From NCBI GenBank assembly GCA_041674765.1, contig JBAYVE010000002.1, positions 113,467-177,466 of the forward strand: a DNA stretch of 64,000 nucleotides, read 5' to 3'. The DNA comes from Patescibacteria group bacterium (lineage in GTDB: Bacteria; Patescibacteriota; UBA1384; XYA2-FULL-43-10; 1-14-0-10-43-13). The translations under genes were made by a program, and so were the position numbers. The notes under the pieces were generated by a model. That model was not told the origin of the DNA and did not search any database. It saw nothing but the letters and a program-made list of their open reading frames with translations. Positions 1-64,000 of the stretch are shown one piece after another (the stretch's first letter is position 1; each line of letters opens with the position of its first letter).

Positions 1-2
1 CT

Positions 3-113
3 AAGGACAAGGGAAAGAGAGCCGAGATCCGAAAACATTATAATCAAGCCTTGAAAGAGGCGAGAGAAGTCATGCAGGCAGCGAAGAAAGAAGCTGTGAT
101 CACTACCAGATAG
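3..113 (+). CDS. 3' end of an unidentified upstream gene (partial, runs off window start)
   Basis: Open frame from the window edge to TAG at 111-113 (…KDKGKRAEIRKHYNQALKEAREVMQAAKKEAVITTR*). Not in the ORF track because it is partial. Confidence 0.3.
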   Translation, partial: KDKGKRAEIRKHYNQALKEAREVMQAAKKEAVITTR

Positions 114-120
114 GATGCAG

Positions 121-190
121 AGTAGAAGGTGGAATGTGGAACGTGGAATGGGGAATGTAGGGAATGGGGAGTGTGGAATGGGGAACGGGT
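121..190. repeat. G-rich degenerate tandem repeat (GGAATGK / GTGGAAYGGG units); second copy of this family lies at 57187-57284
   Basis: ggaatgtggaacgtggaatggggaatgtagggaatggggagtgtggaatggggaacggg lies directly after a stop codon. It contains four GGG tracts compatible with a G-quadruplex. Confidence 0.6.
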
Positions 191-217
191 GAGAGGAGAA
201 TGGATCTGAGATTTTAG

Positions 218-250
218 AAATGCCGCTCTCTAACGGGCGGCATTTTTATA
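218..250 (+). terminator. Rho-independent terminator
   Basis: aaATGCCGCtctctaacggGCGGCATTTTTat is a 7-bp GC stem followed by a T-run. Confidence 0.6.
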
Positions 251-300
251 TTGTGGATAACGTGTTCAACTTTTGTTCGGTATAGTGTAGACTGATAAAT

Positions 301-1527
301 ATGTCTATTACTAATCAACCAAAAGACTATCAAGTTCTGTTCCTTGACATGAATTCCTTCTTTGCCTCTGTCGAGCAACAAGTTCAGCCGGCACTCCGGG
401 GAGTTCCTCTCGGAGTTGCGCCTTATACCGGCGATACCGGTTGCATTATCGCTGCTTCCAGAGAAGCGAAGGCATTGGGGATTAGCATATCCAGAATTGG
501 CGAAGCAAAGAAAATTTATCCCCAGATAAAAATTATTGAGGCGAGGCCGGCGCTTTATATGATTTATCATAAGGAGATCTGTAAAGTGATTGAGTCATTT
601 ACGCCATACTTTGAGGCTTTGAGCATTGATGAATTTGCAATCAGACTAACACCGCAAGATCAAAATTATTTTTCCTCAATCAAATTGGCCGATGAATTGA
701 AGAGGGCTATTTTGGCAAGAGTGGGAGATTGGCTTACCTGTTCAATCGGAATAGGACCGTCAGTCTTTTTGGCGAAAGTAGCGGGGGAGCGACACAAGCC
801 GAACGGCTTGACCACAGTGGCCTTAAAAGATTTAGAGGACTTTTATTCAAAATTGAGGTTGACCGACCTGGTTGGGATAAATTGGCGAATGGAGATTCGC
901 TTGAAAAATTTTGGGATTGACTCCCCTCTTACTTTTTATAAAACTTCGATGGGGGATTTGATCCAAATGTTGAAACATGGAGGCCGGCTCTGGTATTTTC
1001 GTCTCCGCGGTCACGAGGTCGACGATTATATTATTAAAAATAAAACCATTGGCCATTCCCATGTCCTTCCGCCAGAGTTCCGGACCAAGGAAGGTGCTCT
1101 GCAAGTATTACGACGATTAATATTCAAAGCCGGTTACCGTATTAGGAAGGAAAATTACTCTGCTGGTGGAGTCGCTATTTCCATCAATTTTGTAGATAGG
1201 CAGGGATTTCAGCAGAGCCGTAAATTTGCCTCTTTCTCAGATAACGATAGCTTTTTAAAAAACGCATATGAAATTCTCAAGGATTGTCCCTGGCGAAGCC
1301 GGCCCATCTTAGTTTCAGTTTCTGCTTTTAACTTGGTAAGAAGAGACGGCATTCAAATTTCTATTTTTGCGGACATTGAAAAATCCCGACGAATTTCTGA
1401 GGCTTTAGATCAGGTTAATGATGATTATGGCGCCGATACTATTTATCCCGCCTCGACGTTTCAGTCTCGAGAAACAGCGCCAGATCGAATTCCTTTCGGC
1501 AAACCGAGATACGAGATATTGCATTAA
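301..1527 (+). CDS. dinB: Y-family DNA polymerase (DNA polymerase IV-like)
   Basis: The N-terminal FLDMNSFFASVEQ motif is characteristic of the UmuC/DinB family. Length is 408 aa. Confidence 0.85.
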   Translation: MSITNQPKDYQVLFLDMNSFFASVEQQVQPALRGVPLGVAPYTGDTGCIIAASREAKALGISISRIGEAKKIYPQIKIIEARPALYMIYHKEICKVIESFTPYFEALSIDEFAIRLTPQDQNYFSSIKLADELKRAILARVGDWLTCSIGIGPSVFLAKVAGERHKPNGLTTVALKDLEDFYSKLRLTDLVGINWRMEIRLKNFGIDSPLTFYKTSMGDLIQMLKHGGRLWYFRLRGHEVDDYIIKNKTIGHSHVLPPEFRTKEGALQVLRRLIFKAGYRIRKENYSAGGVAISINFVDRQGFQQSRKFASFSDNDSFLKNAYEILKDCPWRSRPILVSVSAFNLVRRDGIQISIFADIEKSRRISEALDQVNDDYGADTIYPASTFQSRETAPDRIPFGKPRYEILH

Positions 1528-1634
1528 TTAGTGGAAAGTTCATAAAGTTAAAAGTCTTTTTTGAAGTGAGATACAAGTTGCTTTATAAACTTTAAGAACT
1601 TTCAGACTTTATAAACTTAATAAACTTATTTTTA

Positions 1635-1663
1635 TTGCAATAAAAAGGTGGCTTGTTTATAAT
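1635..1663 (+). promoter_or_regulatory. sigma70-like promoter (TTGCAA-N17-TATAAT)
   Basis: ttgcaa at 1635-1640 and tataat at 1658-1663 with a 17-nt spacer, upstream of the 1710 CDS. Confidence 0.45.
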
Positions 1664-1709
1664 GTAAGAAAGGCGTTTTGTGCCTAAGTTTTTAGTTAGG
1701 AAGGGATCT

Positions 1710-2045
1710 ATGGGCAAAATGACAATTGATGAGTTGGCGATGATTGTTGCTAAAGGATTTGAGGAAATGAGTGCAAAGATTGAATCTGAAGTCTCTTTGG
1801 TTCGAACTGACTTAAGCAATGAGATATCAGCTGTTCGAACTGACTTAAGCAACGAGATATCCTCAGTCAGGATGGATATTCACCGCCTTGATAGCAAGAC
1901 AACATCGATGCAGCAGGACATCGCTTTTATCAGAAAGAGGACGCTGGAAGACGATAATGCCATTGTAGCTGACGTCGTACAATTAACCAAAAAATTGGAT
2001 TCTTTTGATAAAAGAATCACCAAATTGGAAATTGCTAAAGTATAA
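1710..2045 (+). CDS. small coiled-coil protein with an internal tandem repeat (SLVRTDLSNEIS x2.5)
   Basis: The ATG at 1710 is preceded by AGGAAGGG. The track ORF 1680-2045 begins earlier without an RBS. Confidence 0.5.
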   Translation: MGKMTIDELAMIVAKGFEEMSAKIESEVSLVRTDLSNEISAVRTDLSNEISSVRMDIHRLDSKTTSMQQDIAFIRKRTLEDDNAIVADVVQLTKKLDSFDKRITKLEIAKV

Positions 2046-2066
2046 AACTATAAGTTGAGGGGAATA

Positions 2067-4778
2067 ATGGTAAAACTTTCTATTTCGAGAGTCTTTCATC
2101 GACGAAAAAAGATCAGGATTGTGTCGTTACTAGCGTTGATAATTTTGCTGGTTTTCTCATTTCAATTAATGACAAACGGACCAAGACAAACTCATGCTAT
2201 CGGTGAAACTCCCGATAATCCGATTGCTATAACGACTGACGGTTTTGTCCTGAATAACACTTTTTGTCCTGTCGGCAGCGGTAACTATATTGATGGGGGA
2301 GTTTATAACCCAAACGGAGAATTTTCGGGCGTTATTTGTAATAATTCAGTCGAGTTAGCTTCCTTTGGCTGGTATCAAAATAAATGGCAATATATTTATA
2401 AATATATTGAAATCAGAGGTAATATTACAGTCACTCTTTGGGGAACTCTAACTGCCAAGGGATTGACGCTCAAGGATGGGGCAAGTGTCACTCATGCGCC
2501 TCTGGTGTACTATGACAATACTCCCAAACTTGATTATAACAATACGTCATATGGTAATCTTCGGACTCCTGGATACCAGGTTACTGGCACAGAACATGAT
2601 TTCGACCAGAATACTGGGATTTTATCGAGTTTAGGCAGTCTCAAAAAAGTCGAAATCAGTGCGACTGATTTCATCCGAGTCGAGGATGGCAGTAAGCTTG
2701 ATGCAACTGGTCGTGGTTATCCGGGAGGAAATGCCAGTCATGTTGGATATCCTATCAACAACGGCGGCGGTTATCCGACCGTGATATCGGATGCAAACGA
2801 ATACGGCGTAGGGGTTTCCGGCGGCTCACCGGTGGTTGCGGGTGGAAGCGGACGAACTGCGGATGGCAACATTAACACCAGCAATGGGGTTGTCTATAAT
2901 AGCAAAAAGACCCCGACCTATTATGGCGGAGGCGGAGGAGCTGTCATGTATAGCTCGACACTTCAGGCTTTGGGTGGCAACGGCGGCGGTTATATCAAGA
3001 TTTACGGCCAAGGGCGGTTAGAATTGTTTCCAACTGCTCAGATATTAGCAAACGGTACGTCTGGCCTTCCTCAAGCCGGAGGAATTGGCGGCGGCGGCGC
3101 AGGAGGGGCCGGAACTATCGACATTGGCGTCAATACAATAAAATCGGTTCCAACCTTTAGCAAATCCCCGAATGTTGCCGGAGGTGTCTTGATCGGGGCC
3201 AAAAGTTATCCAAACATGACTCTGACACAACTAAGAGGCGGTTCCGGATCACTTACAAACGGAGCACCTTATCTTTTAATCGGTGATATCCAAGCTGTCG
3301 GGGGTAACGCTGTCGTATTAAGCACAAATGCGGCTGTTTCTGGTTATACGGGATCTAGCGGCGCCGGAGGGAGGATTACCATAGCCGGAGCGTATGAACC
3401 TTTATGTGAAATTACAGCCAATAGCGGTTTGACATCTATTCCGGCTCAGTGCGAAGGCAAAGACGTTACGCTAAATGGGCAGAACCAAGATAATTTTTAT
3501 GTTTACGCTGATGGCGTTACAATTTGGCAGCCAGGAGTAACCGGTCAAACCGCCGGAACCGCTTGTAACGATTCGAACAATCAATTTTGCAATACAAAAA
3601 GAGTTTTTAGCAGTTTGACGATTAGTAATAAAGCCATTTTGACTCATCAAGCTGTAAGCATACCGGAGATGTCAAATTCAACGGGAAATTCCTTGGCAAA
3701 TGCCGTCATAGGCACCGGCCGATGGCATAAAGTTGATATAACGACAGCCGGAAATATTAATTTCTCCGGTGGGGGTAAAATCGATGTGTCGAGCAAAGGT
3801 TATCCGGGCGGCACTTCTACCCATCTTCCGGGATATGGAATTGGCGGCGGTGGCGGTCAGCAGATCAATGAAGGAGACTCAGGAATCGGAAGCGGTGGCG
3901 GCGGACATGGTGGTGTTGGTGGTCGGGGTGAGTCTGATGGCGGCTTGACTGCAACTGGAGGGATTTCATATGAAAGCGAGAGTTCACCCGTAGATTTTGG
4001 CTCGGGGGGAGGTTGGGCTAACAATAGTGGCGATGGATCTATTAACGGTGCGCCTGGCGGAGGTAGAGTAAAGCTCGCGATAAATTCTCTGATCATCGGG
4101 ACCGGATGCACTGCTTCTACTTGCGGTGTTTTTGCCAATGGTGGAGACGGAGGTATCAGTGACGGTAGTTATGCTGGTGCTGGTTCGGGCGGGTCTATCT
4201 GGATCGAAGCTGAGGGATCAGTGGCCGGAATAGGGCAGGTAAATGGGGGAACGGGCAAAGAGAACGGCAGCAAAGGAACCTTCGTGTCGGCAAATGTTCT
4301 GATTTCTTCAAACGAATTCTATCTGACGGCAAATGGCGGTAACGCGAGTAATGCCGGCACCCGACGTGGTGGCGGAGGTGGGGGCGGCCGGATTTATCTC
4401 TTAAAACAGATTGAACAGATAAATGCAGTTTCGATTAAGAAAACGCTAAGAGCCCGGTTTAGAGATGGTAGCGGTGAAGCGATTCAATGTCCGGATGTGC
4501 CTAATAGTGACAATAAAAATTGTTTTAATCCTTATGCAATTCGCTACAAAGATACTATCGAGGTTCAGATTGATATTGCCAATCTCAATCTGGAGAAACC
4601 GGTGCTTATTGAGGATGAGTTTCTCAACTTGCATAACGCTTCCGGCACGAAATGTAGTCCCGTGGATGGCCATTATGTCGGTCCGACTCAGCCTATTGTC
4701 AGCGGAAGCAAGTTATCATGGTCATTTGTGCCATCGTACGAGACTGAAGTTTTAAAGTATTGGTGTAAAGTACAATGA
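2067..4778 (+). CDS. large glycine-rich secreted protein (putative beta-helix/adhesin-like surface protein)
   Basis: The ATG at 2067 follows GAGGGG. There is an N-terminal hydrophobic segment. GYPGG and GGxGGxG glycine runs recur throughout. Length is about 900 aa. Confidence 0.6.
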   Translation: MVKLSISRVFHRRKKIRIVSLLALIILLVFSFQLMTNGPRQTHAIGETPDNPIAITTDGFVLNNTFCPVGSGNYIDGGVYNPNGEFSGVICNNSVELASFGWYQNKWQYIYKYIEIRGNITVTLWGTLTAKGLTLKDGASVTHAPLVYYDNTPKLDYNNTSYGNLRTPGYQVTGTEHDFDQNTGILSSLGSLKKVEISATDFIRVEDGSKLDATGRGYPGGNASHVGYPINNGGGYPTVISDANEYGVGVSGGSPVVAGGSGRTADGNINTSNGVVYNSKKTPTYYGGGGGAVMYSSTLQALGGNGGGYIKIYGQGRLELFPTAQILANGTSGLPQAGGIGGGGAGGAGTIDIGVNTIKSVPTFSKSPNVAGGVLIGAKSYPNMTLTQLRGGSGSLTNGAPYLLIGDIQAVGGNAVVLSTNAAVSGYTGSSGAGGRITIAGAYEPLCEITANSGLTSIPAQCEGKDVTLNGQNQDNFYVYADGVTIWQPGVTGQTAGTACNDSNNQFCNTKRVFSSLTISNKAILTHQAVSIPEMSNSTGNSLANAVIGTGRWHKVDITTAGNINFSGGGKIDVSSKGYPGGTSTHLPGYGIGGGGGQQINEGDSGIGSGGGGHGGVGGRGESDGGLTATGGISYESESSPVDFGSGGGWANNSGDGSINGAPGGGRVKLAINSLIIGTGCTASTCGVFANGGDGGISDGSYAGAGSGGSIWIEAEGSVAGIGQVNGGTGKENGSKGTFVSANVLISSNEFYLTANGGNASNAGTRRGGGGGGGRIYLLKQIEQINAVSIKKTLRARFRDGSGEAIQCPDVPNSDNKNCFNPYAIRYKDTIEVQIDIANLNLEKPVLIEDEFLNLHNASGTKCSPVDGHYVGPTQPIVSGSKLSWSFVPSYETEVLKYWCKVQ

Positions 4779-5707
4779 TTCACCGATTGATAACAAAAAT
4801 TATATTTTGGTTATTGTTGATTGTTTTTTTTAGTAATAGTACTGCCAAAGCGGCTGATATGCCAAAGGATATGGCTGTGGGCCAAACCACGGTAACGCAA
4901 GGCGATACGATTACTTTCGGCGGCAATTCGGGTAATTTTTCTGTTTTGAACGATATCAATGCCAGCATGGATTATGGTTTTCAAAATAGTATTTTAAATA
5001 ACAGCGCTTGCTTTGATGTGCCCATCACTCGAGCTGGTTACTGTTTTATTTTGGGTACCGGTCTGACGGGGAACGGTTTAGCCGGATCGAACCGTTTATT
5101 AGTTAGCCGTACATACATTAAGGTTGGCGAGGAAGAAATGGCTGAGTTCTTAGAAACACCGGCTCTTTATCTGGGCGGTACAAATATAACCGGAGATGCG
5201 TATGGCAATGATTATCTGAAAGATTTTTCTTTTTGGGGAAAAAATTTGGCACAGGGCGAAGGACAAACAGGCTCAGTTGATAACGGAGCAACATGGCAGA
5301 TGGAAAACTACTCATTGAATTCCGATGCACAGTCCTCCTGGTTAGACGAGACCGGGCAGGAGGCACAGGTTTTTGAAGATTATCGTGCAAAAATTTCACA
5401 ATTGACTGGTGGCGCCGAATCAATTGACAGTGCAGTTTTGATGGGCCGGAATATCTGGAATCTACAATCATCAGTTCCAAAATTTGGTACTGAAGCTGAT
5501 GGAGGCTCAGAACAAAACAAATTTCCTGATGGCAAAGTTTGGATTGTTGACGCTGGAGGCTCAGAAATTGTGATCAGCCAAGATGTGACATATTATGGCT
5601 TGGGAACCCTTATCGTTAAAAATGGAATTTTCAAAATCGGCGATAATGTGGAGATTTCACCAAATAATCCCAGTACGGATCACTTAGGCATTATGATTAT
5701 AAACTAA
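4775..5707 (+). CDS. secreted hypothetical protein
   Basis: Start overlaps the upstream stop by 4 nt (ATGA). There is a signal-peptide-like N-terminus (LLLIVFFSNSTAKAAD). Confidence 0.55.
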   Translation: MIHRLITKIIFWLLLIVFFSNSTAKAADMPKDMAVGQTTVTQGDTITFGGNSGNFSVLNDINASMDYGFQNSILNNSACFDVPITRAGYCFILGTGLTGNGLAGSNRLLVSRTYIKVGEEEMAEFLETPALYLGGTNITGDAYGNDYLKDFSFWGKNLAQGEGQTGSVDNGATWQMENYSLNSDAQSSWLDETGQEAQVFEDYRAKISQLTGGAESIDSAVLMGRNIWNLQSSVPKFGTEADGGSEQNKFPDGKVWIVDAGGSEIVISQDVTYYGLGTLIVKNGIFKIGDNVEISPNNPSTDHLGIMIIN

Positions 5708-5712
5708 CAAAG

Positions 5713-7326
5713 ATGATGAAAGTAAAAATATTTAATCGGATTGCTACGAGAAAACGGCTTATTGCAATTTCAAGCCTTTCTGGTATCGGCTTGATCGTCG
5801 GTTCGTTTTTGGTTTTTAAATTCATTTTAGCGGCTCCGGGGGGGAGTTTGGCGATTACAAATTTTACTTCTAGCTGGTATTCGCCGCCGGCCACCCAGCG
5901 GATTACACTGACAACAAAGACGGCTGCCATCAATATCACTGATCCTATTGTTTATACCTACTATTGTGACACTAGTCTTAGCAGTCCGTCTGGTAGTGAA
6001 ATCAAGCAACCAGGGGAGGAAAGTCTTTTTTACTGTGTTTACAATACTGTAGGCGATAGGACCGCTCGAGTAACCGCAAGTGCGGAAGGTCTCAGCAACA
6101 GCGCCAGTTTGGTAATAAGTGTTGTTAGTGCGCCAACAAGCGGTTTTAAAAGTGTTAGCTTGACTCCCTCCAAAACGACGGTTGATTATGGAAAAAATGA
6201 TGTTACGCTCCACGCCACTGCTATTAGCGCTAGCGCGGGTTCGTCATCTACTTGTTATCTGTCCCCGGGGGAGTTAAATGGAGACTTCAACCAGATTCCG
6301 ACCCAACAGAGTATTGACGAAAATATCGCCAGAAGTTTTTGGAGAGACACAAAAACATGGCCGTCTGATATTGATAGTTTTGTGGATATTCCCTCGAACT
6401 TGACAGAGAATACTACCTTCAATTTATTTTGCTATTGTGACACATGCGGCAGCAAGCCCGAAAATCTATGGATTGATAAGGTGAATATCGCTGTTAACAC
6501 TGATCCTCCGAGTATTAATTTCTTGATAAATGAACAAGTGGGATCTTTTCAGATCGATGATTCCGCAAATCTAAATCTTCGATGGGCGGCAAGTGGAAAT
6601 TATCTTGACCCTCCGGTATTAGATATTTCCTCTTCTGGAGAATCTACGCTTCCTAACGGAAGCACGTCCAAAATAATTGATCATAGCGAATTAACGGTCG
6701 GTACAAATGTCCTCAAGATCGGTTATAGGTCATCTGTTACACAATCAGTTGTTTGGTCTGAGCCGGTTACTGTGGTTGTTAGCCAATCTCTGCCATATCC
6801 TATTGTCCGGCTATCCTTCTCTGATGACAGTGACCAGAAATCTGTTGATCAGGGAGGACAGGTCGGGGTTGAATGGAATATCACGACGTCTGAAGGAGGA
6901 GAAGTCAATTCCACCGATTATTCTTGCACATGGAAAAATATGACTGGCGGAACGAACTTGCCCCAACCGATAGGCAGTTTAAATTCTGGAACCGTCGAAA
7001 ATATTACCAAAAGCGGCGAGATCACCCTGACCTGTTGGATTTTAAACCATGAAGAGACTACAACCGCCAAGGATAGTATTAAGGTACTTATCAACTCTGC
7101 CCTGGTATTTGGAAAAAACAGTAAATTTCAGGGAGTTGTTTTTTCCGAGGGCACTATCACTATAAATAGTAATTCGGAGTTGAAGGGTTCATTTGTTGGT
7201 AAGGATTTCGATATGACTAGTATGTCAAATATTAATATTTTCTATGATTATAATTTAGATGAGGGATGGCCGCCTGGATTCCGGTATCTGAAAATGCCAT
7301 CGCCAAAAGAAATAGGCAACAGATAG
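5713..7326 (+). CDS. membrane-anchored extracellular hypothetical protein
   Basis: An N-terminal TM segment is followed by a 500-aa Ser/Thr-rich region. The gene sits immediately upstream of the pilus locus. Confidence 0.55.
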   Translation: MMKVKIFNRIATRKRLIAISSLSGIGLIVGSFLVFKFILAAPGGSLAITNFTSSWYSPPATQRITLTTKTAAINITDPIVYTYYCDTSLSSPSGSEIKQPGEESLFYCVYNTVGDRTARVTASAEGLSNSASLVISVVSAPTSGFKSVSLTPSKTTVDYGKNDVTLHATAISASAGSSSTCYLSPGELNGDFNQIPTQQSIDENIARSFWRDTKTWPSDIDSFVDIPSNLTENTTFNLFCYCDTCGSKPENLWIDKVNIAVNTDPPSINFLINEQVGSFQIDDSANLNLRWAASGNYLDPPVLDISSSGESTLPNGSTSKIIDHSELTVGTNVLKIGYRSSVTQSVVWSEPVTVVVSQSLPYPIVRLSFSDDSDQKSVDQGGQVGVEWNITTSEGGEVNSTDYSCTWKNMTGGTNLPQPIGSLNSGTVENITKSGEITLTCWILNHEETTTAKDSIKVLINSALVFGKNSKFQGVVFSEGTITINSNSELKGSFVGKDFDMTSMSNINIFYDYNLDEGWPPGFRYLKMPSPKEIGNR

Positions 7327-7422
7327 TAACTAAAGCCCGAGTTCTAAATATGGTAAGCCTTGTATTAATTTTCAAGTAAAGATAAAATATAAATGACTAC
7401 TGGTTAAGATCTAGGAGGGACA

Positions 7423-8130
7423 ATGGGAGGAACAATTCATGGAGGACAGGCGGCAATGCCAGCGATGGCACAGGTCTCTTCTGACGAATTCACGACCTTT
7501 TCCGACAAAAAGGGGACCAATCTCGGACTACTTTTTTGTTGGTTTGGAGCTATTATCGCACTCATTGCGACTATTTTATTTGGATTGATGCAATATAGCT
7601 CTAATCAGAGGTTGAATACGAAGAAGGGTGAATTAGAGCAGGTTGTTAGTGATATAAACAGCCGTTTTTCCGGTGTGGAAAGTCAGGCCACCTCTTTTAA
7701 ATCTGCTGTTGCCGGGCTTGCAAAAGCCGAAAAAGACAGATACGAAGTCGAGCCCTTTTTAAAAGAACTTTATACTAAAATCAGTAAGAACGTTGTCATC
7801 AGAAACCTTAGTATCAATAGCGATGGTCGGATAAGTATTGACGGTAATACAGATAGTTACCGGTCTGTTGCAGATCAGATGGTCACGTTAAAAGAATGGA
7901 AATCCGGCAAGAAGAATATCCTCAAGAATGTAGAATTGAAAGGGGTCAGTGAAAATATAAATTCTGGTACTCCGATAGTTCAGTTCTCTCTTTCGGCTCA
8001 GATTGACAAAGACGTCTCTCTGGAACTACCGGAGACGGCTGATCTGACAGGTGAAAGTACTGGTGCTGACTCTGAAGCAGATTCTTTGCCCGATATTATG
8101 CTTGATGGAGGTGATGATGCAGAAATCTAA
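7423..8130 (+). CDS. PilN-like type IV pilus assembly protein (bitopic)
   Basis: An AGGAGGG RBS precedes the start. A single TM is followed by a coiled coil and a C-terminal VVIRNLSINSDGRISIDG-type PilN fold signature. Position is 5' of pilO/pilB. Confidence 0.5.
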   Translation: MGGTIHGGQAAMPAMAQVSSDEFTTFSDKKGTNLGLLFCWFGAIIALIATILFGLMQYSSNQRLNTKKGELEQVVSDINSRFSGVESQATSFKSAVAGLAKAEKDRYEVEPFLKELYTKISKNVVIRNLSINSDGRISIDGNTDSYRSVADQMVTLKEWKSGKKNILKNVELKGVSENINSGTPIVQFSLSAQIDKDVSLELPETADLTGESTGADSEADSLPDIMLDGGDDAEI

Positions 8131-8704
8131 TAGAAACCCTCTTAGCGTTTTAACAGCAATTTTATTGATTGGTATTTGCTATATCGTTTCATACATCTTT
8201 TTGATTCCCAAATATACTAGTATCAGACAAGACCTAGCCCAGAAGGAAGCCGAGGTCACGGCGGCTGCGGCAAAGAGAGACTCTTTGGCAAAAAGTAAAG
8301 AGACTCTAAATGGATTAGGAAGCATCGTCGATCAACTGTTTGTTTCAATGCCCATTGATAAAGATGAACCAAACCTAATCGCTGAATTAGAGGCGATTGC
8401 TGCTAAAAATAAGACATATATACCTTCAATACAAATTTCCGATGGCAAAGCAGACATAAATAAAAATCTACTTACAACTGTTTCGTTCTCGGTAAATGGA
8501 TCTTTCTCGGACTTAAACCAATTCATCTCATCTCTAGAGAACAACATTAAATTTTTCTCGATTAAAAGCATGAGCCTGACAACTGCAGGATCCGACGTTG
8601 TCTCCCTCTCAATTTCTATGGATGCTTACCGGTTGCCCGATAACAGTTATTCTCTTTCGACGAGATTGGATCCAAGCAGTTCTTCACAGAATATAATACA
8701 ATAA
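8114..8704 (+). CDS. PilO-like type IV pilus assembly protein
   Basis: In-frame ATG ATG at 8114 overlaps the PilN-like stop. A TM is followed by a coiled coil and a C-terminal domain. The track start at 8051 lacks an RBS. Confidence 0.45.
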   Translation: MMQKSNRNPLSVLTAILLIGICYIVSYIFLIPKYTSIRQDLAQKEAEVTAAAAKRDSLAKSKETLNGLGSIVDQLFVSMPIDKDEPNLIAELEAIAAKNKTYIPSIQISDGKADINKNLLTTVSFSVNGSFSDLNQFISSLENNIKFFSIKSMSLTTAGSDVVSLSISMDAYRLPDNSYSLSTRLDPSSSSQNIIQ

Positions 8705-8712
8705 AGGAAACG

Positions 8713-8988
8713 ATGAAGAAGCAAATAAATTATAAAACACTGGGGATTATAGGGGGGGCATGCATTTTTGCTATTAGTGCTATCTTATTTTACGATCTTT
8801 GGAACAAAACCGTTCCGGAGATTGACTATACTGCTAGAGTCGGCGCTCAATACCAGGTTGTAAATATCGAGAACGAAAAGCAAGAGGCTGAAGAATTAGT
8901 CGCGGGCAAAGAAAATAATGTTCCCATGCCTATTTCACCGCTTTCTGGGGATAAAGTCGGTAAAGAAAACCCTTTTTCTAGTTTATAA
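8713..8988 (+). CDS. small membrane protein in pilus locus (PilP-like position)
   Basis: An AAGGAA RBS precedes the start. There is one TM. Length is 91 aa. Confidence 0.4.
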   Translation: MKKQINYKTLGIIGGACIFAISAILFYDLWNKTVPEIDYTARVGAQYQVVNIENEKQEAEELVAGKENNVPMPISPLSGDKVGKENPFSSL

Positions 8989-8998
8989 GAGATAAAAA

Positions 8999-11389
8999 AT
9001 GGATACCCAGGCGGAAAACTATTATAATTTTAGTAATAATCTTTTAGCTGACCAGTCGATTCTGGATGTTTTTGTTTTGCAAAACTTAATTGACCAGGAT
9101 GACGCAGGTAGAATCAAGAAACGGTATAAAACCAACAGAGAAATCGAGGATTTTCTTATAAAAAATAATATTGTTACTGCAGATACGATCAACAAGGCTT
9201 ATAGTATTATTTTGAAACTTCCGTTCATTGAAATCAAAAATGTGGAAATACCCGATAGTTTAAAAAGTGTAATTCCATTTAAGATTGCCAGAAAATTTGG
9301 GATCATCCCTTTTTCAATAGAGGATGGAATTATCAGACTCGCAGTATCGAGACCTTCGGACTTGCTGGTCGGATACCAATCAAGTATTGCCAAAATCATC
9401 AATCAAAAGAAACTGGAAGTTGAAATTTTCATCACGGGTGAGAGCGATTTTCGTGAGGCCTTAAGTCAATACAATCTGAAGGCCGATAAGCTATTGATGA
9501 AAAAAGGAAGTTTGCCGGTGGTTTATCTCCGCAATCAGCTGATACCCGATTCTTTTTTGAACAAGATTCCAGTCGAATTTATCTCAAAATATAGGATGGT
9601 AGTCTTCGGTCAGAATCATAAAGGAACCTATTTTCTCGCTTCTGCGCAACCAGACTCTCCGATTACTTTAAAAATTGTTGACTTTATAAAAAGGGAAAAC
9701 AATATAGATATCGAAGTGTTTGCGACTTCCAAGGAGGATATCGATTATGTTTTAGAGCAGATTGGAAAAGAAAAATCCTCTAAAATAGTGCCCGAAAAGA
9801 AACCTCTCAGCCGGCCGACTACTGTAATCAATGTAGAGCCTCAACCGGAGGAGCCGGTTGAAGACAAGGGCTCGATAAGGGATATCTTAGATTCTATTTT
9901 TAGTCCTGAACCTCAAGTTACTATCGATTCAGTTATCTCGAATGATCCGAATAACAAAAGTGACGAAGCTAGTGTACCGGAGAAAAATCTTATACAGGAG
10001 CCTGTGAAACAAGAACCAAAACATACCGATTATCAGGCAGACCAGATAAGCATAAATCAAAGTGAATCCAAGACAGAGCTCAAAAAGACCGATGAGAATG
10101 TAAACAACGACAACGATACCAAAGAAGCCAATATCGGTTCGCTTATTGAAACAGAGATCACCACTTTGGAGATGCTCAATAAGTCTGTAGCTAGCTCTTC
10201 TGTTCCAAAAGTTGTGGCAGCAATTATCAATTTTGCGTTGAATAGCAGAGCATCAGATATACATATTGAGCCTGAAAGCAAGATATTGCGTGTAAGATGC
10301 CGGATCGATGGGGTTTTGCGTGACATTGTTAAGTTGCCGCTCGCAATACACCCGCCGATGATCAGCAGAGTAAAGATTATGGCTAAATTAAAAATCGATG
10401 AGGCGAGAGTGCCTCAAGACGGCCGTTTTGATATTATTTTCAAGAGCAAGGAAGTTGATGTCCGAGTTTCGACTCTTCCGACTGTAAACGGAGAGAAAAT
10501 CGTGATGAGACTTTTAGACAAGAGTCAGGGTATCCTGTCGCTGGAAGATCTCGGAATGCAGGGTAGCGCTTTTCTGGCAACAAATGAGGCAATCAAAAAG
10601 CCGTATGGTATTGTCCTTTCTACCGGCCCGACAGGCTCAGGCAAATCAACCACACTTTATGCGATTTTAAACAGGATAAGCATTCCGGGTGTCAATATTG
10701 TTACACTAGAGGACCCTGTCGAATATGAAATTAAAGGTGTCAATCAGTGCCAAATCAAGCCTGAAATAGGTTTCACCTTCGCAACGGGGCTTCGTAGCAT
10801 CTTGCGTCAGGACCCCAATATTATTATGGTAGGTGAAATACGTGATGCTGAAACTGCTGGGATGGCTACTCATGCGGCGCTGACAGGGCACCTAGTTCTT
10901 TCGACGCTTCATACAAACGATACGGCAGGAGCATTGCCGAGAATGATAAACATGGGAGTAGAACCTTTTCTCATCACTTCTTCAATAAATCTAGTGATTG
11001 CTCAGCGTCTTGTCAGACGGATCTGTCCCAAATGTCGTGAAGAAATGAAGGTTCCACAGAAATTGATGGATGAGATTAAAACAGAAATGGCTAAAATCTC
11101 ACCCAAAAATATTGAGGATAGAAAGCGAATTCCTGCCGATTTCAAGCTTTATTATGGTAAAGGATGTTCGGAATGTGATCATGGCTATAAAGGCAGAATA
11201 GGTATCTTCGAAGTGATGCAGATTACACCGGAAATAGAGGAACTGGCAATCGCCAAAAAACCTGCAAGCGAGATCAAAGAAGCAGCAATACGGGACGGGA
11301 TGATAACAATGAAGCAGGATGGTATCATAAAAGCTTTCTTGGGTCAGACTAGTATCGATGAAGTTTTTCAGGCGGTTATCAATAACTAG
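8999..11389 (+). CDS. pilB: type IV pilus assembly ATPase PilB (GspE family) with a long low-complexity insertion
   Basis: An N-terminal GspE-N domain is present. The Walker A motif is GPTGSGKSTT. It also has the GEIRD…TGHLVLSTLHTN motif and a tetracysteine cluster (CPKC…CSECD). At 796 aa it is about 200 aa longer than typical PilB. Confidence 0.9.
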   Translation: MDTQAENYYNFSNNLLADQSILDVFVLQNLIDQDDAGRIKKRYKTNREIEDFLIKNNIVTADTINKAYSIILKLPFIEIKNVEIPDSLKSVIPFKIARKFGIIPFSIEDGIIRLAVSRPSDLLVGYQSSIAKIINQKKLEVEIFITGESDFREALSQYNLKADKLLMKKGSLPVVYLRNQLIPDSFLNKIPVEFISKYRMVVFGQNHKGTYFLASAQPDSPITLKIVDFIKRENNIDIEVFATSKEDIDYVLEQIGKEKSSKIVPEKKPLSRPTTVINVEPQPEEPVEDKGSIRDILDSIFSPEPQVTIDSVISNDPNNKSDEASVPEKNLIQEPVKQEPKHTDYQADQISINQSESKTELKKTDENVNNDNDTKEANIGSLIETEITTLEMLNKSVASSSVPKVVAAIINFALNSRASDIHIEPESKILRVRCRIDGVLRDIVKLPLAIHPPMISRVKIMAKLKIDEARVPQDGRFDIIFKSKEVDVRVSTLPTVNGEKIVMRLLDKSQGILSLEDLGMQGSAFLATNEAIKKPYGIVLSTGPTGSGKSTTLYAILNRISIPGVNIVTLEDPVEYEIKGVNQCQIKPEIGFTFATGLRSILRQDPNIIMVGEIRDAETAGMATHAALTGHLVLSTLHTNDTAGALPRMINMGVEPFLITSSINLVIAQRLVRRICPKCREEMKVPQKLMDEIKTEMAKISPKNIEDRKRIPADFKLYYGKGCSECDHGYKGRIGIFEVMQITPEIEELAIAKKPASEIKEAAIRDGMITMKQDGIIKAFLGQTSIDEVFQAVINN

Positions 11390-11453
11390 CCTATTTGCAA
11401 GTTTGTGACTTTGCAATAAAATAAAAGAGATATAATCAAGAAATTGGAGGGAA

Positions 11454-12521
11454 ATGGTTGATACAAATAAAACAGAGATTGCTAAATATCTGGATTACGC
11501 AATTGCGAAAAACGCGTCAGACGTACATATCACTGTCGGTGTCCCCGGGACTGTCCGCATCGATGGAAAGTTGGCGCCTATCCCCGATGCACAAATAATT
11601 ACTGATGAGAAAGCCGTTGAATTAATTAAAACATTTACCCCACCGGAGCTGCTTCTAGCTCTGAAGCAAAAAAGAGAGATTGATTTTTCTTTTGGTTATC
11701 AGAGTATGCGCTTTCGGGCCAACGCTTATTATCAGAAGGGTTCTTTATCTGCCTCCCTCAGGTTGATCCCCAAAGATCTGCGTAGTTTTACCGATTTGGG
11801 GCTTCCACCGATTCTAGAAAAATTCACAGAACCAAATCAGGGTTTTGTTATTATCACCGGCCCCACCGGCTCGGGGAAGTCGACCACTCTAGCGGCTCTG
11901 ATAAATAAAATAAACACCGAAAAGAAAAAGCATATTGTGACCATTGAAGATCCGATCGAATATGTTTTCGAGCATCGCGAGAGTCTAGTCTCTCAGCGAG
12001 AAGTCGGATCTGACACAAATTCTTTTGCCAGAGCTTTGAGATCTGCCCTGAGAGAAGATCCAGATGTTGTTCTGGTAGGGGAGATGCGTGATCTGGAGAC
12101 AATCGAGGCTGCCTTGACATTGGCCGAGACGGGACATTTGGTTTTCACTACTCTCCATACCAATTCGGCGGCTCAAACTGCAGACCGTATTATCTCTGTC
12201 TTTCCACCACATTTACAACAGCAAATATCAAGTCAGCTCGCCTCAGTTTTGTTAGGTGTTGTTTCACAGAGACTTGTGCCAAAAATTGGCGGGGGACGGG
12301 TGCTTGCATGTGAAATAATGATCGCAAACCCAGCGATCAAAAGTTTGATCCGTGACGGTAAGACATATCAAATTCCAAATGTTATTCAAACCTCCGCTTC
12401 TGAGGGTATGATCAGTCTGGATAAGGTCCTGGCCGAATACGTATCACGTGGTGATGTTCAGCTCGAGGAAGCCTTGAATTACTCTGTCGATCCTAAGAGC
12501 TTCAAAATGATGGTATACTAA
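11454..12521 (+). CDS. pilT: twitching-motility retraction ATPase PilT
   Basis: Carries the GPTGSGKSTT Walker A, EDPIEYVF and GEMRDLETI…TGHLVFTTLHTN motifs. Length is 355 aa. Confidence 0.9.
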   Translation: MVDTNKTEIAKYLDYAIAKNASDVHITVGVPGTVRIDGKLAPIPDAQIITDEKAVELIKTFTPPELLLALKQKREIDFSFGYQSMRFRANAYYQKGSLSASLRLIPKDLRSFTDLGLPPILEKFTEPNQGFVIITGPTGSGKSTTLAALINKINTEKKKHIVTIEDPIEYVFEHRESLVSQREVGSDTNSFARALRSALREDPDVVLVGEMRDLETIEAALTLAETGHLVFTTLHTNSAAQTADRIISVFPPHLQQQISSQLASVLLGVVSQRLVPKIGGGRVLACEIMIANPAIKSLIRDGKTYQIPNVIQTSASEGMISLDKVLAEYVSRGDVQLEEALNYSVDPKSFKMMVY

Positions 12522-12582
12522 ATAAGAATTACAGTTTCAATTTCTGGTTCAGTTTCATGTTATAAATTATAAGGTTAATCAG

Positions 12583-13785
12583 ATGCCAAAATTCCTCTAT
12601 AAGGCAAAGAACAGTAAAGGTGAGATAGTCACCGGAACTGTCAAGGCCTCTACTTCTCAGGAAGCAGAGAATATTTTAGTTAAGCACAATCTTGTTGCAA
12701 CTGAGCTTATCATAGAAAAGAGAACGTCTTGGGAAAAGTTTTCAATCAGGAAAGTATCTGCCAGGGATAAAGCAGTTTTTTCCCGACAAATGGCTACGAT
12801 GCTGAATGCGGGACTTTCACTTACCAAGACAGTCAGCGTGATTGCGAAACAGACTCAGAGCGATAAGATAAGACAAATATTTTTAGATGTTTATAATGAT
12901 CTGGAGGAAGGCTATAGTTTATCTTCTGCGATGTCTCGCCACCCAGAGGCCTTCGATCGTGTGTATGTTAGTGTTGTTAATTCCGGTGAAGCGACAGGCA
13001 AACTGGATTTAGTTTTGAATGAGATGGCCAATGAACTGGAAAATGATAGCCAATTCATGTCAAAAGTCAAATCCTCCCTTTATTATCCGGCATTTATTCT
13101 AATATGTTTAATTGCCGCCGGTATTTTCATGCTGACGTTTGTAATTCCTAAACTGAAATCGATGTTTGAGAGCGCGCAGCAACAGTTACCAATTTTGACA
13201 AGAATTTTGATTTTTGTCTCAAACGCTTTGGTAAATTGGTGGTGGCTGATTATCATACTTTTTATCGGGATTGTAATCGCTGTTAGATTTTGGTCCACTA
13301 CAGAAGCAGGCGCGCGTTTCATGCATAATATGCAACTTACATTGCCGGGGATATCTACAATTTTTACAGGTATGTACATGTATAGATTCAATCGAATACT
13401 TTCGATGTTAATCGGTGCCGGTGTACCTTTGCTTGATGCCTTAAGGATTGCCGGCTCAGTAATTAATAACGTTGTTTATGAAGAAAGTATTATGAATGTG
13501 GCGGCGCAAGTGGAAAAGGGTGTCGCTTTATCAAATCAACTTGAGAAAGAGGCCTTTTTCCCTCCTCTTGTTAGCCAAATGGTTGCAGTTGGGGAGGAAA
13601 CCGGTGAGCTAGACAAAATTCTATCCAAGCTGGCAGATTATTATGAACAGAGTACAAATGATGTCACAAAAGCAATAAGTTCCGTAATAGAACCAGCCGT
13701 CTTGGTCTTGGTCGGTATTGGAGTTGCTTTTATGGTGTTTGCAATTTATCTGCCAATCTATCAATTAAATCAAGTCATAAGCTAG
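12583..13785 (+). CDS. pilC: type IV pilus inner-membrane platform protein PilC (GspF family)
   Basis: 400 aa with two GspF repeats and three TM blocks. Confidence 0.9.
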   Translation: MPKFLYKAKNSKGEIVTGTVKASTSQEAENILVKHNLVATELIIEKRTSWEKFSIRKVSARDKAVFSRQMATMLNAGLSLTKTVSVIAKQTQSDKIRQIFLDVYNDLEEGYSLSSAMSRHPEAFDRVYVSVVNSGEATGKLDLVLNEMANELENDSQFMSKVKSSLYYPAFILICLIAAGIFMLTFVIPKLKSMFESAQQQLPILTRILIFVSNALVNWWWLIIILFIGIVIAVRFWSTTEAGARFMHNMQLTLPGISTIFTGMYMYRFNRILSMLIGAGVPLLDALRIAGSVINNVVYEESIMNVAAQVEKGVALSNQLEKEAFFPPLVSQMVAVGEETGELDKILSKLADYYEQSTNDVTKAISSVIEPAVLVLVGIGVAFMVFAIYLPIYQLNQVIS

Positions 13786-13847
13786 CTAAAAAGGACAGGT
13801 CGATCAGCTACAGAAATAATTATCAAATATTTAATATTGGAGGAAGA

Positions 13848-14258
13848 ATGCAGAAGAAATTTAATGGCTTTACTTTAATCGAACTTCTAGTTGTCATTGC
13901 AATTATCGGAATATTAGCCACAATTATCATTTTTAATTTTGGGAATGCAACTCAAAAGGCCAAGCGTGCAGCAGCGATAGAGAATTTAAACAATTCAATT
14001 AAAACCGCTCGAGCCTGTTTGGTTGGTGACGATTATTTGATACCCAAGGGTAATGTCGCAAAACCTGGGGACAAGATTTGCAATAGTGGCTCTGATGCCA
14101 CATGGCCGGTATTGAAGGGATATTATTATAAAGTCCTAATCAATGCAGACGGTGATGATTTTGGAAGTGCTAACCCATTTACTATTTATCAGGGCGAGTC
14201 TCCAACTGGCACCACCATTTCGACTGATTTTACCTGTACCAGTTATGGGTGTAAGTAG
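13848..14258 (+). CDS. pilA: type IV (major) pilin, prepilin-type N-terminus
   Basis: GGAGGAAG RBS. The GFTLIELLVVIAIIGILA class-III signal has Glu at +5. Confidence 0.8.
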   Translation: MQKKFNGFTLIELLVVIAIIGILATIIIFNFGNATQKAKRAAAIENLNNSIKTARACLVGDDYLIPKGNVAKPGDKICNSGSDATWPVLKGYYYKVLINADGDDFGSANPFTIYQGESPTGTTISTDFTCTSYGCK

Positions 14259-14703
14259 ATATCTTAAGGGATTTCTGGCATTGGAGTTTTTGTTATCGGC
14301 AGCAATCATTTGTGTATTGTTGGGCATAACATTTATCGGGGTGGATAATTCGCTCCGGTCCAGGAGGGATACTATCCGCAGAGACAATCTTCATGCGTTG
14401 AAAATTGCGATAGATATAAGCTTTGGAGTTGATATCGACGGGGTTAAAAAAGCCGGTTCTTACTATGCTGCTGAGACTCCAGTAGAAGTTTCATCGCTGA
14501 CATGGTTAGCTCCGGCCTACATCCCAACTATACCTCCAGACCCAAAAAAGAATGGTTATCTTTATCAAACAGATAGCGAAGGTAAAGTCTTCGCTGTTTA
14601 CGCAAAACTCGAAGACAATTCCAATACCGATCTTAAAAGTTCAGGCCCTTTTCCGGAATGGAAATTACCAGACGGTTTCAACTATTGGCTAAAAAATAAT
14701 TAA
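14245..14703 (+). CDS. minor pilin-like protein
   Basis: The in-frame ATG at 14245 overlaps the pilA 3' end. KGFLALEFLLSAAIICVLL has G-F-x-x-x-E spacing. The track ORF starts at 14143, inside pilA. Confidence 0.5.
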   Translation: MGVSRYLKGFLALEFLLSAAIICVLLGITFIGVDNSLRSRRDTIRRDNLHALKIAIDISFGVDIDGVKKAGSYYAAETPVEVSSLTWLAPAYIPTIPPDPKKNGYLYQTDSEGKVFAVYAKLEDNSNTDLKSSGPFPEWKLPDGFNYWLKNN

Positions 14704-14714
14704 ACAAGAGGCTT

Positions 14715-15482
14715 ATGGCTCTTACTTACAATATAATTCTATTTATACTGGGATTGACGGTCGGGTCATTTTTGAATGTGGTTATCTCGCGTATGGACGA
14801 ATTAAAAACAATTCTGACCGGGCGTTCTCATTGTCCGATATGCAAAGAAATGCTTTCATGGTATGAAATGATACCTTTATTATCCTTCTTGCTTCTTCGA
14901 GGAAAATGTAGGCATTGTGGAGTTAAAATATCTCTGCAATATCCAATTGTAGAGATAGTAACCGGTATTTTGTTTTTGATACTTTTTCAGTTCTTCGGAC
15001 TAAGCTTCGCTCTTCTTTTCTATCTGATACTTTTCTCAGTATTGATTGTGATTTTTGTCTATGATTTGCAAACTAACCAGACGCCTGAATATTTTGCTTG
15101 GTTTGCGCTGTTATTTGCTTTGATTTTCGGCTGGTACTTTACTGGATTGTCTTTTAGTCAGACGCTTTTTGGCGGACTGATATCCGGCGGGGTCCTGGCG
15201 TTTTTGGTGTACGGATCAGGTGAGAGGTGGATGGGCAAGGGGGATATCAAGATTGGAGCAATAATTGGTTTGTTGGCAGGGCCGAAGGGTGCGGTGTTAG
15301 GTTTGTTTATGGCCTTTGTGCTGGGTGCAATCATCAGCGTATTATTTTTATCGCTGAAAAAGAAGACCATGAAAGAGAGCCTCCCCTTTACACCTTTTTT
15401 GATTATATCAGCGCTGATTACTCTTCTTTATGGAAATTATATCATCAGCTGGTATACAGGTAACTTTTTCAGTTTTTATTAG
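14715..15482 (+). CDS. pilD: prepilin peptidase / N-methyltransferase PilD (A24 family)
   Basis: The N-terminus has CPxC…CxxC zinc-binding pairs. There are about eight TM segments and the protein is glycine-rich. Confidence 0.85.
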   Translation: MALTYNIILFILGLTVGSFLNVVISRMDELKTILTGRSHCPICKEMLSWYEMIPLLSFLLLRGKCRHCGVKISLQYPIVEIVTGILFLILFQFFGLSFALLFYLILFSVLIVIFVYDLQTNQTPEYFAWFALLFALIFGWYFTGLSFSQTLFGGLISGGVLAFLVYGSGERWMGKGDIKIGAIIGLLAGPKGAVLGLFMAFVLGAIISVLFLSLKKKTMKESLPFTPFLIISALITLLYGNYIISWYTGNFFSFY

Positions 15483-15492
15483 GAGGTCGATA

Positions 15493-16002
15493 TTGGTTAA
15501 AGCGGAGGCATATACTTTAATAGAACTGTTGATCGTGATAGTCATAATAAGCTTGACTATCGCTTTCGGTATTCCTGCTTTTTCTGAATATGGCAAGAAG
15601 GTGGAATTTAATCAAAAGATTGGTGAGGTCAAAGAGTTAATAAGTCAAGTCCGTCTTCTGGCCAAAAATCCCTCGAAAGATGGTAATTTTTACCAGGTTA
15701 GTCATATCCCTGAATCCGGTTTTGTTTTGGAGAGCTGCCAGGATTTTATTAATAAAGTTTGTACGGATAGAAAAAAGATTAGGGAAGTGAAATTCAACGA
15801 GTTTGAGTCTGTGCCGCCAAACTATGCCACCCTGGCCTATATCTGCCCCGCGAACTTATCTCAAGGCTGTAGTTATTATTACACTGGCAGCGATATTATT
15901 AATGATCCGATCCTGACTTTTCAGAACGCAGAGTTTCAGAAGATAGTTAGATTTCTGCTGAAGAATGACGGTTCGGTAATTGAAGAAATTACAAATCTAT
16001 GA
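15493..16002 (+). CDS. pilin-like protein with non-canonical Ala at the cleavage position (AYTLIELLIV)
   Basis: The TTG at 15493 lies 8 nt after AGGAGG. The prepilin-like hydrophobic helix has Glu at +5. Confidence 0.5.
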   Translation: MVKAEAYTLIELLIVIVIISLTIAFGIPAFSEYGKKVEFNQKIGEVKELISQVRLLAKNPSKDGNFYQVSHIPESGFVLESCQDFINKVCTDRKKIREVKFNEFESVPPNYATLAYICPANLSQGCSYYYTGSDIINDPILTFQNAEFQKIVRFLLKNDGSVIEEITNL

Positions 16003-16673
16003 AGCAAGATATCTCCAAAAAAAATGGTTTTGGCATCATTGAAGTACTAGTAGCCGCAACAATTATAATAGTGATCTTGGCAGCTTTGACTTCCGTCGGA
16101 AAGGCGGCCCTGACAAACAATTCCTCTCTTCAGGAAAGATCAAATGCTATCTATCTGGCTCAGGAGGGTTTAGAGATAGTAAGACAGATCAGAGATTCCA
16201 ATTGGATAGACGATCAGGGTAATAATGCAGTCGGTATCGACGGTCAATCCAGAAATTCTGAGTGGCATGATCTTACTTTTGATGAGAACAGAAAAATGCT
16301 CAGGGAGGTGACTATTTCAAATACGGGGGTTGTTAACCCCAATTTAAGCCATTGTTATGCTATAGGTTTTATCAATGATGGTTTAGCTACAAATCGTTTT
16401 GCTTTGATCAACGAAGGTTTATGCGAATTGTATGACAAAAAAGAGATTGTTGATTTGAATATAATCGGCCAGCAATCAAAAAAGATTTCATTCAATCGTC
16501 ATATAAGAATCGAGGCAACGGGAGGTTTAATTCCGTCATTACCCAATGGCACAAACCAGCTTTTCGATGTTCATACTGAGCAAAATGCCCTGAAAATAAC
16601 TTCGATCGTTGAATGGAAAAATAGGAAGGTCGAGACTAGCGAGATTCTGACAAACTGGCGTCCGAATTATTAA
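15999..16673 (+). CDS. minor pilin-like protein (PilV/PilW-like)
   Basis: Start overlaps the upstream stop (ATGA). The motif is NGFGIIEVLVAATIII. Confidence 0.6.
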   Translation: MKQDISKKNGFGIIEVLVAATIIIVILAALTSVGKAALTNNSSLQERSNAIYLAQEGLEIVRQIRDSNWIDDQGNNAVGIDGQSRNSEWHDLTFDENRKMLREVTISNTGVVNPNLSHCYAIGFINDGLATNRFALINEGLCELYDKKEIVDLNIIGQQSKKISFNRHIRIEATGGLIPSLPNGTNQLFDVHTEQNALKITSIVEWKNRKVETSEILTNWRPNY

Positions 16674-16702
16674 CAGCTGTCCAGAGCAGGAGAAAACGTT
16701 CA

Positions 16703-17515
16703 ATGAAAAAAAATCAAAATATGAAAGCTTTTACCTTACTTGAGGTCTTAATAGCAACCGCAATTTTTGCCTCAGTTATGGTGATTGTAAGTATAGTTGT
16801 GATGCAAAGCTCCAATATCAGCATGAAGCTAAAGGCTGAGAGGGATGTCAACGAAGAGAGCAGCCGCATTGGCGATATCTTAAGCAGAGATATCAAGTCT
16901 GCAAGAAATGCTGTGAATATTACAATTGATAATATTTGCGATATCACAACGGGAGTTTGCGACGCAAGTCCCAAGACGTTTGAATACAAATCTGGACTAG
17001 CGCTTTTTTCGATGACCGCCGATGAGAAGATATACAAAAGTTACAGCAGTGCCCCCGAAAGTTATGACCATTTTATTGCCCCAACCAATTTTTCTGCCTT
17101 TGAAAAAAGTCTTTTAGTCATCTCCGGCAATCAGCTTCAGGGAGAAACGCTCAATTCAATCTTTATCGTCTATCTGGCGAAGAAAGATATTATGGATGTT
17201 TCCGGACAAACAGAGTATTCAAATGGAAAGTTATATAGAACTGTGATACCTGCTGATTCTTCATATAGTATAAACATAAGTCAATTTTCTAATTTTGAAA
17301 AGGACGAAAACCTTGTGTCAGGAAACGATGAATCATCAATAATCTCCTTTTATGGCTATGCTCCGGGTGAGGGCAGTTGTCTGGAGCAAAGCTGGTGCAA
17401 ACAGCAACCGTATATAGGCTTTTTGCTGCAGATTGATACAATCGAGCAAAGCCAATATAGGAAGGCGACAGCCATACTTCGTTCTCTCATAACCGTTAGA
17501 AACTATAATATATAA
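16703..17515 (+). CDS. minor pilin-like protein
   Basis: AGGAGA RBS. The motif is KAFTLLEVLIATAIF. Confidence 0.6.
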   Translation: MKKNQNMKAFTLLEVLIATAIFASVMVIVSIVVMQSSNISMKLKAERDVNEESSRIGDILSRDIKSARNAVNITIDNICDITTGVCDASPKTFEYKSGLALFSMTADEKIYKSYSSAPESYDHFIAPTNFSAFEKSLLVISGNQLQGETLNSIFIVYLAKKDIMDVSGQTEYSNGKLYRTVIPADSSYSINISQFSNFEKDENLVSGNDESSIISFYGYAPGEGSCLEQSWCKQQPYIGFLLQIDTIEQSQYRKATAILRSLITVRNYNI

Positions 17516-17581
17516 CTTGTTTTAATATCTTGCTTTGGATATTATTAGACCAGTGTTTACAAAATAGCGAAAGGGCAAATA

Positions 17582-18571
17582 GTGAATCGAATATTCTCGG
17601 GCATTAAACCAACTGGACTCTTGCATATTGGTAATTATTTTGGTGCTATCAAGCAATGGGTTGATCTTGCAAAGGAGTCTAGCCAATCGGTTTTTTGTAT
17701 TGTTGATCTACACGCTATTACAGTTCCGGAAGAGCCGAGTGAATTAGCCCACAATACTCTATCAATCGCTGCCTGGTATCTAGCCGCTGGTATTGATCCA
17801 GATAAATCTATTGTTTTTGTCCAATCAACAAGACCTGAGCATTCTGAATTAGCTTGGATTTTGAACTGTCAGACCAAGATGGGGGAACTTTCTCGGATGA
17901 CTCAATTCAAAGATAAAATGTCAGGAGGATCAGCAGAAGCAGCAGGCGTAGGCCTATTTGATTATCCTGTGTTAATGGCGGCGGATATTTTGTTATACAA
18001 TACGGATAAGGTACCGGTAGGACAGGATCAAAAGCAACACGTGGAATTGACTAGAGACTTGGCGATTAGATTTAATAATAAATTTGGTGAGACATTTGTT
18101 ATCCCAGAACCGGTTATCACCAAGACCGGAGCCAGGATTATGGGGCTGGATAATCCATTGAAGAAAATGAGCAAAACGGCTGTTACTCCTTTGAATTACA
18201 TCGCTTTGACCGATGATGAAGACAGTATTCGGGAAAAGTTGAAAAAAGCAGTGACAGATTCTGGCGCTGAAATCAAAGCCGTTCCAGGAAAGCCCGCACT
18301 TACAAATTTACTAAATATATTTAGTGAAGTTTCGGGTAAAACTGTCGTCGAAATTGAAGAACAATTCGAACACTCTGGTTATGGAGAATTCAAAAGTTCC
18401 CTCGCCGAGGCGATTATCGAATATTTAAAGCCGGTCAGAAAAAGGTATGATGATTTAATCAGCGATCACGAGGAGTTAAAAAAGATTTTGAAAAGAGGTA
18501 GTGACAAAGCCGCACCTATAGCCGAGAAAACCCTTAAGCAAGTTAAAGAAAAGATAGGATTGGGAATATAA
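17582..18571 (+). CDS. trpS: tryptophanyl-tRNA synthetase
   Basis: GTG start. Carries the HIGN (HIGH) and KMSKT motifs. Length is 329 aa. Confidence 0.9.
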   Translation: MNRIFSGIKPTGLLHIGNYFGAIKQWVDLAKESSQSVFCIVDLHAITVPEEPSELAHNTLSIAAWYLAAGIDPDKSIVFVQSTRPEHSELAWILNCQTKMGELSRMTQFKDKMSGGSAEAAGVGLFDYPVLMAADILLYNTDKVPVGQDQKQHVELTRDLAIRFNNKFGETFVIPEPVITKTGARIMGLDNPLKKMSKTAVTPLNYIALTDDEDSIREKLKKAVTDSGAEIKAVPGKPALTNLLNIFSEVSGKTVVEIEEQFEHSGYGEFKSSLAEAIIEYLKPVRKRYDDLISDHEELKKILKRGSDKAAPIAEKTLKQVKEKIGLGI

Positions 18572-18617
18572 AGAATAGTTTATAAAGTCAAAAGTTTATC
18601 AAGTTTATAAGGTAGGG

Positions 18618-19082
18618 ATGAAGCAAAATAATAACTCAACAATCTATATTAATACCGATGGCGGATCCAGGGGCAATCCAGGCCCAGCGGCGATAGGTGT
18701 TGTTTTCACCGATGATGATGGAGAAGAAATTTACTGCTGCCAGAAGTTTATCGGCAGGGGTACTAATAATGAGGCGGAATATCAGGCCATAATTACTGCG
18801 CTCGAGGTTCTTCTAAAAAGCAAATGGTTTGTTGAAAATAATTCTGACTCACACAATGTCATATGCCGCTTGGACAGCAAATTGGTTGTTGAACAGATAA
18901 ATGGAAATTGGAAAATAAAGCAGGATCATATCGCCGTATTTATCAAAACAATCAGGGAATTGATCGCCCGGATGAAGTTGAGGATTTCTTTTATTCATAT
19001 TCCGAGGGAACAGAATAAACGGGCTGATTGTTTGGTAAACCTGGCTCTAGATGAAGAACTAAAATCAAAGACCGTTTCATGA
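18618..19082 (+). CDS. rnhA: ribonuclease HI
   Basis: INTDGGSRGNPGPAAIG…EAEYQAIITALE…NKRADCLVN gives the catalytic DEDD arrangement. Confidence 0.85.
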   Translation: MKQNNNSTIYINTDGGSRGNPGPAAIGVVFTDDDGEEIYCCQKFIGRGTNNEAEYQAIITALEVLLKSKWFVENNSDSHNVICRLDSKLVVEQINGNWKIKQDHIAVFIKTIRELIARMKLRISFIHIPREQNKRADCLVNLALDEELKSKTVS

Positions 19083-19303
19083 TGATAAATGTCAGAGTTA
19101 TCCCGAATAGAGCTCGAGAAGAAATCGAACGGTTGAAGGACGGTTCTTTGAAAGTCTGGATTAAGGCCAAACCAATCGAAGGCGAAGCGAATAAGCGTCT
19201 GACCGAAGTTCTAGCGAAACATTTTAATATCCCCAAAAGTTTTATTGAAATAGTGAAAGGCCAGAAAAGTCGCGATAAGATAGTAGATATTCTAGAAGTT
19301 TAA
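19079..19303 (+). CDS. DUF167 (YggU-like) protein
   Basis: 74 aa. Contains the KAKPIEGEANKRLTEVLAKHFNIPKSFIEIVKGQKSRDK pattern. The ATGA start overlaps the rnhA stop. Confidence 0.7.
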   Translation: MMINVRVIPNRAREEIERLKDGSLKVWIKAKPIEGEANKRLTEVLAKHFNIPKSFIEIVKGQKSRDKIVDILEV

Positions 19304-19316
19304 TTATTAGGATTTA

Positions 19317-19646
19317 ATGCAAAATTTTATTCTGGGATTTGTGGTTGGGGGCGGGCTTGCAAGCTTGTTGTTCTTTTTTAAAAATAAAAAAGAGATTGTC
19401 CGAGATACTAGTGATGACTCCAAAAAGGAATTTATTACTGAAAAAGAGGAGATAAAATCGGCGAATCTGGAGAAATTGAAAGTGATGATATTTGATTCGA
19501 GCGATAAAGTTACAAACAGACAAGTATGCGAACTCCTTAAAGTATCTGACGCTACGGCTGTTCGGTACTTGGACGAGCTTGAGAAAGAGGGGATAGTCAG
19601 GCAGATCGGCAGAACCGGCCGTTCGTCTTATTACGAAAAGGCTTAA
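19317..19646 (+). CDS. small membrane-anchored winged-helix (HTH) protein
   Basis: An N-terminal TM is followed by a C-terminal RQVCELLKVSDATAVRYLDELEKEGIV helix-turn-helix. Confidence 0.45.
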   Translation: MQNFILGFVVGGGLASLLFFFKNKKEIVRDTSDDSKKEFITEKEEIKSANLEKLKVMIFDSSDKVTNRQVCELLKVSDATAVRYLDELEKEGIVRQIGRTGRSSYYEKA

Positions 19647-19670
19647 ACACCTCAATGGATCGAGGTGTTT
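19646..19670 (+). terminator. hairpin after HTH gene
   Basis: AAACACCTCaatggatcGAGGTGTTT is a 9-bp stem with a weak T-tract. Confidence 0.35.
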
Positions 19671-19802
19671 AAGTAGTTGTATCTGAGATTGAAAGGGGGG
19701 GTATTTTATTGTATGATTAGCATGCAAAGAGACCGGTTAATTTTGGATTTTGCATACAACTATTATATAGATCCCGGTTTTGCCGGGAACGATAAGGAAC
19801 AA

Positions 19803-22742
19803 ATGTTTAAAGAAATTGATTCAAAGATGAATTTGCCCAAGGTCGAGGAAGAAATCCTTGATTTTTGGGATATGGGTAAAACATTTGAGAAATCTATTGA
19901 AAATCGCAAAGATGCCAAATTATATAGCTTCTATGACGGGCCGCCTTTTGCGACCGGAACTCCTCACTATGGCCACATTGTAGCCAGCACGATGAAGGAT
20001 GTTGTGCCAAGATATTGGACGATGAAAGGAAAAAGAGTAGACAGAGTTTGGGGCTGGGATTGCCATGGTTTGCCGATCGAAAATATTGCCGAAAAAGAGC
20101 TCGGATTTACGCATAAGAAAGAAATTCTGGATCTGGGGGTAGAAAAATTTAACGCAGTTTGCCGCTCAAAAGTTTTGGGCTATGTTTCCGAGTGGGAAAA
20201 AGTTATCCGGCGGCTTGGGCGCTGGGCCGATATGAAAAATGCCTACAAAACGATGGATCTCTCCTATATGGAGTCTGTCTGGTGGGTGTTTAAGCAGCTT
20301 TGGGACAAAGGGTTAATATATGAAGGATACCGTTCGATGCATATATGTCCCCGTTGCGAAACCACACTTTCGCAATCAGAAGTTAGTGAAGGCTATAAGA
20401 CAGTTAAGGATCTTTCTGCGATTGCCAAATTTGAAATGGTAGATGAGCGATCGACTTACTTTCTGGCTTGGACCACAACACCTTGGACATTGATTGGCAA
20501 TGTTGCATTGGCGGTTGGTCGGGATATCGATTATGTAAAAATCGAAACTCAAAATGAAGACGGGAAAATAGAAAACTATATCATGGCCAAAGATCGGTTG
20601 AAAGATGTAATGAAGGAGCGAGAATACCGGGTTGTAGATAATTATACTGGTCTTAATCTGGTTGGCCGGGCATATGAGCCACTTTTTGATTATTATATAA
20701 AAAAGCCAGGCCTTCTGAATAAGGAAAATGGCTGGAAAACAGTCACTGCAGACTTCGTGACTACTGAAGAGGGGACTGGTATTGTCCATATCGCTCCGGC
20801 TTTTGGTGAAGATGATATGGCTTTGGGCAAGGACCAAAACCTGCCGTTTATTCAACACGTGGGAATGGATGGTGTTATTAAACCTGAAGCCGGTGAATTT
20901 GCCGGTATGCACGTCAAAGATATTGAGGATAACCAAAAAACCGATATTGAAATTATAAAATACCTTGCGAAGAAAGAACTGCTTTTCTTCAAAGAAAAAT
21001 ACGAGCACTCTTATCCGCATTGTTGGCGCTGTGATACGCCGCTTCTAAATTATGCTACTTCCTCCTGGTTTGTCGCAGTTACCAAGGTAAAAGAGGATGC
21101 TTTGGAATTGGCCAAGGAGATCAATTGGTCGCCAAAACATATCAAGGAAGGTCGTTTCGGCAAGTGGCTTAAAGGCGCCAGAGATTGGTCTATTAGCCGC
21201 CAGCGCTTCTGGGCTTCAGTCATTCCGATTTGGAAATGCGATAAATGTGGAGAGATGAAGGTTTTCGGATCAGTCGCCGAATTGGAAGATCTAAGCGGTC
21301 AAACTATTTCGGATATTCATAAGGATACCGTTGATAAAATTATCTTTCCTTGTCAAAAGTGCGAGGGCCGGATGAAGAGGATTCCAGACGTGCTCGATAC
21401 CTGGTTTGATTCAGGTTCGATGCCTTATGCCCAGCTTCACTATCCTTTTGCAAATCAGGAAAAATTTGAGCAGACTTTCCCGGCTGATTTTATTGCTGAA
21501 GGACAAGACCAGACAAGAGCCTGGTTTTATTATTTGCATATTATCGCCACCGCAATTCAGAAAAAAGTGGCTTTCAAAAATGTCGAGGTCAACGGAATTG
21601 TTCTGGCGGAAGACGGCAAGAAGATGTCCAAGAAATTGCAAAATTATCCCGATCCTACGCTGATGTTTGACAAATATGGCGCTGATACAATGAGACTTTA
21701 TCTTCTGACTTCGCCTGTAATGCAAGCGGAAAATCTGAATTTCAAGGAAGCCGATATGGCCGAATTGTCCAGAGGCATCTTCCGGATGCTTTGGAACTCT
21801 TATTCCTTTTTCACTCTCTATGCGAATATAGATCGCTGGACACCAGCTCAAAGTCAAAAGTCAAAAGCCAAAAGCCTGAATTTGCTAGACCGTTGGATTA
21901 TTTCTGAATTAAATACCTTAATTCTTGAAGTGGATAAGTCCATGGAGAGCTATGAATTGATGAAGGCGTCCCGTCTTTTTCAGCCGTTTATCGACAACTT
22001 ATCAAACTGGTATATTCGCCGCTCGAGAAAGAGATTTTGGAAGTCAGAAAATGACGGAGACAAAGAAAATGCATACCAAACTCTCTGGACGGTGCTCGTT
22101 GAACTGTCGAAATTGATGGCGCCATTTACTCCATTTGTCGCAGAGGAAATATTCAAAAATCTGACAGGCAAGGAGTCTGTTCATCTGGAAAATTATCCTT
22201 CGGCTGATCAAGAAATGATTGATAATGATTTGAATTTGGCTATGGCGGAGACCAGGAAAGTGGTTGAACTCGGCCTATCTGCTAGAGCACAAGAAAGAAT
22301 TAAAGTCCGTCAACCGCTAAAGTCATTACAATATTCCGGGAGAAAATTAGAATCTGAGCTAGAGTCAATTATCGCGGAAGAAGTCAATGTTAAAGAGATT
22401 GTTCATATCGATGAAAGCAAGGATGCCCCGGGGCTAACGGTCGGCTTAGACTATAGCATTACAAAAGAGCTAAAACTCGAGGGATATGCCCGGGAAATCA
22501 TCAGAAATATTCAATCTTTACGTAAAGAAAGCGGATTCAACGTTGCCGATAGGATTTGCGTTTATTACAAGACTGATTCTGCGGAAATTGGAAAAACGTT
22601 TGAAAACTTCAGTAGTCTGATTGCTCATGAAGTTCTGGCAAATGAGATAATTGCTGGTTTGCCGGAAAAAATAGAAGGACGGCAGTTATTCAAAATTGAT
22701 GGCGAAGAAATATTGATTGGTTTAAACAGAGCTGCTAGATGA
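19803..22742 (+). CDS. ileS: isoleucyl-tRNA synthetase
   Basis: ATG at 19803 after AAGGAA. The conserved N-terminus begins MFKEIDSK…ILDFW. Carries the PHYGH and KMSKK motifs. The track ORF is extended 42 codons upstream with no RBS. Confidence 0.9.
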   Translation: MFKEIDSKMNLPKVEEEILDFWDMGKTFEKSIENRKDAKLYSFYDGPPFATGTPHYGHIVASTMKDVVPRYWTMKGKRVDRVWGWDCHGLPIENIAEKELGFTHKKEILDLGVEKFNAVCRSKVLGYVSEWEKVIRRLGRWADMKNAYKTMDLSYMESVWWVFKQLWDKGLIYEGYRSMHICPRCETTLSQSEVSEGYKTVKDLSAIAKFEMVDERSTYFLAWTTTPWTLIGNVALAVGRDIDYVKIETQNEDGKIENYIMAKDRLKDVMKEREYRVVDNYTGLNLVGRAYEPLFDYYIKKPGLLNKENGWKTVTADFVTTEEGTGIVHIAPAFGEDDMALGKDQNLPFIQHVGMDGVIKPEAGEFAGMHVKDIEDNQKTDIEIIKYLAKKELLFFKEKYEHSYPHCWRCDTPLLNYATSSWFVAVTKVKEDALELAKEINWSPKHIKEGRFGKWLKGARDWSISRQRFWASVIPIWKCDKCGEMKVFGSVAELEDLSGQTISDIHKDTVDKIIFPCQKCEGRMKRIPDVLDTWFDSGSMPYAQLHYPFANQEKFEQTFPADFIAEGQDQTRAWFYYLHIIATAIQKKVAFKNVEVNGIVLAEDGKKMSKKLQNYPDPTLMFDKYGADTMRLYLLTSPVMQAENLNFKEADMAELSRGIFRMLWNSYSFFTLYANIDRWTPAQSQKSKAKSLNLLDRWIISELNTLILEVDKSMESYELMKASRLFQPFIDNLSNWYIRRSRKRFWKSENDGDKENAYQTLWTVLVELSKLMAPFTPFVAEEIFKNLTGKESVHLENYPSADQEMIDNDLNLAMAETRKVVELGLSARAQERIKVRQPLKSLQYSGRKLESELESIIAEEVNVKEIVHIDESKDAPGLTVGLDYSITKELKLEGYAREIIRNIQSLRKESGFNVADRICVYYKTDSAEIGKTFENFSSLIAHEVLANEIIAGLPEKIEGRQLFKIDGEEILIGLNRAAR

Positions 22743-23857
22743 ATAGAAGAGCCGACTTTATGGATTGGCGGATTGTGATTATCCCGATACTTTTGATAGC
22801 GGTAGGGGTAGCAGTGATTTATAGCCTGGTTATGGGATCACCGAGTTCCGGTATAGCCTTGAAGCAGGGTATTATAGCGATGATCGGACTTTCATTGGCA
22901 GTAATAGTCTCTTTTGTCGATTATCGTCTGTACAAAGGTTTCTTTTGGATCTTCTATCTAATTTCGATTTTGCTGTTGCTTTACGTCGGATTATTCGGCA
23001 AGACCGTCAATGGAGCGATGAACTGGATTGATCTTCGGTATTTTCAGTTACAACCATCTGAAGTAGCGAAAATTTCTCTTATCATTTCATTAGCTTCTTT
23101 TTTCTCAGATAAAGTGGGTAAACTTCGCTGGAGGGACTTTTTGTTCTCCTTTGCCATGATGGCCTTTCCGCTATTTTTGATTTTGAAGGAGCCTGATATG
23201 GGTACAGGGATGGTTCTCTGTTTTATCTATCTAATTATGCTCCTAGTCGCCAAACCAACAAAAATTCAATTGGCGATTATTTTCACATCTCTATTTATCT
23301 TCTTTGCTTCAGTTTTCTTGGCATACAAGGATATCCAGCCATTTGGCTCCATGATGAAACAATATCAGAGAGACCGCATCTCTGTTTTTCTAGACCCAGC
23401 CAAATATCCGACCGACAGTGGCTACAATGTGCGTCAGGCCCAAATCACCATTGGTTCAGGAGGGCTGACAGGCAAAGGGCTCGGCAAGGGTTTGCAAAGT
23501 CAACTTAAATTCCTACCTGAAGTAGAGACTGATTTTATTTTTGCAGGGATTGCCGAATCATTTGGCTTTACCGGTTGTATAATAATCCTTGGTCTGCTTA
23601 GTTATCTGATTCTTCGGCTGGTAGAAATAGGTTCTATCGCGAGAGATAATTTTGGGTCTCTAATGGTATACGGAATTGCAGCCATGCTTTTTTTCCATGT
23701 CCTAGTTAATGTTGGGATGAACATGGGGATATTACCAGTGGCGGGAATTCCCTTGCCCTTTTTGAGTTCCGGTGGCACTTCCTTGTTAGTTTCACTTTTC
23801 TCAATTGGTCTGGCTCAGAGCGTATTTATTCGTCACAGGAAAATTACTTTTAGTTAG
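22739..23857 (+). CDS. ftsW: SEDS-family peptidoglycan glycosyltransferase (FtsW/RodA)
   Basis: Ten TM segments. Contains the FAGIAESFGF motif. Start overlaps the ileS stop by 4 nt. Confidence 0.85.
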   Translation: MNRRADFMDWRIVIIPILLIAVGVAVIYSLVMGSPSSGIALKQGIIAMIGLSLAVIVSFVDYRLYKGFFWIFYLISILLLLYVGLFGKTVNGAMNWIDLRYFQLQPSEVAKISLIISLASFFSDKVGKLRWRDFLFSFAMMAFPLFLILKEPDMGTGMVLCFIYLIMLLVAKPTKIQLAIIFTSLFIFFASVFLAYKDIQPFGSMMKQYQRDRISVFLDPAKYPTDSGYNVRQAQITIGSGGLTGKGLGKGLQSQLKFLPEVETDFIFAGIAESFGFTGCIIILGLLSYLILRLVEIGSIARDNFGSLMVYGIAAMLFFHVLVNVGMNMGILPVAGIPLPFLSSGGTSLLVSLFSIGLAQSVFIRHRKITFS

Positions 23858-23966
23858 CAATATCATGTATAGGCTACATAAAATAAGCGGTGATCTTGAC
23901 AATTCTATAGGTTATGATAATATTTATTTATTAGACCTCGGGTCTTTTTTAAGTTAGGAGAGAATT

Positions 23967-24275
23967 ATGTTTGCAGTAGTATCTTATCAGGGCAATCAGA
24001 CGAAGGTTGAGGCAGGGAAAGAATATAAAATGGATATCACCGAATCTGACGATAAAAAGATAACCTTCGATGAGGTTCTTTTGATCAGCGACGGAGAAGA
24101 GATCAAAGTCGGTGCACCATTCATCGAAGGAGCTAAAGTCGAGGCAGAAGTTATTGCTTCCGGCAGGGGCGAAAAAGTTTCCGGGATCAAGTTCAAGGCC
24201 AAAAAGAGGTACAAGCGGACTTTTGGTCACAGACAGCAGTATCAGCTAGTCAAAATTCTAAGCATTAATGCTTAA
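23967..24275 (+). CDS. rplU: 50S ribosomal protein L21
   Basis: AGGAG RBS. The sequence MFAVVSYQGNQTKV…RQQYQLVKI is typical of L21. Confidence 0.9.
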   Translation: MFAVVSYQGNQTKVEAGKEYKMDITESDDKKITFDEVLLISDGEEIKVGAPFIEGAKVEAEVIASGRGEKVSGIKFKAKKRYKRTFGHRQQYQLVKILSINA

Positions 24276-24277
24276 TT

Positions 24278-24472
24278 ATGGTCAATACAATTACAAATTA
24301 TTTTAAAGGTGTTTGGTCGGAAATGAAAAAGGTCAGTTGGCCGACCAGAGCAACCGTATTAAATCATACAATCATTGTGATAGCATCAATTGTTATCGCG
24401 ATTGGTCTAACAGCAGCTATCGACGCCGGGCTTACTAAACTGGTCCAGCTGATAGTTCAAAGTAAAAACTAG
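24278..24472 (+). CDS. secE: preprotein translocase subunit SecE
   Basis: 64 aa with a single C-terminal TM. Contains EMKKVSWPTR. Position is immediately 5' of nusG. Confidence 0.8.
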   Translation: MVNTITNYFKGVWSEMKKVSWPTRATVLNHTIIVIASIVIAIGLTAAIDAGLTKLVQLIVQSKN

Positions 24473-24480
24473 GGGTAAAA

Positions 24481-25092
24481 ATGGCATTGAAAGTCAAAAG
24501 TGAGGACGAAAACGTGCAAACAGAGAAAAAGGAAGAAGGGAAGAAATTCCTTACTTTAAAGCAGACAGGTGAGCGTAATTGGTATGTAATACATACTTAT
24601 TCTGGCTACGAAGAACAGGTTGCCGACTCTCTTAAACAGAGAATTGAATCTCTTGGTATGCAAGAGAAGATATTCGATGTGATTGTTCCTAAAGAAAAAC
24701 AGATCGAGATCAAGAATGGCAAACGCAAAATTGTCGAGAAAAAAATATATCCCGGCTATGTGCTTGTTGATATGATCGTCACAGATGACTCCTGGTACGT
24801 TGTAAGAAATACACCAAATGTGACAGGTTTTATCGGTTTCGGTGTTAGACCTACACCAATGTCAAAAGAGGAAATCGATCGTATCAAAAAGCGGATGGGT
24901 GTAGAAGAGCCGAAATACCAGGTTGATCTTACTGTCGGAGATCTTGTAAAGATCAATGATGGGGCGTTGAAGGGTTTTGAGGGTAAAATTGAAGAAGTTG
25001 ATCACAACAAAGGCAAGGTTAAAGTCTTGGTAAATATGTTCGGCAGAGAAACTCCGGTAAATTTAGATTTCTTGCAAGTTAATAAGATATAA
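24481..25092 (+). CDS. nusG: transcription termination/antitermination factor NusG
   Basis: An NGN domain (NWYVIHTYSGYE) and a KOW domain (GDLVKINDGALKGFEG). Confidence 0.9.
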   Translation: MALKVKSEDENVQTEKKEEGKKFLTLKQTGERNWYVIHTYSGYEEQVADSLKQRIESLGMQEKIFDVIVPKEKQIEIKNGKRKIVEKKIYPGYVLVDMIVTDDSWYVVRNTPNVTGFIGFGVRPTPMSKEEIDRIKKRMGVEEPKYQVDLTVGDLVKINDGALKGFEGKIEEVDHNKGKVKVLVNMFGRETPVNLDFLQVNKI

Positions 25093-25101
25093 ACAATAAT
25101 T

Positions 25102-25140
25102 AAAATTCGAAATCCTAAATTCGAAATCCGAAACAAGTTC
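25102..25140. repeat. AAATTYGAAATCC repeat element (intergenic copy)
   Basis: aaaattcgaaatcctaaattcgaaatccgaaacaagttc. A near-identical copy sits in-frame inside dus at 34728-34765. Confidence 0.6.
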
Positions 25141-25210
25141 TAGATGAAATTTAAAAATTGTTTCGAATATCGTGCTTCTAATTTAGCGCTTCCGAGTATA
25201 ACGAGGTAAC

Positions 25211-25636
25211 ATGGCAAAAGCAATAAAAGCAATTATAAAATTACAGTGTCCGGCTGGGAAGGCAAATCCTGCTCCTCCTGTTGGTCCTGCTTTGGGTCAG
25301 CATGGTGTGAATATTATGGAGTTTTGCCAACAGTTTAACGAAAAGACCAGAGAAAAGGGTGATACAATCATCCCTGTGGAAATCACCGTATATGAAGACC
25401 GTACTTTCTCCTTCATTATGAAACAGCCCCCGGCAGCAATCTTAATTTTGAAGGCACTCGGAATCAAATCCGGATCTGATAATTCCAAAAAGAAGAAAGT
25501 CGGAAAACTAACTCAGGCTCAGCTTGAAGAGATCGCAAAAGCCAAAATTGAGGATTTGAACGCAAATGACGTTGAAGCCGCAAAGAAGGTTATTGCAGGG
25601 ACTGCCAGAAGCATGGGTATTGAGATCGAAAAATAG
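25211..25636 (+). CDS. rplK: 50S ribosomal protein L11
   Basis: [38 protein letters not shown] is a canonical L11 sequence. Confidence 0.95.
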
Positions 25637-25665
25637 ACATCAAACTCGAAATATGATAGAAAAAA

Positions 25666-25697
25666 GAATCCCCCGAAATATCGTGGGATTCTTTTCT
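25666..25697 (+). terminator. Rho-independent terminator after rplK
   Basis: GAATCCCccgaaatatcgtGGGATTCTTTT. Confidence 0.55.
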
Positions 25698-25808
25698 TAA
25701 AGTAGGTGCCGTCTGTGATTTGAAAGTGAAAGGAGGGGCAACACTTTGAAAAATCACAGACAACACTAAGTCAATAAAAACTTAGCATTTAATGATAGTG
25801 CTTGTCAA

Positions 25809-27653
25809 ATGATGGAAAAATCTCTTTTCATAAAAGTAGGAAGAAATCATACTCCAAATAAATTAGCCTCAGAGCTGATCGTATTAGGTTATGATAGGTC
25901 AGACGGGCAGACGTTAAAACCAGGGCAGTTTTTTAATATCGGTGATCTCTTTAAACTATATAATATTAATGATGGTTTGCCCCTGAAAATTGATTTTTTT
26001 GGAGACGAAATAGAGAGGATGTCCTATTACGATCAAGTTACCGGTAAAAAAGTATCGGACACCAATTCTATTGAGATCTTGCCCAATATACTTTTATTGC
26101 CTGATAAAACAATAATTCATGTAGATGATTATGTGGTCCACGACGATCATGGGATTGGTCTTTTCGCTGGTTTTGAGAATAAGAATGTTGACGGTGAAAT
26201 AATAAAATATGTTTTGATAAAGTATTTAAAGGATGACCTTCTATACTTGCCGATAAATCAACTTATTAAGTTGACTCCATATATAGGAATCGGTAGAAGA
26301 AAGCCGAAGTTGAATCGGCTAGGAAGCGGAAGCTGGACCAGAACCTATAAAAAAACGTATGAAGATATCATAAAAATGGCCAGAGAACTTCTTCTAATCT
26401 ATGCCGAAAGAGAGGTAACAAGAAGACCTAGCTATAAAATTAATCCTGAATGGAATGCTGTATTGGAGTCAAACTTTGGATTTGATGAGACTATCGACCA
26501 GGTAAAAGCAATCGAAGAAGTTATGAATGATCTTTCATCGGAGAAACCGATGGATCGTCTAATTTGCGGTGATGTCGGCTTTGGCAAAACAGAGGTAGCT
26601 ATCCGGGCTGCAGCTCAGGTCATTGCTAATGGCGGCCAAGTGGCATTGCTCGTTCCGACAACCATCTTAGCGGAGCAACACTTCACAACTTTATCAAAAA
26701 GATTTGCTGCTTTACCGGTGAGAATAGAGAGAGTTAGCCGTTTTATTGATGGTCAATCACAAAATACAATTCTAAAAGATCTGATTGACGGCCGGGTAGA
26801 CTTGCTAATTGGCACGCATCGTCTTCTTTCCGAAAAGATAGTCTTTCGAAATTTGAAGCTCGTAATTATTGATGAAGAACAAAAGTTTGGTGTCAAACAT
26901 AAGGAAAAGCTCAAAGATATTAATAAAGAGGTAGATGCCCTAACTCTCACAGCAACACCAATACCGCGGACACTATTCATGTCTCTTTCAGGTATTAGGG
27001 ATATATCGATGATCGCTTCATCTCCGGCAGGTCGAAAATCAGTTGATACTGAAGTTTCGAAATTTGATGAGTCAAAAATCAAGAAATATATTGATAGGGA
27101 ACTTAGCAGAGGCGGCCAAATATATTATCTGCATAACGAAGTCTCAACTATTAACGGCAAGAAACGAAAACTTGATAGATTGCTGCCGGGATTGAGAATT
27201 GAAGTTGCGCATGGCCAGATGGGCGAGATGGCTTTGGCAAAAACAATGTCAGCCTTTGCAAGGGGAGATATAGATGTATTAGTGTGTTCTACTATTGTTG
27301 AGAATGGCCTAGACCTTCCCAATGTGAACACTTTGATCGTCGAAAACGCAGATAAATTTGGTCTATCTCAACTTTATCAGATCCGAGGCAGGATCGGCCG
27401 TAGCAAGAAGCAGTCTTATGCTTTGTTTACTTTTCCTCAAAAAGAAATTACTGCCAATGCAGTAAAGAGACTCAAGGTATTGGTTGAAAATACGGAGTTA
27501 GGTACGGGGTATAATATTGCACTTCGTGATTTAGAGATAAGGGGTGGCGGCAATATTTTGGGTAGAGATCAACATGGTAGTATGGAGGCAGTCGGATTGG
27601 TTCTTTATTCCAAGCTGCTAAAAATGGCGGTAGAGAAGATCAAAGAGGTATAG
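25809..27653 (+). CDS. mfd: transcription-repair coupling factor, short form (Mfd lacking N-terminal UvrB-homology domains)
   Basis: Has a CarD/TRCF RNAP-interaction segment (DYVVHDDHGIGLF). The superfamily-2 helicase motifs are GFGKTEVA, IIDEEQKFG and TATPIPRT. At 614 aa it is about half the length of E. coli Mfd. Confidence 0.8.
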   Translation: MMEKSLFIKVGRNHTPNKLASELIVLGYDRSDGQTLKPGQFFNIGDLFKLYNINDGLPLKIDFFGDEIERMSYYDQVTGKKVSDTNSIEILPNILLLPDKTIIHVDDYVVHDDHGIGLFAGFENKNVDGEIIKYVLIKYLKDDLLYLPINQLIKLTPYIGIGRRKPKLNRLGSGSWTRTYKKTYEDIIKMARELLLIYAEREVTRRPSYKINPEWNAVLESNFGFDETIDQVKAIEEVMNDLSSEKPMDRLICGDVGFGKTEVAIRAAAQVIANGGQVALLVPTTILAEQHFTTLSKRFAALPVRIERVSRFIDGQSQNTILKDLIDGRVDLLIGTHRLLSEKIVFRNLKLVIIDEEQKFGVKHKEKLKDINKEVDALTLTATPIPRTLFMSLSGIRDISMIASSPAGRKSVDTEVSKFDESKIKKYIDRELSRGGQIYYLHNEVSTINGKKRKLDRLLPGLRIEVAHGQMGEMALAKTMSAFARGDIDVLVCSTIVENGLDLPNVNTLIVENADKFGLSQLYQIRGRIGRSKKQSYALFTFPQKEITANAVKRLKVLVENTELGTGYNIALRDLEIRGGGNILGRDQHGSMEAVGLVLYSKLLKMAVEKIKEV

Positions 27654-27899
27654 AGTCAAAAGTATTCAGTATAAGTTATAAATATACTTTGCAAGGATAA
27701 CACGAGAATGTGCTCTTAGGTACTTGGAAGGAGCAATATAGCTGCTTGAAGACAAGTTAAGATTGGCAAACGAATTCTTTCGGGAGGACTATTTGTCCAA
27801 ATTTGCTATAATATAGAAAATGGAGGGATTATCGATACTAAATATTTACTTGCTTTAAATGCTCACCCGAAGATCGGCAGTCAAACTCTCAAAAAGATT

Positions 27900-28910
27900 T
27901 TGGCAGCTTTCGGCGATCCTGCAAAGATATGGAAGGCTGAATCTGTAACTAATCAAGTTAAACTTGATGAAAAAATTATGGCTCTGGTTAGAGAGTGTAG
28001 GAAGAACTATGATCCAGACCGAGAGCTTCTGAAGTTGGCCAAATTGGATTTGGGATATGTTACGTTGTATGACAAAGAATATCCAGCACTGCTGAAAGAA
28101 GTGTATGATGGCCCGGTGGTTTTATACATTCGAGGCAATGCATCAGTTTTGAATACCCAGTCTCTTGCTGTTGTGGGGAGCAGAAAGTTCACTAACTATG
28201 GCAAGAGAATCGCATATTCATTGGCCAAAGAATGCGCCTTGGCCGGCTTGACCATCGTTTCTGGCCTCGCCCTGGGAATTGATGCTGAGGCTCATCAAGC
28301 GGCGCTTGATGTCGATGGCATCACCATTGGGGTCGTCGGGAACGGGCTCGACCGTATCTACCCTGTCAGCAACTACGATCTGGGTCGAAAGATCATTCAA
28401 AAAGGCGGAGCAATAATTTCTGAATTTCCACCGGGTACGCCACCTATGAAACATAATTTTCCGGCGAGAAATCGTATTATCGCAGGCCTCTCACAGGGTA
28501 CTTTGGTGATTGAGGCCGCCTCTCAGTCCGGTGCTCTGATCACCGCTATTCAAGCGTTGGAATATAATAGGGAAGTCTTTGCGATCCCCGGCAATATTGA
28601 TTCCCCGACTTCAGAGGGTACAAATGCCCTGATCCAAAAAGGGGCAAAATTGATTACAAAAGCAGAAGATGTTCTGGTTGAATTAAATGTCGAAGTTAAA
28701 AACCACCAAGCTAAAGCCAAAGCAATTTTGCCCGATACCGAAGAGGAAAGCCAGATAGTTGAGACACTAAAAAGAGGTGAAATGCTCGCCGATGAAATTA
28801 TTAGGGTCACCGGCTTAAATGTGATCCTTGTAAACTCGACATTGACAATGATGGAGATGAAGGGAATAATAACAAATCTGGGCGGGGGAAGATATTGTTT
28901 GATCAAATAA
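27900..28910 (+). CDS. dprA: DNA processing protein DprA (Smf)
   Basis: Rossmann-fold DprA core (VVGSRKFTNYGKR…GLALGIDAEAHQ…FAIPGNIDS). The first canonical start is the TTG at 27900, but conserved N-terminal sequence continues in-frame upstream (see finding). Confidence 0.85.
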   Translation: MAAFGDPAKIWKAESVTNQVKLDEKIMALVRECRKNYDPDRELLKLAKLDLGYVTLYDKEYPALLKEVYDGPVVLYIRGNASVLNTQSLAVVGSRKFTNYGKRIAYSLAKECALAGLTIVSGLALGIDAEAHQAALDVDGITIGVVGNGLDRIYPVSNYDLGRKIIQKGGAIISEFPPGTPPMKHNFPARNRIIAGLSQGTLVIEAASQSGALITAIQALEYNREVFAIPGNIDSPTSEGTNALIQKGAKLITKAEDVLVELNVEVKNHQAKAKAILPDTEEESQIVETLKRGEMLADEIIRVTGLNVILVNSTLTMMEMKGIITNLGGGRYCLIK

Positions 28911-29098
28911 CTAAAGTTTGTAAAGAATAATATTAGTTAGGATTTTTCGTTAGGTTTTCTTTATAGCTTTGAACTATATAAACTTTATCAACCTTCAACT
29001 TTATAAACTTTATAAACTCTCTTATTTGAATAAAATCCTCTCTTCTGTTAATTTAAGTAATAGTTTCAAAAACCAAAACAAAATAATTTAAGGAATAA

Positions 29099-31201
29099 AT
29101 GAATTTAGTAATCGTTGAGTCGCCGGCAAAGGCAAAAACAATTGAGAAATTTCTTGGCAAGGATTATAAGGTTCTTGCTTCTTTTGGCCACGTCCGTGAC
29201 TTGCCGCAGAAGTCCCTTGGTATAAATGTTGAAAAAAATTATGCTCCTGAATATTCGATTCTACCAAAGGCGAAGAAAACTATCTCAGATCTCAAGGGCT
29301 ATGCGGATAAGGCGGATATAATCTATCTGGCAACCGACTTAGACCGTGAAGGGGAGGCAATCTCCTGGCATCTGGCAGAAGCGTTGAAAATCAAGGATAA
29401 AGGTAGATCAAAAAGAATTGTTTTTCATGAGATCACCAAATCTGCTCTGGAAAAAGCGGTCCAAAATCCTCGGGACCTTGATATGAATTTGGTTGATGCG
29501 CAGCAAGCCAGAAGAGTTTTAGACAGGCTCGTCGGTTATAAACTTTCTCCCTTTCTCTGGAAAAAGGTAAAAGCCGGATTGTCAGCCGGACGCGTCCAAT
29601 CCGTGGCAGTCAGATTAGTCGTTGAGAAAGAACGTGAAATCATAGCTTTCAAACCGAGGGAATTCTGGGTTTTGGGGGTAGATTTATCTAAACAAAATAA
29701 CAAAAAAGTATTCTCGGCATACCTTGTTGAAATTGACGGTAAAGGTATGACAAAGTATGACATTGGTGATAAAAAAGCTGCTGATCTGATTGAAAAAGAT
29801 CTAAAAGATGCGTCTTACAAAGTTCTTGATGTCAAGGAAAAGGAAAGCATTCGCAAACCCTCGATTCCTTTCACAACATCCGCTCTTCAGATCGAAGCTT
29901 CGAGGAAGCTTGGTTTTTCGCCAAAGCAGACGATGATGCTGGCACAACATCTTTATGAGGCAGGTCATATTACCTATATGCGTACTGACTCAACTAACTT
30001 ATCGGACGAGGCGTTATCTGCTATTCAAAAAGTTATCATCGGTGAATTCGGCCAGAATTATTTGGAGTCCAGAAAATTTAAGACTAAGGCCAAACATGCA
30101 CAAGAGGCTCACGAGGCTATCCGTCCTTCGCATTTTGAAAATAAAAAGGTAACAGACGATGCGCGCGGTCAAAGACTTTATGATCTAATCTGGCGCCGAA
30201 CGGTAGCCTCCCAAATGAAAGATGCAATTTTCACAGTCATCAATGCTAGAATTAGTGCAAAGACAGCTAAAGAATTCATTTTCTTAACCAGCGGCGAGAA
30301 AATGAAATTTGACGGCTTTATGAAAGTTTATGTTGAGAGTTCAGAGGAAGAGGAGATAAAGGAGAGCACAATTCCGGCGCTTGCAGCGGGTGAAATTCTT
30401 GACTTCCACGAACTAATTAAAGATCAGAAATTTACAGAACCGCCAAAACGCTACTCTGAGGCTATGCTTGTCAAAAAGTTAGAAGGTCTCGGAATTGGCC
30501 GTCCATCGACTTATGCGCCGACCTTGGAGACTATTCAGCATAGAGGATATGTAATTTTAGAGGAGAAGAGGTTTAAGCCCCAGGAAATCGGCATGATCGT
30601 AACTGATCTATTGGTTGCCAACTTCCCCCAAATCGTAGATTACAAATTTACTGCAGAGATGGAAGATGAACTTGATGATATCGCGGACGGAAAACGTGAA
30701 TGGGTCTCGGTCATCGACGAATTTTATAAACCTTTTGAGAAAAATTTAGAGGTGAAGAGCAAAGAGATCAATAAAAAAGATATCATCAAAGATGAAATTT
30801 TGGAAGAAAAATGTCCCGAATGTGGTGAGCATCTGGTTATCAAACTGGGCCGTTATGGCAAATTTATTGCCTGTTCCGGATATCCGAAATGTAAATATTC
30901 GAGGCCTCTGGAGATTAGCGCTGAGGAAAAAGTGGAGGCAGCGGGCGAGGTTTGTGAAAAATGCGGGGGAAAGATGATTTTGAAAGAGGGTCGTTTTGGT
31001 AAATTCCTAGCCTGCGAAAATTATCCTAAATGCAAGAACACAAAACCGATTTCAAGCAAGACTGGTATTAAATGTCCCAAATGTGATAGTGGTGAGCTGG
31101 TTGAGAAGAAAACCAAAAGAAGAAGAACTTTTTGGGGTTGCTCGCGTTACCCGGAGTGCGATTATGCAACTTGGGAAGACCCGGCCAAAAAACCCGAATG
31201 A
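29099..31201 (+). CDS. topA: DNA topoisomerase I with C-terminal zinc ribbons
   Basis: Toprim N-terminus (MNLVIVESPAKAKTIEKFLG). There are three C-terminal C4 zinc fingers. Length is 700 aa. Confidence 0.9.
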   Translation: MNLVIVESPAKAKTIEKFLGKDYKVLASFGHVRDLPQKSLGINVEKNYAPEYSILPKAKKTISDLKGYADKADIIYLATDLDREGEAISWHLAEALKIKDKGRSKRIVFHEITKSALEKAVQNPRDLDMNLVDAQQARRVLDRLVGYKLSPFLWKKVKAGLSAGRVQSVAVRLVVEKEREIIAFKPREFWVLGVDLSKQNNKKVFSAYLVEIDGKGMTKYDIGDKKAADLIEKDLKDASYKVLDVKEKESIRKPSIPFTTSALQIEASRKLGFSPKQTMMLAQHLYEAGHITYMRTDSTNLSDEALSAIQKVIIGEFGQNYLESRKFKTKAKHAQEAHEAIRPSHFENKKVTDDARGQRLYDLIWRRTVASQMKDAIFTVINARISAKTAKEFIFLTSGEKMKFDGFMKVYVESSEEEEIKESTIPALAAGEILDFHELIKDQKFTEPPKRYSEAMLVKKLEGLGIGRPSTYAPTLETIQHRGYVILEEKRFKPQEIGMIVTDLLVANFPQIVDYKFTAEMEDELDDIADGKREWVSVIDEFYKPFEKNLEVKSKEINKKDIIKDEILEEKCPECGEHLVIKLGRYGKFIACSGYPKCKYSRPLEISAEEKVEAAGEVCEKCGGKMILKEGRFGKFLACENYPKCKNTKPISSKTGIKCPKCDSGELVEKKTKRRRTFWGCSRYPECDYATWEDPAKKPE

Positions 31202-31295
31202 TTTTTTGGAATTTCTAGATGCAGATCCCTCGGCAGGTTTTCAACCGCTCGGGACGACAGAGGCGCTGCGATTTCTAAACAAATCCTAATGACCG

Positions 31296-31445
31296 TGATT
31301 CCAAAAACCTTGCTATTACCCTGTTTATTATTGTTCGAGGAGGAACGACGAGAACTTTGGTCATTTGTTAGTATGGTGACAGACTTCTCATTTTTAAGAG
31401 CACCATTCGAAGAATAAATACATTTGATGGGTTTTAGGGAATTAC
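31296..31445 (-). mobile_element. MITE-like 150-bp repeat element, copy A (inverted relative to copies B and C)
   Basis: The reverse complement matches copy B (35687-35838) nearly base-for-base, including gttctcgtcgttcctcctcgaacaata. The ends are tgattccaaaaacc and gggttttagggaat. Confidence 0.6.
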
Positions 31446-31526
31446 TGCCAATGATTTAATTTCTAGATGACAAAATCTGAGTTTAAAAATTGAATAAAAA
31501 TTAAGAATTAAAAATTAATAATTTTA

Positions 31527-32126
31527 ATGTTGCCAACAAGTATCCAAAATCTAATCGATGAGTTCTCAAAACTTCCGGGAGTAGGGCCGAAAAGTGCGGC
31601 AAGACTGACCTTTTATCTGCTTACCAAGCCAAAAGGCGATATAGAGCAGCTTGGCAGTTCTGTTTTAAATTTGGCTCGGAATTTGAAATATTGTAAAGAG
31701 TGTTTTAATATTTGCGAAAACGATCTTTGTCAGATTTGTGCCGATGATCGTCGGAACCACCAGATTGTGATTGTTGTAGAAGAGCCTCTTGATGTTTTGG
31801 CGTTGGAAAAATCGGGCGGAATAGACGGAATTTACCATGTTCTTGGAGGCGTGATTTCTCCGATTAATGGCATCGGTCCGGATGATCTACGTATCAGTCA
31901 GCTCCTCGACCGGCTCGACGAAAGTGAAGATTTGGAAGTAATTTTGGCCACCAATCCAAACCTAGAAGGTGAAGCGACCGCAACTTATGTTAAAAACAAA
32001 ATTGCAGCATTGGGCAAAAATATCAAAATCACCAGAATCGCCCGGGGATTGCCTATCGGTGGTGATCTCGAATATGCCGATCAGGTCACTCTGAAACGAT
32101 CTCTCGAAGGAAGACGCGAATACTAG
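31527..32126 (+). CDS. recR: recombination protein RecR
   Basis: Has a helix-hairpin-helix (PGVGPKSAARL), a C4 zinc finger (CKEC…CQIC) and a Toprim domain. Confidence 0.9.
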   Translation: MLPTSIQNLIDEFSKLPGVGPKSAARLTFYLLTKPKGDIEQLGSSVLNLARNLKYCKECFNICENDLCQICADDRRNHQIVIVVEEPLDVLALEKSGGIDGIYHVLGGVISPINGIGPDDLRISQLLDRLDESEDLEVILATNPNLEGEATATYVKNKIAALGKNIKITRIARGLPIGGDLEYADQVTLKRSLEGRREY

Positions 32127-32357
32127 ATCCACCTTCGGTGGAATTTTTAAGTCCTAATTTCTAATTTTTAATCAAATTATAATTAAAAAATTAAAAATTC
32201 AATAAAAATTAAGAACTAAAAATTAAGAAATTATTTCGCATCAGACAAGCAAAAGCAATGCGCTAAATAGTTGGGGATAAGTTTACTTGACATTACCGAA
32301 AAATCACCGCTAAAATCGTTTAGTTAGCTTAAAATTAAAAACAAAAAAAGAGGTCAA

Positions 32358-32591
32358 ATGAGGGTCGAAGATAAATACTGTTGCCCCAATCCGGATTGTG
32401 CTTATATCGATTACAATGATGGCGAATGTCCTGAGTGCGGGAAAAAATTAGACAAAATAAAGGGTGATGAGTATCTTGCCTCCAATGATAATTTCGAGGA
32501 TGATAAAATTCAGCCGTTGGTATCGGATTTTGACGATGACCCTGATATGTGGTACGTAGATGGGGCTGACGAACAACTTGGCGCTATGTAA
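32358..32591 (+). CDS. small zinc-ribbon protein with acidic C-terminus
   Basis: AGAGG RBS. Contains CCPNPDC…CPEC. Confidence 0.5.
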   Translation: MRVEDKYCCPNPDCAYIDYNDGECPECGKKLDKIKGDEYLASNDNFEDDKIQPLVSDFDDDPDMWYVDGADEQLGAM

Positions 32592-32724
32592 TTGATAAAG
32601 TCCAACAAGATATAAAATTGAAAATTTAATAAAGTCTAACAAATAAAATAAATCGCTTCATCTACCTGAGGCGATTTTATTTTAGAATCATTTGTGCTAG
32701 GATTAGGGTAAAATTAAGGAGAAA

Positions 32725-34074
32725 ATGAAATTTTTTAACACTTTGAGTTCGAAAATCGAAGAATTTAAACCGATGAATCCGAGCGAGGTTACGATGTACA
32801 CTTGCGGACCTACAGTCTATGATTCGGTCCATATTGGCAATCTGCGTGCCTACGTTTTTGTTGACCTTCTAAAAAGAGCCCTGATTGCCGAAGGCTACGG
32901 AGTGAAACACGTAATGAATATCACCGATGTTGATGATAAGACCATAAGGAAATCGGATGGCAAAAGGGATAAGATTAAATCTTTGACGAAGAAATATGAG
33001 GATAAATTTTGGCAAGATTTCGATGAATCGAACAATATCCGACCCGATGTTGTAACGCGGGCGACTGAGTATGTGGAGAAAATGATTGTTTTCATCGAGG
33101 AATTGATTAAAAAAGGTTTTGCCTACAAAGCTACTGACGGCTCGGTATATTTTTCGATTGCTAAATTCACGGATTACGGTAAATTGGCAAAGTTGGATTT
33201 GTCAGAGCTAAAATCTGGTGCCAGAGTGGCCCAGGATGATTATACAAAAGAGAATCCTGCCGACTTTGTCCTTTGGAAAGCCTGGGACGAAAAAGACGGC
33301 GAAATCTTCTGGGATTCTTCTTTGGGTAAGGGCCGTCCTGGCTGGCATGTCGAATGCTCTGTTATGTCTACTGATGTCCTAGGGCCAACTATCGATATCC
33401 ATGCCGGTGGCATTGACCTTGTTTTTCCCCATCATGAAAATGAGATTGCACAATCAGAAGCCAAATCAGGTCAGAAGTTTGTCAACTTTTGGGTGCATAA
33501 TGAGCATCTACTGGTTAGCGGACAGAAGATGTCCAAGAGTTTGTCTAATTTTTACACGCTGGATGATATCAGGGAAAAAGGATTTTCAGCACTTGATTTC
33601 CGCTACTATGCTCTTGGCGCTCATTACCGTTCCAAGATGAACTACACTTGGGAAGGAATTGAGGGGGCTAAAAATGCGAGAGAGAGGCTGATGCGTTTGG
33701 TTGCGGGAATGAAAAGTCATAACGGCAAGGTTATTCAAAAGTATCTATCACAATTTAATGAAAAAATCTTTGATGATTTGAATGTTCCGGAGGCATTGGC
33801 GATTCTTTGGGAACTTGTTCGAGATGCTGAAATCCAACCTGAGAATAAACTTACGACAATTCTGGAGATGGACAAAGTTCTAGGATTGAACCTAGGTAAA
33901 AAACAGGAACCAGAAGTAATTCCGGCCGAGATCATTAAATTGGCGGATGAGCGTAAACAAGCTAGAAATGATAAAAAATTTGGCAGATCAGATGAGATAC
34001 GGGAAGAAATGCTAGAAAAGGGTTGGAGAGTAGAGGACTTGGCTAATAATAATTATAAGATAGTTAAAGCATAA
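32725..34074 (+). CDS. cysS: cysteinyl-tRNA synthetase
   Basis: AAGGAG RBS. Carries the CGPTVYDSVHIGN (HIGH) and KMSKSLSN motifs. Confidence 0.9.
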   Translation: MKFFNTLSSKIEEFKPMNPSEVTMYTCGPTVYDSVHIGNLRAYVFVDLLKRALIAEGYGVKHVMNITDVDDKTIRKSDGKRDKIKSLTKKYEDKFWQDFDESNNIRPDVVTRATEYVEKMIVFIEELIKKGFAYKATDGSVYFSIAKFTDYGKLAKLDLSELKSGARVAQDDYTKENPADFVLWKAWDEKDGEIFWDSSLGKGRPGWHVECSVMSTDVLGPTIDIHAGGIDLVFPHHENEIAQSEAKSGQKFVNFWVHNEHLLVSGQKMSKSLSNFYTLDDIREKGFSALDFRYYALGAHYRSKMNYTWEGIEGAKNARERLMRLVAGMKSHNGKVIQKYLSQFNEKIFDDLNVPEALAILWELVRDAEIQPENKLTTILEMDKVLGLNLGKKQEPEVIPAEIIKLADERKQARNDKKFGRSDEIREEMLEKGWRVEDLANNNYKIVKA

Positions 34075-34176
34075 AGCTTAAAGCGAAAAGCATAAAGCCT
34101 AAAGCCGAAAGCGAAAAGCTTAAAGCATAAAGCAGAAAGCATAAAGCATAAAGCAGAAAGCATAAAGCATAAAGCG
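34064..34176. repeat. heptamer/nonamer tandem array (NNAAAGC)n, left arm of an inverted repeat flanking the four-helix-bundle gene
   Basis: ttaaagcataaagcttaaagcgaaaagcataaagcctaaagccgaaagc…cataaagcataaagcg. The array starts inside the cysS 3' end. A partner array with reversed polarity lies at 34541-34569 (ggctttcggctttgagctttttgcttta). Confidence 0.6.
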
Positions 34177-34182
34177 ATTGTG

Positions 34183-34536
34183 ATGAATACGATAAAAAAA
34201 TTTGAGGATCTCATTGTTTGGCAAAAATCCAGGTTATTGGTAACTGACTGTTATTTCACTTTTGAGTTTATCAAGGATTTTTCATTTAAAGATCAATTAT
34301 GCAGGGCTGCCGTTTCTATTATGAACAATATTGCTGAGGGTTATGAAAGAAAAGGAGACAAGGAATTCGGACGGTTTCTTTATATCGCAAAAGGCTCTTC
34401 AGGTGAATTTAGATCCATGCTTTATGCGGCTTCAGATCTAAAGTATATTACAAAAGACCAATTTTTAAATTTTTGTGGCCGATCCGAAGAGATCTCTCGG
34501 CTTTTAGTTGGTTTAATAAAAAGAATGAATACTTAA
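34183..34536 (+). CDS. four-helix-bundle protein (23S rRNA intervening-sequence-type protein family)
   Basis: About 117 aa. The IKKFEDLIVWQKSRLL…IAEGYER…GSSGEF pattern is typical of this family. Confidence 0.75.
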   Translation: MNTIKKFEDLIVWQKSRLLVTDCYFTFEFIKDFSFKDQLCRAAVSIMNNIAEGYERKGDKEFGRFLYIAKGSSGEFRSMLYAASDLKYITKDQFLNFCGRSEEISRLLVGLIKRMNT

Positions 34537-34576
34537 TGGAGGCTTTCGGCTTTGAGCTTTTTGCTTTAAACTTATT

Positions 34577-35626
34577 ATGAATTTTTGGAAAGATGTTGAT
34601 AGACCAATCAAAGTTCTCTCACCGATGGCCGGATATACCGACTCGGCTTTTCGTGTTCTGTGCCGCGAATTTGGCGCTGATGTGGTGATCACGGAGCTGA
34701 TTTCTGCAGATGCTATAGCCTACGGCAAATTTGAAATCCAAAATTTGAAATCCGAAACAAATTCTAATTCTAAAATTCAAAAACTAAATCAAACAATAGT
34801 TACAGGAAAAAATACTTCTACGGCGGAGATGTTATCTTTTTGCGAAGAAGAACGGCCTTTGGTGGTCCAATTATTTGGAAAATATCCAGCAAAATTTGGC
34901 ATAGCGGCTAAATGGGTTACTGAAAATTTAAAGCCAGATGGGATCGATATCAATATGGGTTGTCCCGCTAGAAAAGTGGTCAATTCTGATCATGGCGCAG
35001 CATTGCTAAAAAATCCTGATTTAGCTATCGAAATTGTAAAAGCAGTGAAGGAAAATACCGATTTGCCGGTCTCTGTCAAAACAAGACTTGGCTGGGACAA
35101 TGACGACCAAATTCTAGAGTTCGCGCCGAAACTCGCCAGCGCGGGGATTGACGCTTTGATTGTTCATGGGCGAACCTATAAAGATGGGTTCAAAGGGAAG
35201 GCTAGGTGGGAAAATATTTATAAGGTGAAAGCGTTGCTTCCGAATTTAACTGTAGTTGGCAACGGAGACATAGATTCAATTTTCAGTGTCATGCCCGTGA
35301 AGGCGGACCAGGAAAATAATGAATTGGATCCCCGGGTCAGGCCCGAGGATGACACTATTGGGCTGGACGGCTATGCCATCGGCCGAGCAACTTTTGGCAA
35401 GCCATGGATATTTTCGAAAGCTGAAGTTTCGAAAGACGAGTTGAAGGTGATAATTTTGCGGCATGCTAAACTTGTCTATCGAACAAAGGGTGATTATGGC
35501 ATGGTTGAATTTAGAAAACATCTCCTGGCTTATCTAAAAGATTTTCCAGGGGCTAAAGAGCTGAGGAAGAAAGCAGTTGCGATTAAAACACTTGATGAGG
35601 TTAAAGGAATTCTGGAATTGGTTTAA
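34577..35626 (+). CDS. dus: tRNA-dihydrouridine synthase with an in-frame repeat-derived insertion
   Basis: Flavin-binding TIM-barrel motifs are present (LSPMAGYTDSAFR…VQLFG…DINMGCPARKV…KTRLGWD). The segment YGKFEIQNLKSETNSNSKIQ is encoded by a copy of the AAATTYGAAATCC repeat. Confidence 0.85.
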   Translation: MNFWKDVDRPIKVLSPMAGYTDSAFRVLCREFGADVVITELISADAIAYGKFEIQNLKSETNSNSKIQKLNQTIVTGKNTSTAEMLSFCEEERPLVVQLFGKYPAKFGIAAKWVTENLKPDGIDINMGCPARKVVNSDHGAALLKNPDLAIEIVKAVKENTDLPVSVKTRLGWDNDDQILEFAPKLASAGIDALIVHGRTYKDGFKGKARWENIYKVKALLPNLTVVGNGDIDSIFSVMPVKADQENNELDPRVRPEDDTIGLDGYAIGRATFGKPWIFSKAEVSKDELKVIILRHAKLVYRTKGDYGMVEFRKHLLAYLKDFPGAKELRKKAVAIKTLDEVKGILELV

Positions 35627-35686
35627 GGTCTATCGTTCGAACAAGGTGAGAACTAATCTATTTTTACGTGAGAACAAAACAAAACC

Positions 35687-35838
35687 GTCATTCCCTAAAA
35701 CCCTATTAAATGTATTTATTCTTCGAATGGTGCTCTTAAAAATGAGAAGTCTGTCACTGTATTAATAAATGACCATAGTTCTCGTCGTTCCTCCTCGAAC
35801 AATAAGAAACAGGGAAATAGCAAGGTTTTTGGAATCAC
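35687..35838 (+). mobile_element. MITE-like 150-bp repeat element, copy B
   Basis: Begins immediately after the dus stop. The termini are cgtcattccctaaaacc and ggtttttggaatca. It shares an internal core with copies A and C. Confidence 0.6.
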
Positions 35839-35850
35839 AGAACGAAACTA

Positions 35851-35879
35851 TTGACAAGATAATAATCTTATGGTAATAT
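35851..35879 (+). promoter_or_regulatory. candidate promoter abutting MITE copy B (TTGACA-N17-TAATAT)
   Basis: ttgaca at 35851-35856 and taatat at 35874-35879. It would drive the structured leader and the GC-rich gene pair at 36352-38450. Confidence 0.4.
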
Positions 35880-36351
35880 AACAAAGTAAGTTAACGCTTA
35901 GGCGTTTAATTCACAAAGCGAGGGCTGGGACGCAAATTTTTTTTTATTTGCATTCCATTCTCGTTTTTTGTTTCTTCAAATCCGACTGGGACCTTGGGAC
36001 ATTAGGGCACTAGGTTTTCCGGCTGACTAGCAGAGAGGCCCCTTAAAAAATGCGGGTCTTGCCAAGTCAGCTTCTAGCGTTTCTCACCTTCTTCCTGGTT
36101 GGATTCGAGGAAACAATTTGTGAAAATTTTACAAATAGGTAGTCGAATGCTTGTACAATTGAACAAATTTGCTAAAAAAATAGAGCGTTGTAGAGATTAA
36201 AATAGTGTTTAAATATTCTGATTGCCAGAGTTAAGCTTTAACTTTGGCAAGCGGAATTTTCCGCTAATCGACTCAACCATGACGTGCCAATCCCATGGTG
36301 GGGTGGCACATTTTCATTTTGAGGACCTTTTAGGACAAGGAGGCGCACAAG

Positions 36352-37614
36352 ATGCGTAAACTGCTGGCCGTATTAACGGTAGTTCTTCTGCTGACCATTG
36401 CGGTCAGCACCGGCGCTTATGCCGAAGGATTTCTTTTGCTTCCACTGACGTTTACCCACAGCGAGAAGGAGGCTAAGGCAGCGATTTTTGTCGAGGCCAA
36501 CAAGTATGACCCCAGTGGAAAACCACAGGGTTGGACTGACGCGGAGAAAAAAATGCTCAGTCCCGTCTTCGGGAGCACGCTGGAACTCCGATTTACCGCA
36601 GCTCTAAAAACAGTGACAGAGAATAAGAGCCATAAGGTAAAACGGCCCGTTTCCACGGAGTGGTACAGCCCAAGATCAACTACATCGGGCGTGCCTTATG
36701 ATTATTCGGATAATGCGAAGGCACGTGCCGAAAATGAGGCACTGAGATTAAGGCCTTCGGATCCGACTGACGCGTGTTCGCCAGTAAAGCTCATGTTGTA
36801 TCCGGCGCAAGTGTTGAATAGGAACACTTATACACCGGGTATCAATAACAAGTCGATGTGGTTACGAGTGGTCAACGGATTGTACATCGTAGACCAGCTC
36901 AAGATGATCTTCAAGATTACCCAGGTATCGGGAAATGATATCTGGGTGCAGGTCGTCTGTCAGTTCGTTGCCACTTGCGACGAGATCTATCCTGTCGACA
37001 CCGGCAATGCCGGAAAGAAAACGGCGACACAGGATGTGATCGATGATATCTTCTGCCGGCTGGATGAGCTTGATGAGATAGACACTGATCATGCCGATCA
37101 GATCACCGCTGTAAAAAACGATATCTGCACGCTAGCGGCTCAGATCGGCATCATCACTGATGACATTGCCGAACTGAAGCGCAAGCTGAACGAGTATGCG
37201 GCGGAGGCTAACAAGCCAAGACCGCCAATCGTTGTCTACGGAGGTCACCAGGGTCAACCTGGTCCTATCACGCACCAGACTCGCAGAGTCAGGTTTACCA
37301 TCGCGTTCGTTGATTATATCAGCGCGAAGATGCCGGTCGACAGTAAAGGTCGGTATGTGGCCGGTTCTCTCGAGGAACTGCGCCGTTATGGCTGCCGTCT
37401 GACGGCAACGACGATGGAGTGTATCAGCGGGAACGAGTGGATCGGAGACGGGCTTGCCCGTTATCATGATACGCCCATTGAGGAAGGAGTTCAGATGTTC
37501 AGCATCCTTGCGGCGAAGGACGATTGGCGCGAGAAGACGATATTCGTGGACTTCGGCCTGGAAAATCGATATCTTGTTGTCCCTGTGAAGGGGCGAGAGT
37601 ATGAGGTGAGATGA
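36352..37614 (+). CDS. secreted hypothetical protein (GC-rich island gene 1)
   Basis: AAGGAGG RBS. The signal peptide is MRKLLAVLTVVLLLTIAVSTGAYA. Composition is clearly GC-richer than the flanks. Confidence 0.55.
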   Translation: MRKLLAVLTVVLLLTIAVSTGAYAEGFLLLPLTFTHSEKEAKAAIFVEANKYDPSGKPQGWTDAEKKMLSPVFGSTLELRFTAALKTVTENKSHKVKRPVSTEWYSPRSTTSGVPYDYSDNAKARAENEALRLRPSDPTDACSPVKLMLYPAQVLNRNTYTPGINNKSMWLRVVNGLYIVDQLKMIFKITQVSGNDIWVQVVCQFVATCDEIYPVDTGNAGKKTATQDVIDDIFCRLDELDEIDTDHADQITAVKNDICTLAAQIGIITDDIAELKRKLNEYAAEANKPRPPIVVYGGHQGQPGPITHQTRRVRFTIAFVDYISAKMPVDSKGRYVAGSLEELRRYGCRLTATTMECISGNEWIGDGLARYHDTPIEEGVQMFSILAAKDDWREKTIFVDFGLENRYLVVPVKGREYEVR

Positions 37615-38450
37615 TGATGAAATTATTCATACTGTTGGCGTTTATCGCCTGCTCATTCGCGGCAGCAATGCCTGCACCGGACAAATCTTATGCCCAGAAT
37701 CATTCTGGGCAGCCGGAGACGGCAATGACACCCGTTGGTCTCGAAGGCGCTGTTGTGACCACGGATTGGGTCAAACAGCGGATTACGATCATCATTCCTG
37801 CTCAGAAGATCGTCGGTGATGTCATCATCGACTTGCCGAAGATCTCAAACGAACAGGAAGTTCGTGCGAAAATCCGAGTGTGGATTCGCGAGCAGGAGCG
37901 TTGCCGCAAAGGCAAATGGAGCGCCAATTACAAGTGGGGCCTTGAGGAAAGGATGGTTCAACTTGTCCGCGGCAAAGCGGCGCATTTCCCGCTCTACCGT
38001 GACAACTTGAGCTACGATGCCCAATATCAGGGCATCGAAGTGATCGCGGAATTCGCGAAAGCGATCGGCTACACCTCGGAGATTTGTATCGAGGTGGATA
38101 TACCCATCGCGCCGAAATTTCCTTCTTTCGAGACGAGGAGCTCCTCCTTTACGTTAGAGTCGACGAAGCTTGGCGAACCGCTTCGTCCGACAATTCACAA
38201 GAAGGATCGTGAGGAAAAGCAGGAATGTAAAGAAACTCCTGTGGTAAGCGAAGCATTGGTTAACCCCGGGCTTCGCATTGCGGATCTGCTCCGCACTCGC
38301 GATTCCCAGATCGGGTACTTCGGGTATGGCTGGTGGAGTAGACAGATACAGCAGTGCACTCCACCTCAACCGGGGCCAAACCCGACCCCGCCCTGTACGC
38401 CCCTACCTCCGGTCCAAAACCCGCCCGGAATTTCGACCGGCAACACCTAA
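37611..38450 (+). CDS. secreted hypothetical protein with Pro-rich C-terminus (GC-rich island gene 2)
   Basis: ATGA overlap with the upstream gene. There is a signal peptide. The C-terminus is CTPPQPGPNPTPPCTPLPPVQNPPG. Confidence 0.5.
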   Translation: MMMKLFILLAFIACSFAAAMPAPDKSYAQNHSGQPETAMTPVGLEGAVVTTDWVKQRITIIIPAQKIVGDVIIDLPKISNEQEVRAKIRVWIREQERCRKGKWSANYKWGLEERMVQLVRGKAAHFPLYRDNLSYDAQYQGIEVIAEFAKAIGYTSEICIEVDIPIAPKFPSFETRSSSFTLESTKLGEPLRPTIHKKDREEKQECKETPVVSEALVNPGLRIADLLRTRDSQIGYFGYGWWSRQIQQCTPPQPGPNPTPPCTPLPPVQNPPGISTGNT

Positions 38451-38671
38451 GGAGTGTTTGCCGGATATATCCTCCCCCGACCGCCACGTGTAACGTGGGG
38501 CGGGGGTCTCTCTAGAGCGATCAACAGATCAATATTAAGGCATGAATATCAAGCTTTAAGTCGAAATGTTTATCCCTCTAGTAGCGATTAAAAAGAATTG
38601 CTATTGAATTATTTGAACAAGTAGGTATTAATTAATTAGCTTTATGCTAAAAGTTATCAAGAAAGGTAAAA

Positions 38672-39883
38672 ATGCGTTTTCTTAAATGCAAAAACGGTAA
38701 AATAAGTAAGTTCCTGTTCGCCGGAGCTGCTCTTTTACTGACTGTGTCTCAGTTTCTTACTCCCGGTGTCGCTTTGGCTGATGGCCCGAGATTCAATGAT
38801 GTACAGGGAGATTATCAGCTAATTCGTGGCACAAACAAGACCAGGAACGATTCTACTTGGCAAAATCCGGTTTCCGGAAATGCCGGAGATGAATTTTCCG
38901 CGATTGTTTACTATCACAACGGGGTACTAAACACGACCGCGAACGATGTCCGGATCAAGGTCAATTTGCCAAGTCAGACGACCAACAAATCGGCACTTAT
39001 TACGGCATCTATCTCTGCAGACAATGCACCTACAGTCACTGATACTATTGTAGGTGGCCAGATTGTTGGCAGCCACGGTTTAAGGGTAAATTTGGACCAG
39101 GATGCAGATATTACTTTTGTCCCAGGATCGACGAAATGGTTTTCTGATGTGACTTATGCAGATAAACCGGCTGGCCCTTTGCTTTTTGGGCAGGATGGTA
39201 GCGAATTATTTTCTACCGGTGGCCTGAAAATCGGCAATATCGCTGGGTGCTGGGAACATATCGGTTATGTTTCCTTCCGTTTCAAGACTAGTGCCAAGAC
39301 GGTAACCGCACCAAAGTTCACAATTGATAAGTTTGTCAGAAATGTGACTGTAAATGAAGCTAACTTCATCAAATACAATGATGCGAAGCCAACAGATATT
39401 TTGGAATATAAGATTGCATTTGCCAACACTGGTAACGCTTCAGCCAGCAATGTTTATTTAACCGATGTTATTCCCACAAACACTGCTTATGTCGCTGGAA
39501 GTACAAGGCTCTTTCTTGGTAATACCGCCACAAGCTTGCCTGATAAGATAACCGGAAATGATGGTCTGAATATCGGCACACTTGAAGCTGGCCAATCTGG
39601 TTATCTTCTTTTCAGAGTCAAAATTGCAAGCGGAGTCGCTAATGGCGAAATTCTCGTTAATACAGCAACATTGATTTTCAACAAAGAGAAAATCAGCGCA
39701 ACTGCACGGACAAAAGTGGTCGTTACACCAGTAACGCCCGGCCAACCAGACACAGGACCGGGTCTGCCCGAGACAGGAGCAGGTACCATACTGCTCTCGA
39801 CTCTAGCGGCGGCAGGAGCGATCATTTTCCTGAAATACAACCAAATCCGAACAAAAATGAAAATGCTTTCAAAGACTCTATAA
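38672..39883 (+). CDS. LPXTG-anchored cell-surface protein with DUF11-type repeats
   Basis: There is a signal peptide and a DUF11-like repeat (NVYLTDVIPTNTAYVAGSTRL). The C-terminus is LPETGAG followed by a hydrophobic helix and a KYNQIRTKMK tail, which is a sortase sorting signal. Confidence 0.75.
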   Translation: MRFLKCKNGKISKFLFAGAALLLTVSQFLTPGVALADGPRFNDVQGDYQLIRGTNKTRNDSTWQNPVSGNAGDEFSAIVYYHNGVLNTTANDVRIKVNLPSQTTNKSALITASISADNAPTVTDTIVGGQIVGSHGLRVNLDQDADITFVPGSTKWFSDVTYADKPAGPLLFGQDGSELFSTGGLKIGNIAGCWEHIGYVSFRFKTSAKTVTAPKFTIDKFVRNVTVNEANFIKYNDAKPTDILEYKIAFANTGNASASNVYLTDVIPTNTAYVAGSTRLFLGNTATSLPDKITGNDGLNIGTLEAGQSGYLLFRVKIASGVANGEILVNTATLIFNKEKISATARTKVVVTPVTPGQPDTGPGLPETGAGTILLSTLAAAGAIIFLKYNQIRTKMKMLSKTL

Positions 39884-39891
39884 CAAATAAA

Positions 39892-39920
39892 ATCATCCCG
39901 CCGGCGGCGGGATGATTTTA
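39892..39920 (+). terminator. Rho-independent terminator
   Basis: ATCATCCCGCCGGCGGCGGGATGATTTTA is a perfect 12-bp palindromic stem with a T-tract. Confidence 0.75.
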
Positions 39921-39949
39921 TTAAAGCTCTGTGATAAACTATTTGGTAT

Positions 39950-40975
39950 ATGGATCTAAGAGAACGACTCTCACAACTCAAAGCGATTCTTCAAATCGAT
40001 GCAAAGAAGACTGAAATTCATAAACTCCAGGCGGAAATGAATCAGCCCGGATTTTGGCTCGATGACAAAACCGCCGGTCAAGTCAGCCAGAGACTAAAAA
40101 ATCTACTGCAGGAAGTGGAGCCTTTTGATGACTTATATGATTTAGCTCAAATTTCCTCTCTTCAGGAACTTGAAGTCTTAAGGCCTGAAATCGAAAAATT
40201 GGAGATCCTAGCTCTGCTCTCGGAAAAATATGACCAAAACAATGCCATAATCAATTTCTATGCCGGCGCGGGTGGGGTAGATGCGCAGGACTGGACCGAA
40301 ATGCTCCTTCGGATGTATCTTAGGTTTGCGGAAGAGAATGGTTTCAAAAGTAACATCATCGATGAAACCAAGGGGACGGAGGCCGGTATAAAGAGTGCGA
40401 CTGTTGAAATTACCGGACCTTATGCCTACGGTAAATTGAGAGGGGAATCTGGCGTTCATCGGCTGGTCCGCCAATCACCATTTAACGCAAAATCCTTGCG
40501 TCAGACTTCATTTGCGCTAGTCCAAATTTTCCCCGAAGTAGAATCTTCAGCAGAAGTTAATATTGATCAGAAGGATCTTCGAATTGATGTGTATCGTGCA
40601 GGCGGACATGGCGGGCAGTCTGTCAATACGACCGATTCAGCTGTTAGAATTACTCATATTCCGACTGGGATTGTTGCTACCTGTCAAAACGAAAGAAGTC
40701 AGTTGCAGAATAAAGAGATGGCCATGAAGATACTACGTTCCAGATTGGCTAAATTGATGCTAGAGCAACACAAAGAGAGAATAGAGGAGTTAAAAGGGGA
40801 TTACTCCGCCCCTGAATGGGGAAACCAAATTAGATCTTATGTCTTGCATCCATATAAAATGGTTAAGGACCATCGCACCGGGTATGAATCAAAGAATCCA
40901 GATGCAGTTCTAAATGGAGAAATAAGCGGGTTTATTGAAGCAGAGCTTAAACAAGCAGTAAGTAGTAAGCAGTAA
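39950..40975 (+). CDS. prfB: peptide chain release factor 2 (uninterrupted ORF, no programmed frameshift)
   Basis: Carries the SPF (QSPFNAK) and GGQ (GGHGGQSVN) motifs. The 3' end (SSKQ*) is encoded by an AGTAAGC heptamer array at 40955-40980. Confidence 0.85.
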   Translation: MDLRERLSQLKAILQIDAKKTEIHKLQAEMNQPGFWLDDKTAGQVSQRLKNLLQEVEPFDDLYDLAQISSLQELEVLRPEIEKLEILALLSEKYDQNNAIINFYAGAGGVDAQDWTEMLLRMYLRFAEENGFKSNIIDETKGTEAGIKSATVEITGPYAYGKLRGESGVHRLVRQSPFNAKSLRQTSFALVQIFPEVESSAEVNIDQKDLRIDVYRAGGHGGQSVNTTDSAVRITHIPTGIVATCQNERSQLQNKEMAMKILRSRLAKLMLEQHKERIEELKGDYSAPEWGNQIRSYVLHPYKMVKDHRTGYESKNPDAVLNGEISGFIEAELKQAVSSKQ

Positions 40976-41039
40976 GCAGTATCGGCCAGAGGCCGACCGG
41001 CCTTTAATCATAGCAATAAGTAATTGCATCGGAGGGGAT

Positions 41040-41795
41040 ATGAATTTACCAAAAATGAACGTTAATTTCGAAACAGAAAAGATCAAAGATTACTTTCTGC
41101 AGATCAATTGGCATTCGGGCTATTTTCAACTCATGTTACTTATCATAATCGTATTTCTGCTCTCATATATTATCGATTTTCTTTTGTCGAGATCAATCTT
41201 TGGTAAGCGTTACCGAATATTTGTGGCTCCGGGCATTATTCTGCATGAGCTCTCGCATGCTTTGTTCTGCCTTGTCACTGGTGCCAAGATTACCAAGGTC
41301 TCTTTATTCGAAGCGGAAGGCGGTAGCGTCGAACACTCTGCTCCGAAGTTGCCAATTCTAGGACAGATGATGATTTCTCTGGCTCCTTTTATCACTGGTA
41401 TTGTTGCTATTTACTTTCTCGCACATTTTATCGGCATCAAACCGATAGAGTTTAGCCCGACAGACCTGTCGTATGAAAAGATCATACATTATTTTGTTGC
41501 CTCTTTTTCGGCCATCAATGTGTCCAGTTATCGTAACTGGATTATCTTATATTTTATTATCTCAATAATTGTTACTATGACCCCTAGCATTCAAGATTTC
41601 AAAAATTTATTAATGTCTACCTTGGTGTTCACGTTATTGATAATACTAGCTGCTCAGCTTAGGCTTTTGAACTTTATCGCCAATTTACAATATGCGCCGG
41701 CTATATCGATAATGTCTTCAGTTGTTTCCTTGTTGCTTTTGGCCTGCCTTTTCAGTATTATCATATTTGGCATAACGAAGTTTATAAAAAGATAA
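41040..41795 (+). CDS. polytopic membrane protein with HExxH motif (putative intramembrane zinc metalloprotease)
   Basis: GGAGGGG RBS. HELSH lies within a TM helix. There are six or more TM segments. Confidence 0.5.
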   Translation: MNLPKMNVNFETEKIKDYFLQINWHSGYFQLMLLIIIVFLLSYIIDFLLSRSIFGKRYRIFVAPGIILHELSHALFCLVTGAKITKVSLFEAEGGSVEHSAPKLPILGQMMISLAPFITGIVAIYFLAHFIGIKPIEFSPTDLSYEKIIHYFVASFSAINVSSYRNWIILYFIISIIVTMTPSIQDFKNLLMSTLVFTLLIILAAQLRLLNFIANLQYAPAISIMSSVVSLLLLACLFSIIIFGITKFIKR

Positions 41796-41858
41796 TTTGA
41801 GCTTAAAAGACAAAGATTTTTTTCATTATTTAGTATTTAATAAGAATCAGGGAGCAAT

Positions 41859-42164
41859 ATGGTTGATTTGGGAAAGATGAAGGATCTCTACGCATTACAG
41901 AAAAAGGCTAGACAGATCCAAAAAGAATTAAAAAACGTCGAAGTTGAAGCATCTAGTAACGATGGCTGGGTTACTGTAGTTTTCAATGGAGAACAGCATC
42001 TTACTGAAATTAATTTGGCAGAAGAAGCGCTCCGACCTGAAAACAAGAGAGAACTCGAAAAAGATCTGAAAAATTCAATCTCCCAGGCTATTTCAAGGGC
42101 TCAAGCAGTCGCAGCTGAAAAGATGAAAGATATTGCAGGGGGAATGGGAATACCGGGACTTTAA
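41859..42164 (+). CDS. ybaB: nucleoid-associated protein YbaB/EbfC
   Basis: 101 aa with the typical YbaB pattern (DLGKMKDLYALQKKARQIQKEL…GGMGIPGL). The last codons lie inside the 69-bp repeat. Confidence 0.85.
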   Translation: MVDLGKMKDLYALQKKARQIQKELKNVEVEASSNDGWVTVVFNGEQHLTEINLAEEALRPENKRELEKDLKNSISQAISRAQAVAAEKMKDIAGGMGIPGL

Positions 42165-42316
42165 GACCCAGCTACCCTAAAGTCCCCATACGAATTACGA
42201 ATGTACGAATCTTACGAATGCTGAAGGAAACTATTTGTTGGATTTAGTACCGGGACTTTAAGACCCAGCTACCCTAAAGTCCCCATACGAATTACGAATG
42301 TACGAATCTTACGAAT
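42151..42316. repeat. two identical 69-bp direct repeats (42151-42219 and 42248-42316), each a 9-bp-stem hairpin plus (TACGAAT)x4
   Basis: taccGGGACTTTAagacccagctacccTAAAGTCCCcatacgaattacgaatgtacgaatcttacgaat is present twice, separated by 28 bp. Confidence 0.8.
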
Positions 42317-42332
42317 ATAATTTTCCTAAAAT

Positions 42333-42430
42333 GTCATCCTCGGGCAGGCAACGCCATGACCCGGGGATCCAATTCCTTATACTGGATTCCAGCCCGCCAG
42401 CTGGCGGATCAAGCTCCAGTCTGGAATGAC
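42333..42430. repeat. GTCATCC-type palindromic repeat element (copy 1)
   Basis: gtcatcctcgggcaggcaacgccatgacccggggatccaattcc…cgccagctggcg…tggaatgac. The termini gtcatcc and ggaatgac are inverted repeats. There is an internal 12-bp perfect palindrome. Confidence 0.6.
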
Positions 42431-42474
42431 AAATGTAATAATTTGAAATTAGTTTAATTTGGAATTGTAAAATT

Positions 42475-43104
42475 ATGCTGCTGATCGTCGGTCTTGGTAA
42501 TCCAGGGAAAGAATATGAAGGCACCCGTCATAATGCCGGTTTTATGTTTGTCGAAAAAATGGCTGGCCAGCCAGAAATTGCTCCAGTTGAAGGTCCTCTC
42601 AATTTTAGACTAGAAAAAAAGTTTAGCGGATTGATTGCGGAGACAGAGGCCAAGGGCGAAAAAATAATCTTACTAAAGCCTCTGACCTTTATGAATCTAT
42701 CGGGGCAAGCTGTTCAAAAAGTAATGGATTATTATAAAATTTTACCTAAAGATTTGATTGTTGTGTCTGATGATGTTGATATACCGCTTGGAACAGCCAG
42801 AATTCGCCACGAGGGCTCGAGTGGGGGACAGAAAGGATTGCAGAATATTATTGACAGTGTTGGAACTGATCAATTCACAAGAATCCGGATTGGGATCAAT
42901 GCAATCGGCGGTGATGCTGACCAAACTTTTGAAATCACAAATAGGCCCGACACTACGCAATTTGTATTAAGTCAATTCAACAAGAGGGAAGCGGATATAA
43001 TCGATAATACAATGCAGGAAGCAGTTCGCTATCTCATTCAATATATCGGCGAAAAAGGCGAAATGCCGGCACATACGATTGAGGTGAAAATAGATTCATT
43101 GTAG
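42475..43104 (+). CDS. pth: peptidyl-tRNA hydrolase
   Basis: MLLIVGLGNPGKEYEGTRHNAGFMFV is a canonical Pth N-terminus. Confidence 0.9.
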   Translation: MLLIVGLGNPGKEYEGTRHNAGFMFVEKMAGQPEIAPVEGPLNFRLEKKFSGLIAETEAKGEKIILLKPLTFMNLSGQAVQKVMDYYKILPKDLIVVSDDVDIPLGTARIRHEGSSGGQKGLQNIIDSVGTDQFTRIRIGINAIGGDADQTFEITNRPDTTQFVLSQFNKREADIIDNTMQEAVRYLIQYIGEKGEMPAHTIEVKIDSL

Positions 43105-43110
43105 CGCTTG

Positions 43111-43524
43111 CCCTATGGACTATCATTTTTAGGATGAAAAAGGGCTATTCTAAATAGTGTCATCCTCGGGACCAATGGTGTTCTTGGAAATGGTGTCCGG
43201 GGATCCAATACCATATTATTGTTCGAACAAAGTGAGAAGTGATTCTTAGAACGTCATCCTGAACCGACGCAGTCGTCCCGAGCAGAGTCGAGGGATCTGT
43301 ATCTTGTTTCAGGATCTAATTCTTTTATTTGAGGACAAAGGGGCTCTTTCCGACCTGCCCGCAGATGCTAAAGCATCAGCTTTTGCAGGCGGGGGTCGCC
43401 CCTCTATCCTCAAACTCCAACTCCCTACACGGTATAGAGGAATTCTTTTTCTTCATAAAAAATCACTGGCTACGCCGTGGTCCTATGGGCTATCATTTTT
43501 TATGACGCAAAAGGACTATTGTAG
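43111..43524. repeat. ~45-bp direct repeats (43111-43157 and 43482-43524) bracketing two GTCATCC-type elements (43159-43212 and 43253-43316)
   Basis: ccctatggactatcatttttaggatgaaaaagggctattctaaatag is matched by cctatgggctatcattttttatgacgcaaaaggactattgtag. Between them lie gtgtcatcctcggga…tccggggatccaata and gtcatcctgaaccgacgcagtcgtcccgagcag. Confidence 0.5.
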
Positions 43525-43616
43525 TTGCTACAAATCAATTTTTCTGTTATATTTTATCAAATATTAATAATGTGGGAGCTTATAAAATAGGCGTTTGCAC
43601 CACAAAGGAGAACATT

Positions 43617-44423
43617 ATGTCCAAGAAAGACGAACTAGAGACAGCGGGAACAGAGGAAGTTTCCGAGAAAGAGCTGCTGAAGGAAGCAGAAGAGAGAGAA
43701 AAGCTTCGAAAAGAAAAAGAGGAAGCAGAAAAAGAAGCTCAAAAGGAAGAAGAAGCTGAGCAGAAAAAAGAGGAGAAAGCAGAGAAGGAAGCAAAGCGCC
43801 AGCAAACACAACGCCGAAAGCCACGACACGGTAAAAAATACAGAGCTTTGGCTGAAAAAGTCGAGAAAGACAAAGAGTACTCAATCGATGAATCAATTGA
43901 GCTCGCGATTAATACAAATCCATCAAAATTCGATGCGACTGTTGAAATGCACGTGAAAATAAATCCAAAGGAAAAGAGCGTTATTCGCGGAATGGTGAAG
44001 TTGCCTGGAGGCGTCACCAAGGAAAAGAAAGTTTTGGAAGTTACTATCGAAAATGTCGACGAAGTTGTTGCTAGCATTAAGGCTGGAAAAATTGATTTTG
44101 ATATTATGATCGCTGATATTAAGGTTATGCCAAAATTGGCTCAGCTTGCAAAGGTCTTAGGACCAAAGGGATTGATGCCTTCGCCAAAAGCGGGAACAGT
44201 GGTTCCGGACGTGAAAAAAGCAGCAGAGGAAATGGCCGGTGGAAAAGTTGAATATCGCGCTGACAAACAAAATATCGTGCATATGGCGATCGGAAAAATC
44301 TCGTTCGGACCAGAAAAGATAAAGCAAAATTTTGAAGCAATCTTAAGTCATCTGCCGAAAAAAATTGATTCTATCTATCTTACGACAACAATGGGTCCAA
44401 GCATCAGAGTCGCCAAGAAATAA
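43617..44423 (+). CDS. rplA: 50S ribosomal protein L1 with ~75-aa Lys/Glu-rich N-terminal extension
   Basis: AAGGAG RBS precedes the ATG at 43617. The L1 core runs from KYRALAEKV… to GPSIRVAKK. The track ORF starts at 43572. Confidence 0.9.
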   Translation: MSKKDELETAGTEEVSEKELLKEAEEREKLRKEKEEAEKEAQKEEEAEQKKEEKAEKEAKRQQTQRRKPRHGKKYRALAEKVEKDKEYSIDESIELAINTNPSKFDATVEMHVKINPKEKSVIRGMVKLPGGVTKEKKVLEVTIENVDEVVASIKAGKIDFDIMIADIKVMPKLAQLAKVLGPKGLMPSPKAGTVVPDVKKAAEEMAGGKVEYRADKQNIVHMAIGKISFGPEKIKQNFEAILSHLPKKIDSIYLTTTMGPSIRVAKK

Positions 44424-44566
44424 CATGACATAGATAGCAAATAAATTGATAGAGGATTGAGATAAAGTATAGAATAGGGCTGCCAAAAGGCGGCTCTATT
44501 TTATACTTTACGAACTTTACAGACTTTAAGAACTTTATAAACTTTACGAACTTCTTAAACTGTCTG

Positions 44567-44596
44567 TTGCACTATTTTTCACTTATTTGTTATAAT
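44567..44596 (+). promoter_or_regulatory. sigma70-like promoter of the giant gene (TTGCAC-N18-TATAAT)
   Basis: ttgcac at 44567-44572 and tataat at 44591-44596, 25 nt upstream of a GAGGGG RBS. Confidence 0.5.
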
Positions 44597-44621
44597 GTAG
44601 ACAAGTTAATTCGCGAGGGGA

Positions 44622-47600
44622 ATGAACCCGGACCAGTTTAAAAATCTTGATCGATTAGATCAGGAACTTGCACGAATTCAAAGAAGTACGAAGACATCGT
44701 GGCGGTTTTTTGCTGCACCACATGACTGGCTCCGAATGAAATTTCGCTGGTACTATAAGTGGCACCTAAACCCTTGGGCTCAAATGGTGCACAAATTCAG
44801 TTTTGGTCTTGTTACTGCAGGGATTTTGCTTATTGTGCTGACTCAATTCGGTCTGTTTGACTTTAATCAATCCACAAAAGCAGCAGCTGTTTCTGTTGAT
44901 ACCTCTACGACTGGGGAAGCGACCAATAATAGCTCTCAAAGAAAAACCTTTACCGATACTGTTAATAATACTCAATGGGCTTTTTATAATAATGGAGAAG
45001 CGATAGAATATTCGTACTCTTCTGATGGAAGTTCGTGGGTAAGCGCTGGAACATTGGCGCATAATACTCAATATTTTAGTACTAATTACAAAGCCATATC
45101 CGGCGCTGGTTACGTTCTCTTGGCTACGGAATGCAATACTTATGATGTTTGTATTTACCAAGGTTCATTGACTGGAACTAGCATTTCCTTTGGCAGTGCG
45201 GCAACTGTTTTTGACGGCGTATCTTTATCAAATAATTATTCTAGACCCACAGTTACTTATGATGGCGACAACTATATTTGGGTTGGAGCGGTAAAGGATT
45301 TCGGTAATTCTTCTCCCGATCACCTTCAAGCTCAGACTAAAAAATCATCTTCTGCTAACAATATCTCCGGCTGGGGATCAGTTCTGACAGCAGGTAATAA
45401 GATGAAAATACTCACCAATGTAATTATCCTCAATCAGTCCGGTTCAAGTATGTATCTTGTTGCCTCAAATGGTTCTAGTGTTACCGGATTTAAATATACA
45501 ACCGAAGTTCCGGTGTGGACGAGTGCCAATGATGGTGGGGAGGCTGCCTGGTTTGAGTTTGGGGATGGGGGATTCAGTGCGGCGGTTAATGCGGTAGCTA
45601 TATCCGGAACTGATGTTTATGTCGGTGGCAGTTTTATCAAAATTGATTCGTTGACAACGAACTTCATTGCTAAATGGAATGGCTCTTCGTGGTCTACTCT
45701 CGGAAGTGGTGTCGGCGGCCCAGTTTATGCCCTAGAGGTTGTTGGGACGGATCTTTATGTCGGCGGAAGTTTCAATAGCGCCGGAGCGGTTGCTGTCAAC
45801 AATCTTGCCAAATTTAATACACTTACTTCTGAATGGTCAAGTGTTGGTGGCGGCGTAGTTGGTGTGGAAGAAAATAGTGCCATTGTATATTCTTTAATCG
45901 AATCAAATTCCAGCCTCTATATCGGAGGAAGCTTTGTTTTAGCAGGTGAAACGAGCGCAAAATCAATTGCTAAATGGGATATTGCGGCTGAGTCATGGAG
46001 CGCTCTAGGGAATGGCCTTATTGATATGAATGATAGCACCGCAATTGTACGCAGTATTGCGATTGATGGTTCAAGTGTTTATGCAGGTGGGATGTTCGTT
46101 CAGGCTGGCGAGGTAGCCGCCAATGTAGTGGCGGTCTGGGATGGTAATTCATGGTCCAGTATGGGGTCTCCTCAAATGGATATGGCGATGACGGTCGCAA
46201 TTTATAATTCGGAAGTGTATATCGGTGGTCTGGGCTGGAGTGAGGGCAATGCAGCAAAATGGAATGGTTCTGCGTGGGAATATATTAATTTTACGAGCGA
46301 AGTCAGAACCCTTGTAGTCAATGATGGCAAATTGTATGCGGGTGGAGGTTTTCAGGCTCTTGGCGAGGATTCTTTTAAGTTTATCGCTGTTTATAATGGA
46401 GTTTCTTGGAGTGGGCTCGAGCAAGATCTAAACAATACTGTGTCTCAGCTAACTTTTTCAGGTAACGATTTATATACCGTGGGATCCTATACGGCTGCAG
46501 GCACTGTTGCAGCGAAGTATTTTGCAAAATATAGTGATGGACAATGGCAGGCCCAAGGGAGTGTTGGGGGGATAGACGGTGATGTAAATACAATCGCAGT
46601 TGATGACAGTAACAATATTTATATTGGGGGCACTTTCAGAACAGCTGGCGGTATTTCTGCTAACAGAATTGCGAAATATGACGGAGATACCTGGAGCGCT
46701 CTTGGGACAGGGACTTCTGGCGAAGTTAAGGTAATAAAAGTGGTTGATGATATTGTTTACGTAGGCGGATCCTTTGCAAGTGCGGGAGGGGAAGCTACCT
46801 CAAACATCGCGTCATGGAATCCTGCAACTAGTACATGGAGTGCTTTGGGCAGCGGCACCGATAGCACGGTTTATACACTTGCTGATTTTGGGAGTTCTCT
46901 ATACGCAGGAGGTAATTTCTCTACGGCTGGAGGAGGAGCTGCTAGCAAAGTGGCAACATGGAATATGACTGCAGGAACTTGGAGTGCTCTTGGTAGTGGC
47001 GTTAACGACTTAGTTCTTTCAGTCGCCACCGATCCAGAAGGGAATTTATATGTTGGCGGAAGCTTTACTTCGCCTGGCTCGAAAATTGCTAAGTGGAATG
47101 GCTTGGAGTGGTCGGCATTAGGAACTGGCGTCAATAATTTGGTTCGATCATTGATATTTGTTGATAGTAAACTATATGTGAGTGGACATTTTACAACGGC
47201 TGGCGGCGTATCGTCAAACTTGGTGGCAATGTGGGATGGGGAAAACTGGAATAGTATGGGTCTGGCTGGGAGCGTTGTATACACGATCGCTGCTGACGCT
47301 TCAAATAATATTTATGCTAGTGTTCCGACTAATGGAAACCGCAGTGCTCAAGTAAAATGGAATGGCGAAGTTTGGGATAACTATAGTAACGGTTTTGCTG
47401 GTTCTGGAGTTTATTCGTCTTTATTTATTGGCGATAGATTGTACATCGGCGGTTCAACAACAGTTTTTTCTTCTTATGGAATGAGCGGAACTTCCCTCGG
47501 CTACCTTGAGAATGCTATCGCAAGGAGTACAGATTCAGGGTCAGAAGTGTCTGCAGTAACCGACTCTCTCGGTAATATTCATCTGGCATATTCTGCTTGG

Positions 47601-50600
47601 TATAATTCCGGACGAGCAATGTATAGTAAGCATTTTGATGCATCTACCAGCCGATGGGGGATTGATTACTCGATTGGAACCGAAGGATCACAACCTTCTC
47701 CGAGCATTGCGGTAAATCCTTCCAACAATGATATTTATGTGTTTTTGATTGCTAGCAACAACAGTGTTAAATACTACAAATGGGCCCTATCGACTGATCC
47801 AGAAGTACCTTCGTCTTGGGAACTTGTCGATAATATTTATAGCACAGGCACTAATACAGGTGTTTCTGTTAGTGAATATGTTTCAGGGTATAAGCTTGGA
47901 ATGATATGGACCAACGGCACTGGCTCTCCTTATACTGTTTATGCTGATTCCTTAAATTTTATTACATATGGTACTTTGAGTGGTACTGTTTACACGGATC
48001 GTACGGCAGCTACTCATGCTGGTGCCGGTGTGCAGGTCAGATTGGTAATCGATGGTACTTTAAACGAAGAAGTTGCTACTACCGATGAGAATGGCGCTTA
48101 CTCTTTTGTAACAGAGGTTGGGACGAACGATAACGTCCTAATATTTGCTGATCCTAGCGCCGGCAATATTTATGGAAATGTCGTGATGACTGCAAGCGGT
48201 GCAGATTTAACGGGCATCGATATTTACGGTAATGCTGTTATTGCTAGAAACGAAACGGCTTCGCAGGTTACAAATGAAACATTTCAAGCTGCTCACGGCT
48301 CTCTCACAGAGACAGGGATATTGTATTCCTCCGGGTTACCCATCGATTCGTCGGTGGATGGAACTTATTTTGACCTTTTGGTTTGGCCTGGCAAGAGTAT
48401 GACAGCTAGTGCGGACGTTCGTGTTGAAGATCTTGTGATAGGTACTGGTGCTACTCTAAGTGGAATGGCCTCTGCAGGTGAAAATGCATTTATGGTTTCC
48501 GGAGACTTTGTGAATAATGGTACTTTTGTTGCCAATCAGCAAAAGCTTATAGTTGAATGCTACGAAGGCTTTTGTAATGGCAGCAGTTCCCAAATTGTCA
48601 CTACTGGGGGAACCAATGCCACCTTTTACGATATTGATATTTCTAAACAGATTGGAGATTCTGTAATTATCGATGGAGACCTTAAAATTACACATGATCT
48701 CAATGTGATACACGGAACAATTGATTTGCTCACAAATACCCCTGATATAGATCTTTCTAATGATCTCTATATTTATACAAATGGTGATATGACAACAATG
48801 CCAGGAGATCTAACTTTTCTTGGGGACAGTGAATCCGAGCTGAGATTGATGAATTCTGATGTTTTTAGCCATATCATCATCGGCGGAGGAGAGGGCAAAA
48901 TTTTATCGTTGATCACATCATCCCTCTTGGCTGATACATTTACTATCAATGCCGGCAATATTTTCAAGCCGCCATACGAAGCGACGGCCACGATCAATGT
49001 GAATTGGGAAAATTATGGTACTCTTGATACTTCAAGCGGAAACTTGGCGTTGGTTTTAGAAGGTTCCGCGGAATCAAAAATATACGGCAACAATACTTTT
49101 TCTCAATTTTACTGCACAACCCCTGATAAAACGATTAAATTTGAAAGTGGTAAAACTCAAAATATTACCGGTGCTTTGAATATTACTGGTACCTCTGGGC
49201 ATAATGTTGTCTTGGCAATGCAGGGCGGGACTTCTGGTGTCGACTTTTGGAATATCGATCCCGATACCAGCTCTAGGACGGTTGATTACGTTAAAGTTAC
49301 TGATTCGACAAATTTAGACGAAGTTTATATCGATCCTCCAAATTACGATCCGGAGAGCAGCCATACTGTAAATTGGTTTCCAGCCGCTCCAACGGTAACA
49401 ACAGGAGCAAAGGATTCTTATCTAACGACGGATTTTTCATCCGACTGGATTGAGGCAAAGGGATCCATCACTGCTACTGGAGGTAAAAATCCGACTATTC
49501 GGGGTTTAAAATATAGCACTGTTGGCGAGCAGGACGATAGCTCTTCGTTTGACAGCGGTGATTACTCAACAGGCGATTTCACAAAAACTCTTTCCAATCT
49601 TGAAGTGAATACTCTCTATTATATCCGCGCCTATGCTACAAATACCGGCGGGACAGGTTACGGCAGCTGGATTTCAATGTATACCAAGGCCAATACTCCG
49701 GGCATTTCCGTTGCCGGGGATTATGACGAGGTCAGCGGCTATCATCTGGACGCTACTATTTCGCCGAATCTAAATTCCGATGGTACAGAATATTACTTGC
49801 AATATTCAACCGACGGAACCAATTTTTATGATCCAACGGGAATGGCTTGGGGGCAGACTGAAAAATCATACATTTTCACAACTGATAAAGACGGTGCTCA
49901 TATTCAACCATATACCCAATACTGGCTAAAGGTTAAAGCTCGAAACGGGGATAATATCGAGACCGACTATTCATCTTCATCAGCCGATGTTACGCCGCCA
50001 GCTGCACCAACAATAACAAATCCGGCAGTTTCAAATATCTGCAGCACTACAGCAACTGTGTCTTGGACAGCTTCCGTAAGTGGGGACAAATACGACCTAT
50101 CTTATGGTACTGATGCTAGCGCCAGCAATACCGCAGTTATCAATAATATCGCAACAACTAGTTATGAGTTGACGAATTTAGTAGAAGGTGACAAGTATTA
50201 TTTCAAAGTAAGGGCAGTTTCGAATGCAAATGGAACGGGTGCTTATTCATCAATTTCTGATCCTTTTACTCCAACAGCATGTGTGGCTCCTATTGCGCCA
50301 AATGATTTTTCGGGGACCCCTGCTTCAGCCTCAAGTATTGATTGGTCCTGGACTGATAGCTCGACGATCGAAACGGGCTACAAAGTGCATAATTTGACGC
50401 ATAGTTCTTTGTCCGGCGATCTTCCTGCAGATTCTATTGCCTGGAGCGAACAAAGTTTGGAAGTCAATACTGCGTATACTCGCCACGTTAATATTTTTAA
50501 CGAGATAGGCAATAATGATTCAAATTCGGCCACGGTTTACACAAAAGCAAATACTCCGGGCCAACCATCGGTTAACCAAATTGATTCAATTTCCTTAAAA

Positions 50601-53600
50601 GTTATTGTTTCTGAAGGGACAGATAATCCAAGCTATACCCATTATGAAATATATGAAACAACTACCGGTAAATATGTCAGGCAAAGTGATGGCACGCTGC
50701 AAGCAACTGAGGATTGGCAAACTTATTCCGGCTGGGGTGGAGCGAGTGGAATAACAATCAACGGATTAGACAGCAATACAAGCTACACCTTCCAAGTTCG
50801 AGCTGCTAACAAAGCTGCTATGGGTCTAGACAATGTTTTGACAGATTGGTCTGCTAGCACAACCAATTCGACTTATCCAAAATATTCTATAACTATCTCT
50901 ATAGACGGCACGGGAGAAGGCACTGTTTCTCCTTCCGCTGTTGATCCGGTCAATAGAGGAACAAGTGTTGACCTTACAGCCTCTCCATCGATTAACTCAA
51001 ATTTCACAACTTGGACCGGATGCACCTCTGTATCTGGCAATGTTTGCCATCTTTCCAATATTACTTCGGACAAATCTGTCACAGCTACTTTTGCGATCAA
51101 AACTTTCACCGTCCAGATATCCAAAGCAGGAAACGGAGCTTCCGTAAGTGATACTTCGCCAAATACAGAGCAGACAGTAAATTATGACGGAAGCATCGAC
51201 ATCACGGCTTTACCCCATATTTCAGCGAACTTTACCTCCTGGTCTGGATGCGATTCTGTCGAAGGTGCAGTCTGTCACCTCACAAATATCACATCCAACA
51301 AATCTGTCACAGCTACTTTTGCGATCAAAACTTTCACTGTTGCGGCAACATCCACCGGTTGTGGTTCGGTTTCAAACTCTTCGCAAGCAATAAATTACGG
51401 CTCGGATTCTGCTGTTATGACCTTCATTCCAAACTCAGGCTGCTATGTCTTCAATGTTGTCGCCGATGGCGATTCAGTCGGTTCGCCATCTTCCAAACAA
51501 TTTACAAATATCACACAAAATCATACCGTCGACGTGGAATTTCGTGAATATCCTACGGCAACGCTATCGATTAATTCCGGTAGCCTAAAAACCAATCAGG
51601 ATACAGTATCATTATCAATAACCCACAATACTACTGCCTTGGAAATGAAAATATCAAATAGCTCTGATTTAACGGGTGCAGAGTATACGCCGGTTCGATC
51701 ATCTATTAGCAATTGGATTTTGGCCGATTCATCTAACGACGGCGTTAAGACGGTCTATCTAAAGGTGAAAGACTCAGTTGGCCATGAGTCTGGAGTGGTT
51801 TCCGCCACCATATCACTCGATAAAACTCCGACTGATGCCCCGCTTAACTTAGTGGCTGTTGGCGGTAAAACCACTACTTCTCTCTCCTGGAAGAATCCTG
51901 TGGCCACCGACTTTACAAAAATGGCGGTTTTTCGTTCTACATCGCCGAATTTCATTCCGGATCTGGGTGCAAACAAGATCGGCGACACCAGAAATAACCT
52001 TGAGCATAGTTATATCGATACCAACGTAGCCAATGGTGTTCTTTACTATTATCGGATAAAAGCAGTTGATGATGCTGATAATTATTCAATATCCTCTAAT
52101 GAGGCATCAGCAAAAGCTGATAACGATCTACCTTCCGCACCAGGTCTGCCGACAATCACCGAAAAAACAAACTCAATTGATGATATAGAGTACACAAATA
52201 GGGGAAATAATACGATAACATGGCCAGCCTCTACAGATCTTAACTCTGGCTTGAAGCATTACTCAATTATGCTTACCATACCCCCGCTAGCTTCGAACAA
52301 TTGCGCTGAAACCACTACCGCTAATTCCCTAACATGTAATTTTTCAGATGGTATCTATAGTATCGCCGTTCAGGCACATGACAATACCGGTAATTCCAGT
52401 GCTTTCTCGCAAACATTATATTTTAATGTCGATACGTCAGCCCCGACGCTGACTGAACCACTTAGTATCTCCGATGCTCCTACCGATAGGTCAGCGCTCG
52501 ATTACAAAGCGCTTCTCTCGTGGAGCAAAGCTTCAGATGGCAATACGGGCGGTATCAGCAGCGGAATACTGGGCTATATCGTCTATCGGTATGAAGATCC
52601 GATCTTACTTCCAAATCAAATAGTAACGAAGGTCAGTACTGATTCCAGCGGAAATCCAAGCTATGTTGACGCAATTACCCCTGATAAAAACTATGATTAT
52701 TCGGTGCTTGCTGTAGACAAAGCAATGAACCGCTCGAGTAAAATCTCAAATAGTATAAATGTTGCCGGAATATTGCCAGGGGAGGGAGAACTGATAATCT
52801 CTGATATAACATCAACACCATCTGATCAGATGGGAGAGAAAACATTTGCTACTATTTCGTGGAAAACATCTGTTCCTTCTACCAGTATGGTCAGTTATGG
52901 TCTTGATACCGGTTATTCTCTGCAATCTCCACTTGACACCGGTCTAAATACGATCCATACAATGGTACTTAGCGATTTGGAGTTCAGCAAAACTTATCAC
53001 TTCAAAGTTTTCTCCGAGGCGGCAAATGGAGATCGTGCAAATTCTGATGATTACACTTTTACTACCAAGGATATCTTGAAGGATGATGATGTCTGGAGTG
53101 TTATACCAGGGGTGATTATTCGAATTGACGATGTTATTTCAAGAATAATCAATGAAATCAACGTTCGAGGGACTGCGCAGACTGTAGCCTTGCCTGTCGC
53201 TAGTTCGGCTGCTGTAGTTGCGGCATCTGGGGCAGCTGCTGCCGCTGCGCCGATTGCCAATGCGATGACCCTCTTTTCATTCCCAGAATATTTACGGGCA
53301 TTGTTATATTCAATATTATCAATCGGTTCAAGGCGTAAAAGGCGGGAATGGGGCAAGGTTGTCGAAGAGGGGACTGGCATCCCGATCGCACAAGCACGGC
53401 TAAGCCTGATTAGGTTGGAAAAGAATATTGCCGGTAACCCAATTGAAAAGATAGTTGCAACTACATATTCTGACAAGAAGGGCAATTATGCTTTCATCGC
53501 GGAGAAAGGTTCCTACCGTCTCTCAGTAGATAAAGATCTTTACAAAGTCTCGAATCTAAAGGACGTTTATCATCCCTCTGATGTTATAAAGGTAAAGGAA

Positions 53601-54116
53601 GACAAAGAAGGGCTGATTATTCCAAGTATCGTCCTTTCGATGGACAGCCATTCTGCAAAAAAGAAATTGTTGAGTTTAAATAGACTTAGTAAGTTTGAAA
53701 AAGTACTTTTCTATGTTTCCCTGGTCTTCCTGATTTTCGGCACTTATACATCGATACTAAATCTTCTAGCCAATCCCCGAAATCCGCTGAACTTTCTGAT
53801 TATTATTTATCCGATTCTCTGGGTTGTTACTCTGGCGAGTTTATTCAAAGTCTCCCCATGGGGCAATGTCGTTGATAAAACAAATTCTCAGGGTGTTTCA
53901 TTGGCTTTGGTTAGGATTATGGATAAAGGCGGAAAAGTGCTCGTAAAGACAGCAATTACCGACCAACAGGGCAAATACCAGACCACCGTGCCTAAAGGTG
54001 AGTACAAGATTCTGGTAGCCAAACAGGGCTACTTCCAAGCTGAGCCGGAGACCTTGAATGCGACAAATGAACTAAATGCTTTGAACAAACAGATTGAGGT
54101 CGTTCAAAGAAATTAG
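44622..54116 (+). CDS. giant (3164 aa) membrane-anchored surface protein with repeated beta-propeller-like, fibronectin-III/Ig-like and carboxypeptidase-regulatory-like domains
   Basis: An N-terminal TM is present. There are about 15 units of LYVGGSF…AGG…IAKWNG..WSALG (~50 aa). These are followed by fn3-like blocks (TPPAAPTITNP…VSWTAS) and a near-duplicated segment (CHLSNITSDKSVTATFAIKTFTV and CHLTNITSNKSVTATFAIKTFTV). The C-terminus has 3-4 TM segments flanked by CarbopepD_reg-like motifs (DKKGNYAF…GSYRLSV; DQQGKYQTTVPKGEYKILV). Confidence 0.8.
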   Translation: MNPDQFKNLDRLDQELARIQRSTKTSWRFFAAPHDWLRMKFRWYYKWHLNPWAQMVHKFSFGLVTAGILLIVLTQFGLFDFNQSTKAAAVSVDTSTTGEATNNSSQRKTFTDTVNNTQWAFYNNGEAIEYSYSSDGSSWVSAGTLAHNTQYFSTNYKAISGAGYVLLATECNTYDVCIYQGSLTGTSISFGSAATVFDGVSLSNNYSRPTVTYDGDNYIWVGAVKDFGNSSPDHLQAQTKKSSSANNISGWGSVLTAGNKMKILTNVIILNQSGSSMYLVASNGSSVTGFKYTTEVPVWTSANDGGEAAWFEFGDGGFSAAVNAVAISGTDVYVGGSFIKIDSLTTNFIAKWNGSSWSTLGSGVGGPVYALEVVGTDLYVGGSFNSAGAVAVNNLAKFNTLTSEWSSVGGGVVGVEENSAIVYSLIESNSSLYIGGSFVLAGETSAKSIAKWDIAAESWSALGNGLIDMNDSTAIVRSIAIDGSSVYAGGMFVQAGEVAANVVAVWDGNSWSSMGSPQMDMAMTVAIYNSEVYIGGLGWSEGNAAKWNGSAWEYINFTSEVRTLVVNDGKLYAGGGFQALGEDSFKFIAVYNGVSWSGLEQDLNNTVSQLTFSGNDLYTVGSYTAAGTVAAKYFAKYSDGQWQAQGSVGGIDGDVNTIAVDDSNNIYIGGTFRTAGGISANRIAKYDGDTWSALGTGTSGEVKVIKVVDDIVYVGGSFASAGGEATSNIASWNPATSTWSALGSGTDSTVYTLADFGSSLYAGGNFSTAGGGAASKVATWNMTAGTWSALGSGVNDLVLSVATDPEGNLYVGGSFTSPGSKIAKWNGLEWSALGTGVNNLVRSLIFVDSKLYVSGHFTTAGGVSSNLVAMWDGENWNSMGLAGSVVYTIAADASNNIYASVPTNGNRSAQVKWNGEVWDNYSNGFAGSGVYSSLFIGDRLYIGGSTTVFSSYGMSGTSLGYLENAIARSTDSGSEVSAVTDSLGNIHLAYSAWYNSGRAMYSKHFDASTSRWGIDYSIGTEGSQPSPSIAVNPSNNDIYVFLIASNNSVKYYKWALSTDPEVPSSWELVDNIYSTGTNTGVSVSEYVSGYKLGMIWTNGTGSPYTVYADSLNFITYGTLSGTVYTDRTAATHAGAGVQVRLVIDGTLNEEVATTDENGAYSFVTEVGTNDNVLIFADPSAGNIYGNVVMTASGADLTGIDIYGNAVIARNETASQVTNETFQAAHGSLTETGILYSSGLPIDSSVDGTYFDLLVWPGKSMTASADVRVEDLVIGTGATLSGMASAGENAFMVSGDFVNNGTFVANQQKLIVECYEGFCNGSSSQIVTTGGTNATFYDIDISKQIGDSVIIDGDLKITHDLNVIHGTIDLLTNTPDIDLSNDLYIYTNGDMTTMPGDLTFLGDSESELRLMNSDVFSHIIIGGGEGKILSLITSSLLADTFTINAGNIFKPPYEATATINVNWENYGTLDTSSGNLALVLEGSAESKIYGNNTFSQFYCTTPDKTIKFESGKTQNITGALNITGTSGHNVVLAMQGGTSGVDFWNIDPDTSSRTVDYVKVTDSTNLDEVYIDPPNYDPESSHTVNWFPAAPTVTTGAKDSYLTTDFSSDWIEAKGSITATGGKNPTIRGLKYSTVGEQDDSSSFDSGDYSTGDFTKTLSNLEVNTLYYIRAYATNTGGTGYGSWISMYTKANTPGISVAGDYDEVSGYHLDATISPNLNSDGTEYYLQYSTDGTNFYDPTGMAWGQTEKSYIFTTDKDGAHIQPYTQYWLKVKARNGDNIETDYSSSSADVTPPAAPTITNPAVSNICSTTATVSWTASVSGDKYDLSYGTDASASNTAVINNIATTSYELTNLVEGDKYYFKVRAVSNANGTGAYSSISDPFTPTACVAPIAPNDFSGTPASASSIDWSWTDSSTIETGYKVHNLTHSSLSGDLPADSIAWSEQSLEVNTAYTRHVNIFNEIGNNDSNSATVYTKANTPGQPSVNQIDSISLKVIVSEGTDNPSYTHYEIYETTTGKYVRQSDGTLQATEDWQTYSGWGGASGITINGLDSNTSYTFQVRAANKAAMGLDNVLTDWSASTTNSTYPKYSITISIDGTGEGTVSPSAVDPVNRGTSVDLTASPSINSNFTTWTGCTSVSGNVCHLSNITSDKSVTATFAIKTFTVQISKAGNGASVSDTSPNTEQTVNYDGSIDITALPHISANFTSWSGCDSVEGAVCHLTNITSNKSVTATFAIKTFTVAATSTGCGSVSNSSQAINYGSDSAVMTFIPNSGCYVFNVVADGDSVGSPSSKQFTNITQNHTVDVEFREYPTATLSINSGSLKTNQDTVSLSITHNTTALEMKISNSSDLTGAEYTPVRSSISNWILADSSNDGVKTVYLKVKDSVGHESGVVSATISLDKTPTDAPLNLVAVGGKTTTSLSWKNPVATDFTKMAVFRSTSPNFIPDLGANKIGDTRNNLEHSYIDTNVANGVLYYYRIKAVDDADNYSISSNEASAKADNDLPSAPGLPTITEKTNSIDDIEYTNRGNNTITWPASTDLNSGLKHYSIMLTIPPLASNNCAETTTANSLTCNFSDGIYSIAVQAHDNTGNSSAFSQTLYFNVDTSAPTLTEPLSISDAPTDRSALDYKALLSWSKASDGNTGGISSGILGYIVYRYEDPILLPNQIVTKVSTDSSGNPSYVDAITPDKNYDYSVLAVDKAMNRSSKISNSINVAGILPGEGELIISDITSTPSDQMGEKTFATISWKTSVPSTSMVSYGLDTGYSLQSPLDTGLNTIHTMVLSDLEFSKTYHFKVFSEAANGDRANSDDYTFTTKDILKDDDVWSVIPGVIIRIDDVISRIINEINVRGTAQTVALPVASSAAVVAASGAAAAAAPIANAMTLFSFPEYLRALLYSILSIGSRRKRREWGKVVEEGTGIPIAQARLSLIRLEKNIAGNPIEKIVATTYSDKKGNYAFIAEKGSYRLSVDKDLYKVSNLKDVYHPSDVIKVKEDKEGLIIPSIVLSMDSHSAKKKLLSLNRLSKFEKVLFYVSLVFLIFGTYTSILNLLANPRNPLNFLIIIYPILWVVTLASLFKVSPWGNVVDKTNSQGVSLALVRIMDKGGKVLVKTAITDQQGKYQTTVPKGEYKILVAKQGYFQAEPETLNATNELNALNKQIEVVQRN

Positions 54117-54129
54117 AGTCCTATGACCA

Positions 54130-54279
54130 TGATTCCGAAAACCCTAATAAACGTATTTATTCTTTAAATGGTGCTCTTAAAAATGAGAACTTCTGTCACT
54201 GTACTAATAAGTGACAGAAGTTCTCGTCGTTCCTCCTCGAACAATAAGAAACAGGGAAAGGGTAAGGTTTTCGGAATCA
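54130..54279 (+). mobile_element. MITE-like 150-bp repeat element, copy C (perfect 14-bp TIRs)
   Basis: Begins 14 bp after the giant-gene stop. The 5' TIR is tgattccgaaaacc and the 3' TIR is ggttttcggaatca. There is an internal perfect hairpin (CTTCTGTCACtgtactaataaGTGACAGAAG). Confidence 0.65.
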
Positions 54280-54564
54280 CGTTTGATGATTATTGACAGC
54301 TTACTTAAATTATGATAAATTAATAGAGTCCAAAGACCACTAGCCTTCGCTAAAACTACAGCCGGCAAACCAGCCCGGATAGCGATAGAAGTCTTGTGCA
54401 GGAATTCCGTTAGTATAGAGTAAATATTATTGATATATGTCTATCAGCATTCTGCTGCCATCATATACAATAAATTTTATACTTTCTTGATTTCTGCGCT
54501 AGTCGCAGATTTTTTTAAATAGAGTCACAAAAAAGTAACGAAATTTACGAAAGTAAAGGAATTC

Positions 54565-55083
54565 ATGGCAAAAACAAGAGAGAAAAAAGAGGAATTGATT
54601 GCTAGATTAGAAGAGGAAATTTCTGGTGCCAAAGCTGCAGTGTTAGTTGACTACAAAGGTCTGAAAGTCAAAGAAACTGAGGATTTGAGGAACGCTTTGC
54701 GTGAGAAGGGCATTAGTTTCAATGTTGCTAAAAACTCCTTGGTTAAAATCGCTTTAAAGAAAAATGGGATTACTTTTGAGGAAGGTATCTTCAAAAAACC
54801 TATTGCGATCGCTTTTGGCAAAAACGATGAGGTTGCCGCTGCAAAAGAGATAGATCTTTTCGCAAAGAAACATGAGGCCATGGAAATTCTTGGCGGAATT
54901 CTTGAAAAGAAGATGATTGATGCTGAAATGGTCAAGAAATTAGCTTCCTTGCCATCACGCGAAGAGCTTTTGGCCAAAATGGTCGGATCGATCGCTTCAC
55001 CACTATCCGGCATGGTCAACGTTCTTGCCGGCAATCTTCGGGGTTTGGTCAACGTGTTAAAAGCTGTAAACAACAAGCAGTAA
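54565..55083 (+). CDS. rplJ: 50S ribosomal protein L10
   Basis: MAKTREKKEELIARLEEEISGAKAAVLVDYKGLKV is a canonical L10 sequence. Confidence 0.9.
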   Translation: MAKTREKKEELIARLEEEISGAKAAVLVDYKGLKVKETEDLRNALREKGISFNVAKNSLVKIALKKNGITFEEGIFKKPIAIAFGKNDEVAAAKEIDLFAKKHEAMEILGGILEKKMIDAEMVKKLASLPSREELLAKMVGSIASPLSGMVNVLAGNLRGLVNVLKAVNNKQ

Positions 55084-55103
55084 TCTTATAAACTGAGTAT
55101 AGT

Positions 55104-55144
55104 GTCATTCTCGGGCAGGCAACGCCATGACCCGGGAATCCAAT
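55104..55144. repeat. GTCATCC-type palindromic element (copy between rplJ and rplL)
   Basis: gtcattctcgggcaggcaacgccatgacccgggaatccaat. Confidence 0.5.
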
Positions 55145-55181
55145 ACATTAGGTTAATTAAAAACGTTTAATAAGGAGAATC

Positions 55182-55589
55182 ATGGAAGAGAAGAAAGAAG
55201 TAGAGGTTCCTGAGAAATTCAAGGATCTCGTCGAAAAAATTGAGAAATTAACAGTTCTCGAATTGGCAGAACTTGTAAAAGTTCTCGAAGAGAAGTTTGG
55301 TGTCTCAGCCGCTGCTCCAATGATGATGGGCGCGATGCCTGCCGCTGGTGCCTCATCTGAGCCAGTTGAAGAGAAAACAGCATTTGATGTTGTTCTGACT
55401 AGCGCAGGCGCACAGAAGATCAACGTTATCAAAGCTGTTCGTGAAATCAAGCCAGAACTTGGTTTGAAAGAAGCCAAGGATTTAGTTGATGCTGCTCCAA
55501 AAGATATCTTGAAAGGTGCTAAGAAAGAAGATGCTGAAGCTGCAAAGGCAAAGCTTGAAGCTGCCGGCGCAACTGTCGAAATGAAATAA
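55182..55589 (+). CDS. rplL: 50S ribosomal protein L7/L12
   Basis: AAGGAGA RBS. Has an Ala-rich hinge. The C-terminal domain runs [24 protein letters not shown]…[14 protein letters not shown]. Confidence 0.95.
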
Positions 55590-55645
55590 GCAAGCGAATA
55601 AGCTAGTAAGCTGATAAGCTTGTAAGTGATAAGAATATACCACCT

Positions 55646-55667
55646 GGAGCCGAAAGGCTCCTTTTGG
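55646..55667 (+). terminator. Rho-independent terminator after rplL
   Basis: GGAGCCgaaaGGCTCCTTTTGG. A second hairpin (CCTCCCCttttcgaGGGGAGG) follows about 50 bp later. Confidence 0.6.
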
Positions 55668-55794
55668 TATAATATTAATAGTCTTTTTACATCCTTTCTT
55701 TTGTCATTCTTGGGTTTCATTCCTCCCCTTTTCGAGGGGAGGTTAGGTGGGGTTTATTGAATTTCAATACCTTGTATTAGTTGCTTGCAAATAA

Positions 55795-55842
55795 GGAATT
55801 GGATCCCCGTGTCATGGCTGCCGCCTGCCCGAGGATGACACT
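55795..55842. repeat. GTCATCC-type palindromic element (reverse orientation, between rplL and tgt)
   Basis: ggaattggatccccgtgtcatggctgccgcctgcccgaggatgacac is the reverse complement of the copy-1 core. Confidence 0.55.
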
Positions 55843-55871
55843 ATTGAGAAGACCAATTAAAAATTTACAAA

Positions 55872-57206
55872 ATGTCTTTTAAATTAATCAAAAAATTAGA
55901 TAACGGTACCCGAATCGGGGAACTGGCGACGCCTCATGGTAAGATTGAGACGCCCTTTTTCATGCCGGTTGGAACTGTCGGCAGCGTGAAATCGGTTTCG
56001 CCGAATGAATTAAAAGAGCTAGGTTCAGAGATCATACTTAGTAATACTTATCATTTGTACTTGCGACCAGGGGAGAAACTGATCAAGGATTTTGGCGGAC
56101 TCCACAAATTTATGAGATGGGATCGGCCAATCCTTACAGACTCTGGGGGATACCAAGTTTTTTCTTTGGCAAGAGGGGACAACCATAATAAGAATGTCAT
56201 TTATGGTTCTGTCATTCCCGCGGAGGCGGGAATCCAGAAGACCAAGGAATTGGATCCCCGGGTCACCGTTCGACCCCGAGCGACTCACGGTCGAGGGGAG
56301 CCCGAGGATGACACCATTATTAGGGACAGCAAAAGGGGTCTTGTCAAAATTACCGAGGAAGGTGTGGAATTTAAATCATTTCTCGATGGCAGCAAACATT
56401 TTTTCACTCCTGAGAAAGTTATCCAAATTCAGCTTGATCTGGGCGTCGATATTCTGATGCCGCTAGATGTTTGTCCGAGCGGCAAAGCAACTCGAAAAGA
56501 AGTGGAAGAATCGGTTCGATTAACTATTTTATGGGCAAAAAGAGCAAAAGAATATTTTGATTGCAAGATACAAGAAACAAGAGACAATAATCAAAAAAAT
56601 AACAATACAACAATAAAACAATATGACAATCGACCTCTTCTTCATGGTATCGTTCAGGGTGGTTTATATGAAGATTTAAGAAGAGAGTGCGCCAAAGAAC
56701 TTATCAAATTGGACTTCGATGGCTATTCGGTCGGCGGATTGGCTGTTGATCATGAAACAAGGGATATGTGGGAGACGGTAAAACTGATGGGGGAGATATT
56801 GCCTCAGGATAAACAAAGGTATCTGATGGGTGTCGGTACACCGGATGATATTATAAAAGCTACAGAATTAGGCATGGATATGTTTGATTGTGTCTTGCCG
56901 ACACGTTTGGCGAGACACGGAAATGTGTATGTCAGAGCAGAAAGCCAAAAACAAAAAGCTAAAAATATTAACCTATATGAACTCATTAACCTCCTCAAAT
57001 CCGAATATCGAACCGATAGGGGAGTGATAGATGAAAATTGTGGCTGTGAAGCTTGCCAGAAGGGAACGGGTTTCTCAAAGGCCTACATTTCCCATCTAAT
57101 TCGTTCAAATGAGATTTTAGGGCTCAGACTTGCGACGTTGCACAATCTCTATCAATATCTGGAGCTTATGAGAGAACTCGGTTGGAGAGTGGAACGGGGA
57201 AAGTAG
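55872..57206 (+). CDS. tgt: queuine tRNA-ribosyltransferase carrying an in-frame repeat-element insertion
   Basis: Conserved Tgt blocks are present (FMPVGTVGSVK, PILTDSGGYQVFSL, YLMGVGTPDD, CxCxxC zinc site). An extra ~45-aa segment (…NVIYGSVIPAEAGIQKTKELDPRVTVRPRATHGRGEPEDDTII…) is encoded by a GTCATCC-type element. Confidence 0.85.
   Translation: MSFKLIKKLDNGTRIGELATPHGKIETPFFMPVGTVGSVKSVSPNELKELGSEIILSNTYHLYLRPGEKLIKDFGGLHKFMRWDRPILTDSGGYQVFSLARGDNHNKNVIYGSVIPAEAGIQKTKELDPRVTVRPRATHGRGEPEDDTIIRDSKRGLVKITEEGVEFKSFLDGSKHFFTPEKVIQIQLDLGVDILMPLDVCPSGKATRKEVEESVRLTILWAKRAKEYFDCKIQETRDNNQKNNNTTIKQYDNRPLLHGIVQGGLYEDLRRECAKELIKLDFDGYSVGGLAVDHETRDMWETVKLMGEILPQDKQRYLMGVGTPDDIIKATELGMDMFDCVLPTRLARHGNVYVRAESQKQKAKNINLYELINLLKSEYRTDRGVIDENCGCEACQKGTGFSKAYISHLIRSNEILGLRLATLHNLYQYLELMRELGWRVERGK
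56211..56316. repeat. GTCATCC-type palindromic element inserted in-frame inside tgt
   Basis: gtcattcccgcggaggcgggaatcc…ggaattggatccccgggtcacc…gggagcccgaggatgacacc. It includes an 8-bp perfect hairpin (ATTCCCGCggagGCGGGAAT). Confidence 0.6.
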
Positions 57207-57284
57207 AATGTAGAGAGTGGAATGTAGAATGGGGAGTGTAGAGCGTAGAATGTAGAACGTAGAATGGGGGGTGTGGAACGGGGC
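57187..57284. repeat. G-rich GTAGAATG/GGAATG tandem repeat (second copy of the 121-190 family)
   Basis: gagtggaacggggaaagtagaatgtagagagtggaatgtagaatggggagtgtagagcgtagaatgtagaacgtagaatggggggtgtggaacgggg. It starts within the last codons of tgt. Confidence 0.55.
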
Positions 57285-57389
57285 ATGTTCATCTGTGGAT
57301 TAGCCTTGACAGTCTTCTCTAGTTGCTTGATAATTGAATTAGCGATAGTCCAATCAATTCAAAGCATCATTTTTAAAATTTGGAGGAAG

Positions 57390-58766
57390 ATGACAAATAG
57401 TGCCGAACAGCAAGCGCCAGCCGAAGCGCGGCAAGCTGAGGCTGAGCAACAAGCACCTCAGATGACTCCCGAACAGCAACTGGCAGCCAATCGATCCACT
57501 GTATTGCAGAAGTCGCGGCAGGAAGCAGGATTTCTAAACTTCTTAACGAAAGCTTCAAAAGCTGCCGGAAATCTTGAGAAAGGTGGCGTTTTAGCTGAAG
57601 GTAGTGCAGAAGATTTAGAGGGATATATCCAGAAATATGAGCAGGTCAAGGAAGTTACAAAAGACCTCTCGGACGTTTATGAAAAGTCTATCTTCAAGGG
57701 GGTCGGCAAGATACCAAATGAGGCAAAGGCGAAAATTGTCGAATATTTAAATGAGTTGGCAATCAACGATGGATCAGAGTTTCAAAGAATCACCCAAGAT
57801 GTCAAAGATTTCAAGCAATTAGAAGGAGCTATCGGTCAGCAAGAAAAAGAACTTGAGAAATATGGTGATCTTGAAAAAATAAGAGAGGAAAGAGAGAAAT
57901 CGGATTCTGCCGCACAGGAGAAAGAGGCAGAGTTGGAGGCACTCAGGAGCGAGCGAGAAGAAAATGGTGACCTTTACGCTGGTGCCTCTATAAAAGTTGG
58001 TTGGATAAAGAAGAGAGATACTGATCCTGATGAGGCCGCAAGGCTTGCAAAGCTTATCCAGGAAAACGATGGCAAAATCAAGGCAGTTAGCGGCGAACTC
58101 GAGGCTTTGCGAAAAAAATCCAATGATGCAGGGGAAGCGATTCAAAAAGCTAAGGATACAGATACGGAAAAGTCACAGTCTGAATTCCGCTATGATGTCT
58201 TGAAAAAACAATTTATCGAAGAGGTTGGCGTCGTCAAGGATTTGAAGAATATCGCTATCAAAACTGTTGAGGAGCGATGCAAGGCACAAGCCTATACGAC
58301 AGAGACTGTCCACAATGATGATACCGACGAAGACGAGGAAGTGACTGAATTATCTGAAGACTTTGATAGTCTGTCAGCCGCAGCCGCCCAATTCGAAAGG
58401 GTGGCGGATAATCAGGAGCTTGATGTCGCCGGTACTGGTGGAGCGACCGCGAAAGGCGCTAGGGAAACTTATAAGACTGTCTTTGAGCAGCTGAAAGCGG
58501 TTATGTCGCTGAAGGTTTCCGATACTGTTTCCAATACCTCCTTCACCATAGAAAGTAATCTTGGTCAGATGGAGAAGGCGCTTGGTAATTTCGTTAAAAA
58601 AACTGAGGGCAATCCAGGGCAGCGGGCAGAATTGATAAATGCGTTGAAGGATACCAGAAAAGAGATGGCAGGATCTATCCAAAAGAAAGAGGCGGTCACG
58701 GGCGAGGAACAGAAGCTGATGGCGCTCAATTTGATTATTGGTGATTTAGAGACAGGAGGTAAATAA
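57390..58766 (+). CDS. cytoplasmic Glu/Lys-rich coiled-coil protein (GC-rich island 2)
   Basis: The ATG at 57390 is preceded by GGAGGAAG. The track ORF begins 42 codons earlier without an RBS. Composition is GC-rich. Confidence 0.55.
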   Translation: MTNSAEQQAPAEARQAEAEQQAPQMTPEQQLAANRSTVLQKSRQEAGFLNFLTKASKAAGNLEKGGVLAEGSAEDLEGYIQKYEQVKEVTKDLSDVYEKSIFKGVGKIPNEAKAKIVEYLNELAINDGSEFQRITQDVKDFKQLEGAIGQQEKELEKYGDLEKIREEREKSDSAAQEKEAELEALRSEREENGDLYAGASIKVGWIKKRDTDPDEAARLAKLIQENDGKIKAVSGELEALRKKSNDAGEAIQKAKDTDTEKSQSEFRYDVLKKQFIEEVGVVKDLKNIAIKTVEERCKAQAYTTETVHNDDTDEDEEVTELSEDFDSLSAAAAQFERVADNQELDVAGTGGATAKGARETYKTVFEQLKAVMSLKVSDTVSNTSFTIESNLGQMEKALGNFVKKTEGNPGQRAELINALKDTRKEMAGSIQKKEAVTGEEQKLMALNLIIGDLETGGK

Positions 58767-59059
58767 TGGCTAATTTCGATTATACAAGACTAGAGCAGCT
58801 GCAAGATGCAGGGGATTGGGCCGGCGCCAAGGCGATGATCAAAGGTTTCTTTGAAACTGAAGTAACCGCGGGGGATATCGGCGAGGTTTATGCTCGTCTC
58901 TCAATTGCTTATATCAGGGTTAGTAATGAGATCAATCAAAAGTATTCTCAGTTTTTGGCGGCCACTCTGGATGCGCTAAAAAAGGTGGATCAGGCAAAAA
59001 ATGAGAACGATAAGCAGATTGATATTGAGGCAGTCAGGAATCAAATCGCGGGATTGTAA
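58766..59059 (+). CDS. small hypothetical protein, translationally coupled to upstream gene
   Basis: AGGAGG RBS. The taATGg start overlaps the upstream stop. Length is 97 aa. Confidence 0.5.
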   Translation: MANFDYTRLEQLQDAGDWAGAKAMIKGFFETEVTAGDIGEVYARLSIAYIRVSNEINQKYSQFLAATLDALKKVDQAKNENDKQIDIEAVRNQIAGL

Positions 59060-59086
59060 TATTTGAAACAGGTGTCGAAACGAGAT

Positions 59087-59116
59087 AGCGCCGGGATAAG
59101 TTCGGCGCTTTTTTTG
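59087..59116 (+). terminator. Rho-independent terminator
   Basis: AGCGCCGggataagttCGGCGCTTTTTTTG. Confidence 0.7.
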
Positions 59117-59135
59117 TATGACGGAACCAAAACTC

Positions 59136-59163
59136 TTGACAAAAAATATAATTCTGATACAAT
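59136..59163 (+). promoter_or_regulatory. near-consensus promoter P1 (TTGACA-N16-TACAAT)
   Basis: ctcttgacaaaaaatataattctgatacaat. It shares the CTCTTGACAAAAA -35 context with P2. Confidence 0.55.
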
Positions 59164-59169
59164 GATCAG

Positions 59170-59530
59170 TTCTGAGGGTATGGTTCGACTTAGCTCGCCA
59201 TGAAGGAGTGCGGAAGTCCTCAGGAGGTAAATACATCTTTTAAAAAACAGATTACAGATAATACGGATATACAGAATATTCGTAAATTCATATCCATTCG
59301 TAATCTTCGTTTAGTACTTGCGTCAATGTGCTGGTAGTCAATCCATTTAATTGGAAATGTAGGTTCCCCCTCCGCCTGCATGATTATCAGCACAGTGCTG
59401 CAAGTCATATTACACCAATCTGATATTCTTCGACTCCGCGGTAATTCGAGGGTGGAGAAGTTCTCCACCTACTACGTAGAGTCGAACAATAGATATGTCA
59501 GAACGGCAGACGAGTTATTGATAAAGGGGC
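59170..59530 (+). ncRNA. candidate small RNA 1 (C-rich loop hairpin at 59357-59381)
   Basis: Lies downstream of P1. The hairpin is ATGTAGG-ttccccctccg-CCTGCAT. No RBS-led ORF is convincing. The 3' end is undefined. Confidence 0.3.
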
Positions 59531-59539
59531 GTATTCCTC

Positions 59540-59568
59540 TTGACAAAAACAAAGCAGTGTGATATAAT
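59540..59568 (+). promoter_or_regulatory. consensus promoter P2 (TTGACA-N17-TATAAT)
   Basis: ctcttgacaaaaacaaagcagtgtgatataat. Confidence 0.6.
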
Positions 59569-59574
59569 ATAAAG

Positions 59575-59790
59575 TGTTGGTTGATAGACCAGCAGTAAAA
59601 GATTACTTGATCATAAGATTGGCAGGTGGGAATGAGGGATCGGATGCCGATATAATGAATCGAAGAAATTGCAGGCGGCAGCGTCCTGCATAGCTCACAC
59701 CATCGCAAGATGGACAATGGGTTCCCCCTCCGCCCATTGAAGAGTTATGTAGGACATTGTTGCCTGTTTTTTAAAGCAAAACGGCATCAA
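59575..59790 (+). ncRNA. candidate small RNA 2 (C-rich loop hairpin at 59715-59739)
   Basis: The hairpin is CAATGGG-ttccccctccg-CCCATTG, with an 11-nt loop identical to that of sRNA 1. It is followed by a T-tract (tgcctgtttttt). Confidence 0.3.
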
Positions 59791-59930
59791 AACAGATTAC
59801 GGATTATTTAAGTATACAAATTTTGGATATTTAAGTAATCCTTTGAACTTTGACAATAGAATATTTATCCGGAGCAAGAAATTTTCATACATTGTTCGGC
59901 AATATTTGCATGCGAGATTCCCGCCTTCGC

Positions 59931-60063
59931 GGGAATGACAAAGAAATAGGGGAATGACAGAAAGTCTGGGGAATGACAAAGAAAACAGGAGAATGACAAA
60001 AAAAGGGGGAATATCAGAGAAATATGGGAATAATAGAGAAATAAGGGAATAGTAGATAGACAG
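59931..60063. repeat. iteron-like array: seven ~19-bp direct repeats of GGGAATGACAAAGAAA decaying 5'->3'
   Basis: gggaatgacaaagaaatag / gggaatgacagaaagtctg / gggaatgacaaagaaaacag / gagaatgacaaaaaaag / ggggaatatcagagaaatat / gggaataatagagaaataa / gggaatagtag. It is preceded by the hairpin ATTCCCGCcttcGCGGGAAT and lies 105 bp upstream of the 60169 gene. Confidence 0.6.
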
Positions 60064-60168
60064 AGAAGTTGGCAAACTATTGAAAATTTCTTTGCTCCGT
60101 ATAAAGCAGAGTCCGTCGATGCAATCCTGCTAGACGGTTGACACATATATCCTGAGGAGGATACGACG

Positions 60169-61017
60169 ATGAGGTTTTTATTCCTCTTAGTGTTGGCCGT
60201 CGCATTATTGTCGACGACGGCAGCGTGGGCAAGTGGCTCAACCATGCCCGCGCCGGACAAAAAAGGTGCCCCGTCGGCTTCGCTGAAAAAAGACGGAAGT
60301 ACCTATGAATTCCACTTCCATTTCGATGGCAGTGGAAATCGGCGTACTACCCGCCGTCAGCATTCGCAGCCCTCTGTGTCTCCTGCAACCACCCGGTCGC
60401 AGGAAGACAGCCAGAACAAAAACATCTCCCGTTTGGACAGCAATCAGCAGGAGATGGGGGCAGCGATCAATCAGCTCGCTGCCAATGACACCTCACAGAA
60501 TCAGGCGATTGCAGCTGGCCAGCAAAAAGACCAGCAGCAAGACAATCAAATCCAGGCGAATGAAAAAAAATTGGAGGAGAACATTATGCCGATGTGGGCA
60601 ATAATCTTAGGCCTTGTACTGCTGTTCTTGTTAGTTGCTGGCACGATCACATTCATGTGGATCCGTGCATCCATCGCTGGTAAGGCAGCAGCTGCGGCAA
60701 CACCGCCGCCGACTACTCCTGGCGATCCACCCCTGAACCCTCCGTTGCTCCCTGTCGATCTTAACCTCGACGGGATCAAGGAGGTCAACCCCGACGAAGT
60801 CATCAAAGCGAATTTCGCTTTGGATTACCGAAATGATAGGCTTCGAGGGGTTCGATTGAGCCTACGTCCGGGATCTGCGCCGGCTGAGTCCGCCTCGGAC
60901 CGCAGCGGAGGTGGAAATGTTATTAACAATAGCATTTTCCTGAATGGCGCGAAATCCCTCGGAGATGCTCTTCGGGGCGACGCGCCGGAGCCCGAGGCCC
61001 CTCCGCAAACATCTTAA
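60169..61017 (+). CDS. signal-peptide + mid-protein TM hypothetical protein, Gln-rich, Pro-rich linker (GC-rich island 2)
   Basis: GGAGG RBS. The signal peptide is MRFLFLLVLAVALLSTTAAWA. The internal TM is WAIILGLVLLFLLVAGTITFMWI. Confidence 0.55.
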   Translation: MRFLFLLVLAVALLSTTAAWASGSTMPAPDKKGAPSASLKKDGSTYEFHFHFDGSGNRRTTRRQHSQPSVSPATTRSQEDSQNKNISRLDSNQQEMGAAINQLAANDTSQNQAIAAGQQKDQQQDNQIQANEKKLEENIMPMWAIILGLVLLFLLVAGTITFMWIRASIAGKAAAAATPPPTTPGDPPLNPPLLPVDLNLDGIKEVNPDEVIKANFALDYRNDRLRGVRLSLRPGSAPAESASDRSGGGNVINNSIFLNGAKSLGDALRGDAPEPEAPPQTS

Positions 61018-61162
61018 CTGCCCCGCCCCCAGGGATGGGAAACGAGGGAATACCGAATGGGAAGTTGCTCAAGTCTTCGGACAAGGGCTCTTCCCATTTT
61101 TTTATTACTAAAATACCACCTGCAAGTGCCAGGTGGTATTTCAAAAAGGTTATCATTTTATG

Positions 61163-64000
61163 CTAAGCGTGGCCGTGTCTTGCTTCCATATCTTTCTTCC
61201 ATTTCTCGAAATTCCCAGTTAGAAAAGAATACTTTTGCGCCGTCAAATTCTTCTGAAATTCCCCAACAGAGATCGGTTTGAGCGGCGCTGAGGTGAAAAT
61301 AATTTTTCCTTTTTGATCTAGTCCGAAGGGAGTGGTAGTAATTTTGCCGTCACTGATATTATCTACCTTCAGGAATTCCATTGTGCCGTCGGTTAGCTCC
61401 CGTATGAAAACCTGTTCCGGCTTAACTTCGAGTTCCGAAGCTGCCTCAATGTTGCCTTCTGGAGTCAACCTCGGCACGCTGATCTTTGGGGCGGCTTGTG
61501 GTTCTTTCTCTTTCTTAAACTCAGTGACGATGGCATAAAAATCATTGAACTTTGCGTTCTTACTTTTGCCTGCTTTTATGAGCGCATCGATAATCTCAGG
61601 GAGAGATCTGGAATCCTCTTTTAGTAGAGTAGCGCTAATCTTTTTCTTGTCTTTATCTTGCAAGGCAGCCAGATAGGGATCCAGCAAAGCGATTCGGTCT
61701 CCATCGGACATAATCTGATCGCCGAAAAAATAATCGGTATTCTTCTTTTGTTTCGAAAAGATTTCCTCAACTTCGCCGACTTTCGGTATTTGCAGGACAA
61801 GGGCTTTGTCATCGTTATGACGGTAGGCGAAAAATTTGCCTTCTTGTGTCGTCACTATCAGAGTAAGGGAGATATCCGCCCCGGCAACTCTAGCACAGAG
61901 ATCGGAGAGTTTTTTTGTATTTTTATCGGCGGCTGCATCAGACTGCTCAAGATCATCGGCAATTCCAGCATAGGCGCTACCCAATTCTGCGGCTGCTTTT
62001 TTCAAATCTGCGATTTTCTTTTCACTTTTATCCGGAGAAGAGATAGAAACAACTAATTGCTGTCCGTTCGGTAGTCGGCCAAACGTAAATGTTTCCCGAA
62101 GGGCCTTTTCTTTTTGGTCAGGGTTGGCTTCATGTTGTCCGGCTGTTTCATAATTACCGACTCGGCCTGACTGTTTTTCGAGGAGTTTGCCGCCCTCGGT
62201 TTTCTGCATACCTTCGGGCACGTTTTCCGCTGGTTCTTGTACGGGCGTAGGGCCTTCGCTACCGCTTTCGCCGGATCCGAAGCTTGATGGTCCTCGCCCA
62301 GATGGTGCGGCTCCAGCACCGGTACTAGCGGTTCCTCTTCTTTCCTCTTCTTTTTTCTTGGCAAATTTTTCATTTCGGATAACCATAATGAACCGGGAAT
62401 CGGCGCGTACCAAGTCTATCAGGGGTACTCTTTGAACAGGGTTGAATTCCTTGGCCTCATTAACAACTTGCATATCAACACAACTTCTCTCGGGATGATC
62501 CAGATCAATCTCATCGGTACGAATAACTTTCATAATTTGGTTAGCTGAATTATCTCCATTTTCGCTTAAATCCTGAAGATAATATTGACCGGGGAGAGGC
62601 AGACGGTTGTTCCTCGCCATTTCTAGAAGTTGATCACGAACGTCGCCTTCGGGCAGCAGACGGCGGCGCTTCATCTCCTGATTGTGGATAAATTCTGTTC
62701 TGGTATCAGCATCTCTCTGGTGACGGCCGTCATTGAAAAATTTACCGATAAAGAATCTGCCGACGGTTGCTGCCATTACTCCCGCAAGCTGGATACCGAC
62801 TCGTTTGACTGCTTCGCGGTAAAAAGCTTCTTTGCCCAGCTGCCCCAAAGCAATTGCTCCCTCATAAAGCAGATGCCCGCCATGTTCGGCGATACCTTTA
62901 AAACCATCCAATGCGGCTGCCCCGACATCGCCGATTCTCTCGGCTGCCAGGCGCTCACCAACACTTTTATATAGATAGTAAGCCTGATCTTGAATTTGCT
63001 TGACGGGATGAGAAACGCCATCGCGGTCAATATCGATGCCTTTGACAGTTTCTCCGCTATTGTATGCATTCGTCATATTGTCATAGGCTTTGCCGGTCAG
63101 ATGACCCCAGCCGCCGTTTAGAAGAGTTACTGCCGTTACTGCCATGCTGCCGATCATATCGCCCCATTCCGAACGGTTTTCCCAGTTGTGACGCTCTGAC
63201 TCTAACTTATTGCGAAGCTCTGCCATTGTTGTTGAATCGGGCGAAACGTAACTAGGTTGATACATCTCTGTCCCGTCGCGTTTTTCCGGATTGTTATCGC
63301 TGTGCTCTAGGTCTATATATGGATCAATATCGGCTTCTTTGCCAAAAAGTTTACCGAGGAATCCCTTTGTCTTCTTGTTTGGAGTACCGTCATCGTTTTC
63401 CTCTTCGCCCTGTTGGTATTGAATGTCGACTGAGAGATGTTCGAAGCTGTTTTGAAAATTGACGCGATCGATAACTGCTTGATTATGCCGAAGTTCCCAA
63501 GTCTCTCGTGTGATCGGTTCGTCGGTGAATGGATCGGTCGGATCTGTTTCATCAAATTTCTGGTAGGCAATTTCTCGTTCATTTAACTTATTTAGTTTTT
63601 TGAAGTATCGAAGCGTGGCAGCAATTTCTTGTTGTTTTAAGTGCCGTTCCTGGCTACTGAAATGTCTGGTGAGTTCGACGGATCCACGTCCGATTGCACT
63701 GCCCAAGACTGTTCGGCCAACCATATCAGCAACTGCCGCTGAGCCCACCTCCGCGCCCAAAAGCCAATTCATGGCCATAGCAACGCCGGCCGTAATTGCG
63801 CCTTTTAAGACTATCTTTTCAGCAAAGTTAATAGTCTCCCGAAGGGCGGCGTGACCCCTTCTGTATTCAACCGAACCGGTCCGTTTGTTTATCCGAAAAT
63901 CGCTACCTTGTAGATCAATATCTACTATTTTTTTATTTTCATCCCGCTTGATTTCCCAATGTCCATCGCCCGAGAGATATGACTGAGCCCGTCCCCAAAA
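61163..64000 (-). CDS. large (>945 aa) hypothetical protein, 5'-partial (continues past window end); N-terminal glycine-zipper-like hydrophobic region
   Basis: The frame is open from 64000 down to the stop at 61163. The track called only 871 aa from the internal Met at 63778. There is an upstream GxxxG-rich segment (GAITAGVAMAMNWLLGAEVGSAAVADMVGRTVLGSAIGRG). Composition is GC-rich. Confidence 0.6.
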   Translation of the reverse strand, partial: FWGRAQSYLSGDGHWEIKRDENKKIVDIDLQGSDFRINKRTGSVEYRRGHAALRETINFAEKIVLKGAITAGVAMAMNWLLGAEVGSAAVADMVGRTVLGSAIGRGSVELTRHFSSQERHLKQQEIAATLRYFKKLNKLNEREIAYQKFDETDPTDPFTDEPITRETWELRHNQAVIDRVNFQNSFEHLSVDIQYQQGEEENDDGTPNKKTKGFLGKLFGKEADIDPYIDLEHSDNNPEKRDGTEMYQPSYVSPDSTTMAELRNKLESERHNWENRSEWGDMIGSMAVTAVTLLNGGWGHLTGKAYDNMTNAYNSGETVKGIDIDRDGVSHPVKQIQDQAYYLYKSVGERLAAERIGDVGAAALDGFKGIAEHGGHLLYEGAIALGQLGKEAFYREAVKRVGIQLAGVMAATVGRFFIGKFFNDGRHQRDADTRTEFIHNQEMKRRRLLPEGDVRDQLLEMARNNRLPLPGQYYLQDLSENGDNSANQIMKVIRTDEIDLDHPERSCVDMQVVNEAKEFNPVQRVPLIDLVRADSRFIMVIRNEKFAKKKEEERRGTASTGAGAAPSGRGPSSFGSGESGSEGPTPVQEPAENVPEGMQKTEGGKLLEKQSGRVGNYETAGQHEANPDQKEKALRETFTFGRLPNGQQLVVSISSPDKSEKKIADLKKAAAELGSAYAGIADDLEQSDAAADKNTKKLSDLCARVAGADISLTLIVTTQEGKFFAYRHNDDKALVLQIPKVGEVEEIFSKQKKNTDYFFGDQIMSDGDRIALLDPYLAALQDKDKKKISATLLKEDSRSLPEIIDALIKAGKSKNAKFNDFYAIVTEFKKEKEPQAAPKISVPRLTPEGNIEAASELEVKPEQVFIRELTDGTMEFLKVDNISDGKITTTPFGLDQKGKIIFTSAPLKPISVGEFQKNLTAQKYSFLTGNFEKWKKDMEARHGHA

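Follow-up and report, generated by a model that had tools for sequence, protein, structure and literature searches.

The GGAATG-type arrays and the GGGAATGAC hairpins in the genome of this CPR bacterium are probably two independent repeat systems that have a trivial 6-mer in common. The G-rich arrays are ordinary, slippage-prone heptanucleotide simple-sequence repeats located mostly 3' of genes, and the GGGAATGAC-bearing sequences are hairpin repeats that have an orientation and belong to the NTS/SRM (dRS3-like) type. Both are present in the 64-kb stretch of DNA analysed here (the window; Table 1); where stated, searches covered 80.7 kb of the genome.

Table 1 Tandem arrays and hairpin units located in the window, with strand and context
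Feature	Position	Strand	Remarks
G-rich heptanucleotide tandem array 1	121..190	+	units GTGGAAT / GGGGAAT / GTAGGGAAT
(TAAAGCA)x16 array	34065..34175	+	overlaps cysS stop codon
Type-A hairpin unit	35327..35353	-	in frame within dus
Type-A hairpin unit	42333..42369	+	left half of intergenic inverted doublet
Hairpin unit GTCATTCCAG...CTGGAATCC	42384..42430	-	right half of the 42333-42430 doublet
Type-A hairpin unit	43159..43205	+	intergenic
Hairpin unit GTCATCCTGAAC...CGAGGGATC	43253..43297	+	intergenic
Type-A hairpin unit	55104..55140	+	3' of rplJ
Type-A hairpin unit	55802..55839	-	upstream of tgt
NTS-type hairpin TGTCATTCCCGCGGAGGCGGGAATCCAG	56210..56237	+	2 mismatches to Neisseria NTS consensus; in tgt
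Type-A hairpin unit GTCATCCTCGGG...CCCGGGGATC	56253..56312	-	long loop; in tgt
G-rich heptanucleotide tandem array 2	57185..57284	+	mostly GTAGAAT, period 7/14/35
NTS-type hairpin TGTCATTCCCGCGAAGGCGGGAATCTCG	59913..59940	-	2 mismatches to NTS
19-nt half-site ladder	59931..60063	+	GGGAATGAC + purine-rich 10-nt spacer, decaying to GGGAATAGT

Hairpin units resembling the NTS repeats of Neisseria

The hairpin units have a common layout, GTCATYC-stem-loop-stem-GRATC, in which a 5'-GTC is followed by an ATYCC stem, the loop, a GGRAT stem, and a C at the 3' end. The pattern GTCATYCY-N6-36-RGGRATC has eight matches in the window (0.09 expected), and about 12 units are present across 80.7 kb of the genome. 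All 11 aligned units have TGTCAT and one C without variation, and most of them have a C directly 3' of the palindrome, with a T in units 59939 and 43253. As single-stranded DNA, the hairpins are stable (z -2.2 to -5.4). Units are found singly, as inverted doublets whose members are separated by less than 130 bp (42333-42430 and 56210-56312), and in one case as a hairpin that follows a 19-nt ladder of duplicated left arms. The hairpin ATTCCCGC-N4-GCGGGAAT, which a sequence-only reading of the window had reported twice, is indeed present at 56214-56233 and 59917-59936, the first copy a few nucleotides from where it had been placed. A half-site-like copy (TGTCATTT) is located 15 nt upstream of the hairpin at 56210..56237. 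The same reading had taken GGGAATGAC for the terminal repeat of the palindromic element, but most element ends read GAGGATGAC.

The NTS is the single-stranded DNA target of the GIY-YIG nuclease SsnA (Chenal et al. 2025, PMC11893778). In Neisseria and Wolbachia, small single-domain GIY-YIG nucleases (Ssn) bind the single-stranded hairpin and cut a few nucleotides 5' of GTC (PMC11893778). The units at 56210 (+) and 59940 (-) are identical to the 28-nt NTS consensus CGTCATTCCCGCGMAVGCGGGAATCYRG at 26 of 28 positions, with two mismatches each, whereas NTS matches in that study were limited to one mismatch, a limit that no unit here reaches. The degenerate SRM pattern in its strict published form recovers one unit, 59913..59940 (0.2 in shuffles). 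Like the NTS/SRM sites of Ssn, the units here are multi-copy, oriented hairpins that carry a 5' GTC and, in most cases, retain a C after the palindrome, and those of type A resemble NTSvar (CGTCATACTCGGG-N5-CCCGAGTATC). They differ from these sites in their CPR/Patescibacteria host, which is unnamed in the main text of PMC11893778, in loops of up to ~40 nt, and in having copies in frame within tgt and dus. Because the strongly conserved bases (GTC and the C after the palindrome) are those that Ssn needs, we propose that an enzyme of this kind would recognise the hairpin units.

A CPR relative (L007) has a hairpin, a gene for a 97-aa ssnA-like GIY-YIG protein, and an inverted hairpin in succession beside tgt. 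This protein has 48% identity (E 4e-26) to a 94-aa ORF at the ssnA position of N. gonorrhoeae, which is itself flanked by NTS. In the 80.7 kb of the present genome, we found no hairpin-flanked ssnA-like or cd10448-type GIY-YIG gene, and the mobilising nuclease or transposase gene suggested by the sequence-only reading was likewise not found with flanking hairpins in this region. Some 8 kb to the left of the window are two small GIY-YIG genes with 34-38% identity to gonococcal SsnA. Both are UPF0213-like, lack the SsnA C-terminal segment, and are not flanked by hairpins.

The units also resemble the dRS3/NIME repeats of Neisseria (Bentley et al. 2007, PMC1797815) in that they cluster with short spacer sequences and that the core ATTCCC-N8-GGGAAT is present twice. 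However, long arrays of 50-150 bp RS elements, as in NIME, do not occur here, and most units have a ATCCTCGGG stem in place of the ATTCCCGC of dRS3. An alternative to Ssn sites is that the hairpins are REP/REPIN elements spread by a RAYT (an HUH tyrosine transposase) or targets of an IS110-type recombinase, which we consider unlikely. Inverted doublets of ~100 bp are also known for REP palindromes, and the two doublets here are comparable. The Neisseria REPIN master 21-mer, which has the same core sequence as the units in the window, has been interpreted as a REPIN served by a cognate RAYT (bioRxiv 10.1101/2021.07.10.451892), and a phage recombinase uses dRS3 for integration (PMC1797815). However, Pfam searches of the called genes in the 80.7 kb identified no Y1 transposase (and no RAYT gene) or IS110 domain, and REPINs are reported to lie nearly always outside genes (Bertels and Rainey, bioRxiv 10.1101/2021.07.10.451892), whereas three units here are within genes. 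The oriented GTC...C flanks fit the requirements of Ssn, and the hairpin-ssnA-like-hairpin arrangement in the relative from the same clade also argues against the RAYT and IS110 explanations. In REP elements the conserved flank is usually a tetranucleotide, unlike the GTCAT of these units. Since other studies have linked the Neisseria repeat to RAYT and to a phage recombinase, we regard Ssn as a candidate partner of the hairpins.

G-rich arrays within a larger population of heptanucleotide repeats

The window contains about 18 tandem arrays with a period of 6-10 (0.5 in shuffles), and 12 of the 18 have a period of 7 (0.03 in shuffles). Fifteen are within or straddle the non-coding 11.5% of the window, and 14 were counted in the 7.4 kb of intergenic DNA (0.03 in shuffles). 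Most of the non-coding arrays (12 of 15) are nearer to the stop codon on their upstream side than to the start codon that follows, and some heptamer arrays are located inside tolerant protein loops. At least 10 unrelated unit sequences are represented (TAAAGCA, CTTTATAAA, TACGAAT, TAAGCTAG, AAATTCGAAATCC, CTTAGTA, and others), with three loci for the G-rich family and four for CTTTATAAA. Period 7 is also dominant in relatives (43 of 78 arrays) and in unrelated bacteria (109 of 191). The TAAAGCA array is three units (21 nt) longer in the window than in the ENA contig, which is the sole difference between the two over 64 kb. This difference in length suggests that the G-rich arrays are part of a general, length-variable class; the 21 nt could reflect assembly collapse instead of a real polymorphism.

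With their 7-nt units, several loci per family, preference for non-coding DNA, and variation in length, the arrays have the characteristics of heptanucleotide SSR/STRR-like repeats. Such arrays would arise and change length by one to three units at a time, through unequal recombination or slipped-strand mispairing, and would require no sequence-specific protein. STRR are short heptamer repeats of cyanobacteria. Like these and the cyanobacterial TAACTGA repeats, the arrays here comprise several dispersed, intergenic 7-nt tandem families that are occasionally within genes, but their unit sequences and lineage are different. TAACTGA repeats are mostly directly upstream of start codons (MacGregor 2015, PMC4679880), whereas the arrays in this genome are mostly just 3' of stops.

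The sequence-only reading had placed G-rich arrays directly after stop codons, and this holds for arrays 1 and 2, the latter starting within the last codons of tgt. Array 1 (period 7/14) begins 8-12 nt past the stop codon at 111-113 and is located between this codon and an intrinsic-terminator hairpin at ~215-246. Array 2, in which GTAGAAT is the dominant unit, encodes the final eight tgt codons and the stop, with the TAG at 57204-57206 itself part of an array unit, and is followed on its 3' side by a promoter-like site (57306-57334). The common ending noted earlier is real as well: both arrays terminate in GTGTGGAAYGGGG (171-183 and 57271-57283), for which shuffles gave no matches. A third array of the same G-rich flavour, at ~64865-64935 in window-equivalent coordinates, is in a divergent intergenic region and not behind a stop codon. 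No G-rich array is present at the orthologous post-tgt positions of 10 relatives. It is conceivable that the arrays have a function; all three are on one strand and share a higher-order unit of 14 nt.

One such function would be that of G-quadruplex elements, in 3' UTRs or upstream of promoters, that modulate termination, mRNA stability, or transcription. This explanation, which we judge to be quite improbable, models the arrays on the GGGAATC and GGGGA(C/T)T repeats of Xanthomonas and Nostoc, a published precedent for G-rich heptamers less than 50 bp from stop codons (Rehm et al. 2015, PMC4692102). As in those repeats, the 7-nt units are G-rich on the coding strand (in all three arrays), copy number and sequence are variable, and there is no known function. 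Arrays 1 and 2 overlap a stop codon or are within 50 bp of one, indeed within 12 nt, whereas array 3 occupies a divergent spacer. With quadruplex-aware folding, a quadruplex is predicted for array 1 (-5.6 vs -0.9 kcal/mol) and array 3 (-20.1 vs -0.6 kcal/mol) but not for array 2. However, the canonical G3+N1-7 motif (loops of up to 7 nt) is absent from arrays 1-3. Arrays 1 and 3 qualify only when loops of up to 12 nt are allowed, and array 2 never does. The earlier proposal that the GGG tracts could form quadruplexes is not supported. Most units have GG where the Xanthomonas and Nostoc repeats have GGG, the four regularly spaced G-tracts are missing, and this genome has many families that are not G-rich. 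Arrays of A/T-rich units at equivalent positions, the divergent location of array 3, and the lack of the post-tgt array in relatives also count against a quadruplex function.

A 6-mer common to arrays and hairpins

The GGAATGK arrays, palindromic elements, hairpins, and 19-nt array had been united in the sequence-only reading through a single GGRATGAC/GGAATG word and one protein. Such a superfamily is very unlikely. GGAATG or GGGAAT is present in all of the element types, and GGGAATGAC has five matches in the window compared to 0.46 expected, three of them within the single 19-nt array. However, the enrichment check proposed for GGAATG, run on the window, gave 45 occurrences compared to 43.9 expected, and the seven matches to GGRATGAC (3.7 expected) are not significant. 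All three G-rich arrays lack GTCAT, which is invariant at the core of the hairpins, as well as AATGAC, and array 2 contains GGAATG just once. In random trials, arrays and hairpins had a 6-mer in common by chance in 28-38% of cases, and we therefore ascribe the link to chance. The G-rich arrays are, moreover, one among many unrelated heptamer families. What survives of the proposal is that a single DNA-cleaving protein for GTCATYCC/GGRATGAC fits the hairpins, palindromic doublets, and 19-nt array, which match NTS/SRM motifs; the GGAATG arrays are excluded from it. One 6-mer in common does not define a repeat superfamily, and separating the two systems removes a false unification.

A ladder of half-sites beside an NTS-type hairpin

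The direct-repeat array at 59931-60063 is confirmed and has a 19-nt unit, with 6.3-7 direct repeats of 18-20 nt. GGGAATGAC, which had been thought to head each of seven units, heads only the first three; the fourth begins with GAGAATGAC and the last three with GGGAATA(T/A/G). The first unit of the array coincides with the right arm of the NTS-type hairpin at 59913..59940; read on the strand of that hairpin, the ladder is a series of left arms that recur on its 5' side. Hairpin and ladder together align without gaps to the region upstream of N. gonorrhoeae ssnA, with 80% identity over 100 columns as given by the alignment tool and about 67% outside the hairpin by our own count. Other Neisseria NTS copies likewise have upstream half-sites. 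Judging from this alignment, the two may form a module that is in near-identical register in the CPR bacterium and Neisseria. The ladder could be a by-product or an accessory of nuclease-associated processing, and not a replication iteron. As a footprint or accessory site of Ssn action it would be previously undescribed; the word "tandem" is absent from the main text of the Ssn paper (PMC11893778). We tentatively suggest, as a possibility short of an expectation, that the NTS/SRM hairpins and the 19-nt half-site ladder together are a functional module of Ssn-type nucleases, one that crosses phyla and has spread into CPR genomes.

It is scarcely credible that the array is instead the iteron set of a replication origin or plasmid-like element, as its earlier description as iteron-like implied: the seven direct repeats of 18-20 nt agree with a definition of at least three repeats of 17-22 bp, and GC-skew sign and gene orientation both switch near 60-61 kb, but DnaA boxes come no closer than the matches at 48509 and 62683 (with a window total below chance), genes for Rep, DnaA, or partition proteins are absent from the vicinity (where the neighbouring genes lack Pfam domains and the context is one of chromosomal housekeeping genes), the switch, with + strand genes and positive skew to its left and - strand genes and negative skew to its right, is only local and corresponds to converging and not diverging forks, and unit 1 belongs to an NTS hairpin whose ladder recurs 5' of N. 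gonorrhoeae ssnA.

In-frame repeats in tgt and dus

Three hairpin units are in frame within genes, two in tgt and one in dus. At the first Tgt site, the NTS-type unit and the inverted type-A unit (56253..56312) constitute an in-frame doublet; the former encodes the peptide VIPAEAGIQ, and the dus unit encodes ELDPRVRPEDD. Most of the relatives examined have an insertion at this Tgt site, the exceptions being L003 and L046. Palindromic elements of Rickettsia are reportedly inserted in frame in protein-coding genes. The in-frame units in these housekeeping genes are apparently translated and may be a CPR counterpart of the Rickettsia elements, from which they differ in belonging to an unrelated sequence family, in being shorter insertions, and in sharing their sites with heptamer arrays. 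In CPR, the same surface loops of essential enzymes may be recurrent sites of in-frame insertion for both hairpins and heptamer repeats.

Implications for CPR genomes

These results place Neisseria-type NTS/dRS3 hairpins, for which Ssn is a biochemically defined partner, in an uncultivated CPR bacterium. The units at 56210-56237 and 59913-59940, together with those of type A, are concrete candidate substrates for Ssn, and the combination of a hairpin with a 19-nt half-site ladder is common to the CPR bacterium and the ssnA locus of N. gonorrhoeae. The in-frame tolerance of these repeats and of heptamer arrays in Tgt and Dus is relevant to the annotation and modelling of CPR proteins.

Hairpin units of the NTS/SRM type

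The pattern GTCATYCY-N6-36-RGGRATC has eight matches in the window against 0.09 expected. With near-matches included, about 12 units, divided roughly 6:6 between the strands, are present in the 80.7 kb of the genome examined (window plus flanks). TGTCAT and one C are invariant in an alignment of 11 units, and the units fold into stable single-stranded-DNA hairpins. The hairpin ATTCCCGC-N4-GCGGGAAT described in the sequence-only reading was recovered twice, and the two units concerned each have two mismatches to the NTS motif of Neisseria; one of them matches the degenerate SRM pattern of PMC11893778. The commonest unit, type A (consensus ATAGTGTCATCCTCGGGC-loop-CGGGGATCCAATTCCTTAT), resembles the Neisseria variant NTSvar.

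SsnA, a GIY-YIG nuclease of 94 aa with a single domain, binds and cuts both NTS (CGTCATTCCCGCGMAVGCGGGAATCYRG), which contains the older dRS3 motif ATTCCC-N8-GGGAAT, and NTSvar (CGTCATACTCGGG-N5-CCCGAGTATC), in each case solely when the DNA is single-stranded (Chenal et al. 2025, PMC11893778). Cleavage, a few nucleotides upstream of the motif, is governed by the GTC triplet that precedes the palindrome and binding by the C that follows it, and the motif typically flanks ssnA genes (PMC11893778). Among the units found here GTC is invariant, and most retain the C that follows the palindrome; these are the positions important for Ssn. By this likeness, the GGGAATGAC sequences are hairpins of the NTS/SRM type. 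The region over the minus-strand NTS hairpin has a sub-threshold Rfam match to the Francisella sRNA FtrB (E 0.41, chance level), and the string GCGGGAATGAC is present in a Francisella sRNA paper; it may be that hairpins like NTS have been given sRNA annotations elsewhere.

Positions of repeats and associated features (window coordinates unless a flank is named)
Feature	Position	Strand or period	Remarks
Array 1, G-rich	121-190	period 7/14	starts 8-12 nt past stop codon 111-113
Intrinsic-terminator hairpin	~215-246
ileS, in-frame repeats	21850-21874
Dispersed ~150-bp repeat	31295-31442; 35687-35838; 54132-54281		one copy inverted
TAAAGCA array	34065-34175		three units extra relative to the ENA contig, 34141-34155
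PF05635 gene	34183-34536
Short inverted array GCTTT...	34537-34576
dus (carries in-frame repeats)	34577-35626
Direct duplication, 69 nt	42151-42316		copies 97 nt apart
Hairpin doublet	42333-42430
tgt (carries in-frame repeats)	55872-57206
NTS-like unit	56210-56237	+	ATTCCCGC-N4-GCGGGAAT at 56214-56233
Array 2, G-rich	57185-57284	period 7/14/35	starts inside tgt
Promoter-led region	59136-59380		TTGACA-16-TACAAT
Promoter-led region	59540-59740		TTGACA-17-TATAAT
FtrB match	59877-59968	-
NTS-like unit	59913-59940	-	ATTCCCGC-N4-GCGGGAAT at 59917-59936
Ladder	59931-60063	period 19
Array 3, same G-rich family	~64865-64935		just outside window; divergent intergenic spacer
Array 3 and following repeats	L089 14696-14995 (window-equivalent 64865-65163)		right flank
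GIY-YIG and tRNA-Trp genes	L087 915-1733		~8 kb left of window

A candidate nuclease for the hairpins

In a CPR relative (L007), a 97-aa GIY-YIG gene lies directly upstream of tgt, with hairpins at both ends, one ahead of the start codon and one, inverted, past the stop. Its product shares 48% identity (E 4e-26) with an ORF of 94 aa in N. gonorrhoeae that is flanked by canonical NTS copies and that, from its length and context, we take as the gonococcal SsnA orthologue. The hairpin-gene-hairpin arrangement indicates that a hairpin-nuclease system is present in the clade. Within the 80.7 kb examined the partner in the window's own genome was not located. Two small GIY-YIG genes in the left flank encode UPF0213-like proteins that are 34 to 38% identical to the 94-aa gonococcal ORF and are without its C-terminal segment, and no hairpins flank these genes. 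They stand in a row with tRNA genes whose identities were read by eye, in the order degenerate tRNA-Trp-like copy, 90-aa GIY-YIG gene, intact-looking tRNA-Trp(CCA), 83-aa GIY-YIG gene.

Less probable partners than a GIY-YIG nuclease are a phage recombinase acting on dRS3 and a RAYT, which has been put forward for the same Neisseria 21-mer. The called genes near the repeats include no RAYT, transposase or IS110 domain. A sequence-specific cleaving protein, proposed earlier for all the repeats together, is a reasonable guess for the hairpin class only.

A ladder of half-sites beside one hairpin

The 19-nt array read earlier as iteron-like exists, but GGGAATGAC heads no units beyond the first three. 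Seen on the strand of the hairpin, it forms a ladder in which the left arm (TGTCATTCCCC) recurs, each time behind a pyrimidine-rich spacer and with identity declining in arms farther from the hairpin. The same arrangement, in which GGGAATGAC-type half-sites at 19-nt spacing follow an inverted NTS, lies upstream of gonococcal ssnA, and that region aligns with the window without gaps (80% identity over 100 columns by the alignment tool, about 67% outside the hairpin by manual count). Half-sites are also found upstream of hairpins at other Neisseria NTS copies, in the CPR relatives L002 and L007, and in the window itself, where one lies 15 nt before the tgt hairpin. Since no DnaA box, Rep gene or plasmid context surrounds the array, we reject an iteron or origin and read the ladder as an NTS-associated structure. 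It might arise if repair that follows a cut 5' of GTC led to duplication; alternatively, the arms could serve as interchangeable partners with which the single right arm pairs.

Heptamer arrays and the G-rich family

Tandem Repeats Finder (period 6-10, at least three copies) identified 18 arrays in the window against 0.5 in shuffled controls; 12 have period 7 (0.03 in shuffles), and 14 fall within the 7.4 kb of intergenic DNA (0.03 expected). Their units are mutually unrelated and include TAAAGCA (16 copies), TACGAAT, TAAGCTAG, AAATTCGAAATCC, TAAAAAT, AAGCAGT and CAGTTT, while a CTTTATAAA / ACTTTAYRA unit recurs at four loci, once inverted; CTTAGTA and GAATTAT arrays lie just outside the window. 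Non-coding DNA, 11.5% of the window, contains or is straddled by 15 of the 18 arrays, 12 of these 15 being nearer the upstream stop codon than the next start, and three arrays overlap a stop codon (cysS, prfA and tgt). Strong promoter-like sites lie within 150 nt of just three of the 18 arrays, a frequency not unusual for intergenic DNA, and promoter association was discarded. Over 64 kb the window departs from the ENA contig only in the TAAAGCA array, where an indel of 21 nt (three units) separates them; whether its cause is a copy-number polymorphism or a collapse in assembly, it points to a slippage-type unit structure. Relatives are richer still in heptamer arrays (7.3 per 10 kb), and period 7 dominates in unrelated bacteria too, in agreement with the reported excess of heptameric repeats in bacteria (PMC4692102); our literature search found nothing specific on heptamer repeats in CPR.

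A PF05635 gene, which encodes a 23S rRNA intervening-sequence protein, lies between the (TAAAGCA)n array and the short inverted array, and the two arrays could pair as a long stem around it. Elsewhere, a perfect 69-nt direct duplication takes in the last 14 nt of a ybaB-like gene and a TACGAAT array, and adjoins a hairpin doublet.

The two G-rich arrays of the window are real and both end in GTGTGGAAYGGGG, as had been described. Array 1 lies between a stop codon and an intrinsic-terminator hairpin that is clear by folding (an automated scan missed it), and so is probably transcribed. Array 2 supplies the last eight codons of tgt (GWRVERGK) and its TAG stop; the C-terminal ends of tgt differ in relatives, in which no G-rich array occurs at the orthologous position. 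A promoter-like site, TTGACA-17-GATAAT, lies 22 nt past array 2. Array 3 is followed by two copies of a ~60-nt repeat (TTGTTCGAGCTTGTCGAGAAC) and by (CTTAGTA)x12. Permissive Rfam scans of arrays 1 and 2 returned nothing.

The sequence-only observation is borne out in part, but a single superfamily joining these arrays to the hairpins finds no support. GGAATG occurs 45 times in the window (43.9 expected) and only once in array 2; GGRATGAC occurs seven times (3.7 expected) and is not enriched window-wide; and GTCAT and AATGAC are absent from all three G-rich arrays. GGGAATGAC has five occurrences against 0.46 expected, three of them within the single 19-nt array. When sets of 10-14 random heptamer families were simulated, 28 to 38% of trials contained one or more families with a 6-mer in common with the hairpin foot, and we attribute the link to chance. 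Both classes belong to known kinds, and the G-rich arrays are ordinary heptamer repeats.

The G-quadruplex suggested for these arrays fared no better as a family trait. None of the three contains a canonical G3+N1-7 motif. Allowing loops of up to 12 nt admits arrays 1 and 3 but still excludes array 2, and quadruplex-aware RNA folding gives -5.6 versus -0.9 kcal/mol for array 1, -20.1 versus -0.6 for array 3 and no quadruplex for array 2. The potential to form a quadruplex is thus not common to the family.

Genomic setting

The window, from an uncultivated CPR/Patescibacteria bacterium, has a G+C content of 42% and carries nearly all genes on the plus strand. GC skew changes sign at ~60000-61200 and gene orientation turns from plus to minus at 61163; since genes are back on the plus strand by ~65.4 kb, the change may be local. 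ENA has the same sequence in a metagenome contig of 222 kb (ERZ27247358:k141_1527432), and Logan has it in contigs that break at repeats, among them a dispersed ~150-bp repeat in three copies (84 to 93% identical). The nearest Tgt relatives, at 53 to 67% identity, are in 'Berkelbacteria', 'Saccharibacteria' and Patescibacteria genome bins, and Tgt scans of metagenomes and genomes found none above 67%. No Rfam match at gathering score and no tRNA or tmRNA was detected in the window.

Two strong promoters, both with TG, are followed by no ORF. GT(A/G)GGTTCCCCCTCCGCC stands ~200 nt after each, and after tgt in the relatives L006 and L007. The two regions have no Rfam match and may represent a clade-specific non-coding RNA, duplicated in the window.

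Repeats within conserved enzymes

Repeat insertions in coding genes were located by alignment to solved structures. Tgt carries a 57-residue insertion after GGYQVFSL, holding an NTS unit and an inverted type-A unit, and two more low-complexity insertions built of heptamer repeats; Dus has one heptamer-array insertion and one type-A unit. All are in frame and without stop codons. Across the window and loci L002-L011 and L091-L095, in-frame heptamer arrays and hairpin units occupy surface-loop positions of conserved enzymes.

Of the three repeat sites in Tgt, site 1 is filled by differing repeats in most relatives examined. Hairpin doublets are found there also in L091 and L007, and the ARGxNHNK prefix common to L091 and the window suggests that these two insertions are probably orthologous. 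Eight other loci (L002, L004, L005, L006, L008, L010, L032 and L094) have heptamer arrays with different units at this site, and L011 has a different hairpin midway in an AAAAATC array. Palindromic elements occur in protein genes of Rickettsia, and the insertions in Tgt and Dus resemble them. These in-frame coding insertions are the most interesting by-product of the analysis.

Follow-up and report, generated by a model that had tools for sequence, protein, structure and literature searches.

A type IV pilus locus with no PilM gene and an enlarged PilB N-terminal module in a Berkelbacteria-like CPR bacterium

Gene content of the locus and its upstream neighbours

We analysed a 64-kb stretch of a 222-kb contig (hereafter the window), in which a run of genes at positions 7423-17515, all on the forward strand, encodes PilN, PilO, a 91-aa membrane protein, PilB, PilT, PilC, PilA, a further pilin, PilD and three minor pilins, in that order. 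This order and the single strand, as given in the original prediction, are real, with Pfam matches and a separate round of gene calling on the source contig in agreement; the gene call also confirmed the starts at 14245, at 15493 (TTG) and, for PilO, at 8117. The ORFs are intact, and the spacing between genes is -14 to +66 nt across the run. Pfam identified the core parts of a type IVa pilus (T4aP), namely PilN, PilO, PilB, PilT, PilC, PilD and PilA, and these together with the pilin set belong to the form of the system known from monoderm and CPR bacteria. The nearest relatives are Candidatus Berkelbacteria MAGs, not Saccharibacteria. Synteny from PilN onward is kept in all six relatives (L001-L006), with PilB identities of 53-64%, and the same gene order was found in five more distant genomes (L051-L055).

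Two genes originally described as PilN/O-like score above the Pfam gathering thresholds. PilN (235 aa, 7423..8130; PF05137, 31.4 bits, cutoff 22.8) has some 35 residues in the cytoplasm, a single TM segment, the PilN domain and an acidic tail. PilO (195 aa, 8117..8704, start from the gene call; PF04350, 31 bits against a cutoff of 22) also has a weak GspM match. Always placed between PilO and PilB is a small single-TM protein (91 aa, 8713..8988), for which an alignment of six orthologues revealed a conserved C-terminal motif, (V/I)G(R/K)(D/E)NPF(A/S). It is not PilP by PF04351: nine proteins, comprising eight 91-aa orthologues from the clade and the Saccharibacteria protein at that position, matched neither this nor any other Pfam family at E<=10.

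The retraction ATPase PilT (355 aa, 11454..12521; T2SSE, E=1.5e-50) is 74-84% identical in relatives, and its sequence AIKSLIRDGK resembles the PilT signature AIRNLIRE. The platform protein PilC (400 aa, 12583..13785) contains two T2SSF domains (E=5e-58), and PilD (14715..15482) is a bifunctional prepilin peptidase (A24_N_bact, E=2e-33; Peptidase_A24, E=3e-11).

Three genes for secreted proteins lie on the same strand immediately upstream, and had been suggested to encode pilus-associated adhesins. The first, sec907 (2067..4778), encodes a Gly-rich protein with no Pfam or NCBIfam family match. Its orthologues, at the same position in seven related genomes (L002, L003, L004, L051, L052, L054 and L055), share a conserved N-terminal anchor (M.K.SIS..L..RRK.R) followed by an AxA site, a variable middle and a C-terminal end in Y(Y/W)C(K/R/T)V(Q/E). 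In L002-L004, the gene order from sec907 to trpS (tryptophanyl-tRNA synthetase) is kept in full or almost in full. By its translation and the family consensus, sec310 (4775..5707) represents the N-terminal and core part of a PilN-adjacent family, with a signal peptide (...STAKA-ADMPKDMAVGQ; here and below the hyphen marks the predicted cleavage position) and the motifs FPDGKVW and TYYGLGTLIV. The third gene, sec537 (5713..7326), encodes about 400 aa without detectable relatives, followed by the C-terminal module of the family (GSFVGKDF...YDYNLDEGWPPGFRYLKMP), which matches the end of DUF7305 (E=3e-4, sub-threshold in Pfam) and resembles ice-binding-like beta-helix domains; 103 representative clusters share its C-terminal ~80 aa only. 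The gene caller places the start of sec537 at 5848; with the ATG at 5713 as its start, the protein would gain a membrane anchor. The two-gene arrangement of sec310 and sec537 recurs in L002 and L004, and a single gene is found in L003 and L051-L055. Relatives in the PilN-adjacent family carry Laminin_G_3, VWA, FG-GAP or PKD inserts.

Two secreted adhesin-like families are always found upstream of the clade's pilus genes. The upstream proteins are conserved pilus neighbours in at least nine related genomes, and lectin, VWA or propeller modules occur in their relatives, which makes an association with the pilus plausible. All three proteins have N-terminal signal or anchor sequences, visible in the translations.

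Pilins and their processing sites

We identified five pilin-like genes, each encoding a class III signal peptide motif (G/A at -1, Glu at +5) and a hydrophobic stretch, and a six-frame motif scan, which detected no pilin-like gene beyond these, bore out the original count. Among the Pfam N_methyl matches, that of PilA was significant, and those of three other pilins scored no higher than the cutoff. PilA (13848..14258; N_methyl, E=2.2e-9), the probable major pilin, has the leader MQKKFNG-FTLIELL and a C-terminal Cys pair (CTSYGC). The end of pilA is overlapped by 14 nt by the start of pln152 (14245..14703, from the gene call), which falls below the N_methyl threshold, yet shows likeness to GspG along its whole length (weak TIGR01710 match, E=2.8e-4, residues 8-126). 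The pln152 leader, MGVSRYLKG-FLALEF, had been considered atypical; it is canonical at the processing positions (Gly-1, Phe+1 and Glu+5), and unusual solely at +2 to +4. In L001, L002, L004 and L006, the orthologous leaders are canonical and read K(A/G)-FTLIELL.

Just past the PilD stop, pln169 (15493..16002, from the gene call) begins with a TTG codon, 6 nt downstream of an AGGAGG box. This start, as originally proposed, is not mis-called, and the Ala at -1 in the leader MVKAEA-YTLIELL is real because the start is supported both by the AGGAGG box and by the position of the PilD stop. The orthologous sites read KA-Y in L001, L002 and L006, SA-Y in L005 and CG-Y in L003. Next comes pln224 (15999..16673; sub-threshold N_methyl), with the leader MKQDISKKNG-FGIIEVL and orthologues in all six relatives. 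The last gene, pln270 (16703..17515; N_methyl 21.2 bits, exactly at the cutoff), has the leader MKKNQNMKA-FTLLEVL, and is a second pilin with Ala at -1, where the original prediction had recorded one. These three minor pilins, which have no sequence relative in the PDB, are weakly indicated to be of the H, I and J types: pln169 is GspH/ComGD/PpdA-like by sub-threshold NCBIfam matches, pln224 GspI/PilV-like by weak GspI and PilV matches, and pln270 GspJ/PilW-like, with weak GspJ and ComGE matches, all of these being sub-threshold similarities dominated by the N-terminal helix.

Ala at -1 is the norm in this lineage, with 19 Ala against 16 Gly among the prepilins of relatives; both types coexist in one locus, and the two residues interchange between orthologues. 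The processing sites previously termed atypical fall inside the known (A/G)X4(D/E) prepilin motif (PMC3244431). Streptococcus pneumoniae ComGC, likewise a prepilin with Ala-1, Phe+1 and Glu+5, provides a precedent, its cleavage after Ala and N-methylation having been shown (PMC3694846).

The N-terminal module of PilB

The extension ATPase PilB (796 aa, 8999..11389; T2SSE (PF00437), E=2.5e-127, with two MshEN (PF05157) matches) is about 210 aa longer than the Saccharibacteria PilB (584 aa), with which its ATPase core is 45-50% identical. An insertion of about 200 aa of low-complexity sequence had been proposed here. The extra sequence is real, but part of it is a conserved folded domain (residues 170-261), and low complexity is confined to a linker at residues 253-377.

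Residues ~15-159 (9041..9475) are predicted to form a complete GSPII/MshEN domain, made up of a helical bundle and an alpha/beta subdomain (AF2 pLDDT about 90). The best Foldseek match of this model was GSPII-A of Thermus thermophilus PilF (E=3.5e-8); MshE-N, Xanthomonas citri PilB-N and XpsE-N ranked next, in that order. Residues ~170-261 (9506..9781) form an extra MshEN-type alpha/beta domain of ~90 aa, as judged by a PF05157 match of the excised segment (E=1.3e-5), by alignment and by an AF2 pLDDT of about 90. The acidic linker of 125 aa (residues 253-377, 9755..10129) is predicted to be disordered (pLDDT about 30); it is 76% polar with a net charge of -11, is 125-172 aa long in relatives and holds a conserved short motif, K(G/S)xI..LDS..PExTIDSV, with an NLGSLI motif, likewise conserved, following the linker. 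The N2 and C-terminal ATPase domains occupy residues 399-790 (10193..11368), and cover T2SSE profile positions 5-369 of 370. This PilB also carries a tetracysteine motif; neither that motif, nor the second alpha/beta domain, nor the 125-aa linker is present in Saccharibacteria PilB. In sister lineages of this clade, the N-terminal module is encoded by a separate gene, with three GSPII-type domains.

T. thermophilus PilF offers the closest parallel in architecture, with multiple GSPII-type domains ahead of the ATPase and a tetracysteine motif (PMC11731258). PilF contains three GSPII domains and works with PilM (PMC11731258), whereas the PilB studied here has one full GSPII domain and one alpha/beta subdomain, followed by the long disordered linker. 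The MshEN c-di-GMP motif consists of two copies of (R/K/L)LGxx(L/V/I)(L/V/I)xxG(L/V/I)(L/V/I)xxxxLxxxxLxxQ in the helical bundle (PMC11731258). We scanned PilB residues 1-330 for this motif, and the best window retained 5 of 11 key positions; both Gly residues are missing in the bundle, although the fold itself is kept. With neither copy of the motif conserved, in contrast to PilF, this PilB does not bear the signature of an MshEN-type c-di-GMP receptor domain.

PilM, the envelope and the nature of the machine

No Pfam match to PilM (PF11104) or to a secretin (PilQ or GspD) was found in any window ORF of at least 110 aa, or in the gene calls of the 10 kb upstream, together ~74 kb of the contig. 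PilP was likewise found in neither the window nor the upstream flank, and GspC and GspL were not found in the window by Pfam, so the parts that mark a diderm T4aP or a type II secretion system (T2SS) are missing from this span. The original statement that the locus has no PilM and no secretin thus holds for the window and for the region just outside it upstream. tblastn with Saccharibacteria PilM, sensitive enough to recover homologues down to 21% identity, detected nothing in the window or in L001-L006, and PilM was also not found in the Pfam-annotated gene calls of L051-L055. In none of the 11 related genomes does PilM occur at the pilus locus or in the flanks covered (up to 10 kb on each side), making 12 of 12 clade loci without it. 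In contrast, of the 37 Saccharibacteria-type loci examined, 36 keep PilM at a distance of 2.5-3.5 kb upstream of PilB, the other (L045) ending short of that position.

The absences had been read as fitting a monoderm envelope. This is tenable for the secretin, the lack of which fits a single membrane; it does not explain the lack of PilM, because PilM is a cytoplasmic protein that monoderm T4aP possess and require (PMC6916266), and that Saccharibacteria-type loci keep.

Our preferred reading, to which we assign a probability of about 0.8, is that the locus is intact and probably forms an operon, and that it encodes a retractile, type IVa-like pilus machine in a single-membrane, Berkelbacteria-like CPR bacterium, as the counterpart of the first type IV pilus locus (T4P-1) of Saccharibacteria. 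The comparison with Saccharibacteria loci proposed in the original prediction, and the CPR pilus literature, in which pilus components co-localise and PilQ is absent (PMC6744442), both support its identification as a CPR type IV pilus locus. T4P-1 of TM7x (Nanosynbacter lyticus) likewise has no secretin, and its single cluster contains the same parts, namely PilN, PilO, a small protein, PilB, PilT, PilC, PilD and five pilins; the locus is essential and apparently powers twitching (PMC12206443). Its adhesion modules are fused to the minor pilins PilX1 and PilX2 (PMC12206443), whereas here they are on separate Sec-type secreted proteins. The T4aP of Streptococcus sanguinis and Clostridium are also similar, with a single membrane, no PilP or PilQ, PilN and PilO, PilT-driven retraction, a compact locus, and lectin or VWA modules for adhesion (PMC6916266). 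These modules are grafted onto the pilins in those species, in which PilO is much larger than PilN, unlike here, and PilM is needed, being fused to PilN in C. difficile (PMC6916266).

By analogy with the protein families, PilD would cleave the five prepilins behind a -1 Gly or Ala and N-methylate them, and PilB, acting on a PilC platform that a PilN/PilO ring holds in place, would polymerise PilA. The GspH/I/J-like minor-pilin set may prime or cap the fibre, which would be retracted by PilT. Likely roles, by analogy with Saccharibacteria, are host-cell attachment and twitching, and possibly DNA uptake. This kind of locus is already known, and is as expected in a CPR genome apart from its variant features. 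These are the lack of a PilM gene at the locus and the enlarged PilB N-terminal module, both lineage-wide, along with a PilN that has lost its PilM-binding N-terminus and two secreted-protein families, with variable adhesin-like modules, that are fixed neighbours upstream.

Two other kinds of machine deserve consideration. A dedicated Com-type DNA-uptake pilus, instead of one for adhesion and motility, would agree with the Ala at -1 of streptococcal ComGC (PMC3694846), with the natural transformability of CPR bacteria (PMC12206443), with weak NCBIfam matches to ComGC, ComGD, ComGE and ComGF, and with dprA 10 kb downstream (27900-28910), near recR and topA. However, Com systems, including that of S. 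pneumoniae, are without PilN, PilO and PilT, and this locus has all three. The similarities to Com families stay below threshold and do not extend past the N-terminal helix that these proteins have in common, and the gene content is that of TM7x T4P-1, tied to twitching (PMC12206443). We consider this very unlikely, and, as T4aP can serve both functions, more a narrowing of the preferred explanation than a true alternative. The weak GspG, GspH, GspI, GspJ and GspM matches and the secreted proteins conserved directly upstream could instead point to a T2SS-like pseudopilus that exports those proteins. We regard this as extremely improbable, given the PilT retraction ATPase, the lack of a secretin, GspC and GspL in the window, and a single-membrane envelope with ordinary Sec-type signals, under which the upstream proteins need no second-step exporter.

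The lack of PilM at the locus is open to two explanations. The machinery may be nothing unusual for a CPR T4aP, with the PilM gene at another place in the genome, so that the arrangement of the genes alone differs; PilM is reported to be well conserved across Patescibacteria (PMC12206443, PMC6744442), and the portions inspected were the window with 10 kb here, and flanks of up to 10 kb in relatives. Against this stand the contrast between clade and Saccharibacteria-type loci, the usual clustering of these genes in small CPR genomes (PMC6744442), and PilN itself. In TM7x-type loci, PilM immediately precedes PilN, and that PilN opens with an INLLP-like motif; where PilM comes before PilN, the PilN sequences start M(Y/F)EI(S/N)LVPD or MSIKINLIPE. 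This PilM-binding N-terminal motif, kept wherever PilM adjoins PilN, is missing from the alignment of clade PilN, which by its sequence has lost it. A distant PilM is a possible but unlikely explanation. The second, which we offer as speculation and hold to be quite unlikely, is that the clade's pilus works without PilM, and that the enlarged GSPII-type N-terminal module of PilB has replaced PilM in tethering the motor to the membrane complex of PilN, PilO and PilC.

For ultra-small CPR bacteria, type IV pili are of central importance in finding and holding host cells and in DNA uptake. About half of this clade's pilins would escape pilin finders that demand Gly at -1. The way in which pilin polymerisation is coupled to the cytoplasmic motor by PilM, PilN and PilO is an open question (PMC6916266), for which a lineage with PilN and PilO, no PilM gene at the locus, and a motor N-terminal module that is either fused or separate is a compact comparative system. 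If the pilus is PilM-free, with the PilB module as tether, it would constitute a natural experiment in which the adaptor part of a type IV filament ATPase is set apart from the motor part.

Gene content and conservation of the pilus locus

The pilus locus is intact and conserved, as are its gene content and domain architecture on the evidence of the sequence, and the original prediction was in the main right in what it observed, although parts of its interpretation required correction. Twelve genes are closely packed on the forward strand (7423-17515), spaced -14 to +66 nt apart. These encode PilN (7423-8130; PF05137, 31.4 bits against a cutoff of 22.8), PilO (8117-8704; PF04350, 31 bits, cutoff 22), a 91-aa single-TM protein of no family (8713-8988), PilB (8999-11389; T2SSE, E=2.5e-127, and MshEN), PilT (11454-12521; T2SSE), PilC (12583-13785; two T2SSF domains), PilA (13848-14258; N_methyl, E=2e-9), a second pilin, pln152 (14245-14703), PilD (14715-15482; A24_N and A24), and the pilin-like proteins pln169 (15493-16002), pln224 (15999-16673) and pln270 (16703-17515), with a class III signal peptide motif in pln152 and in each of the last three. 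The window is part of a 222-kb ENA metagenome contig, the independent gene calls of which have identical starts, including TTG 15493 and ATG 14245. In a promoter and terminator scan of 1500-18000, counts were near those expected from shuffling and no terminator stood out clearly between genes of the locus, which gives nothing firm on operon structure. No tRNA genes, and no Rfam families at threshold, were found in scans of the whole window (1-64000).

The closest relatives of PilB were identified in Candidatus Berkelbacteria MAGs and unclassified Patescibacteria (53-64% identity), while true Saccharibacteria PilB sequences are 45-50% identical. A syntenic block of the secreted-protein genes sec310/sec537, PilN, PilO, the small protein, PilB, PilT, PilC, PilA, a pilin, PilD, three pilins, the tryptophanyl-tRNA synthetase gene trpS and RNase H is mostly kept in the six closest relatives (L001-L006), and five genomes of sister lineages at a greater distance (L051-L055) share the pilus gene order. 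For the 91-aa protein, we found no match to PilP or any other Pfam family at E<=10 in nine proteins (eight clade orthologues and the Saccharibacteria protein at that position), and a PilP-like role was dropped on this ground. Its C-terminal GR(D/E)NPF(A/S) recalls, loosely at best, the motif RD(MILF)N(FYW)FS noted in monoderm PilN (PMC6916266).

Modular PilB and the absence of PilM from the locus

Window PilB has 796 aa, versus 584 aa in Saccharibacteria, and the roughly 210 extra residues agree with the insertion of about 200 aa originally proposed; however, this is not a low-complexity region throughout, as it includes a folded alpha/beta domain and only the linker is disordered. In an AlphaFold model built from 16 sequences, residues 15-159 form a helical bundle and an alpha/beta subdomain (pLDDT ~90), residues 170-261 a second alpha/beta domain (pLDDT ~90), and residues ~261-383 are disordered (pLDDT ~30). 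Foldseek neighbours of the first domain were Thermus thermophilus PilF GSPII-A (E=3.5e-8), MshE-N, Xanthomonas citri PilB-N and XpsE-N, and the second domain, when excised, matched Pfam MshEN (E=1.3e-5). The linker (residues 253-377, nt 9755-10129) is 125 aa long, 76% polar and of net charge -11, measures 125-172 aa in relatives, and includes the short conserved motif K(G/S)xI..LDS..PExTIDSV. A zinc motif of four cysteines (tetracysteine, CxxC...CxxC) is present in PilB of the window and its clade, and is absent, by alignment, from four Saccharibacteria sequences (L008, L016, L024, L025). Regulation of PilB by c-di-GMP was considered and dropped, because the MshEN binding motif (defined in PMC11731258) is not conserved, matching at best at 5 of 11 key positions.

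PilB residues 1-400, used as a query, matched mostly MshEN-only proteins of 390-450 aa. In the genomic contexts of the sister lineages, the N-module is a separate gene directly upstream of the ATPase gene, 405-544 aa, and the split PilB occupies 7311-10287 in L051, 10001-12846 in L052, 444-3044 in L053, 9232-12568 in L054 and 6131-8917 in L055. In these five genomes the product of the MshEN-only gene is 396-451 aa long and has a third domain resembling MshEN, and in L054 a gene for a 23S-rRNA-IVS protein stands between it and the ATPase gene. Since the modules stand as separate genes in the sister lineages, the "insertion" of window PilB is the joint between two modules that occur apart elsewhere.

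Genes for the '23S rRNA intervening sequence protein' (PF05635), all small, turn up repeatedly in relatives, at varying positions within the pilus loci or next to them (L003 7842-8225; L051 14144-14515; L052 16692-17063; L054 10536-10907 and 16941-17303), and one is found in the window away from the pilus locus (34180-34536); they appear to be mobile or to have been inserted repeatedly.

We found no match to PilM (PF11104) or a secretin in ORFs of at least 110 aa across the 64-kb window, confirming the predicted absence of both genes, and neither lies just outside, in the 10 kb upstream. The lack of a secretin fits a monoderm envelope, as had been argued; the same argument fails for PilM, which monoderm T4aP require (PMC6916266). 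No Berkelbacteria entry on PilM was found in the text of PMC12206443. PilM might instead have been relocated. Of 37 Saccharibacteria-type loci fetched, 36 had the gene 2.5-3.5 kb upstream of PilB in a tblastn search with Saccharibacteria PilM, and the other, L045, ends before this position. The same query also picked up homologues of 21-28% identity in divergent loci; it detected none in the window or in L001-L006, and the L051-L055 loci likewise have no PilM. In every locus with PilM, the gene after it encodes a PilN that starts with M(Y/F)EI(S/N)LVPD or MSIKINLIPE, an INLLP-type PilM-binding peptide, and the PilN N-termini of the clade are variable and lack such a peptide. Together, the absence of PilM from the clade loci and of its binding peptide from PilN argues, from sequence, for true loss of PilM rather than relocation, as seen over pilus loci and their flanks.

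Prepilin processing and secreted neighbours

A six-frame scan identified class III signal peptides in exactly five pilin-like genes, and no others. The start codon TTG 15493 comes after the PilD stop codon and is preceded, at a distance of 6 nt, by an AGGAGG box; the pln169 leader therefore reads MVKAEA-YTLIELL (hyphen at the cleavage site), with Ala at -1. This Ala had been recognised in the original prediction, which missed that the last gene, pln270, likewise has Ala at -1 (MKKNQNMKA-FTLLEVL). The site of pln152, KG-FLALEF, had been classed as atypical too, but is canonical at -1, +1 and +5 and unusual at +2 to +4 only; K(A/G)-FTLIELL is found in its orthologues. In the six closest relatives, 19 pilin-like genes have Ala at -1 and 16 have Gly, with orthologues swapping one for the other. 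According to a major review, Gly is "invariably" the last residue of bacterial leaders (PMC4471445); Ala-1 sites fit the known (A/G)X4(D/E) prepilin motif (PMC3244431), and cleavage after Ala, with methylation, was shown experimentally for pneumococcal ComGC (PMC3694846). Given the start evidence, the counts in relatives, this motif and the ComGC precedent, the processing sites are real and usual in the lineage, with no sign of mis-called starts. Assignment of the minor pilins via solved structures was dropped, as pln224 and pln270 had no PDB sequence matches and pln152 a single weak, irrelevant one (E=0.67); the H/I/J-like matches of the three minor pilins were weak.

Two families of secreted proteins keep a fixed place upstream of the pilus genes. 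The family beside PilN has a signal peptide, LPE(V/I)MVGQ near the mature N-terminus, a beta-helix-like core and a C-terminal end of about 80 aa (GSFVA...RFYYDY.LD..WPPGFRYLNMP) common to only 103 clusters among 1.84 billion representatives in an exhaustive search. Its members carry inserts of Laminin_G_3 (13 of 50), VWA, FG-GAP, PKD or subtilase, and none has a pilin motif. It forms two adjacent genes in the window (4775-7326), L002 (4812-8173) and L004 (6398-8275), and a single gene in L003 (6630-7796) and L051-L055. In the window, sec310 (4775-5707) is the N-terminal and core part, and sec537 (5713-7326) consists of about 400 residues without relatives among the 1.84 billion representatives, followed by the C-terminal end. 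A word-indexed search with sec537 returned only itself, and the exhaustive search aligned its C-terminal ~80 aa alone. The second family, of sec907 (2067-4778), has a conserved N-terminal anchor and C-terminal ...YxC(K/R/T)V(Q/E) around a variable middle, Gly-rich in the window and a Kelch propeller in L052; among the six closest relatives, some of whose contigs stop before the genes upstream of the pilus locus, it was detected in three (L002-L004). We found no papers on DUF7305. Given their conserved ends, exchangeable binding modules and fixed synteny, the suggested role of these three proteins in pilus-linked adhesion is plausible but unproven.

Other genes of the window were also noted. 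Between rplA (43572-44423) and rplJ (54565-55083) lies an ORF of 3164 aa (44622-54116, forward strand), with fn3, Rax2-type beta-propeller, InlB B-repeat and CarboxypepD_reg domains; the conserved ribosomal cluster L11-L1-L10 is thus interrupted by the gene for a giant surface protein. Ribosomal protein L1 itself (43572-44423, forward strand) has a Lys/Glu-rich N-terminal extension of about 80 aa before the L1 domain. Long ORFs without a Pfam family (36352-38450, 57264-58766, 60169-61017 and, on the minus strand, 61163-63778) sit in regions of raised G+C (0.46-0.50 vs ~0.41 elsewhere) and altered GC skew; the last, of 871 aa, is absent from the recorded gene calls. The DNA-processing genes dprA, topA and recR, relevant to natural transformation, lie together at 27900-32126, about 10 kb downstream of the pilus locus.

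Predicted working of the system

Judging from family knowledge, PilD would process the five prepilins, PilB, PilC, PilN and PilO would assemble PilA, the putative H/I/J-like minor pilins would prime the fibre, and PilT would retract it. By analogy with TM7x T4P-1, the first pilus locus of Saccharibacteria (PMC12206443), the fibre may serve in twitching and in contact with the host; DNA uptake, with dprA at 27900-28910, is a further possibility. More speculatively, the N-module of PilB may stand in for PilM. The kind of system is already known; the variant is new, combining a PilM-less locus, a modular PilB, and prepilin cleavage sites with Ala as well as Gly.

Follow-up and report, generated by a model that had tools for sequence, protein, structure and literature searches.

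Two splits in the L11–L1–L10–L12 gene block of a tiny-genome Patescibacteria/Berkelbacteria-like bacterium

The survey of Fu et al. 2013 reportedly placed an L1-interacting RNA, a type characterised by L1 binding at nM affinity and by translational repression, before rplA in Actinobacteria, Cyanobacteria and Chloroflexi and dual sites in Firmicutes, and it is said not to have included CPR bacteria. The same four proteins are encoded in Escherichia coli by rplKA and rplJL, separate promoter-driven units on which L1 and L10(L12)4 act as repressors via rRNA-mimic leaders (PMC3616713). In the L1 operon of Methanococcus vannielii, the order is rplA-rplJ-rplL, rplK lies elsewhere and an L1-binding structure directly precedes rplA; binding of an L1-interacting RNA was measured in G. 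kaustophilus (PMC3616713). Here, we compared these systems with the window, a 64,000-nucleotide stretch of DNA from a Patescibacteria/Berkelbacteria-like bacterium with a tiny genome, in which the L11–L1–L10–L12 block is split twice.

Gene layout and conservation of the first break

All window genes discussed here lie on the forward strand. In the window, rplK (25211–25636; NCBIfam TIGR01632, 208.8 bits) is followed by an 18-kb block, rplA (43617–44423), a giant gene (44622–54116), and rplJ and rplL (54565–55589). The rplK-rplA-rplJ-rplL genes are canonically contiguous, spaced by tens to a few hundred bp, as they are in the non-CPR control loci. In the window, the gaps are 17,980 bp from rplK to rplA and 10,141 bp from rplA to rplJ, against medians of 72 and 254 bp in a control of 71 loci, mostly non-CPR; the rplA–rplJ gap is below 700 bp in 45 of 49 control loci. 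The NCBIfam and Pfam matches and the gap sizes confirm the twofold interruption described in the first-pass annotation.

On the left, secE-nusG-rplK (24277–25636) is what remains of the classical cluster, with NCBIfam matches for NusG and L11; secE was read from the sequence and is called SecE in relatives. The terminator that had been assigned to rplK is borne out by a predicted hairpin at 25666–25698 (GAATCCC...GGGATTC, then UUUUCUU; −17.3 kcal/mol, z −5.9). A hairpin and T-run also stand at the equivalent place after rplK in three relatives (loci L169–L171), and since its sequence differs there, the stem covaries. From 25809 to 43104, rplK and rplA are separated by a conserved block of 17 kb, identified by NCBIfam and Pfam matches, that contains a short version of mfd (25809–27653), dprA, topA, recR, cysS, a four-helix-bundle ORF of the 23S IVP type, dus, three ORFs, prfB, an ORF with a weak M50B-like match, ybaB and pth. 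The three ORFs make up the so-called GC island (36352–39883); they are fast-evolving, secreted or surface proteins of no recognised family. After rplL comes tgt, not rpoB.

The order ileS-rodA-rplU-secE-nusG-rplK-mfd-dprA-topA-recR-cysS-dus...prfB-ybaB-pth-rplA is present in all sampled relatives, whose L1 proteins are 57–79% identical to that of the window. It matches in L003, L007, L010, L011, L172 and L173 and in L169–L171, the last three showing the rplK side, nusG-rplK-mfd-dprA-topA-recR-cysS-dus. On the rplA side, pth-rplA occurs with no rplK within 10 kb in nine of nine clade loci. The sample comprises 13–14 genomes, mostly MAGs, and the species tree was built from four proteins; the crown group and the pair L005 and L010 each receive 100% support, and several inner nodes receive 31–73%. 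Comparative gene order indicates that the first break is ancient and common to the entire lineage, not a local insertion. The first-pass annotation had named an order ancestral across the whole phylum as evidence against local insertions; this holds at the level of the lineage, but Saccharibacteria and two other Patescibacteria MAGs (L056/L061) keep the nusG-rplK-rplA adjacency.

Predicted control elements of rplA and rplJ-rplL

The promoters, terminators and operator described below are predictions from sequence. The rplA gene forms a predicted monocistronic unit. Its promoter, found by the promoter scan, lies at 43525–43553 (TTGCTA, 17 nt, TGtTATATT, an extended −10), and other clade loci carry a TGTTATAA-type −10 at equal distance from rplA. 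The gene product matches TIGR01169 at 176 bits, under the 216-bit cutoff, and Pfam Ribosomal_L1 at 2e-34, and it bears a Lys/Glu-rich N-terminal extension of ~70 aa. A predicted terminator follows at 44471–44509 (14-bp stem, then a weak T-run; −20.1 kcal/mol, z −5.7), and in relatives too a hairpin and T-run come immediately after rplA (alignment A4).

Between this promoter and the start codon lies a predicted L1-binding RNA (43570–43605), (U)GUGG / GA / hairpin / GUUUGCA / CCAC(A), which abuts the Shine–Dalgarno sequence AAGGAG (43605–43610) ahead of the rplA ATG at 43617. The site is kept in all of the first ten clade loci, with the pattern GUGG-GA-[hairpin]-GUUUGNA-CCAC followed by a Shine–Dalgarno sequence, and the motif-to-rplA distance is 7–12 nt in eight of the ten. 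In alignments A2 and A3, it consists of a 5-bp P1, a 5′ bulge GA, a P2 hairpin and a 7-nt 3′ loop (GYUNKNA); 93.8% of the alignment cells are paired, compared with 33–56% when the partners are slid, and P2 contains four covarying pairs. This RNA presumably mimics the L1 stalk of 23S rRNA.

We searched with R1, a model of the motif made from clade sequences only. R1 gives a single match in the window, before rplA (45.6 bits, E 7e-9; the next best reaches 11 bits), and no Rfam family matched the motif region at E≤10. Upstream of rplK, R1 has no match in the window with filters off or in L169–L171, and the 118-nt rplK leader (25093–25210) contains no L1 site. The L1-binding motif thus persists before only one of the two genes, rplA and not rplK, for which the first-pass annotation had raised it. 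In other CPR loci, R1 has 37 matches at E<0.05, all on the plus strand upstream of rplA, and downstream of rplK wherever an rplK match is present. In 34 other CPR loci, the proximal copy stops 5–14 nt (nearly all 9–14) short of the rplA start, with AAGGAG coming after it. In non-CPR metagenome loci, the matches precede rplA, rplK or both (L120) and carry the same GUGGGAG...CGUUuGUACCAC consensus; these positions are those published for the L1-interacting RNA (PMC3616713), and they link the motif by homology to established L1 sites. The window motif also has the structure described by Fu et al. 2013, namely a stem, an asymmetric internal loop, conserved G residues (GGGAG) and a variable hairpin, and the same position, directly upstream of rplA at the ribosome-binding site. 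We infer from this agreement that L1 binds the RNA at 43570–43605 and that it is the putative L1 operator of rplA.

The rplJ-rplL unit (54565–55589; rplJ 54565–55083, rplL 55182–55589) also has its own set of predicted elements. Its promoter, found by the promoter scan, lies at 54293–54321 (TTGACA, 17 nt, TGATAAATT), and TTGAC followed by TGnTAnAnT is kept in all clade loci irrespective of the upstream cargo. The leader (54322–54564) contains the conserved blocks UCCAAAGACCACUAGC and AAGUCUUGUGCAGGA (alignments A4 and A5) and a putative attenuator, a hairpin with U7 at 54493–54516 that the scan listed as a terminator and that is kept with two compensatory pairs in seven loci. Judged by eye, UGCAGGA, a block further upstream, is able to pair with the attenuator's 5′ arm as an antiterminator. 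The promoter, leader blocks and attenuator are present in all clade loci, always downstream of the cargo, and the scan places a terminator after rplL at 55646–55669 (−20.7 kcal/mol, z −6.4). The Rfam L10 leader model, RF00557, has no match in the window at the gathering threshold (44 bits) or at E≤10 and none in L003; the positive controls, four Firmicutes-type loci and the Saccharibacteria locus L016, score 63–73 bits.

The rplA–rplJ slot, its giant gene and competing explanations

Conserved flanks and variable contents mark the second break as a variable slot, which by comparison of loci is bounded by the predicted rplA terminator and the conserved rplJ promoter, L10-type leader and attenuator. 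The slot is empty in five genomes (L003, L007, L011, L091 and L174), holds small ORFs in three (L172, L010 and L009), a pgi gene in one (L173) and giant genes in three (the window, L005 and L090); in Saccharibacteria, the cargo is dcd and a tmk-thyX fusion. In the window, the giant gene (44622–54116) encodes 3164 aa, identified from the ORF, Pfam and the homology of its N-terminal anchor. The promoter attributed to it in the first-pass annotation can be read from the sequence at 44567–44596 (TTGCAC, 18 nt, TGtTATAAT); the promoter scan did not list it. The protein begins with a cytoplasmic segment and a TM anchor (aa ~5–90, with the TM at about aa 58–80), continues with β-propeller repeats and with fn3 and InlB-B-type repeats, and ends with TM segments, read from the translation, and a CarboxypepD_reg module; the Pfam matches are five Rax2 propeller units, fn3, Flg_new_2 and CarboxypepD_reg. 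It thus has the features of giant CPR surface or adhesin-like proteins, being membrane-anchored, longer than 2000 aa and rich in repetitive β-type extracellular domains, with adhesion a putative function. The anchor has homologues in the giants next to rplA in L005 (50% over 66 aa) and L090, and no anchor was found outside rplA-adjacent giants in about 2 Mb of related loci.

The earlier proposal that the junctions coincide with repeats is accurate as to position. A 150-bp MITE-like element does lie at the 3′ end of the giant gene (54130–54279), as first reported, with 14-bp TIRs (TGATTCCGAAAACC / GGTTTTCGGAATCA) and a perfect internal hairpin; 13 nt separate its end from the rplJ −35 box. It is non-coding and shorter than 500 bp, and with copies at 35687–35837 and 31295–31444 it forms a set of three intergenic copies of 86–88% identity. 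No clear target-site duplication could be read at the three copies, and none of the ORFs in the window was noted as a transposase. A 48-nt palindromic element occupies the rplJ–rplL spacer (55103–55150) and recurs in the ybaB–pth and rplL–tgt spacers, with in-frame pieces inside tgt and dus. A 13-nt periodic array precedes rplK (25103–25142), a 9-nt array lies after rplA and before the giant-gene promoter (44506–44556), and 42-nt direct repeats flank about 330 nt in the pth–rplA spacer.

These repeats gave rise to the explanation offered in the first-pass annotation, that both breaks are local and fairly recent and arose by recombination or transposition of dispersed junction repeats. Most of the intergenic spacers in the window contain short periodic arrays, so that repeats at the junctions are expected and do not identify a cause. 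Moreover, the relatives match the first break gene for gene but carry none of the window's repeat families, the MITE and the palindromic element being confined to this genome among about 2 Mb of related loci. The MITE is present at one cluster junction only, at one end of the giant gene; the giants of L005 and L090 occupy the same slot without it, and the window giant is one of several alternative cargoes. A repeat-driven local origin appears largely refuted for the first break, and local insertion through these repeats is not supported at the second either; we consider the explanation as a whole very improbable. Still less credible, to the point of being negligible, is that the breaks are assembly or binning artefacts on chimeric contigs. 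Every sequence used comes from a MAG or metagenome contig, but the identical rplA–giant junction was assembled independently from two samples, in a 222-kb ENA contig and in a Logan contig of a different run; contigs of 93–971 kb from NCBI, JGI and ENA repeat the 18-kb order, and GC skew and coding strand are uniform over the region. The operator itself might be doubted: the element before rplA might serve translation initiation or stability in a generic way, or resemble rRNA with no part in regulation. On its own, the window copy folds no better than shuffles (z −1.1), P1 is invariant and gives no covariation evidence, and L172 has only a degenerate site with no R1 match, so that L1 control may be dispensable. 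We find this reading improbable, since across very distant bacteria the motif occurs only before rplA or rplK, always on the coding strand and abutting a Shine–Dalgarno sequence, fits the published stem, asymmetric internal loop and critical G residues, and is duplicated in three Saccharibacteria, each copy being followed by a Shine–Dalgarno sequence.

More serious is the possibility that the giant genes belong to a mobile or often transferred family that landed independently in the slot in three lineages, the slot being an insertion hot spot. The unrelated cargoes elsewhere are in line with this, as is the lack of giant remnants in giant-free L003, L009 and L010, with L010 being sister to L005. 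The giant ectodomains share only short patches of 30–37% identity, and at least 300 cluster representatives make the anchor family a large one, so that giants may have arrived repeatedly. On the tree, an old resident with losses and independent insertions need about equal numbers of events. Against independent arrival, anchor identity roughly follows the species tree (59% over 139 aa between L005 and L090, 38–50% between either and the window), the best non-self anchor matches (43–54%) among 1.84 billion representatives are no closer to the window than the L005 giant, and no transposase, integrase or repeat pair was found flanking the giant gene. We regard independent landing as possible but unlikely; the giant gene is probably an old crown-group resident with a fast-changing ectodomain.

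Three transcription units and comparison with known systems

The arrangement that we consider likely is one in which the classical rplKAJL cluster has become three independent transcription units, with an old translocation between rplK and rplA and a permissive slot between rplA and rplJ. Observed in this scheme are how the genes are ordered and how widely that order is kept, which RNA motifs occur and where, and how the cargo varies, whereas L1 and L10 binding, its effects on regulation and the course and dating of the events are inferred. Unit 1 would be secE-nusG-rplK, closed by its own terminator and lacking an L1 operator. Unit 2 would be monocistronic rplA, with its own promoter and terminator and the L1-binding rRNA mimic at the Shine–Dalgarno sequence, where surplus L1 presumably prevents initiation solely on the mRNA that encodes it. 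Unit 3 would be rplJ-rplL, which starts from its own promoter, has an L10-type leader that ends in a terminator/antiterminator attenuator, and closes with a terminator. The rplK–rplA translocation would have been fixed in the lineage ancestor, and the split was probably tolerated because the CPR L1 operator already lay between the two genes and so controlled only rplA; the operator would have moved along with rplA, giving a layout as in methanogenic archaea. The rplA–rplJ boundary and, less so, the pth–rplA boundary would lie between a terminator and a promoter, where genes may come and go without disturbing the rplA or rplJ units. In the window, the slot would hold the self-promoted giant gene for a membrane-anchored surface protein, and the MITE would have inserted after this gene was resident.

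Compared with E. coli, the same four proteins are encoded, but rplK and rplA are 18 kb apart, a 9.5-kb gene stands between rplA and rplJ, and tgt takes the place of rpoBC after rplL. The predicted L1 site precedes rplA and not rplK; thus, L11 cannot be coupled to L1 here. Compared with M. vannielii, this lineage likewise has an unlinked rplK and a predicted L1-binding RNA directly before rplA, and rplA-rplJ-rplL are adjacent in the five empty-slot clade genomes. In contrast, a predicted terminator closes rplA, and rplJ has a promoter and an L10 leader of its own, so these genes would not form one operon. Within bacteria, this archaeal-like arrangement would have an independent origin. In sequence pattern and in placement with respect to the Shine–Dalgarno sequence, the motif agrees with the RNA of Fu et al. 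2013; in the phyla of that survey the site lies in the rplK–rplA spacer of a co-transcribed pair, whereas here it heads a stand-alone rplA transcript.

The rplJ leader resembles RF00557 in its place upstream of rplJ, its 5′ block CCnAAGAC..AG and its intrinsic terminator at the end. Clear RF00557-type leaders are found in the sister lineage L173, where the leader is canonical, and in L016, whereas the crown-group leader, including that of the window, has CCAAAGACCACnAGC ... GUCUUGUGCAGGA and falls below every reported threshold. The 150-bp element resembles MITEs in its non-coding sequence, TIRs and intergenic copies and differs in having no cognate transposase in the window and no clear target-site duplication, and the 48-nt element, found in spacers and in frame within tgt and dus, resembles the Rickettsia-type palindromic elements. 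In summary, the split cluster is a rearranged variant of a known system, real but largely explained.

Gene order around rplK, rplA and rplJ

Family scans confirmed every gene named in the first-pass annotation, and the cluster is broken as it described. In the window, ileS, rodA, rplU, secE, nusG and rplK (25211–25636) are followed in order by a short mfd (614 aa), dprA, topA, recR, cysS, a four-helix ORF and dus, and then by three unknown ORFs, prfB, an M50B-like ORF, ybaB and pth, before rplA is reached at 43617–44423. A giant ORF of 3164 aa (44622–54116) separates rplA from rplJ (54565–55083), rplL (55182–55589) and tgt. The junction between rplA and the giant gene was assembled independently from two samples, and the observation is confirmed. 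The source is a Patescibacteria (CPR) MAG, its L1 protein is recorded at NCBI as MFA7253442.1 ('Patescibacteria group bacterium'), and the closest named relatives are 'Candidatus Berkelbacteria'. The region after rplL (55590–55871, 55872–57206) leads to tgt and not to rpoB–rpoC; the order rplL-(x)-tgt is common to all clade relatives and to two other Patescibacteria MAGs (L056 and L061).

We mapped the window proteins onto 160 loci around L1 homologues, among the matches listed from species-representative genomes and metagenomes, and then measured the intergene gaps. L1-alignment scans of metagenome and genome contigs each gave at least three clade loci, with Saccharibacteria and Firmicutes loci as the outgroup sample. 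The rplK–rplA gap in 87 mostly non-CPR loci has a median of 72 bp and never exceeds 1.5 kb, and the rplA–rplJ gap in such loci is below 700 bp in 45 of 49. Saccharibacteria-like loci keep nusG–rplK–rplA, with rplK and rplA adjacent, and their rplA–rplJ gap exceeds 1.5 kb in 32 of 33 (median 5.1 kb). This gap usually holds dcd and a tmk–thyX fusion, so rplA and rplJ are normally apart in this group as well, with other cargo. In L016 (12771–15892), L021 (11534–14639) and most other Saccharibacteria loci, the cargo is a dCTP deaminase and a fused thymidylate kinase–ThyX of ~780 aa. In the window's clade, rplK is missing from the 10 kb upstream of rplA in all nine loci, and the median rplA–rplJ gap is 291 bp. 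Among the papers searched, none describes such a split in CPR bacteria.

The separation of rplK from rplA is shared by the relatives. On the rplA side, loci with 57–79% L1 identity (L003, L007, L010, L011, L090, L172, L173 and others) have the same order as the window, cysS-dus-(two unknown ORFs)-(DUF11/CLIPPER ORF)-prfB-(M50B-like)-ybaB-pth-rplA. On the rplK side, three relatives show ileS-rodA-rplU-secE-nusG-rplK-mfd(611–627 aa)-dprA-topA-recR-x-cysS-dus; in one of the three, L170, no cysS gene was called between recR and dus. Both sides lie ~17 kb apart on one 671-kb contig of GCA_964543385.1. No copy of the window's MITE or palindromic element was found in any relative. Since the gene order is common to the relatives and these repeats are absent there, the 18 kb is not an insertion in this genome; judged from these gene orders, the break was an ancient rearrangement that had become fixed by the time the clade diversified. 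The first-pass annotation had weighed local insertion against a trait of the whole phylum. A lineage trait holds for this clade, where all compared relatives have the order, but does not extend to the phylum, since rplK adjoins rplA in L056, L061 and Saccharibacteria.

Several features of the intervening stretch are noteworthy in themselves. The mfd product (25809–27653) matches only positions 310–820 of the 907-position TIGR00580 model, below cutoff, and the short form next to rplK is kept in three relatives. Between the rplK terminator and mfd lies a conserved hairpin (25705–25768; −22.6 kcal/mol, z −3.7). Its loop AAAGGAGGGGCAA is invariant in four genomes and its stem covaries (GUCUGUGAU/AUCACAGAC versus GCUAUC/GAUAGC); it has no Rfam match and may serve as a leader of mfd or be a small RNA. 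The 'GC island' (36352–38450) consists of two ORFs of 420 and 279 aa with signal-peptide-like N-termini and a GC content of 0.52–0.54, versus 0.42 for the window. Positional equivalents in L003, L007, L172 and L173 lie 8–13 points above their loci, so we rejected a recent horizontal island; the proteins themselves share no BLASTP similarity. The island is a GC-rich hypervariable pair at a conserved position.

In summary, this is a clear and true departure from the canonical cluster, but an explained one: an old lineage-specific translocation and a permissive terminator-to-promoter slot, with known autoregulatory RNAs kept beside their genes. For a broken operon in a MAG from an under-sampled phylum, comparison with relatives should come before any appeal to insertion.

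The variable slot and the giant gene

The separation of rplA from rplJ is a variable slot between two complete units. All variable content falls between the rplA terminator hairpin (44471–44502; −20.1 kcal/mol, z −5.7, weak T-run) and the rplJ −35 box. The slot is empty in L003, L007, L011, L091 and L174, and holds a 150-aa ORF in L172, a 134-aa ORF in L010, three small ORFs in L009 and pgi in the sister lineage L173. Giant genes occupy it in the window, L005 (5255 aa) and L090. The pth–rplA spacer is likewise variable, with seven paralogues in L005, a methyltransferase-like ORF in L174 and a glycosyltransferase on the P0030 contig. A tRNA scan for a possible integration target found no tRNA. 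The flanks of rplA thus form a variable slot, and giant surface proteins, the likeliest mediators of episymbiotic attachment in CPR, are found in it repeatedly.

The window's giant protein comprises an N-terminal TM anchor, Rax2-type propeller repeats, fn3 and InlB-B-type repeats, and a C-terminal TM with a CarboxypepD_reg module. The anchor (...IQRST...LRMKF+WYYKWH...TM) is homologous in all three rplA-adjacent giants, with 50% identity between the window and L005 over 66 aa and 59% between L005 and L090 over 139 aa. The ectodomains have in common only short patches of 30–37% identity.

In a four-protein NJ tree, all three giants fall in a crown group with 100% support. A single early arrival in this group, followed by losses and ectodomain turnover, is the reading we favour, though we hold it at somewhat short of even odds. 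The deeper branches L007, L173 and L011 are all without a giant, and the anchor was not found elsewhere in ~2 Mb of fetched loci. The crown group also takes in the giant-less L003, L172 and L010, the last a sister to L005 with 100% support, and a search for giant remnants in the enlarged rplA–rplJ gaps of L009, L010 and L003 gave nothing below E = 1. These absences, together with the dissimilar ectodomains, would also suit repeated arrival of giants in a hot spot, which we hold to be somewhat less likely. An exhaustive HMMER search at the protein level found the anchor in 300 or more cluster representatives, where it is nearly always N-terminal, in proteins of up to 5015 aa.

Early arrival can be taken further. 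In a stricter and quite tentative form, the gap would be a lineage-wide 'landing pad', in which one orthologous giant since the crown-group ancestor has kept its ~70-aa N-terminal anchor while the multi-kb ectodomain was repeatedly replaced or lost. If true, this would be a locus devoted to diversifying host or partner attachment, set between two units that are among the most strongly expressed and most stable in the genome.

Repeats and spacer scars

The first-pass annotation also suggested that repeats had mediated both breaks. The MITE-like element at the 3′ end of the giant gene is real (54130–54279; 14-bp TIRs, three intergenic copies, 86–88% identity), but it lies at one end only of that gene, with 13 nt left to the rplJ −35 box, and among the loci compared is confined to this genome; we found no evidence that any repeat caused either break. 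Periodic arrays of 7–9 nt and a 48-nt palindromic element are present in many spacers.

The palindromic element (GTCATCCTCGGGCAGGCAACGCCATGACCCGGGGATCCAAT) occurs in the spacers at 42332–42380, 55103–55150 (inside the rplJ–rplL operon) and 55791–55840. Pieces of it also stand in frame in tgt (~56184–56330; a ~45-aa insertion, '...VIPAEAGIQKTKELDPRVTVRPRATHGRGEPEDDTI...'), where the insertion is absent from four relatives, and in dus (~35300–35360; '...ENNELDPRVRPEDDTI...'), where it is absent from three. Insertion into coding sequence is likewise seen for Rickettsia palindromic elements. In L007, Tgt has another insertion of this kind but of different sequence (CHSREGGNPE...). Degenerate tandem arrays with a period of 7, 9 or 13/14 nt (e.g. 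AAAGCNU, CUUUAUAAA, GGAAUGU) lie at 117–185, 1581–1630, 25103–25142, 28969–29022, 34050–34196, 44506–44556, 55590–55635 and 57184–57284. They fill many spacers, often right after stop codons or before promoters, and relatives have arrays of other sequence in the same kinds of place. The ybaB–pth spacer contains an exact 69-nt direct repeat (42151–42219 and 42248–42316). In the pth–rplA spacer, 42-nt direct repeats of 83% identity (43112–43152 and 43482–43523) surround ~330 nt rich in palindromic-element fragments. Both pairs are scars of local duplication or insertion and have lengthened the spacers.

Leader RNAs of rplJ and rplA

Upstream of rplJ, all clade loci share a promoter, TTGAC-17-TGnTAnAnT (54293–54321 in the window), and a leader with conserved blocks and a terminal hairpin with a U-run (54493–54516). 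The 5′ arm of this hairpin has an alternative pairing partner upstream, a UGCAGGA block, in a classic antiterminator geometry; RNAalifold on the whole leader recovered the terminator alone, and the 5′ part is described by eye from the conserved blocks. The Rfam L10_leader model does not score the window's leader, but scores Firmicutes-type loci and one Saccharibacteria locus, and L173 has the textbook version (CCAAAGACAGCAGG...CCUGCCGAGGAUAAAA). Therefore, the window leader is best read, on sequence grounds, as a divergent form of the L10 leader, one missed by Rfam. Quite tentatively, the crown-group leader may have co-evolved with an altered L10 site on a divergent CPR 23S rRNA. Rfam at the gathering threshold gave 0 matches in the whole window; at E ≤ 10, the three leader regions gave only chance-level miRNA, snoRNA, rseX and Leu_leader matches, none of which was accepted.

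The 120 nt upstream of rplA, aligned for ten clade loci, contain an invariant motif, (U)GUGG-GA-[G...variable hairpin...C]-GYUNKNA-CCAC(A), with AAGGAG and the start codon directly 3′ of it. In this alignment 93.8% of cells pair, falling to 33–56% when the partners are slid, and four pairs of the hairpin stem have changed on both sides. A covariance model built from the ten sequences (R1) has a single match in the window with filters off, at 43570–43605 (45.6 bits, E 7e-9; runner-up 11 bits). In other CPR loci it gives 37 matches at E < 0.05. Every one is on the coding strand and upstream of rplA, and lies downstream of rplK wherever a match to rplK is present; the proximal copy ends 5–14 nt (nearly all 9–14) before the rplA start. 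In non-CPR loci a match precedes rplA, rplK or both of them, and the GUGGGAG...CGUUuGUACCAC consensus is unchanged. L1-interacting RNA is reported at those positions, with binding measured for Geobacillus, and is described as a bulged stem in which certain G residues are critical (PMC3616713). The clade motif, as a sequence prediction, fits this description; the match to the consensus of Fu et al. (2013) was judged from its text description and from cross-detection.

The first-pass annotation asked whether the L1 motif persists before rplK or rplA. A predicted L1 site is kept in front of rplA, and R1 gave no match before rplK, either in the window or in three relatives. Since the motif already lies between rplK and rplA in other CPR lineages, the break presumably parted rplK from the predicted operator, and in these organisms L11 has probably never been subject to L1 control. 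With its operator before rplA rather than rplK, the cluster could lose rplK without regulatory cost. It offers a natural worked example of how autoregulatory RNAs constrain, or do not, the break-up of one of the best-conserved bacterial gene clusters, and extends the predicted L1-binding RNA to the Berkelbacteria-like and Saccharibacteria lineages of the CPR/Patescibacteria.

Some loci vary this theme. L172 has only a degenerate site (GGTGAGGGGGTTTGACCACAG, 9950–10000) that lacks the hairpin and has no R1 match, and L1 control may have been lost there. Three Saccharibacteria loci (L045 9394–9429, L029 9569–9599, L059 9436–9470) carry a second motif copy with its own Shine–Dalgarno sequence, which precedes an unrelated 75–81-aa ORF inserted between rplK and rplA; the predicted operator has been duplicated and may place a non-ribosomal ORF under L1 control. 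L1 itself has a Lys/Glu-rich N-terminal extension of ~70 aa (43617–43825) that is kept across the clade, the Saccharibacteria extension being Ala/Lys-rich. Compared with Thermus L1, the core shows small deletions in domain II.

The motif resembles the L1-stalk junction of E. coli 23S rRNA (GUGG...UUGAAAUACCAC) and the mRNA site of M. vannielii. The layout parallels that of Methanococcus, where rplK is elsewhere and the L1 site lies directly before rplA; the parallel extends to the clade loci with an empty slot, in which rplA, rplJ and rplL are adjacent, so that a bacterial lineage converges on the archaeal layout.
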